In this document: in pieces, positions 1 through 39,956 of the stretch
How positions within the stretch are numbered: position 1 is the first letter of the stretch
How the letters are laid out: the number at the start of each line of letters is the position of its first letter
Assembly (NCBI GenBank): GCA_050175655.1
Contig: JBFXIT010000002.1
Span: forward strand, 1 to 39,956
DNA from: Leucobacter sp.
Lineage (GTDB): Bacteria; Actinomycetota; Actinomycetes; Actinomycetales; Microbacteriaceae
Reading direction: 5' to 3'
DNA length: 39,956 bases
The notes under the pieces: generated by a model
The model's database searches: none
The model's input: only the letters and a program-made list of their open reading frames with translations
Told to the model about the DNA's origin: nothing
Translations under genes and position numbers: made by a program

Positions 1-45
1 GTGCGACCCGACGAATAGCGTGCGACCCGACCTGCGTGCGCGGCT

Positions 46-672
46 CTAGAAGCGCCAGACGACGGCCTGGAAGCCGGCCGGGGGCTCGGGCACCCAGCTG
101 GTGTTCTTGCTGACGAGGCCGCTGCCGCCGGGGTTGTTCGACTCGATGATGGTGAACGTGCCGTCGCCGTGCACCTCGGTGATGAGCACCGTGTGCACGC
201 CGGTCACCCAGGAGGTGGGATAGGTCAGGTGCTCGTACTGCACGATGTCGCCGGGCTGGGCATCGGCGATCGTGAGGCGCGTGGCGCCCTGGTAGTTGGA
301 GACGGGGTCGCTGCTGCCGGTCCACGCCGCGCCGCCCGCGGTGACCCAGCGGTGCACCGACGAGATGCACTCGCCCGGCTGATCCCAGCCGGTGGGGCGA
401 CTGGTGCCGATCTCGCTCTCGGCGAGGGCGATCGCGGTTTCGACGTCGAAGCCCGCAGGGATCGAAGCGATGTCGCCCATCTGGGTGAGCACCTCGAGAG
501 CCTGGTCGGCGATGTCGGCGGTCGTCGTGTCGAGCGACTGCGCCGGAGTGGCCTGAGCGCTCGCCTCTGGGAGGGCCGTGGTCTGGGGCGCGGCCGATGC
601 GGGTGCGGCTCCGAAAGCGAAGGTGATCGCGGATACGAGTGTCACGATCAGGGGCTTTGCGGGGATCGGCAC
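46..672 (-). CDS. Secreted CHAP/NlpC-P60-like cell-wall peptidase/amidase
   Basis: Start refined to GTG at 672 (GGAG RBS upstream). Signal peptide ends in APASA-A and is followed by an Ala/Thr linker. C-terminal domain has GECISSV (Cys), PGDIVQY, GVHTVLI (His) and FTIIESN, the CHAP-type pattern. Confidence 0.7.
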   Translation of the reverse strand: MPIPAKPLIVTLVSAITFAFGAAPASAAPQTTALPEASAQATPAQSLDTTTADIADQALEVLTQMGDIASIPAGFDVETAIALAESEIGTSRPTGWDQPGECISSVHRWVTAGGAAWTGSSDPVSNYQGATRLTIADAQPGDIVQYEHLTYPTSWVTGVHTVLITEVHGDGTFTIIESNNPGGSGLVSKNTSWVPEPPAGFQAVVWRF

Positions 673-904
673 GCGATGGTCTCCAGCTCGTTCGGCGGCA
701 ACATGGATCGTGCCGACGAAATCGGCACGTCTTTCATCGTACGTTACCGTTCCGTTATAAAGCAAGGCGGAGCGGGCCGCCGGTGGGGCGAACGCTCAGG
801 AAGCGGGGGAGTCACGGGCCTCGCTCTTGCGCTCAATCCACTTCTGCTCCCGCCATTCGAGGCAGACATCCACGGTCAGAAGGATCCCACCTGCCCTCGC
901 GGTG

Positions 905-1228
905 GACCCCTTCTACGTCTCCGGCGCCCTCGGCCTGAGCCCGACGGGCGTCGGCCTCGCGATGGCGGCAGGCCCGATCGCCTCGATCGTCTCGGGCGTC
1001 CTCGCCGGCCGGCTCGTCGACCGAGGCCTCCCGACCCGGCTGATGGCGGCCGGGCTTCTCGTCATGACCGCGGCCGCGGCGGCGCTGGCGCTCTTGCCCC
1101 CGCTCGCCGGGCAGGCAGCGGCGACGGCCGATGCGCTCGACTCGGGCCTGCGCCTCGTGTTCGGCATCGCTGCGGTCTGCCTCGCCGCGGCCTGCCTCGC
1201 CTCTTTCGCCGGGAAGCGGCGACGTTGA
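905..1228 (+). pseudogene. Truncated MFS efflux transporter remnant
   Basis: FYVSGALGLSPTGVGLAMAAGPIASIVSGVLAGRLVDR matches the MFS TM7-8 region and loop motif, then jumps to a terminal helix (GLRLVFGIAAVCL). About 110 aa with no credible start; 5' boundary approximate. Confidence 0.6.
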
Positions 1229-1318
1229 TGAAGGATCTCTGAGCCTGTGACATCGAGATCTCGGGTGGCACGTCGGTGCCCGCCGATACGCTGGGAGCAG
1301 GATCGTCGAAGGAGCACC

Positions 1319-3121
1319 ATGGGGTTTGAGTCAGCCAAACATGTCGAGCAGGTTCTGCGTGAGATCCACGCACGCGAATACCTGCTCCCCGCGATCCAGC
1401 GTGAGTTCGTGTGGGACACAGACGACATCGTCAAGCTGTTCGACAGCCTGCTCCGCGGCTACCCCGTGGGATCGTTCCTGTTCTGGAAGGTCGACCCGGA
1501 AACCGCGAAAGACTACGTCTTCTATAACTTCCTCACGAACTTCCACGAGCGGGATGAGCCCTATGCTGTTCGCGCGACCGTCCCTGCAGGCGCAGGCACG
1601 ACCGCGGTGCTGGACGGCCAGCAACGACTGACGGCGCTGAACATCGGGCTCTACGGCAGTCACGCCACTCGGCGACGCTATGGCCGCTCCTCCAATATCC
1701 AGGCCTACCCGAAGAAGCGACTGTATCTGAATCTCGTCGATAGCCCGCCCGACGAAGAACTCGGCCTCAAGTATGACCTGCGTTTCCTCACGGAGGACGA
1801 GGCCCGCCCCACTCGTATGGAGGATGACGCTCCTCCCGTTGATCGATGGTTCCCGGTCGGAGATGTCTTTACACTTACCGAGGATCCGGTCGCCTACATC
1901 GATGTCGTCTCGGAACGGGCGATTCCCGACATCCGTGAGGGCGCGCGGCGCCTCGGCGCCTTGTATACGGCTGTCCGGAAGACCCCCTCGATGAACTACT
2001 ACCTCATCGGCGAGAAGGAGCGCACGCCGGACGAGGTACTCGAGATCTTCATCCGGGTCAACCAGGGCGGCGAGAAGCTCACGAACTCCGACCTTCTGCT
2101 CTCTATGGCCACCAACCAGTGGTCGACAGAACCTGGTGCTCGCGAAGAGGTGCGAAACCTCACCGCCGAACTGAACACGCGCGGTTTCAACTTCGATAAG
2201 GACTTCGTCCTCAAGACGGCGCTCACCCTGGTGGGCGCAGACGTGCGCTTCAAGGTCGAGACCATCACGCATCAGAACATCACGAAGGTCGAGAACGACT
2301 GGCGGCGTATCTCCGCGACGCTCCTGCGAACGGTCGATCTGCTTCGGCTGTCAGGTTTCTCCCGTGAATCTCTCACTGCCAACAACGCGGCAATCCCGAT
2401 CGCCTACTACCTGCACCAGCGAGATGCCCCCGATTCGTTCCTCGATTCGACCGCCAAGGCCGGCGAGCGCGCCGACATCATCCGCTGGCTCACGCGCACA
2501 CTCCTCAAGCAAGGCGTATGGGGTTCAGGGCCCGACACGCTGCTCACACGCCTGCGCTCCGCGATCGACCGAGAGCTTCCCAACCCCGGCTTTCCGACCG
2601 TCGCACTCGACGCCGAGTTCGCCGGTCTCGGCAAGGCACTCACCTTCGACGAGGCAGAGATCGACGGCCTGCTGGATCTCTCGTACGGCGCCCGAGGCAC
2701 TTTCGCGACGCTGGCCATCCTGTACCCGGGGCTGGATTTCTCCAAGGAGTTCCACGAAGACCACATCTGGCCCAAGTCCCTCTTCACCAGGCGGCGCCTC
2801 GAGGAAGCAGGCGTGCCGGCTGATCAGGTCGAGAACTTCGAGAAACGCGTCAACGCGCTTCCTAACCTGCAACTCCTCGAAGGTCGCGTGAACCAGGAGA
2901 AGCTCGCGAAGCTCCCTGCCGCATGGATCGAGACACTCCCCGAGGTTCGGCGGGAGTCCTACCTTCGCGAGAACGACCTCGACGGCATCGACCTTGCCCT
3001 CACTAGCTTCCTGGCGGGTTTCGAGGCGCGACGTTCTCGAATCCGTGCTCGACTCGTGCATGCGCTTGGCATGACGAGTTCATCGTCTGAGAGCCCCGAG
3101 TCTACGGACTCGGCGAAATAA
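1319..3121 (+). CDS. DUF262 + C-terminal HNH-like (DUF1524-type) protein; GmrSD-like type IV restriction nuclease
   Basis: ATG 1319 after AAGGAG. N-terminal LPAIQREFVW, LDGQQRLT and IFIRVNQGG are DUF262 motifs; C-terminal HEDHIWPKS...LPNLQLLEGRVNQEK is HNH-like. Confidence 0.8.
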   Translation: MGFESAKHVEQVLREIHAREYLLPAIQREFVWDTDDIVKLFDSLLRGYPVGSFLFWKVDPETAKDYVFYNFLTNFHERDEPYAVRATVPAGAGTTAVLDGQQRLTALNIGLYGSHATRRRYGRSSNIQAYPKKRLYLNLVDSPPDEELGLKYDLRFLTEDEARPTRMEDDAPPVDRWFPVGDVFTLTEDPVAYIDVVSERAIPDIREGARRLGALYTAVRKTPSMNYYLIGEKERTPDEVLEIFIRVNQGGEKLTNSDLLLSMATNQWSTEPGAREEVRNLTAELNTRGFNFDKDFVLKTALTLVGADVRFKVETITHQNITKVENDWRRISATLLRTVDLLRLSGFSRESLTANNAAIPIAYYLHQRDAPDSFLDSTAKAGERADIIRWLTRTLLKQGVWGSGPDTLLTRLRSAIDRELPNPGFPTVALDAEFAGLGKALTFDEAEIDGLLDLSYGARGTFATLAILYPGLDFSKEFHEDHIWPKSLFTRRRLEEAGVPADQVENFEKRVNALPNLQLLEGRVNQEKLAKLPAAWIETLPEVRRESYLRENDLDGIDLALTSFLAGFEARRSRIRARLVHALGMTSSSSESPESTDSAK

Positions 3122-3125
3122 AGAA

Positions 3126-3151
3126 GGCCCCCGCTCTTTCGAGCGAGGGCC
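3126..3151. terminator. Hairpin between convergent DUF262 gene and tRNA-Arg
   Basis: GGCCCCCGCTC-TTTC-GAGCGAGGGCC imperfect stem-loop; followed by a T-rich run on the minus strand. Confidence 0.6.
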
Positions 3152-3154
3152 AGG

Positions 3155-3231
3155 TGGCGCGCCCCGAGGGATTCGAACCCCCGACCTTCTGATCCGTAGT
3201 CAGATGCTCTATCCAGCTGAGCTAGGGGCGC
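3155..3231 (-). tRNA. tRNA-Arg (anticodon ACG), CCA encoded
   Basis: Reverse complement GCGCCCCTAGCTCAGCTGGATAGAGCATCTGACTACGGATCAGAAGGTCGGGGGTTCGAATCCCTCGGGGCGCGCCA folds as a cloverleaf with TCTGA-CT-ACG-GA-TCAGA anticodon arm. Confidence 0.97.
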
Positions 3232-3304
3232 ACGTTGATTTCTCAACCTCACAGACTTTACCCGAAACCGGGCGCAAACGGAAATCCGCTTCTAGCGAGC
3301 CTCT

Positions 3305-3313
3305 TGGTATACT
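3305..3313 (+). promoter_or_regulatory. Extended -10 promoter (TGG-TATACT) for leaderless antitoxin-toxin transcript
   Basis: TATACT at 3308-3313, 6 nt before ATG 3320; no SD. Confidence 0.65.
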
Positions 3314-3319
3314 TCAGGT

Positions 3320-3568
3320 ATGACCAACACAACTATCAAAGTGTCCACGGTCACTCGCGACCGACTGAAGGCCCAGGCCTCCGCTGCGCACCGATCGCTG
3401 GGCGCCTACCTTGAAGATCTTGCTGAGATGGCGGATCGGAGGGCGCGCTTTGCGGCGTTGCGCGAGAGCATTGACGCAACGCCGGCTGATCTCGCGGCCA
3501 GCTACCGCGCCGAGCTCCTGGAATGGGAGGGCGTTTCGGATGAACTCGGCGCACCAGGAGCCGCTTGA
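3320..3568 (+). CDS. Putative antitoxin (RHH/CopG-like N-terminus)
   Basis: 82 aa. TTIKVSTVTRDRLK strand-helix pattern; acidic C-terminus; overlaps the downstream PemK/MazF gene. Confidence 0.7.
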   Translation: MTNTTIKVSTVTRDRLKAQASAAHRSLGAYLEDLAEMADRRARFAALRESIDATPADLAASYRAELLEWEGVSDELGAPGAA

Positions 3569-3905
3569 GCTTGCACCCGGGACGGTCGTCTGGGTCTCGC
3601 TGGATCCGACTCGAGGGCGTGAACAGCGCGGACATCGTCCGGCACTGGTCGTTTCTAGTACCGACTACATCGAGACCGTGACCGCTCTCGTCATGATTGT
3701 TCCGATCACCACCGTCAACCGGGGCTGGGCGAATCATGTGATCGTTGACGGGCGGCCCGGCTTGGAACAGCCCTCCTGGCTGATGACTGAGCAGCTCCGA
3801 ACCATCAGCCGTGATCGAATCACGCGCATCTCCGGTTCGGTATCGCTCCCATGCCTTGCCGATGTGCGCCGATGGCTCGGCGACTTCCTCGATCTCCGAA
3901 GCTGA
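3540..3905 (+). CDS. mazF: PemK/MazF-family endoribonuclease toxin
   Basis: PGTVVWVSLDPTRGREQRGHRPALVVS, IVPITT and EQLRTISRDRI are hallmark PemK/MazF motifs. ATG 3540 follows GGGAGG. Confidence 0.9.
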   Translation: MNSAHQEPLELAPGTVVWVSLDPTRGREQRGHRPALVVSSTDYIETVTALVMIVPITTVNRGWANHVIVDGRPGLEQPSWLMTEQLRTISRDRITRISGSVSLPCLADVRRWLGDFLDLRS

Positions 3906-3936
3906 CCCCGACCGACGCAGGCGATACCCTGTCAGG

Positions 3937-4491
3937 GTGTCGAACGAAGCCAGCACCGTCACCACCAACCCCGCGCTCGCGCGCGCCGAGACGCTGATCC
4001 GCGAGATCCCCGACTATCCGCAGCCGGGCATCCTCTTCCGCGACATCACCCCGCTGCTCGCCGACGGCGAGGCCTTCAAGGCGACCGTCGACGCGCTGAT
4101 CGCCCCCTTCGAGGGGCAGTTCGACGTGGTCGCCGGCATCGAGGCGCGCGGGTTCCTGCTCGCGGCCGCGGCGGCGATCGCGGCGGGCACCGGCATGGTC
4201 CCGGTGCGCAAGGCCGGCAAGCTGCCGCAGCCCGCCGTCACGATCGACTACGCGCTCGAATACGGCACCGCCACCATCGAGATGCACGCCGACCTCGAGC
4301 CCGGCACCCGCGTGCTGCTCATCGACGACGTGCTCGCGACCGGAGGCACGGTCGCAGCATCGCTCGACATGCTCGAGCAGCTCGGCTACCCCGTCTGCGG
4401 CACCGCCGTGCTCTTCGAGATCGACGGCCTCGGGGGCCGGGAGAAGGTCAGCGACCACCCGCTGCACACGGTGTTCCGCAGCCACGGCTGA
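3937..4491 (+). CDS. apt: Adenine phosphoribosyltransferase
   Basis: IPDYPQPGILFRDITPLL, GIEARGF, VRKAGKLP, YALEYG and PRPP motif VLLIDDVLATGGT. GTG 3937 lies 6 nt after TACCCT. Confidence 0.95.
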   Translation: MSNEASTVTTNPALARAETLIREIPDYPQPGILFRDITPLLADGEAFKATVDALIAPFEGQFDVVAGIEARGFLLAAAAAIAAGTGMVPVRKAGKLPQPAVTIDYALEYGTATIEMHADLEPGTRVLLIDDVLATGGTVAASLDMLEQLGYPVCGTAVLFEIDGLGGREKVSDHPLHTVFRSHG

Positions 4492-4529
4492 CGCCCGCTC
4501 CGCGCCCGGAGGCCTCGTAAGCTGGACGG

Positions 4530-7500
4530 ATGAGCCGGCAGGGGGAGGGGCGGGGGAGCAACCGCCCTCGCGCGAGGGACCTCGACCCTTGGCGGCTGCG
4601 CTCCGACGGGCTGGGACGCGACGGGCATGAACACGACACCGACGAGCCCGATGCGGATGAGACGAACGGCGCGGCGAACAGCGCTGCGAACAGCGCTGAG
4701 AACACCGGCCGCATCCCCGACCCGCAGCCGGAGCACACGCCGCTCTTCCGGCTGCTGGCGTCGATCCTCATCCGGGTAGAGGCGACGCTCCGCGCCCGCG
4801 GCGGCGCTGCACTGCGTCGCACCCTCGTCGTGCTCGGGGTGCTCGTCGGCATGGTCGGCGCCTTCCTGCTCGTCGGCCCGATCGTCAACGAGCCGATGAG
4901 CTTCGACGACGTGATCGAGGCCGCCGACGTCGACACGGTCGACTGGGTCGCGCGGGATGCGGTGATCCGGTACGACATCTCCCGCGACGCCGACGGGTCC
5001 TTCGTCGCCCGCGTCTCCGAGCGCTACACCGCGGACTTCCGCAACGGTCCCGAGCGCGCCGTCGAGCGGGTGCTGCCGCTGGAGTTCGAGGGCGGCGATG
5101 TGCGCCTCGAGGTGACGCGCACCGCGATCGACGGCGCCGACGCCCGGCTCTCGCGCAAGGATCACGGCACACATGCCGTGCTCGAGCTCGAGAGCCCCGA
5201 CGGCTCCCGGCTCGACGGCGAGCGCGAGATCGTCATCGAGTACGAGCTGCGCAACCTCGCCGTGCCCGAGGCCGACGAGGCGACGGGCGACGAGGTCGAG
5301 AACTTCGACTGGAACGTGTTCGCGGTCGACTGGCCGCAGGCGGTCAAGGGACTGACGGTCGAGGTGACGCTGCCCGAGGATCTGGACTCCGCCCTCGTCA
5401 GAGCCCCGCGCGCCTCGGTATCGTGGCTGCTGGTCTCCGGGATCTCCTGGATCGAGCCGGACGACGAGCTCACCACCGCCTCGACCGTCGGCTACAGCTT
5501 CACCAACGATCAGGGCCTGCCGCCGCACGCGGACGCCCGGGTGCTGCTCTCGTTCCCCGCCGGGACCTTCGAGATGCCGCCGCACACGACCCTGTTCTGG
5601 TGGCAGACCTACGGCCCGATCCTGCCCCTCGCGCTGCTGGTGGTGCTGCTGCCGTTCGCGCTGGCGGCACGCGCGGTCGCGTGGGCCGATGTGCACGGCA
5701 GGCCGTGGATCGAGGAGGAGTACGACCCGCCGAAGGGCGTCGGCCCGCGTCTGGCGGCCCAGCTGGTGCGCGCGCCGTTCGGGGCGGAGCTCGCCGCGGA
5801 GCTCGAAGCGCTGCGGCCGCTGCGCGGCCGCTCGGCGTGCCTCGCCTCCCTCGCCCGCACGGCCTCGCGCACGGGCCGCGCGGGCAATGCGCTGAGCGCC
5901 CTGCGCGCCTACCTTTTCGGCCCTGAGCGGCGCGAGGCGCTGACCCGGGGTCTGCGCCGGATCCCCAGCGGCTACGTGCGCGACGCCTTCATCGTCGCGC
6001 CGCTCGCCCTCACCCTGCTGCAGTGGGGTCTCGTGCGCCAGCTCTCGCATCAGCGGGTGCTCGCGGTGGTGTGGTGGCCAACGGCGTTCTTCTGGCTGAC
6101 GGTGGCGATCTCGGCCGTGGTGCTCTGGATCGCCCTCACCGCCCGACCGCTGACCCTCCGCGGGGCGCTGATCGCGCAGCACCTGCGCGGGGTCGAGCTC
6201 TACGCCGGCCGCACGCTGCTGCTCGACCGCGGCCCGCTCGACGACCCCCTGCTGCCCTATGCGGCGCTGTTCGGCCGGCCGCGATCGGCGGGCGAGTCGG
6301 TGCGGCGGCTCGCGGTGGCGGAGTCGGGCGATCGGGAGGCGGATCGCGGCTGGCGCGACGAGCACTTCATCGCCGCCCCGGTCACCGTCTCGGCGGTGCT
6401 CGCGGTCGCGCTGCTGGGAGGCGCCGTGGCGACGCTCGCGACGCAGCCCTACCCCTATCCGGTCAACTACGACACCGAGATCTTCGACCACGATCTGCCC
6501 GGCACGCTCGGCACGACGATCCACGGTTTCGAGGCCGACGCCGAGCTGCGGCGCGAAGCCGACGGCAGCGCGGTGTTGACCGTGCGCGAGCGGCTGGAGG
6601 CCGACTTCGAGCCCGGCGGCCGGGTGCCCCAGTTCGCTCGGGAATGGCCCGACCTGCGCTACGGCCAGTCGCTCGGGCTGCGCGTGGACGAGGTGCGCAT
6701 CGACGGGCAGCCGGTGCCGTTCCGCGAGATCCCGCGCCCGCGCAGCACGGGCATGGTCACGCAGCTGACCGAGGTGCTCGAGGGCCGTTACCAGGTGGAG
6801 GTCGACTACGCTCTCGCGTCGGCCGCCGTCGCCGCGGAGCGCGACGGCGAACCCGTGGAGCAGGTGCGGTGGGCCGCGGTCTACGACGGCTGGGACAGCG
6901 ATATCGCGTGGGGCTACAACGACGACTTCTCGGCGAGGATCGAGCTGACGGTCGCCCCCGATCTGGCCGACGAGATGGTCGCGGGCGGCTGGCTCACCCG
7001 GGACTACGAGGCCCCCCGGGTGCGGTTCGAGCGGGGAGAGGGGATCGCGCCCTGGCACCAGAGCGCCGAGTTCGACGGGCCCGACGCGCCCGCGACCGTG
7101 ATCGGCGCCGAGAGCCGGCAGGCCGACGGATCGCTGCGCGTCGCGATCGAGCCCCGGCGCGAGAGCGAGTACGGCGACTGGGCGGGCCCCTTCTTCTTCA
7201 GCGATCTCGGGGCCGTGCTCGACTTCCCCGAGGGCACCTTCGCGGGGCCGGATCGCGATGCCGCGCGCGCCGACGAGATCCTCTATCAGGTGCCGACGGT
7301 CGTCGTGCTCGGGCTGGCGCTCGCGCTGAACGGCGGCGCCATCTGGGCGTTCGTCGCGGGCAGGCGGCGCAAGACGCCGCGGGCCGGGCTCTCCCTCAGA
7401 ACCCTCTCGTTCTTCGTGCTGCCGGTCGCGGGCACCGGGCAGTTCCTGCTGTTCTACTGGATGACCAGCGATATGCCGGGCGACGACGGGCGCTTCGCGC

Positions 7501-7616
7501 TCGTCGGCTGGCCGACGCTGCTGGCGATCGTGCTCGGAGCCGCGCAGCTGTGGTCGGTGATCGCCAGGCCGCGGTCGCTGTCCCACCGCCCCGCAACTGA
7601 GAGAATGTCGGGATGA
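4530..7616 (+). CDS. Large membrane protein with two DUF2207-like extracytoplasmic domains
   Basis: Two related blocks (RDADGSFVARVSERYTADF / READGSAVLTVRERLEADF; IEYELRNLA / VDYALASAA; FPAGTF / FPEGTF), each followed by TM helices. LLPYAALFG motif typical of DUF2207. Confidence 0.7.
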   Translation: MSRQGEGRGSNRPRARDLDPWRLRSDGLGRDGHEHDTDEPDADETNGAANSAANSAENTGRIPDPQPEHTPLFRLLASILIRVEATLRARGGAALRRTLVVLGVLVGMVGAFLLVGPIVNEPMSFDDVIEAADVDTVDWVARDAVIRYDISRDADGSFVARVSERYTADFRNGPERAVERVLPLEFEGGDVRLEVTRTAIDGADARLSRKDHGTHAVLELESPDGSRLDGEREIVIEYELRNLAVPEADEATGDEVENFDWNVFAVDWPQAVKGLTVEVTLPEDLDSALVRAPRASVSWLLVSGISWIEPDDELTTASTVGYSFTNDQGLPPHADARVLLSFPAGTFEMPPHTTLFWWQTYGPILPLALLVVLLPFALAARAVAWADVHGRPWIEEEYDPPKGVGPRLAAQLVRAPFGAELAAELEALRPLRGRSACLASLARTASRTGRAGNALSALRAYLFGPERREALTRGLRRIPSGYVRDAFIVAPLALTLLQWGLVRQLSHQRVLAVVWWPTAFFWLTVAISAVVLWIALTARPLTLRGALIAQHLRGVELYAGRTLLLDRGPLDDPLLPYAALFGRPRSAGESVRRLAVAESGDREADRGWRDEHFIAAPVTVSAVLAVALLGGAVATLATQPYPYPVNYDTEIFDHDLPGTLGTTIHGFEADAELRREADGSAVLTVRERLEADFEPGGRVPQFAREWPDLRYGQSLGLRVDEVRIDGQPVPFREIPRPRSTGMVTQLTEVLEGRYQVEVDYALASAAVAAERDGEPVEQVRWAAVYDGWDSDIAWGYNDDFSARIELTVAPDLADEMVAGGWLTRDYEAPRVRFERGEGIAPWHQSAEFDGPDAPATVIGAESRQADGSLRVAIEPRRESEYGDWAGPFFFSDLGAVLDFPEGTFAGPDRDAARADEILYQVPTVVVLGLALALNGGAIWAFVAGRRRKTPRAGLSLRTLSFFVLPVAGTGQFLLFYWMTSDMPGDDGRFALVGWPTLLAIVLGAAQLWSVIARPRSLSHRPATERMSG

Positions 7617-9361
7617 ACACTGCACCGTCGGCCGCCAGCGCGGCCTTCTTCGCCGCTCGGGATCAGCTGCTCGAGTGCGCGGGCGACCCCCGCCGGGCGC
7701 GCGAGCGGTTCGAGTGGCCGGATGTCGGCGACGCCTTCAACTGGGCGCACGACGTGTTCGACGCGATCGCAGCGGGCAACGACGCCACCGCGCTGTGGAT
7801 CGCTGAGGCCGACGGCACCGAGGTCAAGCGGAGCTTCGCGCAGCTGAAACGGCGCAGCGACCAGGTGGCGAACTGGCTGCTCGCCCAGGGCGCAAGCAGG
7901 GGCGACGTGGCGATGCTGATGCTGGGCAATCGGCTCGAGCTGTGGGAGATCATGCTCGCGGCGCTCAAGATCGGCGTCGTGATCCTGCCCACCTCGGTGG
8001 TGCTGGGCGCGCACGACCTGGTCGACCGCGTGGAGCGCGGGCGGGTGCGCTGGGTGTTCGCGGCGGCCGAAGACGCGTTGAAGTTCGCGAATGTGCCGGG
8101 CGACTACCGCGGTATCGGCGTCGGCTTCGACGGTGATACCGATGCAGCGGGCGAGGATCAGCGCGCAGCCCTCACCGATTGGCTGCGCTTCGAGGAGTCG
8201 GGCTCCGCGTCGCTCGCGCCGATCGCGCGCACCACCGCGAGCGACGAGCCCGCGCTCGTCTACTTCACCTCCGGCACCACGAGCCTGCCGAAGATCGTCG
8301 TGCACACGCACACGAGCTACCCGCTCGGGCACCTCAGCACGATGGCGTGGATCGGCGTGCGGCCGGGCGACGTGCACTCGGTGGTCAGCGCCCCGGGCTG
8401 GGGCAAGCACGCCTGGTCGAGCTTCTTCTCCCCCTGGAACGTCGGCGCGACCATCTTCGTGCTGAACTACAGCCGCTTCGACGCGGAGCACTTCGTCGGA
8501 GAGCTCGACCGGGCGGGGGTCAACACCTTCTGCGCGCCTCCCACGGTCTGGCGCATGCTCATCCAGCACCGTCTCAGCACGAAGCCGCGCGGGCTTCGCG
8601 AGCTGCTCTCGGCCGGCGAGCCCCTGAACCCCGAGGTGATCGCGCGCATCCGCGACTGGTGGGGTCTCGAGATCCGCGACGGCTACGGGCAGACCGAGAC
8701 CACGGCTCTCGTCGGCACCATGCCGGGCGAGGAGGTCGTGCCGGGCGCGATGGGCCGCCCGCTGCCGGGAGTGGACGCGCTGCTCGTCGACCCGCTCACC
8801 GGCGAGGAGACGGACGAGGGCGAGGTGTGCCTGCGGCTCGACCCCCACCCGGTCAACCTGATGCCCGGATACTTCGGCGATCCCGAGGCGACCGCGAAGG
8901 CCATGCGCGGCGAGCTCTTCCACACGGGCGACGTCGCGCAGCGCGGCGAGGGCGGGGTGCTCACCTTCGTGGGGCGCACCGACGACATCTTCAAGTCGAG
9001 CGACTTCAAGGTCTCGCCGTTCGAGGTCGAGAGCGCCCTGCTCGAGCACGAGCTCGTGGCCGAGGCCGCGGTGGTCGGCGCACCCGACGAGACCCGTCTC
9101 AACGTGACGAAGGCGTATGTCGCGCTCTCCGCCGGCGCCGAGCCCGGCGAGCAGACTGCGCGCGCCATCCTCGCCCATGCGCGCGTCGCGATGCCTGCGT
9201 ACATGAGAGTCCGACGCGTCGAGTTCTTCGCGCTGCCGAAGACGGCCTCGGGAAAGATCCGGCGGGTCGAGTTGCGCCAGCGCGAGGTCGCGGCCTTCGA
9301 CGCCGGCGAGAGGATCGCCACCGAGTGGCGGGAAGAGGACTTCCCGGGCCTCAAGGGCTGA
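7613..9361 (+). CDS. AMP-forming acyl-CoA synthetase (short/medium-chain, ACSM-like)
   Basis: YFTSGTTSLPK, GWGKHAW, DGYGQTET, HTGD, GRTDDIFKSS and LPKTASGKIRR adenylate-forming motifs. Confidence 0.9.
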   Translation: MNTAPSAASAAFFAARDQLLECAGDPRRARERFEWPDVGDAFNWAHDVFDAIAAGNDATALWIAEADGTEVKRSFAQLKRRSDQVANWLLAQGASRGDVAMLMLGNRLELWEIMLAALKIGVVILPTSVVLGAHDLVDRVERGRVRWVFAAAEDALKFANVPGDYRGIGVGFDGDTDAAGEDQRAALTDWLRFEESGSASLAPIARTTASDEPALVYFTSGTTSLPKIVVHTHTSYPLGHLSTMAWIGVRPGDVHSVVSAPGWGKHAWSSFFSPWNVGATIFVLNYSRFDAEHFVGELDRAGVNTFCAPPTVWRMLIQHRLSTKPRGLRELLSAGEPLNPEVIARIRDWWGLEIRDGYGQTETTALVGTMPGEEVVPGAMGRPLPGVDALLVDPLTGEETDEGEVCLRLDPHPVNLMPGYFGDPEATAKAMRGELFHTGDVAQRGEGGVLTFVGRTDDIFKSSDFKVSPFEVESALLEHELVAEAAVVGAPDETRLNVTKAYVALSAGAEPGEQTARAILAHARVAMPAYMRVRRVEFFALPKTASGKIRRVELRQREVAAFDAGERIATEWREEDFPGLKG

Positions 9362-9376
9362 GCGGGAGGCCGCGGA

Positions 9377-10402
9377 TCATCCGAGCACCGCATGGCAGCG
9401 GGCGATGCGCTCGCGCCACCAGGCCTCGCGATCGGGCGCCGCGGCGAAGCGGTCGAGCAGCTCGGGGTCGAGCGCCGGCCTGCGCACGGGGAGCTCGCCG
9501 TTCGCGGGCAGCAGCGAGTCGCGGGTGACGTCGCCGTCGAGCAGCGCGACCGTGCCGAGGCCGCAGGCTCCGGCGAGCACGCCGTCGGGCAGCGCGGCGG
9601 CGAGGCTGAGCCCCATCGAGATCCCGATCGAGGTGTCGAGCGCGCTCGACACGACCACCGGCAGGCCCGCCGCGGCCACGATGTCGAGCGCCCGGGCGAT
9701 GCCGCCCAGGGGCTGGGCCTTGAGCACCAGCAGATCCGCGGCACCGGCGCGCGCGACCGCGAGCGGATCCCCGGCCTTGCGCACGCTCTCGTCCGCCGCG
9801 ATCCGCACGAGGCCTCCGAGCCGCTGCCGCAGCTCGGCCAGCTCGGGCACGGTCGCGCACGGCTGCTCCGCGTATTCGAGGCCGGGGGCCCCCAGGTCAG
9901 CGCCGTGCGGGCCGGACGCGGCGAGCGCTCGCAGCGCCGTCTCGGCCTCGTCGACCGTCCAGCCGCCGTTGGCGTCGACGCGGATCAGTGCCTCCTGCCC
10001 CATCGCCTCGCGCACCGCCCGCACCCGGGCGATGTCGTCGGCCAGGGTCTGCCCCGGCTCGGCGACCTTCACCTTGGCCGTGCGGCAGCCGGGGAAGCGG
10101 GCGAGCACGTCGGGCACCGCGCCGGCCTCGACGGCCGGGACGGTCGCGTTGACGGCGATCCTCTCCCGACGCGCCGGGGGCACGGCACCCCAGCCGAACT
10201 CGATCGCGGCGTCCAGCCAGGCGGCGGCCTCGTCGTCGCCGTATTCGACGAAGGGCGAGAACTCGCTCGCGCCGTTCGGGGCGTCGAACAGAACGGCCTC
10301 GCGCACGCTCACCCCGCGGAACCGGGTGCGGGTCGGGATCGCGACGACCCGGGCACGCGCGAGCAGCTCGTCGAGGCCTGGTCGATCCTGTGCGTCGGTC
10401 AC
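9377..10402 (-). CDS. menC: o-succinylbenzoate synthase
   Basis: Actinobacterial MenC motifs RFRGV..RE, EFSPFVEY, TAKVKVA, IRVDANG, EQP, AADESVR, LKAQPLGG, ACGLGT; divergent from menB. Confidence 0.92.
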   Translation of the reverse strand: MTDAQDRPGLDELLARARVVAIPTRTRFRGVSVREAVLFDAPNGASEFSPFVEYGDDEAAAWLDAAIEFGWGAVPPARRERIAVNATVPAVEAGAVPDVLARFPGCRTAKVKVAEPGQTLADDIARVRAVREAMGQEALIRVDANGGWTVDEAETALRALAASGPHGADLGAPGLEYAEQPCATVPELAELRQRLGGLVRIAADESVRKAGDPLAVARAGAADLLVLKAQPLGGIARALDIVAAAGLPVVVSSALDTSIGISMGLSLAAALPDGVLAGACGLGTVALLDGDVTRDSLLPANGELPVRRPALDPELLDRFAAAPDREAWWRERIARCHAVLG

Positions 10403-10461
10403 GCTCCCATCCTCGCATCTCCCGTATCGGCGCGAAGCGCTCCGGCTCTAGGCTTGAGGGC

Positions 10462-11385
10462 ATGAGCGAGCAGGCGAGGCAGGTTTCAGACATCTTCGAT
10501 CCCTCGGAGTGGGAGATCGCGCCCGGCGCCGAGGGCTACACCGACATCACCGCGCACCTCAGCCGTGACGGCCGCATCTCGCGCATCGCGTTCGACCGCC
10601 CGGAGGTGCGCAACGCGTTCCGCCCGCACACGGTCGACGAGCTCTACGACGCGCTCGAGCGCGCGCGAGTGAACCCTCGCGTCGGCGTCGTGCTGCTCAC
10701 CGGCAACGGGCCGAGCCCGAAGGACGGGTGCTGGGCGTTCTGCTCGGGCGGCGACCAGAGGATCCGCGGCCGAGACGGCTACAAGTACAGCGACGACGAG
10801 ACCGCGGTGGGCCCCGAGGCCTCCGCAAGAGCTGGGCGCCTGCACATCCTCGAGGTGCAGCGGCTGATCCGCTTCATGCCCAAGGTCGTGATCGCCCTGG
10901 TGCCCGGCTGGGCGGCGGGCGGCGGGCATTCGCTGAACGTGGTCTGCGACCTGTCGATCGCGAGCGAGGAGCACGCCCGCTTCAAGCAGACCGACGCCGA
11001 CGTGGGGTCGTTCGACGCCGGGTACGGCAGCGCCTACTTCGCCCGCCAGATCGGGCAGAAGGCGGCGCGCGAGGTGTTCTTCCTCGCCCGCGAGTACTCG
11101 GCGCAGCGCGCCTACGAGCTGGGGGCGGTCAACGCGGTCGTGCCGCATGCCGAGCTCGAGCGCACCGGCATCGAATGGGCGAGGGAGATCCTGGGCAAGT
11201 CGCCGACGGCGATCCGCATGCTGAAGTACGCCTTCAACGCGGTCGACGACGGTCTCGTGGGGCAGCAGCTCTTCGCGGGCGAGACCACCCGTCTCGCCTA
11301 CGGCACCGACGAGGCGGTCGAGGGGCGCGACTCGTTCCTCGAGAAGCGCGATCCCGACTGGTCGCCGTTCCCCTACCACTACTGA
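10462..11385 (+). CDS. menB: 1,4-dihydroxy-2-naphthoyl-CoA synthase
   Basis: RPEVRNAFRP, AFCSGGDQRIRG, GWAAGGGHSL, VGSFDAGYGS, EAVEGRDSFLEKR. ATG 10462 follows TAGGCT. Confidence 0.96.
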   Translation: MSEQARQVSDIFDPSEWEIAPGAEGYTDITAHLSRDGRISRIAFDRPEVRNAFRPHTVDELYDALERARVNPRVGVVLLTGNGPSPKDGCWAFCSGGDQRIRGRDGYKYSDDETAVGPEASARAGRLHILEVQRLIRFMPKVVIALVPGWAAGGGHSLNVVCDLSIASEEHARFKQTDADVGSFDAGYGSAYFARQIGQKAAREVFFLAREYSAQRAYELGAVNAVVPHAELERTGIEWAREILGKSPTAIRMLKYAFNAVDDGLVGQQLFAGETTRLAYGTDEAVEGRDSFLEKRDPDWSPFPYHY

Positions 11386-11394
11386 GGTCGTGCG

Positions 11395-12189
11395 ATGCCC
11401 GAGCCCGAGCAGCCGGCTGCGGAAGCCGCCGCGGAGTTCACCGCGGGCGAGTCCGCGATCCTGCGCATCCTGCTCTCGCAGCCTGCGCCCGTCGGCGCTC
11501 GCGGGACCAGGCGCCTGCTGCTGGGCGAGGGGCTCGACCTCAGCGAGGCGACCGTCTCCCGGGTGTTCGCCCGACTGGATGCGGCTGGCCTCACCGAGGC
11601 CGTCGGGCGGAAGGGGCGGCAGCTCACCCCGGCCGGCCGGCGCATGACGGCCGCCTCCCTCGAAGCGGCCAGGCGGAGCGACCGCCTCGAGCGGGCGCTC
11701 GAGATCCGTTCCGACCGGCAGCTGCTCGACCTGCTGCACGCGCGCCGGGGCGTCGAGCGCGAGCTGGTGCGGGCCGCGGCGGAGAACCGGGGCGAGCAGG
11801 ATCTCGACCGCCTGGGGGAGGCGATCGCAGAGCAGCGCCGCCTCATCTCCGAGGGAGGCAACCCGCACGGGGCCGCGATGCGGTTCCATCGCCTCATCGC
11901 CGAGATGTCGGGGAACCGGCTGTTCGCTGCGATCGCCGCGACGCTGTGGAGCGACGCGCTGGCCCCGCTCGAGATGCTGCTCGACATCGTGACGGCCGGT
12001 CACGGATCGCTCGAGCACTCCGCCGCCGAGCACGAGAGCATCAGGGACGCGCTCCGGGATCGCGATGCGGATCGCGCCGAGCAGGCCGTGGCGATCCACC
12101 ACTCCCGCCTGATCGACGAGGTCGAGGCGTTCGCGGGATCGGAGCGGAGCGAGATCCTGAACCGCCTCTTCCTGAGCCTCGACGGTTGA
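11395..12189 (+). CDS. Transcriptional regulator: NrpR/RNase R-type winged HTH + GntR FCD domain
   Basis: N-terminal PVGAR...LSEATVSRVFARLDAAGLT...KGRQLT; C-terminal ARRGVE, FHRLIAEMSGN, EHESIRDAL..RDADRA (FCD). Confidence 0.8.
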   Translation: MPEPEQPAAEAAAEFTAGESAILRILLSQPAPVGARGTRRLLLGEGLDLSEATVSRVFARLDAAGLTEAVGRKGRQLTPAGRRMTAASLEAARRSDRLERALEIRSDRQLLDLLHARRGVERELVRAAAENRGEQDLDRLGEAIAEQRRLISEGGNPHGAAMRFHRLIAEMSGNRLFAAIAATLWSDALAPLEMLLDIVTAGHGSLEHSAAEHESIRDALRDRDADRAEQAVAIHHSRLIDEVEAFAGSERSEILNRLFLSLDG

Positions 12190-12206
12190 GCCTCGACGGC
12201 TGAGCC
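12173..12206 (+). repeat. 14-bp tandem duplication (TGAGCCTCGACGGY x2 plus partial) spanning the regulator stop codon
   Basis: TGAGCCTCGACGGT TGAGCCTCGACGGC TGAGCC read directly. Confidence 0.85.
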
Positions 12207-12237
12207 CCCGCGGCGGATACTCGAAGGCCGGCCCGCG

Positions 12238-13674
12238 CTATCCGAGCGCCGGGTAGGAGAGCGGGAAGTGCTCCTCGATCGTGCGGCCGGCCCAGTCGTG
12301 ATCCTGCCACGACGCCCACACGCGCTCGCCGACGCGCTGGATCCGGGCCGCCGTCTCCTCCTCGTCCAGCCCCCGCACGCCGTTCTCGTCGTACACGACC
12401 TCGCCGTCGATCAGCACCTCGCGCACGTCGGAGGCCTGGCTGTAGTAGACGATGTTGCGGATCGGATCGCGCAGCGGCGTCATCGACAGGCTGTCGGTGG
12501 CCCAGAACACGAGGTCGGCCTTGGCGCCGGCCTCGATGCGGCCCAGATCGTCGCGTCCGAGCGCCCGCGCCGCGTGGACGGTGGCGGCGTCGAAGACCTG
12601 GGCGGCGGTCGTGCCGTCCGAGCGCCGCTCGACGACCTTGCCGAGGATCGCGGTCCACCGGCACGACTCGATCATCGACTGCGCGATGGTGTCGGTGCCG
12701 AGGGTGAGGTTCACGCCCCGCTCCCGGTACTTGTCGAACGACTCGAGCACGATGCCGTTGCGGGCCATGACCCAGGCGTTGTAGGCGACGGTCGTGCCCG
12801 AGTCGGCGAGCAGGCCGAGATCGTCGCCGTGGAAGTTGACCCAGGGGCTGCCGGTCGTGAAGATCACGTGCCCGAGGATCGCGCGCGGGCCGAGGAACCC
12901 GATGTCGTCGAGCCACTCGATCGGGGTGCGCCCGTGGCGCCGGGTCATCTCGAGGAACTCCGAGAGGCTCTGCGCGGCGTGCAGCGAGACGGGCACGTCG
13001 AGCTCCTGGGCGGCACGGGCGCTCGCGACGAGCAGATCCTCGGTGCAGGTGTCGACCTGGGCGGGGGCGAGGAACCCGCGGATGCGCCCGTTCGCCCGCC
13101 CGGAGATTTCGTCGATCAGCGCGGTGGCGCGCTCGAAGCCGGCCCATCCGGCGGCCTCGTCCCATTCGTACTCCACGCGCCTCCCGTCGGAGGTGAGCCA
13201 GCGCCCTGAGCGATAGGACTCGGCGATGTAGGCGCGCAGGCCGGTGCGCTCGGCGGCCTCGGCGACGTAGCGCGACTGATCGCCCATCTGCACCACCGTG
13301 GTGCACCCGGTCTGCAGGTGCTCCATGATCGAGAAGTCGACGCACGCTCGCGCGTCCTCCTCGTTCAGCGCCTGGGCCCGGGGCGGCAGCACCTCGATGA
13401 GGTTGGTGGACCAGAACTGCCGCTTGGCGATGTCCTCTGTGAGCGACTTGTCGGCGGGCGACTCGTTCATGTGCGTGTGCGTGCTGATGAAGCCGGGGGC
13501 GATCACGCGGTCGACGGCGACCACCCGGTCGACGTCGGCCGGGCGCTCGGAGCCGACGTAGGAGATGCGGTCGCCGTCGACGACCACGCTGCCGTCGCGC
13601 AGCAGCCGGTGGCCGGGGGTGCCGCCCTCGCTCGAATGGGCGATGATCCATGGTGCGTCGTATCTCGTGCGCAT
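12238..13674 (-). CDS. Metal-dependent amidohydrolase (Atz/Trz, cytosine/MTA deaminase-like)
   Basis: PGFISTHTH (HxH), GCTTVV, SLHAAQSLSE, ILGHV, LGTD and GRIEAGAKADLV motifs. Confidence 0.85.
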   Translation of the reverse strand: MRTRYDAPWIIAHSSEGGTPGHRLLRDGSVVVDGDRISYVGSERPADVDRVVAVDRVIAPGFISTHTHMNESPADKSLTEDIAKRQFWSTNLIEVLPPRAQALNEEDARACVDFSIMEHLQTGCTTVVQMGDQSRYVAEAAERTGLRAYIAESYRSGRWLTSDGRRVEYEWDEAAGWAGFERATALIDEISGRANGRIRGFLAPAQVDTCTEDLLVASARAAQELDVPVSLHAAQSLSEFLEMTRRHGRTPIEWLDDIGFLGPRAILGHVIFTTGSPWVNFHGDDLGLLADSGTTVAYNAWVMARNGIVLESFDKYRERGVNLTLGTDTIAQSMIESCRWTAILGKVVERRSDGTTAAQVFDAATVHAARALGRDDLGRIEAGAKADLVFWATDSLSMTPLRDPIRNIVYYSQASDVREVLIDGEVVYDENGVRGLDEEETAARIQRVGERVWASWQDHDWAGRTIEEHFPLSYPALG

Positions 13675-13702
13675 GCAAACCTCTCAAAAAAAGACCGATC
13701 TC

Positions 13703-13716
13703 CCTCATTTATGAGG
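13703..13716. promoter_or_regulatory. Perfect palindrome CCTCAT-TT-ATGAGG, putative operator in the divergent promoter region
   Basis: Lies in the AT-rich 80-bp gap between the divergent amidohydrolase and SDR genes. Confidence 0.55.
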
Positions 13717-13754
13717 TATATTCGCAACCATAGTCTCATGAAAGGACGCCGTCT

Positions 13755-14504
13755 ATGAGCGCGCTGAAGGACAAGGTCGTCCTCATCACCGGAGCCGCCG
13801 GGGGGATCGGCGGATGCACCGCCGAGACGATCGCGGGCCGCGGAGCCGTCGTCGTGCTCGCAGACCTCGACGGCGAGGGCGCGCGAACGGGCGCGGAGAG
13901 GATCGAGGCATCCGGCGGGCGCGCCTCATCGATCGCGATGGACATCACCGACGTCGCGGGCGTTGAGCGCGCGGTCGCCGAGGTGGTCGAGCGATGCGGC
14001 AGGATCGACGCGCTCGTGCACTGCGCGGGCGTCGACTGCCCGCGCGGCACCCCGACCGGCATCGACGAGGCCCACTGGCGCAGCATCATCGACGTGAACC
14101 TCAACGGCGCCTGGTGGGTCACCCAGGCCGTGCTGCCGGGCATGATCGAGCAGGGCGGCGGGCGCATCGTGCTCATCAGCTCCCTGGCGGCCCGCCTGGG
14201 CGGCGCCCCGATGTCGCCCGCCTACTCGGCCGCGAAGGCGGGCGTGATCGGGCTGACGATCAACCTGGCGACCTCGCTCGAGAAGGACGGCATCCTGGTC
14301 AACGCGATCACGCCCGGCAACACGGGCAACACCGGCTTCCCGTTCACCGAGGAGCGCGCCCGCGCCTACCTGAGCACTCACCCTCTGGGCTTCGGAGGCC
14401 CGCAGCCGACCGCCGACGGCGTCGCCTACCTGCTCGACTCGTCGGGGGACTGGATCAGCGGGACCGTGCTCAACATCAGCGGAGGAGACCACCGTGGCAT
14501 CTGA
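13755..14504 (+). CDS. Short-chain dehydrogenase/reductase (SDR)
   Basis: TGAAGGIG Rossmann motif, CAGV, ISS, YSAAK catalytic motif; AAAGGA RBS. Confidence 0.9.
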   Translation: MSALKDKVVLITGAAGGIGGCTAETIAGRGAVVVLADLDGEGARTGAERIEASGGRASSIAMDITDVAGVERAVAEVVERCGRIDALVHCAGVDCPRGTPTGIDEAHWRSIIDVNLNGAWWVTQAVLPGMIEQGGGRIVLISSLAARLGGAPMSPAYSAAKAGVIGLTINLATSLEKDGILVNAITPGNTGNTGFPFTEERARAYLSTHPLGFGGPQPTADGVAYLLDSSGDWISGTVLNISGGDHRGI

Positions 14505-15261
14505 TACCTCGCAGACCGAGGAGGGGATCCGGCTCGACGGCCGCACGATCGCGGTGACCGGCGCCGGGTCGGGCATCGGCGAGGCGACCACGGCGAAGCT
14601 CGTCGCCCGAGGGGCGAGCGTATGGGCGCTCGATCGGGACGCCGACGGGCTGGGGCGCGTGGCGGATCTGCCCGGGGTCGGCACGCTGACCGCGGACGTC
14701 TCGGACGAGGCCTCGCTGGCCGCGGCGGTCGAGCGGATCGAGGCGGAGGGGGCGCTGCACGGCGTCGTGGCCTGCGCGGGCCTGGGGCATCGCGCCCCGC
14801 TGGAGCAGACGACGCTCGAGGACTGGGATCGGATCGTCGGCGTGAACCTGCGGGGCATGTTCCTCACGGCGAAGCTCACCGCGCCTCTGCTGGAGCGCAG
14901 CGCACCGGCCTCGTTCGTCGCCATCGCCTCGGAGCTCGGCACGGTCGGCGACGCGGGCCACTCGGCGTACGGCACGTCGAAGGCGGGCGTGATCCAGCTC
15001 ATGCGCGTGCTCGCGCTCGAGTTCGCGACCCGCGGGGTGCGCTTCAACTCGGTGGCCCCCGGGGGCACCGTCACGCCCATGCTGGTCGGCGAGCTGGAGC
15101 AGCAGGGACTTCCGGTGCTCGAGGCGGTGCCGGCGATCCCGATGGGCCGCCGCGCCCGGCCTCGCGAGATCGCGAACGTCGTCGCGTTCCTCATCTCCTC
15201 CGAGTCGTCCTTCGTCACCGGGGCGACCTACCTCGCAGACGGGGGCTACACGGCGCGCTAG
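14494..15261 (+). CDS. Short-chain dehydrogenase/reductase (SDR)
   Basis: TGAGSGIG, YGTSK, NSVAPG, DGG motifs; GTG start after GGAGGAG, overlapping the upstream SDR. Confidence 0.9.
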   Translation: MASDTSQTEEGIRLDGRTIAVTGAGSGIGEATTAKLVARGASVWALDRDADGLGRVADLPGVGTLTADVSDEASLAAAVERIEAEGALHGVVACAGLGHRAPLEQTTLEDWDRIVGVNLRGMFLTAKLTAPLLERSAPASFVAIASELGTVGDAGHSAYGTSKAGVIQLMRVLALEFATRGVRFNSVAPGGTVTPMLVGELEQQGLPVLEAVPAIPMGRRARPREIANVVAFLISSESSFVTGATYLADGGYTAR

Positions 15262-15278
15262 CGGATCGCGTTGCCCGG

Positions 15279-16106
15279 TCAGCGCCTGGAGGGGGTGCCG
15301 AGCAGAGGGCTGTCCTCCGAGCCGACGAGGGCGAGCAGCCGCTCGACCACCACGGAGTCGCCCCTGGCGACGAGCCTCTCGCAGGCCTCGATCATCCGGT
15401 CGAAGTGGTCGTTCATCGCCTGTTCCGCCGCCGCGGCGTCCCCTGCGCGCAGGGCGTCGAGGATCCTCCGGTGGTCGTCCGCCGCCGAGCGCAGCTGATC
15501 GTCGGAGCCGAGCAGGATGTCGAGCGCCGCCTCCACCTCGTCGAGACGCGGCGACAGGATGAGCTCCGTGAGCGTCTTCAGCATCGGGTTGGGGGAGAGC
15601 GCGGCGATCTTCCGGTGGATGGCGAGGCCGGGCAGCCGGAGCATGCCCTCCGTGCCGATGGCCTCCCGGTGCTCGTGCACCAGCCGCTCCAGCTCCTGCA
15701 GATCCTTGGGGCTCGCATGGGTCGCGGCATCGGCGGCCGAGGCGCTCTCGACGGCCTTGCGCGCGTGCAGCAGATCGATCACGTCGCGGATGTCCCTCAC
15801 GTCGATCCGCTGCCCGCCCGGGCGCACGCCGGCGGTCTCGTGTTCGCGCCCGTGCTCATGCGCACGCTCGTGCTCGCGCTCGTCGAGCATGCGCCGGCCC
15901 CGATCCGAGAGCACCCTGCCCTTGGCCGCGACGGGCACCGTCCAGCCCCGCTCGTCCAGCTCCTTGAGGCGCCGGGAGACGGTGGACTCGCTCATCCCGA
16001 GGCCCAGCTCCTCGAGGGACTGACGGGCGGCGCGGGTGCCCATCGGCCCCGGGGCGCGGTCGAGCACGGCGAGCAGCGCGTGCAGCGCGGCCTCCCTCTT
16101 CCGCAT
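15279..16106 (-). CDS. Second NrpR-type wHTH + FCD regulator (paralogue of 11395..12189)
   Basis: PMGTR...MSESTVSRRLKELDERG...KGRVLS; LLHARKAVE; HRKIAALSPN; DHRRILDALRAGDA. AAGGGGGAGG RBS. Confidence 0.8.
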   Translation of the reverse strand: MRKREAALHALLAVLDRAPGPMGTRAARQSLEELGLGMSESTVSRRLKELDERGWTVPVAAKGRVLSDRGRRMLDEREHERAHEHGREHETAGVRPGGQRIDVRDIRDVIDLLHARKAVESASAADAATHASPKDLQELERLVHEHREAIGTEGMLRLPGLAIHRKIAALSPNPMLKTLTELILSPRLDEVEAALDILLGSDDQLRSAADDHRRILDALRAGDAAAAEQAMNDHFDRMIEACERLVARGDSVVVERLLALVGSEDSPLLGTPSRR

Positions 16107-16182
16107 GGCCTCCCCCTTCCCGCTGCGGTGCCCGGTGCCGTGCGCCGCAGCACCACTGTGATGCAGAACCAGTGTGCTGCAG

Positions 16183-16200
16183 ATGACAGACGTTTGTCAT
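16183..16200. promoter_or_regulatory. Near-perfect 18-bp palindrome ATGACAGACGTTTGTCAT, putative operator
   Basis: One mismatch; upstream of the regulator start at 16106 and just upstream of the tRNA-Trp -35 box. Confidence 0.45.
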
Positions 16201-16208
16201 TCCCAGGT

Positions 16209-16237
16209 TCGACATTGCCCCACCGATCCCGTAGACT
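16209..16237 (+). promoter_or_regulatory. Sigma-70-type promoter for tRNA-Trp/secE/nusG
   Basis: TCGACA-N17-TAGACT. Confidence 0.7.
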
Positions 16238-16332
16238 CTGTCGAGGTAGTTGACTTCTGCCAGAATTTTTCGCGCCCATCGGCCCGGTCTCCCGGGTGCG
16301 AGTGCCGAGGTTCGACGTAGAGGCAGCCCCTT

Positions 16333-16405
16333 AGGGCGGTGGCGCAATTGGTAGCGCAGCGGTCTCCAAAACCGCAGGTTGCAGGTTCGAGTCCTGTCCG
16401 CCCTG
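16333..16405 (+). tRNA. tRNA-Trp (anticodon CCA), 3' CCA not encoded
   Basis: AGGGCGG/CCGCCCT acceptor stem, GCGGT-CT-CCA-AA-ACCGC anticodon arm, GGTTCGAGTCC T arm; canonical position before secE. Confidence 0.97.
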
Positions 16406-16409
16406 CGAC

Positions 16410-16443
16410 ACCCGTTCCGCCGGTGACAGCCGGCGGAACGGGT
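16410..16443 (+). other. Strong stem-loop after tRNA-Trp (processing or attenuation hairpin)
   Basis: ACCCGTTCCGCCGG-TGACAG-CCGGCGGAACGGGT perfect 14-bp stem with no U-tract. Confidence 0.6.
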
Positions 16444-16463
16444 CAACGAAAGGCAGGTAGCGC

Positions 16464-16736
16464 GTGAGCAGCAACGAGATCGACGAGACCGGTGGCGGTC
16501 TGGTCGAGCGTGCCAAGGCTGACCGTGCCGCCAAGAGGTCTTTCTTCGGCCGCATCGTGCTCTTCATCCAGCAGGTGTTCGCCGAGCTGAAGAAGGTGAC
16601 GACGCCCACCCGCAAGGAGCTCATCAACTACACGCTCGTGGTGCTGGGGTTCGTCGTCGTGATGATGGCGCTGGTGTGGCTGCTCGACCAGGCATTCGGC
16701 TGGGTCACGGTCTTCCTCTTCGGCAGCCCGCTCTAG
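16464..16736 (+). CDS. secE: Preprotein translocase subunit SecE
   Basis: ELKKVTTPTRKEL motif followed by a single TM helix; synteny with tRNA-Trp and nusG. Confidence 0.95.
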   Translation: MSSNEIDETGGGLVERAKADRAAKRSFFGRIVLFIQQVFAELKKVTTPTRKELINYTLVVLGFVVVMMALVWLLDQAFGWVTVFLFGSPL

Positions 16737-16818
16737 CGCTACAACTCCCCGTATCCGGTCACGTCGCACCAGCGGGTGATCCGTCAACGAGATCGATCGA
16801 GAAGGTTCAGAAAGTCAG

Positions 16819-17595
16819 ATGACGAGCGAGAACAGCAACACTCCCGAGGCCGAGCTCGACGCCGCCCTCGACGCTCTGGCGAACCAGGGCGAGGATCAGC
16901 AGATCGAAGAGGCCGCCGCCGAGGCCGTGGCCGCAGAGCCGGCCTCGGAAGCCGCGGGGGATCAGGCCGACGAACAGCCGGCCGATGACCCTTACGCCGC
17001 TTTCAAGCTCGAGCTGCGCACGAAGCCGGGCAAGTGGTACGTGGTGCACAGCTACGCGGGCTACGAGCGCAAGGTCAAGTCGAACCTGTGGAACCGTCGC
17101 GAGACGATGGGCGCGGTCGACGACATCTTCGAGATCCAGGTCCCCATGGAAGAAGTCATGGAGGTCAAGAACGGCCAGCGCAAGATGGTGACCCGTGTGC
17201 GGATCCCGGGCTATGTGCTGGTGCGCATGAACCTCAACGAGAACTCGTGGTCCGTGGTGCGCCACACGCCGGGCGTCACCGGCTTCGTGGGCAACGCGCA
17301 CAACCCCGTCCCGCTCCGCTTCAACGAGGCGTTCGAGATGCTAAAGAGCACCGTCGAGCTCGAGCCCGTGCTGGCGAAGTCGAAGGCCGCGGCGGGCGCC
17401 GCCGAGGCCGGCAACGTCGAGATCGACTTCGAGGTCGGCGAGACCATCACCATCAAGTCCGGCTCGTTCGAGGGACTGCCCGGCACGATCAGCGAGATCA
17501 ACCCGGCGGCCGGCAAGCTGACCGTGCTGGTGTCGCTGTTCGAGCGCGAGACCCCGGTCGAGCTAAGCTTCGACCAGGTCACCAAGATGATCTGA
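16819..17595 (+). CDS. nusG: Transcription termination/antitermination factor NusG
   Basis: [31 protein letters not shown] domain, [11 protein letters not shown]; acidic actinobacterial N-extension. Confidence 0.97.
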
Positions 17596-17607
17596 GCCAC
17601 ACGGCTG

Positions 17608-17644
17608 CGAATGCCCCGTCTTCCTCGGAAGGGCGGGGCATTCG
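17608..17644 (+). terminator. Intrinsic terminator after nusG
   Basis: CGAATGCCCCGTCTTCC / GGAAGGGCGGGGCATTCG long GC stem. Confidence 0.75.
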
Positions 17645-17799
17645 TGTCCCAGGGAGAATCGCCGCGCGAGATCCGGATCCTCTCGCGCATATGTCCCTCG
17701 GGAACGGCTGGTGAACTGCGGTCGGAGGTGCAGGCGATCGTGCGGGCACTCGAAGAGGAGCTGCACAGGATCGATCCGCACCGAAAGAAAGGGAAGCAC

Positions 17800-18303
17800 A
17801 TGACCGCACCTGTTCCGGACCCCGCACCCGCTCAGAACCAGTTCGGCAAGCCGACCGCGGCCTTCATCGGCGCGGGGTGGGCCGCGCTCGCCCTCGGCAT
17901 CGTCATCCACTTCATCGGCCTATGGCGCGCCGACATGGAGACCTTCGAGAAGGGCTTCTACTTCGCCACCTTCCTGTTCGGCCTGCTGAGCGCGGTGTCG
18001 CTGCAGAAGTCGGTGCGGGATCGCCACGAGGGTGTTCCCGTGACCAGCATCTACCTCGGCGTCGCCTGGATCGGCCTCGGCCTGTCGCTGGCGATGCTCG
18101 CCTGGAGCCTGTGGAACAGCGACATCCTGCCGAGCGAGAAGGGCTTCTACGCCCTCGGCTTCGCCCTCTCGGTATTCGCGGTGATCGTGGTGCAGAAGAA
18201 CGTGCGAGATCAGATCGCCTACAAGGCGCAGCATCCGGAGCTCTATGGCGCGGATACGATCCAGGCCCGTAGGCAGACGGCCCAGCGTGAAGACCTCCGC
18301 TAA
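17800..18303 (+). CDS. yiaA: YiaA/YiaB two-repeat inner membrane protein
   Basis: Two repeats of W(R/N)xD...EKGFY...(L/V)QK(S/N)VRD, 4 TM helices; ATG 17800 after AAAGGGA. Confidence 0.88.
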   Translation: MTAPVPDPAPAQNQFGKPTAAFIGAGWAALALGIVIHFIGLWRADMETFEKGFYFATFLFGLLSAVSLQKSVRDRHEGVPVTSIYLGVAWIGLGLSLAMLAWSLWNSDILPSEKGFYALGFALSVFAVIVVQKNVRDQIAYKAQHPELYGADTIQARRQTAQREDLR

Positions 18304-18353
18304 CCCGTGAGCCGAGTGGATCCGGGCCGCTGGCGGAATCTTCGTTGATGACG

Positions 18354-18359
18354 TAGACT
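18354..18359 (+). promoter_or_regulatory. -10 element (TAGACT) of the rplK-rplA promoter
   Basis: Same hexamer as the tRNA-Trp promoter, about 140 nt upstream of rplK. Confidence 0.5.
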
Positions 18360-18409
18360 TTTATGGTTTGCGCCTGTTGCGCCCTTTCGAGGCGTGCTCG
18401 CGCGGACGC

Positions 18410-18455
18410 GCACCGCACCCGGGAGAGGCCCGGGCCGCGGGAGAGACCGGTGCTC
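18410..18455 (+). promoter_or_regulatory. Possible ribosomal protein L1 autoregulatory leader structure
   Basis: CCGG-GAG...stem...A-CCGG arrangement in the rplK 5' UTR resembles the L1-binding site; position fits known L11-L1 feedback control. Confidence 0.35.
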
Positions 18456-18500
18456 CGTCTATTCGGAGCGCAGCCCGGTTTCGAGGAAAGGAAGAGGAAC

Positions 18501-18929
18501 ATGGCAAAGGCGAAGAAGGTCGCCGGTCTGATCAAGCTTCAGATCGCGGCAGGCGCCGCCAACCCGGCACCCCCCGTGGGTCCGGCGCTTGGTCAGCACG
18601 GCGTCAACATCATGGAGTTCTGCAAGGCCTACAACGCGGCCACGGAGAGCCAGCGGGGCAACATCATCCCCGTCGAGATCACCGTCTACGAGGATCGCTC
18701 GTTCGACTTCATCCTGAAGACCCCGCCGGCCGCGGAGCTGCTCAAGAAGGCCGCCGGCGTGCAGAAGGGCTCGGGTACCCCGCACACCGTGAAGGTGGCG
18801 AAGGTGACCGCCGACCAGGTGCGCCAGATCGCCGAGCAGAAGCAGGCCGATCTCAACGCCAACGACATCGACGCGGCGGCGAAGATCATCGCGGGCACCG
18901 CCCGCTCCATGGGCATCACGGTCGAGTAA
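18501..18929 (+). CDS. rplK: 50S ribosomal protein L11
   Basis: [35 protein letters not shown]...GTARSMG; AGAGGA RBS. Confidence 0.99.
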
Positions 18930-18941
18930 GGGGCAACGCAA

Positions 18942-19631
18942 ATGGCACAGAAGTCGAAGGCATACCGCGCCGCCGCCGAGAAGATCGAGGCCGGCAAGTT
19001 CTACTCTCCCGCCGAGGCCGTCGCCCTGGCGAAGGAGACCGGCTCGGCGAAGACCGACAGCACCGTCGAGGTCGCCGTGAAGCTGGGCGTCGACCCGCGC
19101 AAGGCCGACCAGATGGTGCGCGGCACCGTCAGCCTGCCCCACGGCACCGGCAAGACCGCACGTGTGATCGTGTTCGCGACCGGCCCCGCGGCCGAGGCGG
19201 CCCTCGCGGCCGGTGCCGACGAGGTCGGCGGCGACGAGCTCATCGAGAAGGTCGCCGGCGGCTACACCGATTTCGATTCGGCCGTCTCGACCCCCGAGCT
19301 CATGGGCAAGGTGGGTCGTCTGGGCAAGGTCCTGGGCCCCCGCGGTCTCATGCCGAACCCGAAGACCGGCACCGTCACCCCCGATCCGGCCAAGGCCGTG
19401 ACCGACATCAAGGGCGGCAAGATCGAGTTCCGCGTCGACAAGCACTCGAACGTGCACTTCATCGTCGGCAAGGCGTCGTTCTCGGCCGATCAGCTGAACG
19501 ACAACATCAGCGCCGTGCTCGAGGAGATCGTGCGTCTGAAGCCGAGCTCGTCGAAGGGCAAGTACGTTCAGAAGGGCGCCGTGTCGACCACGTTCGGCCC
19601 GGGCATCCCGCTCGACGTCAGCGCGATCTGA
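18942..19631 (+). CDS. rplA: 50S ribosomal protein L1
   Basis: [44 protein letters not shown]. Confidence 0.99.
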
Positions 19632-19647
19632 GTCTCGCGCTCTGAAT

Positions 19648-19692
19648 ACGAAACCCCCGGTCTCCGTGCCTCGCACGGGCCGGGGGTTTCGT
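19648..19692 (+). terminator. Intrinsic terminator after rplA
   Basis: ACGAAACCCCCGG...CCGGGGGTTTCGT 13-bp inverted repeat. Confidence 0.8.
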
Positions 19693-19799
19693 CTTGCCCG
19701 GCCTCGCGCGTCGGCGGTTCGGCGGCCCCGGTAGTTGGGGGGGGGTGTGAGCGTGAGGTTCGAGGCCGGCAGTGCGGGCCACGCTCACCCCCGCGGTTC

Positions 19800-19889
19800 C
19801 GGTGCGCCCTCGAACGCACCGCCCTGCAGGAATACACCTGATCCCTGGGGATTGCGGTGCAATATTGCGGATCGGTGCGTTTGTGCAGG
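19800..19889. repeat. Cluster of imperfect palindromes (REP-like) between rplA and the FtsK-like gene
   Basis: CGGTGCG/CGCACCG (19800-19821), and CCTGCAGGAATACACCTGATCC (19823-19844) pairing imperfectly with GGATCGGTGCGTTTGTGCAGG (19869-19889). Confidence 0.45.
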
Positions 19890-19945
19890 TGGTAGGGAAA
19901 GCAACGCGCGGGCCGACCGAGGCGATCCGGCCGGCTCCGAGCGGC

Positions 19946-22900
19946 TCAGCCCTCGGCGAGGGGCAGTTGCACGGTGAGCGGCCTCCCGTGCTCGACGAAG
20001 ATGCCGCGTCCCTCGGGGAACTCGTGCCGCTGCACCTTGGGGAACGGGGTCTTGAAGAGGGTGTCGCCGTCGAAGGTCTCGGGCCGCAGCGCGATGCCGT
20101 GGCGGCTGGCCTTCAGCTCGCCGATCAGCCCGTAACCGCTGCCGAGCTGCGCGATGTCGCCGTCGGCGATGAGCAGCTGGTCGCTGCGGTTGACCGCTTG
20201 GAACAGCTCCTTCAGTGCGCGATCCGCGTCGGTATCCGAATACTCGATCAGATTCTCGAGCACGATCAGCACCCGTGTGGTCTCGCTCTCGTCGGAGACC
20301 AGCTCGGTCAGATCCTTCGCGAGCGCGCGCACGTCTTCGATGCGGCTCGCTCGCCGCTTCCACGGCCGATAGCCCGCGAGCGCCGCCCGGCGACCGCCGA
20401 TGTGGTACATCTCGGTGCCGGAATCGAAGCGCTCCATTGCCCGCACGATGCCGCGCAGAGCGGTGCTCTTGCCGCTCAGCGGCGGGCCGGCGACGAGGAA
20501 GGTGCCGATGGGCTCGAAGGCGACGGGGCCGAGCGTGTGCTCGCCGATGCCGAGGGCGGGGGAGCCGCCGACGTGGTCGGGCAGATTCTGCTGCGGATAC
20601 GAGACGGGCAGCGCGCCGATCGTCTCGGCCACGGCGACTCCGTGCCTGCTGAAGCGCTCGCCGAGCGCGATGGCGGCCGCGTTCTGCTCGGCGACGTTCG
20701 GAGTGCCGCCGATCACCGCGATCTGGGTCTCGAGGCCGTCGACGATGCCCCTGCCGGGTGCGCTGCGCTCGCTCAGCACGTCGCGCGGCACGCCGAGGAT
20801 GCCGTACGAGTTCTCGTCGGAGAGCCGCAGGACCACCCGCTTGGTGATGTTCGCGCTCACTGCGGTGGGCACGGCGCCGTAGCGGTCGGCCGTTGCGACG
20901 ATGTGGACGCCGAGGGGGCGGCCCTCGCCGAGCACGCGCATGAACGTCGCGTAGGTCTCCACCCGGTTCGCTCCGCTCTCCCACTCCTGGCGGAAGGTGC
21001 CGAAGCCGTCGAGCAGCAGCAGCACGCACGGCTCGTCGTGGTCGCCGGTGATCTCGCGGTACTCGCCGAGGGTCGAGGCGTTCACCTCGCTGAAGCGCTG
21101 CGCGCGCGAGTCGAGCGTGTCTCTGAGCGTGCGGAACAGCCGCTGAATGCGTTCGACATCGTCGCCGGTCACGATCGTGCCGACGTGGGGCAGCGCCTCG
21201 AGCGAGCGCAGCGCACCCGTGCCGAAGTCGATGCCGTAGACGGTCGTCGCGCCGAGGGTGCGCCCGGCACCGGCCGCGATGGCGAGGGTGCGCAGCGTCA
21301 CCGTCTTGCCTGCGCCGCTCGTGCCGTAGACCAGCATGTGTCCCTCGCGGTCGGGTGCGAACGAGACGGTCTGCTGCAGCTGTTGCTCGGGCACGTCGGC
21401 GAGGCCGATCGGCAACTCGCCGGTGATGCTACCTGCGCTGCCCCCTGCGCTGCCCTCGGCGTCGGCACTGCTCTCGATCTGATCGAGTAGACCGAGTAGA
21501 TCGAGTAGATCGAGCAGGTCGACGGCGGTCGGCAGCTCATCGAGCCAGGGGCGCCGCGGAACCGGAATGCCCGCCTCCTGCGCCGCCAGCACGAAGTTGC
21601 GCACGATGCGCTCCTGGTCGTTGGGGCCCGTCTCGCCGGTCTCGGGGCCGCCGGCCGCAGCACCCGCACCCGCCGCGCCACTAGCACCACCCCCAGCACC
21701 CGCACCCTCGGCGTCGACCTCCGACTCCCAGGTGACCACGGTGCCGAAGCGCAGCTCGGCCACCGACACCTGCGCCGCATCCGGCCTGTCGGTGGTCCAG
21801 CCCCCGGCATAACCCGATTGGAACGGCACGAGCCGCCCCGGCCCGGTCTTCGCGATGGCGCGGCCGGGCAGCGAAGGATCGAAGCTCGCCGCGATCGGGT
21901 CTCCCACCACATCGCTCGAATCGGATTCGTCTGCCATGCGCAGCGCCACGCGCAAGTTGGTATTGGCACGCAGATTGTCTTTGATCACGCCGGCCGGCCG
22001 CTGGGTCGCCATGATCAGGTGGATGCCGAGCGAGCGGCCGCGCTGGGCGATGTCGACCACGCCGTCCACGAACTCGGGCACCTCGGTGGCGAGCGCGGCG
22101 AACTCGTCGATCACGAGCACCAGGGTGGGAGGTGCATCGGGATCCTGCCGCTTCTCGAGCTCGATGATGTCTTTCGCGTTCTTTCGGTTGAAGAGGTGCT
22201 CGCGGTGGTGCAGTTCGGCGCGCAGGCTGGTGAGTGCGCGGCGCACGAGGTGCGGGCTGAGGTCGGTGACGAGACCGACGCAGTGCGGCAGCTTCACGCA
22301 GTCGGCGAAGGCGGAGCCGCCCTTGTAGTCGACGAAGAGGAAGGTCACACGATCGGGGCTGTACTCGGCCGCGAGCCCCAGCACCCAGGCCTGCAAGAAC
22401 TCGGACTTGCCCGAGCCGGTGGTGCCTCCGACGAGCGCATGCGGCCCCTGTGTGCGGAGGTCGAGCGACATCGCGTCGGGGGATCGCTGGCCGACGAAGG
22501 CTTTGAGCGTGCCGGCGCGCTTCAGCCGTTCGCGGTGCGGCGAGTGGCGGTCGATGATCGAGTTGTTCTGCTGCCAGCGCTCGACTACCGTGCCCGGCTC
22601 TTCGGCGAGGTCGGTGCCGACGACCCGCAGCAGCGATACCTGCCGGGGGAGGTCGGAGGAATCGGGTGCGACCGAGCTCGAATCGACCACCGGTGCCAGG
22701 CGCCTGGCGAAGTACTCGGCGTAGTCTCGCGAGACGCCTTCGACGGCCACCGGGCGGCTCTGCTCGCCGAGTCGCACCCAGCCGATGCTCGCCTGCTCGA
22801 GACCGGCGGAGACGTCGATGAAGGTACGGCAGGCCGCGGGCAGCGCCTCGACGCTGGGGGCGACGCATATCGTGTAGATGCCCACATCGGGGCCGCGTTC

Positions 22901-24544
22901 GATCAGCTGGGTCAGCCGCGCGCGGTCGACGGGCGCATTGCTGCTCACGAACAGCACGAGCGAGACGTCGCGCGCCGCCTTGTGCTTGCCGCCGCGGGCC
23001 TCGTCGATGTACTTGCCGAGCTGCATCGAGCTGTCCCTCTCGGGCAGCGGCCCCAGGTGGGTGGGGCTGCCCGAGAGCCGTTCGAGGATCGTCTCTTCGA
23101 GCGCGTTCAGCAGCACGGTGCCGGCGGCCTGGCTGTCGGCGAGCGCGATGTCGGCGAAGTCGGATTGCGGGCTGGTGACGTGGGGCAGCCACCGCAGCCA
23201 CTCGAGTTCGGAGCTCCAGTCGGGGGCGAGGATCGCTGCGGTGACCACCTCGTTCGGCGCATGCAGGCCGAAGAGCTGCACCCCGAGCCCGCGCAGCGCG
23301 TCTGCCGCGAGCTCGGGGGGGCCAGCGATGCCGAGGGCGCCCGCGGCGGGCAGCAACTCGACCAGCGGCACGTCGTCGATGGTCTCGAAACGGTCGCGCA
23401 GCTCGTCGATCCGTTTCGCATATTTCACGATGCCGCGGCTCTCCTCGGAGCGTTGCAGGGTGTTGCGGCTCTTCGCGGTGCCCGATCCGAGGCGCAGCGA
23501 GAGGAAGTTCCAGTGCTCGGGCCTGCGCGTCCACAGCAGTGGCCCGAGCTTCACCGCCTGCTCGTAGATCTCGGCCGTCGGGGGCGCTTCGTGCCGTCGG
23601 CGCTCGCGTTCGAGCTCCTCCTCTTCGAGCAGCGTGTCCTCGAGTTCATTCATGCGCGATTCGAAGCTCTCGATCTCCTCGCGCAGCTTCTTGCCCTGCT
23701 GCGTGCGCTGGCCGATGAAGTTGCCGAGCATCATCAGCGGCGACATGACCACCATCAGCAGCGATGTGGCGCGGCCGGTAAGGGCGAAGAGCGAGAAGCC
23801 GAGGATGACGGGCGCCACGATCATCGGCCACGGGAACAGGCGCGGTTCGGTCTCGCTCGGGATCGCGGGGTGCTTGCGGTCCTCGCCCGTGTACCGCTGC
23901 TCGACCCGGGGCGAGCGATTGAACAGAAGCGAGCCGCCGCGCTCGAGCACTCGGTCCGCCGGTGTTTCGACGATGCCCTCGGCGAGGGGTGTGAACGAGA
24001 GATCGGTGCCGCCGATCGACACCACCTGCCCGGGGAGGATCTGCGCGCGCTGCACGTAGTCGCCGTCGATGACGATGCCGTTCGCCGAGTTGAGGTCGAC
24101 GATCTCGATGTGCGCTCCGATCTCGAGGCGCGCGTGCCGGCGCGAGACGAGCGGATCGTCGAGCCGGAGTTCGGCGGGCTCGCTGCGGCCGATCACGGTC
24201 GTGCCGCGGTGCACCGGCACCTTGAGCCCCGCCTGCGGGCCGGTGTGGATGCGCATGATCGCCCCGACCGCGTCGTTGTGGCGGTAGGCCTCGGCCGTGG
24301 CGTTGACCGTGGCGGCGTCGAAGCCCGAGCCGAGCGGGGCCTCGCCGAGGGGGGCAGTGGGGTCGAGCTGGTAGGAGTCGCCGCCGGGAGGGCGCACTTC
24401 GAGCGTGGGGTTCGGCAGCCGTGCCGCGCCTTCGCCCGCCTGCAGCGCGCGGGCGACATCCTCCACCTTCGCCGTCGCATCGGCGGTGATCAGCACGTCG
24501 ACGGGGGGCTGGGCCTGCCGGTGCAGGGCGAGCTTGATCCTCAT
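19946..24544 (-). CDS. FHA-containing, membrane-anchored FtsK/SpoIIIE multi-ATPase (EccC/EssC-like T7SS coupling protein)
   Basis: FHA motifs IGRS, VSRRHA, SANG; FNRSPR then two TM helices; three P-loops (GGTTGSGKS with VIDEF; GTSGAGKT; GPPLSGKS); QRGRSLGIHLIMATQRP. Adjacent to a WXG100 gene. Confidence 0.9.
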   Translation of the reverse strand: MRIKLALHRQAQPPVDVLITADATAKVEDVARALQAGEGAARLPNPTLEVRPPGGDSYQLDPTAPLGEAPLGSGFDAATVNATAEAYRHNDAVGAIMRIHTGPQAGLKVPVHRGTTVIGRSEPAELRLDDPLVSRRHARLEIGAHIEIVDLNSANGIVIDGDYVQRAQILPGQVVSIGGTDLSFTPLAEGIVETPADRVLERGGSLLFNRSPRVEQRYTGEDRKHPAIPSETEPRLFPWPMIVAPVILGFSLFALTGRATSLLMVVMSPLMMLGNFIGQRTQQGKKLREEIESFESRMNELEDTLLEEEELERERRRHEAPPTAEIYEQAVKLGPLLWTRRPEHWNFLSLRLGSGTAKSRNTLQRSEESRGIVKYAKRIDELRDRFETIDDVPLVELLPAAGALGIAGPPELAADALRGLGVQLFGLHAPNEVVTAAILAPDWSSELEWLRWLPHVTSPQSDFADIALADSQAAGTVLLNALEETILERLSGSPTHLGPLPERDSSMQLGKYIDEARGGKHKAARDVSLVLFVSSNAPVDRARLTQLIERGPDVGIYTICVAPSVEALPAACRTFIDVSAGLEQASIGWVRLGEQSRPVAVEGVSRDYAEYFARRLAPVVDSSSVAPDSSDLPRQVSLLRVVGTDLAEEPGTVVERWQQNNSIIDRHSPHRERLKRAGTLKAFVGQRSPDAMSLDLRTQGPHALVGGTTGSGKSEFLQAWVLGLAAEYSPDRVTFLFVDYKGGSAFADCVKLPHCVGLVTDLSPHLVRRALTSLRAELHHREHLFNRKNAKDIIELEKRQDPDAPPTLVLVIDEFAALATEVPEFVDGVVDIAQRGRSLGIHLIMATQRPAGVIKDNLRANTNLRVALRMADESDSSDVVGDPIAASFDPSLPGRAIAKTGPGRLVPFQSGYAGGWTTDRPDAAQVSVAELRFGTVVTWESEVDAEGAGAGGGASGAAGAGAAAGGPETGETGPNDQERIVRNFVLAAQEAGIPVPRRPWLDELPTAVDLLDLLDLLGLLDQIESSADAEGSAGGSAGSITGELPIGLADVPEQQLQQTVSFAPDREGHMLVYGTSGAGKTVTLRTLAIAAGAGRTLGATTVYGIDFGTGALRSLEALPHVGTIVTGDDVERIQRLFRTLRDTLDSRAQRFSEVNASTLGEYREITGDHDEPCVLLLLDGFGTFRQEWESGANRVETYATFMRVLGEGRPLGVHIVATADRYGAVPTAVSANITKRVVLRLSDENSYGILGVPRDVLSERSAPGRGIVDGLETQIAVIGGTPNVAEQNAAAIALGERFSRHGVAVAETIGALPVSYPQQNLPDHVGGSPALGIGEHTLGPVAFEPIGTFLVAGPPLSGKSTALRGIVRAMERFDSGTEMYHIGGRRAALAGYRPWKRRASRIEDVRALAKDLTELVSDESETTRVLIVLENLIEYSDTDADRALKELFQAVNRSDQLLIADGDIAQLGSGYGLIGELKASRHGIALRPETFDGDTLFKTPFPKVQRHEFPEGRGIFVEHGRPLTVQLPLAEG
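21481..21516 (+). repeat. 9-bp tandem repeat x4 (GATCGAGTA) within the FtsK-like gene, encoding LLD-LLD-LLG-LLD
   Basis: gatcgagta gaccgagta gatcgagta gatcgagca. Confidence 0.85.
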
Positions 24545-25242
24545 GCGCGCTGATCCTCTCTCTCACCGCTGAACGCTCTGCCGCCGATCACCGAGGCCGA
24601 GGATCGGCGGTTGTCGACTGCGAGCCGGGGCCCGACTCCGCTGCTCGACAGCACGGGGAGGCGCTCGGAGGTGTCGCGGAACTGCTCCGCGTAGTTCCGC
24701 CGCGCCTTGCGCAGTGCGTTCTCGTCGTTCGGGTCGAGGCCGCCGCGCACGTCGATCAGCCAGCAGCTCGCGGCGCGGTCGAGCACGCTGCGCCGCCGGC
24801 CGCTCACATCCCAGTAGCTCGAGGCGAACATCAGCACCGGGCCCGCCAACGGCACGATGTTGCTGAGCGAGAGCAGCAGCGCGCGCAGCACGATGCGCCA
24901 GAACCCCGGGGCTGCGAGGCCCGGCAGCGAGACGCTGCGCAGGCGCATCGCCGCCTTGCCGAGGGTCACCCCGCGTCGGCCGTGCAGGATCAGCTGCACC
25001 AGGCAGAACAGCGAACCCAGCACCTGCCCCGAGATGACGAGCACGAGCGGCCACAGCGTGAAGCCCGCGGTGAGGCCCAGCCAAGCGCCGACCGCGGCCG
25101 GGCTCACGAGGATCGCCCAGACGAGTGCGTCGATCATGAAGGCCGCGATGCGGGCACCTACCGGGGCGGCCTTGATGCCCAGCGCCTCGGCGATGATGTG
25201 GTCCGGAGCGCCCGGCTCGGTGGTCGGGACGGCGTCGATCAA
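24541..25242 (-). CDS. RDD-family membrane protein
   Basis: ARIAAFMIDAL, GVTLGKAAMRLR, RRSVLDRAASCWLID RDD motifs. TTG 25242 after GGGAG (25254 is an alternative). Stop overlaps the FtsK-like ATG (ATGA). Confidence 0.85.
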   Translation of the reverse strand: MIDAVPTTEPGAPDHIIAEALGIKAAPVGARIAAFMIDALVWAILVSPAAVGAWLGLTAGFTLWPLVLVISGQVLGSLFCLVQLILHGRRGVTLGKAAMRLRSVSLPGLAAPGFWRIVLRALLLSLSNIVPLAGPVLMFASSYWDVSGRRRSVLDRAASCWLIDVRGGLDPNDENALRKARRNYAEQFRDTSERLPVLSSSGVGPRLAVDNRRSSASVIGGRAFSGEREDQRA

Positions 25243-25414
25243 GAGGGCTCCCAACGGGTGCGGCGGGTGGAGGAGTTCCGACTCTCCATTCTGCCCTGCC
25301 CGGGCGACCCTTGGCGCGCTTTCAGCCAGCTTGATAGATTGGGCGGCGGGGTCGGATGGCCCTGTCGCTGTCGATATCGGATCGTCAGGTCGTGAACCGG
25401 GAGGTTAGTGAGTC

Positions 25415-25693
25415 GTGAGTCGTATTCTTTCTACCGAGGATGCCAAGTCGGCGATTCGTCAGATCCAGTCGATCATCAACGGCGGGCTCACCGATCAGAT
25501 CTCGGAGTTGGATTCGCAGGGTCGCATCCTCTCCGACCAGAACGTGTGGGACGGCCCGCTCGCCTCCACGTTCCGCAGCTCGACCTGGCCCGAGACGAAG
25601 GCCGCGCTCGACAAGGCGAAGACCGAGCTCGAAGAGCTGCGCGTGCAGCTCGACAAGATCGCCGAAGACATCTTCACCGCCGGCGGCGCCTGA
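25415..25693 (+). CDS. WXG100/ESAT-6-like protein
   Basis: 92 aa, two predicted amphipathic helices with a central W-D-G (NVWDGPLASTF); GGGAGG RBS; next to the FtsK-like ATPase. Confidence 0.8.
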   Translation: MSRILSTEDAKSAIRQIQSIINGGLTDQISELDSQGRILSDQNVWDGPLASTFRSSTWPETKAALDKAKTELEELRVQLDKIAEDIFTAGGA

Positions 25694-25802
25694 ACCGCAC
25701 GGTCGCGAGGTTCGGCTGCCGCGTGATGCCGGTCGCCGAACCTGTTCGTTCGGCGTGCGCCGGGCGCGGTGAACGTTTCGGAAGAGTGGAGTGAGTGGGA
25801 GC

Positions 25803-28800
25803 ATGGCCGACGTCTATGGAATGGCCGATGTCGATTTCGATTTCGGCGCTGCCGAGACCCTCGCCCAGGTGGCGAGCGACTCCGCGACGTCGGTCAGGGG
25901 CCTGGAGCGGGAGCGCGCGGCGCGTGCCGTGACGGCGCAGGCGGACTTCCGCGGCTACTTCGCTCTGCTCTTCGCCGACAACGTTGCGACCGGCTCCACC
26001 GACGCCGCGAATCTCGCCACCTGCCTCGACCGCATTGCGAGTTACACGCGGGAGCTCATCACCGCTGCCGAAGAGGAGAACGTTCGCAGGCAGCAGGCCC
26101 GCGAGTGGGCCGAGCGGCAACGGCAGCGCGAAGAGAACCTGCTCGTCGACATCTACTACAACCTCGCCTTCTGGGAGTCGAAGGATCCGCCGCCCACGAC
26201 TCGCAGCGATCCTCCCAGCTATTCGGCCGGCGACGTCAACCTGGCGAGGCATGACCTGCCCGCTCGCGGCGGCGGCAGCGGCGGCGGGGTGTCCTCCGCG
26301 AACCCCTCGCACTTGCGCGCGTTCAGCCTGCCGCCGAGCTTCTACGGCAGTTTCGAGAGCGACGGCCCGGCGAGGCTGCGGCGGGCCTGGAACGACTTCG
26401 TCTCGGGGTGCAAGTGGGGCACGCTCGACGCGAGCGGCACTGTCGACGCCCTCGATCAGTGGGTCGAGGCGAACAAGGACGAGCGCAGCTGGGTGAACGC
26501 GGTCGCCGCGGCCTTCGAGGCCGCCGGCACTTCGGGCGGCACGGCGTCGCTCTCCGATGCATCGCTGCTCGAGGCGCTCGCGCAGGCCGGGCTCGATCCG
26601 GTGCGCGGCACGCTCGCGCTCGATCCGCCCGAGCTCTACGGCATCAACCCGACCACCGGCTACAGCAACGACCCGGTGAACACCGTGACGGGCAACTTCA
26701 TTGAGCCCGAGACCGATCTCGGTTTCGGCGGGGCGGCCGCTGCGCTGAGCCTGACCCGCATGTACAACTCGCAGAGCACCGCGCGCGGCCTGTTCGGCCT
26801 GGGGTGGACGAGCTCGCTCGAGACGCGGCTGCGGCTCGACGGCGCTCCGTGCCTCGTGCTGCCCGACGGCCGTGAGGTGCGCTTCGCGCGGTTGCCCGGC
26901 GAGGAGGCGGCGGCCGAGCCGGTGCGGGCCGAATCGGAGAACTTCTGGCTTGCCCGGGCGCACGGCTCGGGGCCCTGGCTGCCGGCCGAGACCGAGCTGC
27001 TGGTGAGCGACAACCGGGGCACGCGCTGGGCCTTCACGGCCGCGGGCGTGTGGGTCGCTGTGAGCTCCGGCGCGGGCACCACGGTCACCGCTCGTCGCGA
27101 TGCGGCGGGCCGTGTCGCGGAGCTGGTGCACGCGCGCGGCCGCAGCATCGAGATTCGCTACGACGGCGATCTGGTCGCGACGGCGCAGGGTTCGGACGGG
27201 CGCCGGGTCGACTACTCGTACGACGCCGGGGGGCGGCTCTGCGAGGCGCGCGACGCGGTCGGGGCGCGCGTGTACCGCTGGAACGACGACGATCTCATCG
27301 TCGCGGTGACCAGCGCGGCGGGTGTGGTCGAGGCCGAGAACGTCTATGACGCCGAGGGCCGCGTGGTGCGGCAGATCACCGAGTTCGGCCGCGAGGTGCG
27401 CTTTGCCTACCTGCCGGGTCGCGTGACCGCGGTCTCCGACCTCGACGGTACGAACAGCAACACCTGGATCGCGGATCGCCGTGGGCGCTTGATCGGCGTG
27501 ATCGACGGCGACGACAACCGTGTGTCGATGGCCTACGACCGGTACGGCAACCGCACGAAGGTGGTGGATCGCGACGGCTCGGTGACCGAGCAGGTCTACG
27601 ATGAGCGCGGTCGTCTGACGCAGACCAGGCTGCCGGACGGCGGCGAGGTCACCACGGCCTACGACGAGTTCGACCGCGTGGTGACGGTGGTCGCGAGCAG
27701 CGGCGGCGTGGTCGAGTACGGCTACGCGAGCGAAGAGGATCGCAATCCGTCGGTCATTCGGGACGCCGCGGGCGGCGAGACCGCGCTGACCTGGCGGAAC
27801 GGCCTGTTGACCGAGGTGGTCGACCCGGTCGGGGTGCGTCTGCGGATGGCCTACGATGAGCACGGCGAGCTGGTCTCTACCACCAACGGCGCCGGCGATG
27901 TGGCGCGGCTGGAGCGCGACGGGATGGGCCGCGTATCGGTGGCGAGTTCGCCTTCGGGGCATCGCACCGAGTTCGGCTATGACGAGGCCACCGGGCTGCT
28001 CGCCGAGCGTGTCGATGCCGACGGCGCCCGGTGGCGTTTCGAGCACACGGCGGCGGGCAGACTCGCTGCGGTGACCGATCCTCTCGGCGGTCGCACCGTG
28101 CTCGAATACGGCCTGCACGGCGAGCTGGTGAAGACGGTGGACCCGCTGGGCCGGGAGGTGTCGCGCGAGTTCGACCTGATGGGCAATGTGTCGAAGCTGC
28201 ATCTGCCCGATGGCGCGTCTTGGATCTACGAGCACGACGCGCTCTCCCGAGTGCGCGGCGTTACCGACCCCGGGGGCAGTCGCTGGTCTGCCGACTACGA
28301 CGAGCTGGGCAGGCTCAGCGAGCGAGTCTCGCCCGCGGGCGTTGCCGAGTCGTTCGAGTATTCCCGGGCGAAGAACCGTGCCACCGCGGCCGTCGCCGGG
28401 AGCGAGTTCGGCCTGCAGCTCGATGAGTTCGGGCGTCCCCGTTCGTCGCAGTCCTTCGACGGCGGCGAGAGCGTGGTCAGCTATGACGCGGCGGGCAGAA
28501 TCGTCGAGGTGGTCGACGCCGAGGGAGGCCTGACGACCATCGGCTATGACCTCGCGGGTCGCATCGTGCAGGTGCGCAGCGCAGCCGGGCGGGTGACGGG
28601 CTACGAGTACGACGCATGCGGCCGGCTCGCGCGCTCGATCGACCCGGCCGGCGCCGTGACGCAGTACGAGTACGACGCCGACTCGCTGGTCTCCGCGGTG
28701 GTATCGCCCTCCGGGGAGACGACTCGCTTCGCATACGATCCGATGGGCCGACTGGTGCGCCGCGAGGCTCCCGGTGAGGGTGTTGCGCGCATCTCCTACG

Positions 28801-31316
28801 ATGCGCTGGGTCGCGTGGTCTTCAGCCAGGATGCCCGGTGGGGGCAGCGGCGCTTCGGTTACGATGCCGCCGGGCAGTTGACCAGCGCCACGAACGGCAT
28901 GGGCGGGGTGACTCGCTTCGCATACGATCTGCGCGGCCGCCTGGTGAGCGTGACCGATCCGCTGGGCGGGGTGACGCGGCGCGAGTACGACGATCTCGAT
29001 CGGGTGGTCTCGGTCACCGATCCTCTCGGCCGGGCGACGACGGCGAGCTACGATGCAGACGGCAGGCAGCTCACCCGGACCGACCCCGATGGACACGTCA
29101 CCGAGTGGCGTTACGACGAGTACGGCCGGCATGCTGCCACCCTTCTGGACGGCGTCGAGGTCGCTGCGATCCACCGGGATCTTTCGCAGCGCGTGGTCAC
29201 GGTGCGCGAGCCCGGGGGCGGTGCGCATACGCTGCGCTACGACGCCCTCGGCCGCCTCGTCGAACGCGTTCGCGGCGGGCAGGCGATGCGCTGGGAGTAC
29301 GATGCCGACGGCGCGCGCAGCGCGATGGTGGGGCCGGACGGCGCGCGGATCGAGTACGAGCGCGATGCGGTGGGCCGCTTGCTAGCGGTGCGGCATCCGG
29401 TGCTGGGCGAGGCGCGATACGAGTACGATGCGTTCGGGCGTATGGTGCTGGCGCGCGCCGGTGACGGTGCGGAGTACGCCGAGCAGCGCTGGGAGTACGC
29501 GGACGGCGCGCCGGTGCGGCACACGCTGATCGACCCGAGTGGGGTCAGCGAGACGCGCATCTCGCGCGATGCCGACGGCCGGGTGCGCCGCATTGAAAGC
29601 GGCGATCGCTGGGTCGAGTACGCCTACGACGACGCCTGTCAGCTGGTGTCGGCGCGCGACGAGCGGGGCCGCGAGACGCGGTGGAGCTACGACGAGGCCG
29701 GTCGTCTCGTCGAGGAGCAGCAGGGGGACGAGGCCCGCGGCTTCAGCTACGATGCCGCGGGTCAGCTGCTCGCGGTGAACGCGACTGAAGGATCCGCTCG
29801 GTTCTCATATGACGGATGCGGCAGGCGTCTCGTCGAACGATACGAGGATCGTACGGTCGGCTATGCGTGGAGTCCGTCGGGCTGGCTGACATCGGTGGCG
29901 ACCAGCACACCTGGGGGCGAGCAGGTGCTCGAGGTGCGTGTCGACGCGCTGGGCGAGCTCGCCGAGGTGGACGGCACGCAGCTCTGGTGGGACACGGCCT
30001 CGCCGGTTCCCGCGACCGTGGCGATCGGACCCTCGGCGACGCTTGCCGTTCCCGGGTTCACCGGGGTCGGCGGGGTCGGCTGGGCGGCTGCCGGATGGCG
30101 TGCTGCGCGCAGCACGAGCCCGACGGATCCGTGGTCTGCGAGCGCCGACGCAGTACAGGTGGTGGGTGCGGTGCAGGTGACCGCGTCGGGCGGTGTGGTG
30201 CTCGCCGGGCTCGAATGGCTCGACGCCCGCGTCTACGATCCTGCCGTGCGGGGCTTCCTGACGACCGACCCGTTGCCCGCGGTTGTCGGCGCCGGGTGGG
30301 CGGGCAACCCGTACTCGTATGCGGGCAACGATCCGCTGCACGCGGTCGATCCGTATGGCCTGCGGCCGATGACGGACGCGGAGTTGCATGCGTACGCTGA
30401 TTCGCGTGTCGGCGCGTTTGCGCAGACGGGTGCGGCGATCGGGCACTGGTGGAGCGAGAACTGGGAGTATGTCGCCGCCGGGGCGATGATCGTCGCCGGT
30501 GTCGCGCTGATGTTCACGGGCGTCGGTGGGCCCGTGGGTATCGCGTTGATGGCAGGCAGCGGTGCGCTGCTCGCGGCCGGTGCATCGACGGCGGTGCAGA
30601 AGTTCCAGAAGGGCGAGGTCGACTGGGGTGAGGTAGGCGTGAACGCCCTCATCGGTGGCGCGACGGGCGCGGCGACCGCGGGGGCGACGGTGCTGCTCTC
30701 GAGCGCTACTGGTCCAGCGGCTACGCAGGCGATCAGCGCTGGTGCGAGCCGTGTGGGTTCTGCGGTGACGAGCGGAGTATCGCAGGTGTCTGCCGGCGCG
30801 GGGCAATTGCTCAGTGCGGCCGGTAGTAAAATCGCGACTGCGGCAGGAAGCCAGTTCGGGCGCACTGTGATCTCCAATGGTGTGGTCGGCGGATTCGGAA
30901 ACGTAGGTTTCTATGCGGTGAATCCGAATACTGATTTCACGCTTCAAGGAGCAGCTTCTGCGTTCGGTGGCGGGTTCGTGTCTGGTGCGGCGGTGGGATC
31001 GGCCAGTTCGGCTACCCAGGGGATTTCTTCTGCGTGGCTTCGGGTTGGCTCTCAGCTCTCGATTGCTGGCGGTGGCAATGTGGCGGGTAGTGCATTGCAG
31101 ACCTCGCTTCAGGGCGGAACCTATAATGTGGCGCAAGGATTCTGGGATTTCACGGTCGGAGCGGGGGCGTCGTATCTCCCGACGGCTGATCAGATCAGTG
31201 CCGGAAAACCGACCTCGGTAGATCACTGGGGTGTCGCGGGTGCTGGGCAGATGGTCGATTGGGGTGTGGGCGACAGCGGCACTTTGGTCATGCAGCACTT
31301 CGGGTTGGTCGAATGA
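25803..31316 (+). CDS. Rhs/YD-repeat polymorphic toxin with WXG100-like N-terminus and DUF6531-type cork
   Basis: ATG 25803 after GGGAG. Helical N-terminus with DFRGYFA; DPVNTVTGNF at 26670; dozens of YDxxGRL repeats; core end ARVYDP...FLTTDP...NPYSYAGNDPLHAVDPYGL; ~317-aa hydrophobic Gly/Ala-rich C-terminal domain. Confidence 0.92.
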   Translation: MADVYGMADVDFDFGAAETLAQVASDSATSVRGLERERAARAVTAQADFRGYFALLFADNVATGSTDAANLATCLDRIASYTRELITAAEEENVRRQQAREWAERQRQREENLLVDIYYNLAFWESKDPPPTTRSDPPSYSAGDVNLARHDLPARGGGSGGGVSSANPSHLRAFSLPPSFYGSFESDGPARLRRAWNDFVSGCKWGTLDASGTVDALDQWVEANKDERSWVNAVAAAFEAAGTSGGTASLSDASLLEALAQAGLDPVRGTLALDPPELYGINPTTGYSNDPVNTVTGNFIEPETDLGFGGAAAALSLTRMYNSQSTARGLFGLGWTSSLETRLRLDGAPCLVLPDGREVRFARLPGEEAAAEPVRAESENFWLARAHGSGPWLPAETELLVSDNRGTRWAFTAAGVWVAVSSGAGTTVTARRDAAGRVAELVHARGRSIEIRYDGDLVATAQGSDGRRVDYSYDAGGRLCEARDAVGARVYRWNDDDLIVAVTSAAGVVEAENVYDAEGRVVRQITEFGREVRFAYLPGRVTAVSDLDGTNSNTWIADRRGRLIGVIDGDDNRVSMAYDRYGNRTKVVDRDGSVTEQVYDERGRLTQTRLPDGGEVTTAYDEFDRVVTVVASSGGVVEYGYASEEDRNPSVIRDAAGGETALTWRNGLLTEVVDPVGVRLRMAYDEHGELVSTTNGAGDVARLERDGMGRVSVASSPSGHRTEFGYDEATGLLAERVDADGARWRFEHTAAGRLAAVTDPLGGRTVLEYGLHGELVKTVDPLGREVSREFDLMGNVSKLHLPDGASWIYEHDALSRVRGVTDPGGSRWSADYDELGRLSERVSPAGVAESFEYSRAKNRATAAVAGSEFGLQLDEFGRPRSSQSFDGGESVVSYDAAGRIVEVVDAEGGLTTIGYDLAGRIVQVRSAAGRVTGYEYDACGRLARSIDPAGAVTQYEYDADSLVSAVVSPSGETTRFAYDPMGRLVRREAPGEGVARISYDALGRVVFSQDARWGQRRFGYDAAGQLTSATNGMGGVTRFAYDLRGRLVSVTDPLGGVTRREYDDLDRVVSVTDPLGRATTASYDADGRQLTRTDPDGHVTEWRYDEYGRHAATLLDGVEVAAIHRDLSQRVVTVREPGGGAHTLRYDALGRLVERVRGGQAMRWEYDADGARSAMVGPDGARIEYERDAVGRLLAVRHPVLGEARYEYDAFGRMVLARAGDGAEYAEQRWEYADGAPVRHTLIDPSGVSETRISRDADGRVRRIESGDRWVEYAYDDACQLVSARDERGRETRWSYDEAGRLVEEQQGDEARGFSYDAAGQLLAVNATEGSARFSYDGCGRRLVERYEDRTVGYAWSPSGWLTSVATSTPGGEQVLEVRVDALGELAEVDGTQLWWDTASPVPATVAIGPSATLAVPGFTGVGGVGWAAAGWRAARSTSPTDPWSASADAVQVVGAVQVTASGGVVLAGLEWLDARVYDPAVRGFLTTDPLPAVVGAGWAGNPYSYAGNDPLHAVDPYGLRPMTDAELHAYADSRVGAFAQTGAAIGHWWSENWEYVAAGAMIVAGVALMFTGVGGPVGIALMAGSGALLAAGASTAVQKFQKGEVDWGEVGVNALIGGATGAATAGATVLLSSATGPAATQAISAGASRVGSAVTSGVSQVSAGAGQLLSAAGSKIATAAGSQFGRTVISNGVVGGFGNVGFYAVNPNTDFTLQGAASAFGGGFVSGAAVGSASSATQGISSAWLRVGSQLSIAGGGNVAGSALQTSLQGGTYNVAQGFWDFTVGAGASYLPTADQISAGKPTSVDHWGVAGAGQMVDWGVGDSGTLVMQHFGLVE

Positions 31317-31774
31317 GTGGCTCATCAGAAACCCCTGACGGCGGCGAGAACGCTCCTGAATCGGTATCGAAGTGGAAAGCGCTGATCGATGCCGATGATC
31401 CGAGATTGGCGCGTTTTCGCAAGTTGAGCCGTCGCCTGGCCATCATCGCTTTCTCGATCGTGATTCTGTTAGCGGTATGGGTATTCGTCTCGGTGCCGTG
31501 GGACACAACGATTGAATTTCGTGAAAGAAACTCAGGAGCTCCTTTCAGGGTTCCGACTGTCTTCATGCTCGCATTACCACTGGTGATGACGCCCATGATG
31601 GTGGCCGGTTTGCGCGAGAAACCAAAGTCTTTGCCGTACTGGGAATATCGTCTTGGGCTGTCAATCATCTCGATCGGTCTTGTTGCGATTGTGTTCTTTC
31701 AGTGTGTTGGCGCCTATGGGTATCTTGATGCTGCGGATCAGCTGCGCTTTCTTCCTTCGGGCTTGTTTCAGTAG
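31313..31774 (+). CDS. Putative membrane immunity protein for the Rhs toxin (3 TM)
   Basis: ATG overlaps the Rhs stop (ATGA); 153 aa with three hydrophobic segments; more AT-rich codon usage shared with the toxin tip. Confidence 0.65.
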   Translation: MSGSSETPDGGENAPESVSKWKALIDADDPRLARFRKLSRRLAIIAFSIVILLAVWVFVSVPWDTTIEFRERNSGAPFRVPTVFMLALPLVMTPMMVAGLREKPKSLPYWEYRLGLSIISIGLVAIVFFQCVGAYGYLDAADQLRFLPSGLFQ

Positions 31775-31872
31775 GGTCCCGAGCGGGAGCGGGAGAATCT
31801 TGAGTCGGCATCGAGGAAAGGACGCGCCTCGCTGGACGACGTAGGTAACTGTGCAGGAATGAGGATCCGATC

Positions 31873-32303
31873 ATGAGTGTCGCCGACCACGCCAACCGGG
31901 TGACATAGAAATATGTCGACCAGTTCCCCGCTGAGGGGGAGCGTAAGGTACTCGAAGCGTCGGAGGAGGTAGTTCTCGCTGTATTCGCGACCGCAGGATT
32001 CATACTCTTGATTCCCGCTCTCGATCAAGTCGGGGTTAAGACAGTGCGCTGTGCTCTCTCTGCTGCTGAGCCCGGCAAGAGTTCTGGTGGTCCCAGCGCA
32101 ACGCTTCCGGTCGTGATTCTGTACACGACCGATTGCGGAGACCTGGGGTGGCAAGAGGGCGTCACGTTCGACAATCGTTCCGAGACGGCCGCGTCTTTCT
32201 CGCCGGGAACGTACGAGTTGAGATCGGCTGGTTCTCAAGAGTCATCATGCCGCTCCTGCCCGACGGCCTCCCCACCGTGCACAGCTACGACCTGTCGGAA
32301 TAG
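31873..32303 (+). pseudogene. Decayed orphan membrane/immunity-like gene
   Basis: ATG 31873 after GAGGA; in-frame TAG at 31906-31908; frame continues through a hydrophobic stretch and ...TTDCGDLGW...PGTYE; two apparent single-base deletions restore EIGWFSRVIMPLLPDGL and TVHSYDLSE* (TAG 32301-32303). Confidence 0.5.
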
Positions 32304-32535
32304 GAGTCGAGCGTGCTCACTACGGTCCGGGGAGTGGCTCAGAGACCGGATCAAGGCGCGTTTCGGGTGAATTCTCGCAAAAACATCGGATGAATAGTAC
32401 TTTCGGCACCTCAGCGGCCCTGCGCGCGTGTTGGGAATGTCTATGATGGAAGTGTGATTCTGTTCAGCGACGTAGCCATGCGAAGCGCTCCGATATTCTT
32501 CGGTGCCCCGCACGGCCCCGACCCTGCACAGATGC

Positions 32536-33645
32536 ATGGCTAGCCCCGCGCCGCCCCCTCCGCCGCAGATCACCGGTTTCGGTTACGTCCGACCGCTGGG
32601 GTCCGGCGGATTCGCGCATGTCTACCAGTACGAGCAGGACATGCCCCGCCGTGTCGTCGCGGTGAAGGTGCTTGAGACGCCGCTGAGCGGCCCTCGCGAC
32701 CGCAGCGACTTCGAATCCGAGGCCGACACGATGGCCCGTCTCTCGAGCCATCCCTCGATCGTCTCCATCTACTCGGCGGGTGTCGCGGCCGACGGGCGAC
32801 CGTACATTGCCATGGAGTACTGCCCCGATTCGATGCGCACCCGCACGCGCAACAACCCGGCCCCGCTGCAGGTGGTGCTCGACGCGGGCGTACGCCTCGC
32901 GGGCGCGCTCGAGACCGCGCACCGTTCGGGCGTGCTGCACCGCGACATCAAGCCGTCGAACGTGCTCGTGTCGACGACCGGTCGCCCCACGCTCACCGAC
33001 TTCGGCATCTCGTCGCTCCAGGGCCTCAGCCCGTCGGGCGATAAGGCGCAGGCCATGTCGATTCCGTGGGCCGCGCCCGAGGTCGTCTCGGGGGCCACGA
33101 GCGGCACGGTCGCCAGCGAGATCTGGGCGCTCGGCGCCACCATCTACACCTTCGCCGCGGGCCGTTCGCCGTTCGAGCACGCGGATCGCCAGCAGAACAC
33201 GCAGTCGAAGATGATCGATCGCATCTCCCGCGCGCGCTACACCCCGGTGCCCGGGGCGCAGGGCTACGGCCCCTTCGACCAGGCGATGGCCCGTTCGATG
33301 GCGCTGCGGGCCGACCAGCGCTTCGCGTCGATGCGGGAGTTCGGCGAGACGCTGCAGCAGCTGCAGCGCAGCTACGGCTTCGATGTCACCCCGTTCGACC
33401 TGGTCGAGGCCGGATGGGTCGCCCCCGCGCCCGATGCGCAGGCGTCGCGCGGGCCCGTCGTCACCAGCGTTCGCTCGAGCACCCGCGCCCAGCAGCGGGC
33501 GGAGCTGGCGGTGGATCGCGACGGCCTCGTCGTCGAGGAGCCCCGCGGGGCCTCGCCGTTGCGTGCGGCCCTGATCGGTGCGGGCATCGCCGTGGTGGTG
33601 ATCGGAGGCCTCGCGGCAGCCGCATTCGGGTTGGGGTGGATATGA
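32536..33645 (+). CDS. Hanks-type Ser/Thr protein kinase with C-terminal TM anchor
   Basis: GSGGFAHVY, VAVK, HRDIKPSN, TDFG, WAAPE motifs; ends in a hydrophobic helix (AALIGAGIAVVVIGGLAAAAFGLGWI). Confidence 0.93.
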   Translation: MASPAPPPPPQITGFGYVRPLGSGGFAHVYQYEQDMPRRVVAVKVLETPLSGPRDRSDFESEADTMARLSSHPSIVSIYSAGVAADGRPYIAMEYCPDSMRTRTRNNPAPLQVVLDAGVRLAGALETAHRSGVLHRDIKPSNVLVSTTGRPTLTDFGISSLQGLSPSGDKAQAMSIPWAAPEVVSGATSGTVASEIWALGATIYTFAAGRSPFEHADRQQNTQSKMIDRISRARYTPVPGAQGYGPFDQAMARSMALRADQRFASMREFGETLQQLQRSYGFDVTPFDLVEAGWVAPAPDAQASRGPVVTSVRSSTRAQQRAELAVDRDGLVVEEPRGASPLRAALIGAGIAVVVIGGLAAAAFGLGWI

Positions 33646-36600
33646 ACGCCGCGAAACGCGCGACGCGCAGGTCGCCAGCAGCGGCATCCCGGCCGGGAAG
33701 GCGCTGGGCGAAGTGGGTCGCAGGCGGCGCGGTCGCCGCGCTGGTGGTGACGGTCGCCGTGGTCGTGAGCGGCTTCGACTCACGGGAGACGCCGCGAGAG
33801 GATCCCTCGGTGTGGGTCGTCAGGACCGCGGGGCAGTACGCCCGGGTCAACACGGAGACGGCCGAGATCGACACGGTCCGCCAGATCGAGGGCCCGAGCG
33901 GGGTCGTGCAGTCGGGCAGCTTCGGGTTGTTGCTGAGCCAGGGAGACGGCCGGGCCTGGACGATCGACCAGGCCGCACCGCAGGACATCCGCGATGGCGG
34001 CGGCGCTGCGGCCGATGGCGCCGAGGCTGATGGCGCCGAGATTGATGGCGCCGAGGTCGAAGATGCTGAGGCAGACGGCGCCGAGGCGGCCGCTGCCGAG
34101 GATCCGAGCGCCGACGCTGTGGAAGAGGCGGCGACGGCTGATGACGATACGACGGGCCCGTCGGCGATCCGCACCCCCGGGGGCACCCGCCAGGTGATCG
34201 CGGCGGGCGACGCGGTGCTCTTCTTCACGGAGGCCGGGGAGACCCACCTCGCGGGGATCGACCATCGCGCCGGGGCGTCGACGCTCGGCGCACCCGTGCT
34301 GCTCGATCCCTTCGCAGAGGAGAACGCCGAGGTCGAGAACGCCGAGGATCGCAAGGAGTACCGCGCCGACGCTGCTGCGATCGACTCGAGCGGCCTGGTC
34401 GCGCTCTACTCTAGCTCCGAGCGTTCGGTGCGCTGGTACGACATCGGCGCCGGCGAGTTCAAGCGGGCCACGAGCGACGTGCCGGAGGGTGCTCCCGGCG
34501 AGGGCGCGCAGCTCGCCATCGTCGGCGGCCGCTGGGTGCTGCTCGACACCGAGACCGGCACACTCTGGCGCGACGGCAGGAGTGCCGTCGAGATCGATCT
34601 CGTGGGCACCGCGCTGCTGCAGGGCTCCGGTGCCGATGCCGAAGCCGTGCTGGTCGCCGACGAGGCCGGCCTGTGGTCGGTCGACGGCAGTGCCGAGCGA
34701 GTCGCCGATGCGGAGGGCGTCCCGGCACGGCCCGAGCAGGTCGGCGACGACGTCGTCGCCGCTTGGATCGGATCGACCTCGGCCGCGATGTGGACCGCAT
34801 CCGGCGGTGAGACCGTTCTCGATCTCGACGGGGCGGTCGAAGACACCGCCGATCCTTCCCCTGTGATCCGCACGAGCGGGGGCCGTGGCCTCGTCACCGA
34901 CATGCGCTCGGGCATGATGTGGACGGTGCCCGACGGGCGCCTCATCCCGGTGGAGCAGTGGACGCTGATCGACCCGCCGAAGCAGGAGACGGGTACGGTC
35001 ATCACACAAGACGTCACCGAGCAGGAGCCCCCCGTCGCCGTCGACGACTCCTTCGGTGTTCGGGCGGGCGAACCGGCCCTGCTGCCGGTGCTGCTGAACG
35101 ACTACGATCCCAACCGATCAGACGTGCTGACCGTGGTTCTCGAGGGGCTTGGCGAAGGGCTCTCGGCCGACTTCGGCACCGTCGAGGCGCTCTCCGACGG
35201 CCAGGGACTCATGGTGCAGCCGGGCGCCGCCGCCACCGGCGCGACCAGTTTCAGCTACCGCATCACCGATGGTGTGAACGTTTCGCCCCCGGCGACCGTC
35301 ACGCTCACCGTCGTGCCCGAATCGGTGAACACGGCACCGCAGTGGTGCCCCGTCGACGGCTGCCAGCGCAGTTGGCCGAGCCCGGAGCTGGCTCCCGGCG
35401 GCACGCTGGTGCTGCCGATCCTCGAGGGCTGGGTCGATCCCGAGGGCGACCCGATGATGCTGGCCGAGGCGACCCCGGTGAATGCGGAGGATCCGGTTCG
35501 TGCGCTCGTCACCGCCGACGGCCGCCTCGCCGTGCGCCACACCGACTCGAATGCTTCCGACGGCGACATCGGCGTGCGCGTGCGCATCGTCGATTCGCGG
35601 GGAGAGGCGACCGAGCGCGAACTGCGGATCCGGGTGCGCCCCGGCGCCGCTGCGGAGTTCGCGCCTATCGCCACGACCGTGAAGATCGGCGAGCCCGTCG
35701 TGCTGCGCCCGCTGGAGCGGGTGTCTGGAGGCTCGGGATCCTATGCGCTCGTCGACGCGGTCGTGCAGAGCGGCAACGCGAGTGCGACGGTGAACCAGGG
35801 TGCCGGAACGATCGAGTTCGCCGCAGACACCGCCGGCGGCTCGCTCGTCACGGTGACCGTGCGCGACACGATCACCGAGCTCGAGATCTCCGGAGTGGTG
35901 CGCGTGACCGCGGTGGAGAAGAGGGCCGCGCTCGCGGTGCCGCCGCTGCGCGCCTTCCTGCGCCCGCTCAGCGACACCACCATCGAGGTGCTCGATGCGA
36001 TTCCGGGCGCGAACAGCCGCTCCCTCGTCGTGCAGTCGGCCGCCGCCGTCGACGGCGAGCTGCGGGTCGACGTGATCGAGCACGCCCGTCTGCGGCTCTC
36101 CGGCAGCACGGCCGACGGGCAGCCCGGCCGGATCGGTTCGGCCGACGTGGTGATCGCAGAGGGCGAGCTCACCGCGACCGGTCGTGTCACGGTGTTCCAG
36201 GTGCCCGAGACGAGCGTCGGCGGTGCGATCGCCGTCGCCGACTCGGTGACGGTGCGCGCCGGCTCCATCGTCGACATCCCGGTGCTCGACAACGACGTCG
36301 CCCCTCCCGGCGAGCGCCTGGTGCTGCACCCCGAGGTCGGCGCGCCTGGAGCCGAGGGCGAACTCGCCTTCGCCTCGGGCAGCCGCGTGCGTTATCTGGC
36401 CCCTGATGAGCCGGGCAGCTACGTGCTGAGTTACACCACCTACGGGGTGTCGAGCCCCGAGAACAGCGATGTGGGCCAGGTGCGGGTCACGGTGCTGCCC
36501 ACCGGCACGAACCGTGACCCTCAACCCCCGAACGTCACCGTGCGCCTCGCGCCCGGAGAGAGCGTCACCTCGTCGATTCCCGTCTCGCGGGCGGATCCCG

Positions 36601-39600
36601 ACGGCGACCGGGTGCGGCTGGTCACCGTCGGGGCGCCGAGCGATCCGCAACTCTCGGTCTCGATCCTGCCGCGTTCCGGCACCGTTCAGGTCGCGGCATC
36701 GACCAGCGCGGCGCGCGGCACCCACTACGTCGATTACACTGTGCGCGATGACTTCGGCGGCGAGGCGACCGGCCGCCTCCGCATCATCGTCACCGACCCC
36801 GACCCGGGCGGAGGAGCCCCGGTCGTCTACAGCGACTACGTGCGCATCGCGCGCGGTACAGCGGAGCCCGCGGTCGTGCGACCCCTCGACAACGACATCG
36901 ACCCGTCGGGCGGCACGCTCACGATCGTCGAGGTCGTGCCCAACGTGCCCGGCGGCGAGGAGTCGCCGCTCTACGCAGACCTCGCGGCCCGGCTCGATAC
37001 GAGCGCACTGGAGCAGGGCGTCGTCAGCATCGCGGGCGGCGACGAACTGGGGGCATTCTCATACCGCTATACCGTTCGTTCCAGCAAGACGAAGAGCACG
37101 GCCGACGGCCTGATCGTCGTGCAGGTGAGCGACCGGATCGGCCGGCAGGCTCCGACCGTGCAAGACACGGTGCTGTCGGTGCGCGACCGCGCCGAGCTGA
37201 AGAGTTCGGGCGTCGACGTGGTCACCGGCCGCGTGAGGTGGGCCACCGGCGATATCTCGAAGCTCGAGCTCTCGCTGTGGAGCGGGGCCGAGAACAGCTA
37301 CCAGGTGAGCGGGTCGAGCATCGTCGGCAGTTACCGTGCCGAGGGCGATCTCGTGCCCTTCAAGCTCACCGGCCCCGACGCGAGCGGCGAGCAGGTCGAG
37401 ACCTACGGCTTCTTGATCGTGCCGCCGCTCGACGAGATGCGACTCGGGCTCAAGCCGGGGGCCGGAGCGCTCGCCGTCGATGAGAACAAGACCGTCGACG
37501 CCGATCTGCGGGAGCTGCTCGACCTCGGGCCGGGCGACCAGATCGAGCTCGCCGACGGCCCCTTCGGCGTGCAGCGCTCGCAGGCTTCGTGCGTCGCGAC
37601 CGGGCAGACGACTATCCGGTACAGTGCGGGCAAGGAAGCCCCGTGGGGCGACTCGTGCACCGTGCAGGTGCGACTGACCGAGCAGAACACCTACACTTCC
37701 CTGCCCATCCCGATCGAGATCAAGCCCGACTCGCCGGTCGTCATGCTGAACCCGCTGACGCGCACGATCGCTCCGGGCGAGGGCGAGACGATCGACCTCA
37801 CCGACATGGTCGACTGGCAGGGCGGCCGCGAGGGCAAGATCGACCAGTTGCGCTGGCAGACGGGCGCAGGATCGGCACCCTTCGAGGTGACCTCCTCGGG
37901 CTCGCAGGTGCAGGTGCAGGTGCGAGCCGACGGCGCGCCGGGCTCGCAGCAGGTGCTCGCGGTGAGCGTCTCGGGCGAGGGGGAGAGCCAGGCGGTGCTC
38001 ACTCTGCGAGTGGGGGCCGCGGCGCAGGACGCGCCCCGCGGCGGCACCGTGTCGCTGCAGTGCACCGTCGACTCGAACTGCACGGCTCCGCTCGTCGGAG
38101 TCGGCGGGGAATACGATCCGTTCGCCGGTAAGAGCGGCGGCGGCCTGCACCTGGTCTCCGTCGATTCGGCCGGATGCCAGTTCGGCGACATGCAGGCCTC
38201 CGGTGACAGCGTGGTGGTCTCCTGGCCGAAGCAGCGCGGCCCGGGAGGCAGATGCACGGCGAGTTTCACGGTGCGCGACGCGCAGGATCGCACGGGCACC
38301 GGGCAGATCGAGTTCGATGCCCAGGGCGTGCCGCCGAAGCCCGACGAGATCGTTCTGGTCTCGGCCGAGGCGAACAGTGTGACGCTCCAGGTCAAGCTCG
38401 GCGAGGCCGCGAGTGCGCACCCGAGCGTGACGGGCGTCGTCGTGAACATGGACGGCGGAGGGTCGGTCGGATCCTGCACGCCGTCGGGCGACACCTATCG
38501 CTGCGTCGTCGGGTCGCTCAATGTCGGAGAATCGCACCGCTTCGTGGCGCGCGCGGTCAACGGTGTCGGCGAATCCGACCCCACCGAGCCCGTCGACGCC
38601 TGGGCCTTTCGCCAGCCCGAGCTGAGTCTCGGCCAGATCGATGCGGTGCAGCGGTCGGCCGAGTCCACCGCCACCGGAACGGTGCGCGTGACGGTCAACG
38701 GCACCGACCCCACCGTCAAGCACTTCAAGGTCGTTGTCGGCGGGATCTCGGGAGTGATCGACGGAGCCAGCGGCCATATCGACATCGCCGGTGTGGCCGT
38801 GGGGTCCGCCGCGTACACGGTCACCCCGGTGAGCCAATTCGCCCCTCCCAGCACCGGCGGCTCCAGCGAGGGCTCGACGGTCGGCGACAGCCTCACCGTC
38901 GGAGGCCTTCCCACCGTGACGATCGCCGCGACCTCGGCTCAGGGCAGCAGCACGGCGGACGTGACGGTGACGCTCGACGCGAACGGCGGTGGTGATCCCG
39001 AGGTCGGCTCATCGGTGGGCGCCGCTGCCTGCGCACCTGCTGAGGGCGGCACGAGCTTCACCTTCAGCCACGCGGGATCGGCCCACACTGAGATGACGGT
39101 GAACGGCTGCGGCAGCAACGAGTGGGGTGCGGCGGCCCCCGTGAGTACCGCGGTGCTCGTCGGCGACCGCCCGTCGCCGCCGACCGTCACCGAGGGGTGG
39201 AGCGTCGCGACGAACTACTCCATCGCAGGTTCTTCTGCGGTCTACGGTCTGGTCAGCGGGCCCACGGTGGCGGCGGACTACACCCTGCAGTTCACGGTCA
39301 ACGGCGCGGTCTCGGGCGCATTCCCCGGTGGCCTCGACCCGAACGTCTCGACGACGGCGAGCGTCGTGCAGTGCGTCGGCTCCGTCTGCTCCGATCCCGT
39401 CGCCATCACCGGCAACGCGCCCACGACCGTCGAGGTGGTGCTCCCCGCCTGCATCGCAGAGGGCGCTACACCCGCCGAGCTGCTGCCCTACGTGTCAGCC
39501 GCCGCGCGATCCTATGCCGCGCCCTCGTACGTCGGCGGTGTGTTCACCGTCGGCTGGGCCACCCCCTTCAACAACCTGCAGCAGCTCGATCAGGCGATCG

Positions 39601-39614
39601 CGCCGTGCCCCTAG
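33642..39614 (+). CDS. Giant (~1990 aa) surface protein with Ig/cadherin-like repeats and a fibronectin type III domain
   Basis: ATG overlaps the kinase stop (ATGA). Basic N-terminus plus TM/signal. Repeated PVAVDD..VRAG..PVLxND, DPxGD and FSYRITDG/YTVRDD motifs. FN3-like PPKP...HRFVARAVNGVGES. Cys pairs in the distal part. Confidence 0.85.
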   Translation: MNAAKRATRRSPAAASRPGRRWAKWVAGGAVAALVVTVAVVVSGFDSRETPREDPSVWVVRTAGQYARVNTETAEIDTVRQIEGPSGVVQSGSFGLLLSQGDGRAWTIDQAAPQDIRDGGGAAADGAEADGAEIDGAEVEDAEADGAEAAAAEDPSADAVEEAATADDDTTGPSAIRTPGGTRQVIAAGDAVLFFTEAGETHLAGIDHRAGASTLGAPVLLDPFAEENAEVENAEDRKEYRADAAAIDSSGLVALYSSSERSVRWYDIGAGEFKRATSDVPEGAPGEGAQLAIVGGRWVLLDTETGTLWRDGRSAVEIDLVGTALLQGSGADAEAVLVADEAGLWSVDGSAERVADAEGVPARPEQVGDDVVAAWIGSTSAAMWTASGGETVLDLDGAVEDTADPSPVIRTSGGRGLVTDMRSGMMWTVPDGRLIPVEQWTLIDPPKQETGTVITQDVTEQEPPVAVDDSFGVRAGEPALLPVLLNDYDPNRSDVLTVVLEGLGEGLSADFGTVEALSDGQGLMVQPGAAATGATSFSYRITDGVNVSPPATVTLTVVPESVNTAPQWCPVDGCQRSWPSPELAPGGTLVLPILEGWVDPEGDPMMLAEATPVNAEDPVRALVTADGRLAVRHTDSNASDGDIGVRVRIVDSRGEATERELRIRVRPGAAAEFAPIATTVKIGEPVVLRPLERVSGGSGSYALVDAVVQSGNASATVNQGAGTIEFAADTAGGSLVTVTVRDTITELEISGVVRVTAVEKRAALAVPPLRAFLRPLSDTTIEVLDAIPGANSRSLVVQSAAAVDGELRVDVIEHARLRLSGSTADGQPGRIGSADVVIAEGELTATGRVTVFQVPETSVGGAIAVADSVTVRAGSIVDIPVLDNDVAPPGERLVLHPEVGAPGAEGELAFASGSRVRYLAPDEPGSYVLSYTTYGVSSPENSDVGQVRVTVLPTGTNRDPQPPNVTVRLAPGESVTSSIPVSRADPDGDRVRLVTVGAPSDPQLSVSILPRSGTVQVAASTSAARGTHYVDYTVRDDFGGEATGRLRIIVTDPDPGGGAPVVYSDYVRIARGTAEPAVVRPLDNDIDPSGGTLTIVEVVPNVPGGEESPLYADLAARLDTSALEQGVVSIAGGDELGAFSYRYTVRSSKTKSTADGLIVVQVSDRIGRQAPTVQDTVLSVRDRAELKSSGVDVVTGRVRWATGDISKLELSLWSGAENSYQVSGSSIVGSYRAEGDLVPFKLTGPDASGEQVETYGFLIVPPLDEMRLGLKPGAGALAVDENKTVDADLRELLDLGPGDQIELADGPFGVQRSQASCVATGQTTIRYSAGKEAPWGDSCTVQVRLTEQNTYTSLPIPIEIKPDSPVVMLNPLTRTIAPGEGETIDLTDMVDWQGGREGKIDQLRWQTGAGSAPFEVTSSGSQVQVQVRADGAPGSQQVLAVSVSGEGESQAVLTLRVGAAAQDAPRGGTVSLQCTVDSNCTAPLVGVGGEYDPFAGKSGGGLHLVSVDSAGCQFGDMQASGDSVVVSWPKQRGPGGRCTASFTVRDAQDRTGTGQIEFDAQGVPPKPDEIVLVSAEANSVTLQVKLGEAASAHPSVTGVVVNMDGGGSVGSCTPSGDTYRCVVGSLNVGESHRFVARAVNGVGESDPTEPVDAWAFRQPELSLGQIDAVQRSAESTATGTVRVTVNGTDPTVKHFKVVVGGISGVIDGASGHIDIAGVAVGSAAYTVTPVSQFAPPSTGGSSEGSTVGDSLTVGGLPTVTIAATSAQGSSTADVTVTLDANGGGDPEVGSSVGAAACAPAEGGTSFTFSHAGSAHTEMTVNGCGSNEWGAAAPVSTAVLVGDRPSPPTVTEGWSVATNYSIAGSSAVYGLVSGPTVAADYTLQFTVNGAVSGAFPGGLDPNVSTTASVVQCVGSVCSDPVAITGNAPTTVEVVLPACIAEGATPAELLPYVSAAARSYAAPSYVGGVFTVGWATPFNNLQQLDQAIAPCP
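34011..34086 (+). repeat. Degenerate 15-bp tandem repeat x5 encoding (A/I)DGAE units
   Basis: gccgatggcgccgag gctgatggcgccgag attgatggcgccgag gtcgaagatgctgag gcagacggcgccgag. Confidence 0.8.
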
Positions 39615-39657
39615 CCGGGCTCCGAACCCGACCCCTCCCCAGAGAAAGAAGCGCCAC

Positions 39658-39956
39658 ATGACGACCGCACCCGCGCAGCCCAGCCCGCTCTCAGAAGACC
39701 GCGCGCGTTGGGCGGGAGAGTCGATCCGCACCACGGCCGATGCCATGGAGCAGGTGATCCACGGCAAGCGCCGCGTGATCGAGCTGGTGCTCGCGACGCA
39801 GATCGCCGGCGGCCACGTGCTGCTTGAAGACGTGCCCGGCACGGGCAAGACTGCGCTGGCGCGCACGCTCGCGCAAGTGATGCAGGGCAGCGCGTCGCGC
39901 ATCCAGTTCACGCCCGACCTGCTGCCGGGCGACGTCACCGGCATCACCGTCTACGA
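39658..39956 (+). CDS. MoxR-family AAA+ ATPase (partial, runs off window end)
   Basis: ATG 39658 after AGAAAGAAG; own translation gives GHVLLEDVPGTGKTALARTLA...SRIQFTPDLLPGDVTG, the MoxR signature. Not in the supplied ORF track because no stop is in the window. Confidence 0.93.
   Translation, partial: MTTAPAQPSPLSEDRARWAGESIRTTADAMEQVIHGKRRVIELVLATQIAGGHVLLEDVPGTGKTALARTLAQVMQGSASRIQFTPDLLPGDVTGITVY

What the first reader, a model, noticed from the sequence alone, without database searches (positions are those of the whole stretch)
19946..39956. Candidate non-canonical type VII secretion/toxin system built with a kinase-Ig/FN3-MoxR module
Seen: one contiguous locus holds an FHA-TM-triple-ATPase FtsK protein, an RDD protein, a WXG100 protein, an Rhs toxin with coupled immunity candidate, then a kinase, a giant Ig/FN3 protein and a MoxR ATPase. 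Established: an FtsK-like ATPase plus WXG100 is the minimal T7SS signature. T7SSa normally adds EccB/EccD/MycP and T7SSb adds EsaA/EssA/EssB/EsaB; none of these is recognisable here. Kinase-FN3-MoxR-DUF58-transglutaminase operons (PFNA type in bifidobacteria) are known but usually discussed separately from secretion. Inference: this operon may supply the missing machinery, with an active kinase in the role of pseudokinase EssB, the giant surface protein in the role of EsaA, and MoxR/DUF58 as assembly chaperones, giving a phosphorylation-controlled, contact-dependent toxin delivery system. I cannot confirm whether this arrangement is already classified as a T7SS subtype.
Basis: partly seen in the sequence, partly recalled or inferred. 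Interest (0 to 1): 0.9.

Follow-up and report, generated by a model that had tools for sequence, protein, structure and literature searches.

The report
Surface sensor beside minimal secretion motor
This actinobacterial locus puts a stripped-down type VII secretion motor and a likely toxin–immunity pair directly upstream of a surface-sensing kinase operon; that operon and its link to type VII secretion were published in 2026 as the Esr pathway, so this is a variant that likely works as a signal-controlled toxin exporter, not a new kind of machine.

Summary
The operon continues on an overlapping contig with DUF58 and transglutaminase-like genes. Linkage is real: 46 of 52 genomes with this ATPase clade carry the giant Ig protein, 30 within 25 kb, in 11 families.

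It is not new. The kinase–Ig–MoxR–DUF58–TGase operon is the Esr pathway (Wang et al., bioRxiv Sept 2026; the bifidobacterial PFNA operon). There, 40% of copies adjoin esx genes, FHA–EccC fusions are noted, and losing the Ig protein blocks effector export but not EsxA/B export. That favours a regulator, not missing machinery. The kinase-for-EssB and Ig-for-EsaA idea was proposed in 2024 for T7SSd, whose Ig protein is unrelated here.

In this genus the operon normally follows rplA (38 of 40 genomes). The 12.8-kb secretion/toxin cassette is an insertion with a Microbacterium-like ATPase.

Residual novelty: the ATPase clade mostly lacks EccB (4 of 52 have it), carries a predicted fused ubiquitin-like domain also seen on T7SSd-layout ATPases, and EsrD lacks the catalytic cysteine (0 of 38). 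The scan found this system before on other DNA.

The parts
19946..24544 (-). Type VII secretion ATPase (TsxC/EccC-like), 1532 aa: predicted ubiquitin-like domain (aa 1-84), FHA (116-178), two membrane helices (236-277), three P-loop domains; equivalent to the 'EsrG-EccC fusion' of the Esr preprint (inferred)
   Evidence: Pfam/NCBIfam; motifs; AF2 model pLDDT 92.8; fold match; trees
24293..24544 (-). N-terminal predicted beta-grasp (ubiquitin/EsaB-YukD-like) domain of the ATPase
   Evidence: Strand-strand-helix-strand order in model; VIA-align Z 9.3, rmsd 2.3, 78 aligned to chain 9eeb_E 424-504 (that this is cofactor E's ubiquitin-like domain is recalled); profile hits to ubiquitin-fold chains E 1.2e-4 and 6.5e-4; hhalign to four EsaB/YukD E 0.003, probability only 10%
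24541..25254 (-). RDD membrane protein, 237 aa, coupled to the ATPase start; orthologue of RDD+FHA (EsrG-type) proteins but lacking the linker and FHA
   Evidence: Pfam RDD E 1.8e-10; 46% identity over 209 aa to a 449-aa Microbacterium orthologue that ends in an FHA-like segment; RDD+FHA listed as EsrG in Table S3
25415..25693 (+). WXG100-like protein, 92 aa; likely co-secretion partner of the Rhs protein
   Evidence: WXG100 E 7.5e-4, TIGR03930 E 3.7e-4, both below cut-off; all 3 other copies found (2 of 200 genomes) sit directly before a homologous Rhs gene and 4-35 kb from an FHA-ATPase
25806..31316 (+). Rhs protein, 1836 aa: probably helical N-terminus, DUF6531, RHS repeats, about 310-aa Gly/Ala-rich C-terminal part with two hydrophobic helices and no family match; candidate antibacterial effector
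   Evidence: last 516 nt 59.5% GC against 70.8% for the core
31313..31774 (+). Candidate immunity protein, 153 aa, three hydrophobic helices
   Evidence: 4-nt overlap with the Rhs stop; 52.6% GC; only an under-the-bar structural lead to SdpI/DUF1648 clusters
32536..33645 (+). EsrE/Pkb2-type Ser/Thr kinase, 369 aa, C-terminal membrane helix, no outside domain
   Evidence: Pkinase E 2.4e-37; GxGxF, VAVK, HRDIKPSN, DFG, APE all present; same position as EsrE (378 aa) in Table S3
33642..39614 (+). EsrA/FN3-type giant surface protein, 1990 aa, one N-terminal hydrophobic segment, Ig/cadherin-like repeats, no C-terminal membrane helix
   Evidence: Big_9 E 7.6e-26; hydropathy; homologues in 98 of 200 order genomes and 40 of 40 genus genomes
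39658..39956 (+). EsrB MoxR AAA+ ATPase, cut by the contig end; continues on contig C138 with EsrC (DUF58) and EsrD (transglutaminase-like, catalytic Cys replaced by Asp)
19700..32500 (.). Inserted cassette (ATPase, RDD, WXG, Rhs, immunity) between rplA and esrE; ends approximate
   Evidence: rplA-esrA gap is 3.5 kb or less in 38 of 40 genus genomes, 14.0 kb here; blastn to two relatives matches up to 19632 and again from 32519-32551

Best explanation
The locus joins an Esr-type surface-sensing operon (kinase, giant Ig protein, MoxR, DUF58, transglutaminase-like protein) to an inserted minimal type VII secretion cassette, and likely works as a signal-gated exporter of a WXG100 protein and an Rhs toxin. 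Shown here: the genes, their conserved linkage, the intact kinase and FHA motifs, the insertion and the Microbacterium-like ATPase. Shown elsewhere (Schaalia, with a canonical EccB/EccD system): the Ig protein is needed for threonine phosphorylation of an FHA protein and for export of a subset of substrates. Inferred: the Ig protein detects a cell on the surface; MoxR, DUF58 and the catalytically dead transglutaminase-like protein assemble or anchor it; the kinase phosphorylates a threonine that the ATPase's own FHA domain reads; the fused ubiquitin-like domain stands in for EsaB or the ubiquitin-like part of EccD; the ATPase then exports the WXG100 protein with the Rhs protein, whose C-terminal part likely damages membranes and is neutralised by the small membrane protein behind it. 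The Esr genes are best read as a regulator of the motor, not as its channel.
For: Gene order and sizes match Esr entries in Table S3 of PMC13622651, including a Leucobacter entry directly after rplA. Preprint: 40% of 3502 Esr pathways adjoin esx genes, EsrG-EccC fusions are noted, and the esrA2 deletion keeps EsxA/B export but loses AesA/B. Own survey: Ig protein in 46 of 52 genomes with the core ATPase clade against 52 of 148 without; within-family permutation mean 37.5, 0 of 20000 reached 46; 30 of 46 within 25 kb, 29 upstream and co-oriented, 11 families; in three families the only Ig-positive genome is the one with this ATPase, adjacent. Co-directional Ig-MoxR-DUF58-TGase-RDD/PP2C/kinase/FHA-ATPase-WXG runs in many loci. 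WXG-type genes beside the ATPase in 44 of 47 named loci with at least 1 kb downstream. FHA residues G119-R120, S-x-x-H137 and N-G conserved (their role is from established FHA knowledge). The WXG-Rhs pair recurs only near FHA-ATPases (3 of 3 copies).
Against: No experiment on this ATPase clade: the Schaalia system has EccB, EccD and S8 proteases. In this genus the ATPase lies between rplA and esrA in only 1 of 40 other genomes (frameshifted, a different subclade), so this adjacency could be incidental. Of 39 named loci with at least 7 kb upstream, 19 have Esr genes and 17 have rpoC instead. The window's RDD protein has lost its FHA. A second ATPase paralogue on C9 and a second Ig-MoxR-DUF58 operon on C171 make partner assignment uncertain. 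The Rhs C-terminus has no family match. What forms the membrane channel without EccB/EccD is unexplained.
Confidence: 0.7

Rival explanations
1. One reading: in this EccB/EccD-free clade the Esr proteins are structural parts of the secretion machine, with the kinase as EssB, the Ig protein as the EsaA-like conduit and the multi-helix, catalytically dead EsrD or the RDD protein as the EccD-like membrane partner.
For: EccB matched in only 4 of 52 core-clade genomes, never at the ATPase locus. EsrD lacks the catalytic Cys in 38 of 38, which fits a scaffold role. RDD-labelled genes lie in 51 of 54 named ATPase loci. Garrett et al. propose the same roles for T7SSd TsdD/TsdI.
Against: The esrA2 deletion keeps EsxA/B export in Schaalia. 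The Ig protein is common without this ATPase (52 of 148; 12 of 14 in one family with none) and sits beside EccB loci in G144, G222, G172. Related ubiquitin-FHA ATPases occur with no Ig match in the genome (G025, G034, G065). Six core-clade genomes lack the giant Ig, and G097 also had no EsrD match. The Ig protein has no C-terminal membrane helix, unlike TsdI.
Confidence: 0.15
2. In this genome the adjacency is incidental: a horizontally acquired ATPase-RDD plus WXG-Rhs-immunity cassette landed between rplA and esrE and works constitutively, or with the genome's other kinases, while the Esr operon does its own signalling.
For: Insertion into a gap that is empty in 38 of 40 genus genomes. The ATPase nests among Microbacterium sequences, and grouping it with own-genus copies is rejected (AU p 1e-71). 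Divergent orientation and loss of the RDD FHA domain. Other kinases and FHA genes exist in the genome.
Against: The closest relatives of this ATPase are Esr-adjacent in Microbacterium (L009, L013, L030). A different ATPase subclade occupies the same site in G002. Linkage recurs in 11 families.
Confidence: 0.12
3. The ATPase is a DNA translocase or conjugation coupling protein rather than a protein-secretion motor.
For: It carries FtsK/SpoIIIE domains and falls below the EssC and EccC cut-offs.
Against: EssC/EccC models score 312-519 bits against 50 for DNA translocase FtsK. A separate 980-aa FtsK exists on C27. WXG-type genes flank the ATPase in 44 of 47 loci.
Confidence: 0.03

Closest known systems
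Esr (epibiont sensing and response) pathway linked to Esx; Wang, Colautti ... Mougous, bioRxiv 2026-09-09, PMC13622651 (read: abstract, introduction, results, discussion, bioinformatic methods, figure legends, parts of supplementary tables 1 and 3)
   Same: EsrE kinase, EsrA Ig protein, EsrB MoxR, EsrC DUF58, EsrD transglutaminase-like in the same order and sizes; same rplA site in a listed Leucobacter; adjacency to esx genes; FHA fused to the ATPase is noted there.
   Different: The tested Schaalia system has EccB, EccD and S8 proteases; none was found here. The main text has no occurrence of EccB, EccD, ubiquitin or catalytic, so the EccB-free state, the ubiquitin-like head and the missing EsrD cysteine are not discussed there. 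The candidate effector here is an Rhs protein, not AesA/B. EsrF and a free EsrG were not seen (contig ends).
T7SSd (Garrett, Higginson and Palmer 2024, PMC11217815; read: abstract, methods, results part 1, T7SSd/e section, discussion, passages; supplement not readable)
   Same: Actinobacterial, FHA-bearing ATPase, WXG100, active Ser/Thr kinase, large Ig protein, no free ubiquitin-like gene, Rhs substrate with immunity gene in O. uli.
   Different: A T7SSd-layout locus (G130: WXG-kinase-147 aa-1798 aa-ATPase) has an ATPase only 32% identical, in a separate subclade. Its 1798-aa protein has a C-terminal helix and no BLAST match to the window's Ig protein. It has no MoxR/DUF58/TGase of its own, and the same genome holds a separate Esr operon. 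No TsdH here.
PFNA operon of bifidobacteria (review PMC8430577; read: abstract and passages)
   Same: pkb2-fn3-aaa-atp-duf58-tgm in the same order; listed as Esr in the preprint's Table S3.
   Different: Read there as host-cytokine sensing; no mention of FtsK, WXG or secretion; no adjacent ATPase of this clade.
T7SSa (ESX) and T7SSb (Ess)
   Same: Triple P-loop membrane ATPase plus WXG100 protein; Rhs substrates are known for both.
   Different: No EccB, EccD, mycosin, EssB or YukD match in the genome; the ATPase branches apart from both; its FHA keeps the phosphothreonine motif that EssC lacks.

Membership tests
Esr pathway | EsrA: large surface protein with Ig repeats | tested here: met
   1990 aa, Big_9 E 7.6e-26, N-terminal hydrophobic segment
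Esr pathway | EsrA N-terminal beta-propeller | not tested
Esr pathway | EsrB MoxR, EsrC DUF58/vWA, EsrD transglutaminase-like in order after esrA | tested here: met
   Window end plus overlapping contig C138
Esr pathway | EsrE active Ser/Thr kinase | tested here: met
   All catalytic motifs present; activity itself not measured
Esr pathway | EsrF phosphatase and EsrG FHA protein | tested here: inconclusive
   C138 ends inside esrD; relatives G011 and G231 carry a PP2C gene downstream; an FHA is fused to the ATPase; the RDD protein lacks its FHA
Esr pathway | Response to epibiont contact by threonine phosphorylation | not testable with these tools
   Needs co-culture and phosphoproteomics
Type VII secretion (any subtype) | Membrane-bound EccC/EssC-type ATPase | tested here: met
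   Two helices, three Walker A motifs, EssC model E 2.6e-155 though below cut-off
Type VII secretion (any subtype) | WXG100 protein | tested here: met
   92 aa, central W-D-G, two weak family matches below cut-off
T7SSa | EccB, EccD, mycosin | tested here: not met
   None at the locus; not found in the 78%-complete genome; EccB in 4 of 52 near-complete genomes with the clade
T7SSb | EssB pseudokinase, free EsaB/YukD, EssC clade | tested here: not met
   tree. EsaA and EssA were not searched
T7SSd | TsdI: Ig protein with signal peptide and C-terminal membrane helix | tested here: not met
   No C-terminal helix; no BLAST match at E<=0.01 to the 1798-aa protein of the T7SSd-layout locus
T7SSd | TsdH single-helix protein; TsdD kinase with large C-terminal outside domain | tested here: not met
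   No such gene at the locus; the kinase ends 13 aa after its helix
T7SSd | ATPase in the TsdC clade | tested here: inconclusive
   Separate subclades inside one actinobacterial FHA-ATPase clade. The anchor was chosen by gene layout, not from the paper's accession list, which could not be read, and its FHA motif looks degenerate
Transglutaminase (EsrD as an active enzyme) | Catalytic Cys-His-Asp | tested here: not met
   Cys column holds D 32, S 3, E 2, Q 1 of 38; His kept in 6 of 38. Register from alignment to TgpA and TG2; the Cys277 numbering of TG2 is recalled

The most novel reading that the evidence does not exclude
A large actinobacterial ATPase clade forms an unnamed, minimal type VII subtype that needs no EccB, EccD, mycosin, EssB or EsaA: the ubiquitin-like partner is fused to the motor (which would also explain the 'missing' TsxB of T7SSd), its FHA domain is gated directly by the Esr kinase, and the cysteine-less EsrD or the RDD protein serves as the membrane partner. 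The cassette moves between genera and docks at resident Esr operons.
Probability: 0.25. Interest if true: 0.7.

Novelty: new variant of a known kind. Interest (0 to 1): 0.33.

Why it matters
The main claim is already in print, so the locus itself is one more example. What remains useful is threefold. (1) The Esr-linked ATPases of this clade mostly lack EccB, so they pose a clean test of the smallest working type VII machine in harmless, culturable soil bacteria. (2) A fused ubiquitin-like head would answer the stated puzzle that T7SSd has no ubiquitin-like component. (3) EsrD lacks the catalytic cysteine, which challenges the preprint's idea that it cross-links EsrA to the surface.

Tried and rejected
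- Single-sequence fold of the ATPase head failed (pLDDT 35); the alignment-based fold worked.
- Foldseek listed only FHA chains; the ubiquitin-like match appeared only at rank 50 of the wide search, so that domain was not searched on its own.
- Complex prediction of the WXG protein with the Rhs N-terminus gave no answer (score 0.02); it is evidence neither way.
- A profile of the ATPase heads scored the left-out T7SSd-layout head only at E 6.4. The homology rests on profile-profile comparison (96.9%, E 1.4e-10; one G130 row is in the partner alignment) and weak YukD/SUMO-like Pfam hits in 5 of 9. That alignment against four YukD gave only 1%, and its PDB search was dominated by designed armadillo repeats.
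- The Atlas did not answer for the Rhs C-terminus, so that part was checked only against Pfam and NCBIfam.
- Promoter and terminator scans were at chance level.
- The RNA run laid (X15) holds short pieces only and cannot show transcription; small-share runs were ignored.
- Literature searches with no further prior art: T7SS+Micrococcales/Microbacterium/WXG100/FHA (0 papers); T7SSd/TsdC/T7SSk since 2024 (only Garrett among 20 listed of 112); EssC+ubiquitin-like+FHA+Actinobacteria (2 listings on Bacillota systems, not read); Esr terms (only the preprint).
- Rejected: contig chimera; T7SSd membership; DNA translocase.
Full report
Observation. The window is the whole contig C2 of a 78%-complete genome. 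They form three units: RDD and ATPase on the minus strand, WXG-Rhs-immunity on the plus strand, and after a 760-nt gap kinase-Ig-MoxR. Contig C138 overlaps the window end by 127 identical bases and continues with MoxR, DUF58 and a transglutaminase-like gene. The genome has a second ATPase paralogue (C9, 36% identical) and a second Ig-MoxR-DUF58 operon (C171). EccB, EccD, mycosin, EssB and YukD were not found, with positive controls in each search; the genome is incomplete. Contigs of two other studies bridge the rplA-ATPase and ATPase-kinase junctions, so a chimera is unlikely. Fourteen runs in 13 studies hold 94% or more of the sampled words; the three not flagged as possible sources are activated sludge. 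The genus is unnamed by the tools; Leucobacter is inferred from gene order matching a table entry.

Linkage. I searched one draw of 200 near-complete genomes of the order with the ATPase, a five-sequence Ig profile and EccB. ATPase scores had a gap between 872 and 523 bits. I set the core clade at the gap after seeing it, which left out three split high-identity hits (G216, G056, G212). Only two candidates per genome were scored. The Ig protein is in 46 of 52 core-clade genomes and 52 of the other 148. A within-family permutation gave a mean of 37.5 and never reached 46 in 20,000 rounds; kin within families are still not independent. Thirty of the 46 lie within 25 kb, 29 upstream and co-oriented, in 11 families. 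Two of the six without the giant Ig have a short Ig-like gene with MoxR and TGase beside the ATPase. EccB matched in 4 of 52, never at the ATPase locus. Against exclusivity: the Ig operon is common without this ATPase and sits beside EccB loci in G144, G222 and G172. Among 54 named Microbacterium/Agromyces-type loci, 39 had 7 kb upstream: 19 showed Esr genes and 17 showed rpoC.

This genome's arrangement. In 38 of 40 genus genomes esrA starts within 3.5 kb of rplA. One (G002) has a frameshifted ATPase of another subclade in the gap, and one has the genes on different contigs. The genus-typical ATPase lies near nusA-infB in the five loci read. The window's ATPase nests among Microbacterium sequences with 99% support, with an outgroup of EccC/EssC. 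Holding it with own-genus copies is rejected (AU p 1e-71; 37 of 67 rows used; I named the group after seeing the first tree). So the 12.8-kb cassette is best read as an acquisition inserted upstream of a resident operon. The WXG family is rare (2 of 200 genomes, 3 copies). Each copy directly precedes a homologous Rhs gene near an FHA-ATPase, twice in the same divergent layout as here.

The first 84 residues of the ATPase fold, in an alignment-based model (pLDDT 92.8), as a beta-grasp. They match a tubulin-cofactor chain at Z 9.3, rmsd 2.3 over 78 residues, ubiquitin-fold chains by profile (E 1.2e-4), and YukD weakly. A profile of this head finds it in most of the actinobacterial FHA-ATPases tested and in none of the EccC/EssC anchors; its next-best hits among 969 targets were a YukD (E 0.01) and a 451-aa protein beside eccB, probably EccD (E 0.09). 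The heads of nine ATPases homologous to the T7SSd-layout G130 ATPase match it by profile-profile comparison (96.9%), with weaker support from Pfam and none from a direct YukD comparison. The FHA keeps G-R, S-x-x-H and N-G. The RDD protein stops where its 400-470-aa orthologues go on to an FHA. EsrD has no cysteine at the catalytic column in 38 of 38 sequences.

Prior art. Wang et al. (PMC13622651) define Esr: EsrA Ig sensor, MoxR, vWA/DUF58, transglutaminase, kinase, phosphatase, FHA output. They report 40% of 3502 pathways next to esx genes and numerous EsrG-EccC fusions. In Schaalia, eccC loss lets Saccharibacteria overgrow, EsrA1 is needed for EsrG1 threonine phosphorylation, and esrA2 loss removes AesA/B but not EsxA/B export. 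Their tested locus has EccB, EccD and S8 proteases. Table S3 was cut at about 4 million characters and the part held had no 'EccC' entry; the figures and supplementary PDF were not visible, so their fusions may or may not include this exact clade. Garrett et al. (PMC11217815) define T7SSd with an active kinase and an Ig protein proposed to act like EsaA, no MoxR/DUF58/TGase, and no ubiquitin-like gene; their supplement could not be read. A T7SSd-layout locus was found in G130 beside a separate Esr operon, with an unrelated Ig protein. The PFNA review (PMC8430577) describes the same five-gene core without secretion.

Mechanism. Best reading (0.70): Esr is a sensor-kinase module that gates a minimal ATPase through its FHA domain, for export of the WXG100 protein and the Rhs effector. 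Gene content, linkage and motifs are shown; signalling is carried over from a different Esx subtype; gating, substrate identity and toxicity are inferred. The structural reading (0.15) stays open because nothing known replaces EccB/EccD. Incidental adjacency in this genome (0.12) is possible given the insertion. Whether the sensed threat is an epibiont is untested; that Saccharibacteria are common in activated sludge is recalled, not from a call.

Verdict. Real, conserved and already described as a system; a new variant in ATPase type and effector. Seven earlier scan notes on other genomes reached similar readings; they are not independent support. I had found the preprint and the ubiquitin-like head before seeing them; the wording 'pseudo-transglutaminase' in one note preceded my test. 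Interest 0.33.

Noticed in passing
G000 C9:15144-24121 (L114): Second ubiquitin-FHA ATPase (about 1604 aa) upstream of nusA-infB, preceded by a WXG-like gene, a hydrolase-like 685-aa candidate effector, two lipoprotein-like genes and yiaA; the genus-typical cassette, unlinked to Esr.
   Followed up: partly
G000 C171: Second Ig-MoxR-DUF58-TGase operon in this genome; the genus search found one Ig locus in each of the 40 other genomes.
   Followed up: partly
window 17800-18303: A yiaA-like membrane gene between nusG and rplK; a paralogue lies directly beside the C9 ATPase and beside the ATPase in G006 and G017.
   Followed up: no
window 24541-25254: The RDD protein aligns with its orthologue up to a Gly-Gly motif and then ends in a tail resembling the orthologue's last residues, as if linker and FHA were deleted in frame.
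   Followed up: partly
window 31775-32535: Low-GC (59%) 760-nt spacer with short ORF remnants between the immunity candidate and the kinase; possibly a decayed gene.
   Followed up: no
L075-L077 (G130) and L174-L184: T7SSd-layout locus in a small-genome family that otherwise carries PFNA/Esr; ATPase homologues in 11 of 121 genomes of that family; their N-termini are homologous to the predicted ubiquitin-like head, while the FHA motif looks degenerate.
   Followed up: partly
L093-L094 (G094), L080-L081 (G182), L135-L136 (G356): A further arrangement: ATPase followed by, or facing, a shorter 840-1240-aa Ig-like gene, MoxR, DUF58 and TGase, mostly with a convergent kinase; suggests repeated pairing of FHA-ATPases with MoxR triads.
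   Followed up: partly
L001-L053: In Microbacterium and Agromyces the ATPase cassette often lies between rpoC and rpsL, followed by two WXG-type genes, a roughly 450-aa candidate effector and several 200-aa candidate immunity genes.
   Followed up: partly
L073-L074 (G034): A related ubiquitin-FHA ATPase and WXG gene next to a Tad-pilus-like gene run (by eye), with no EsrA match in the genome.
   Followed up: no
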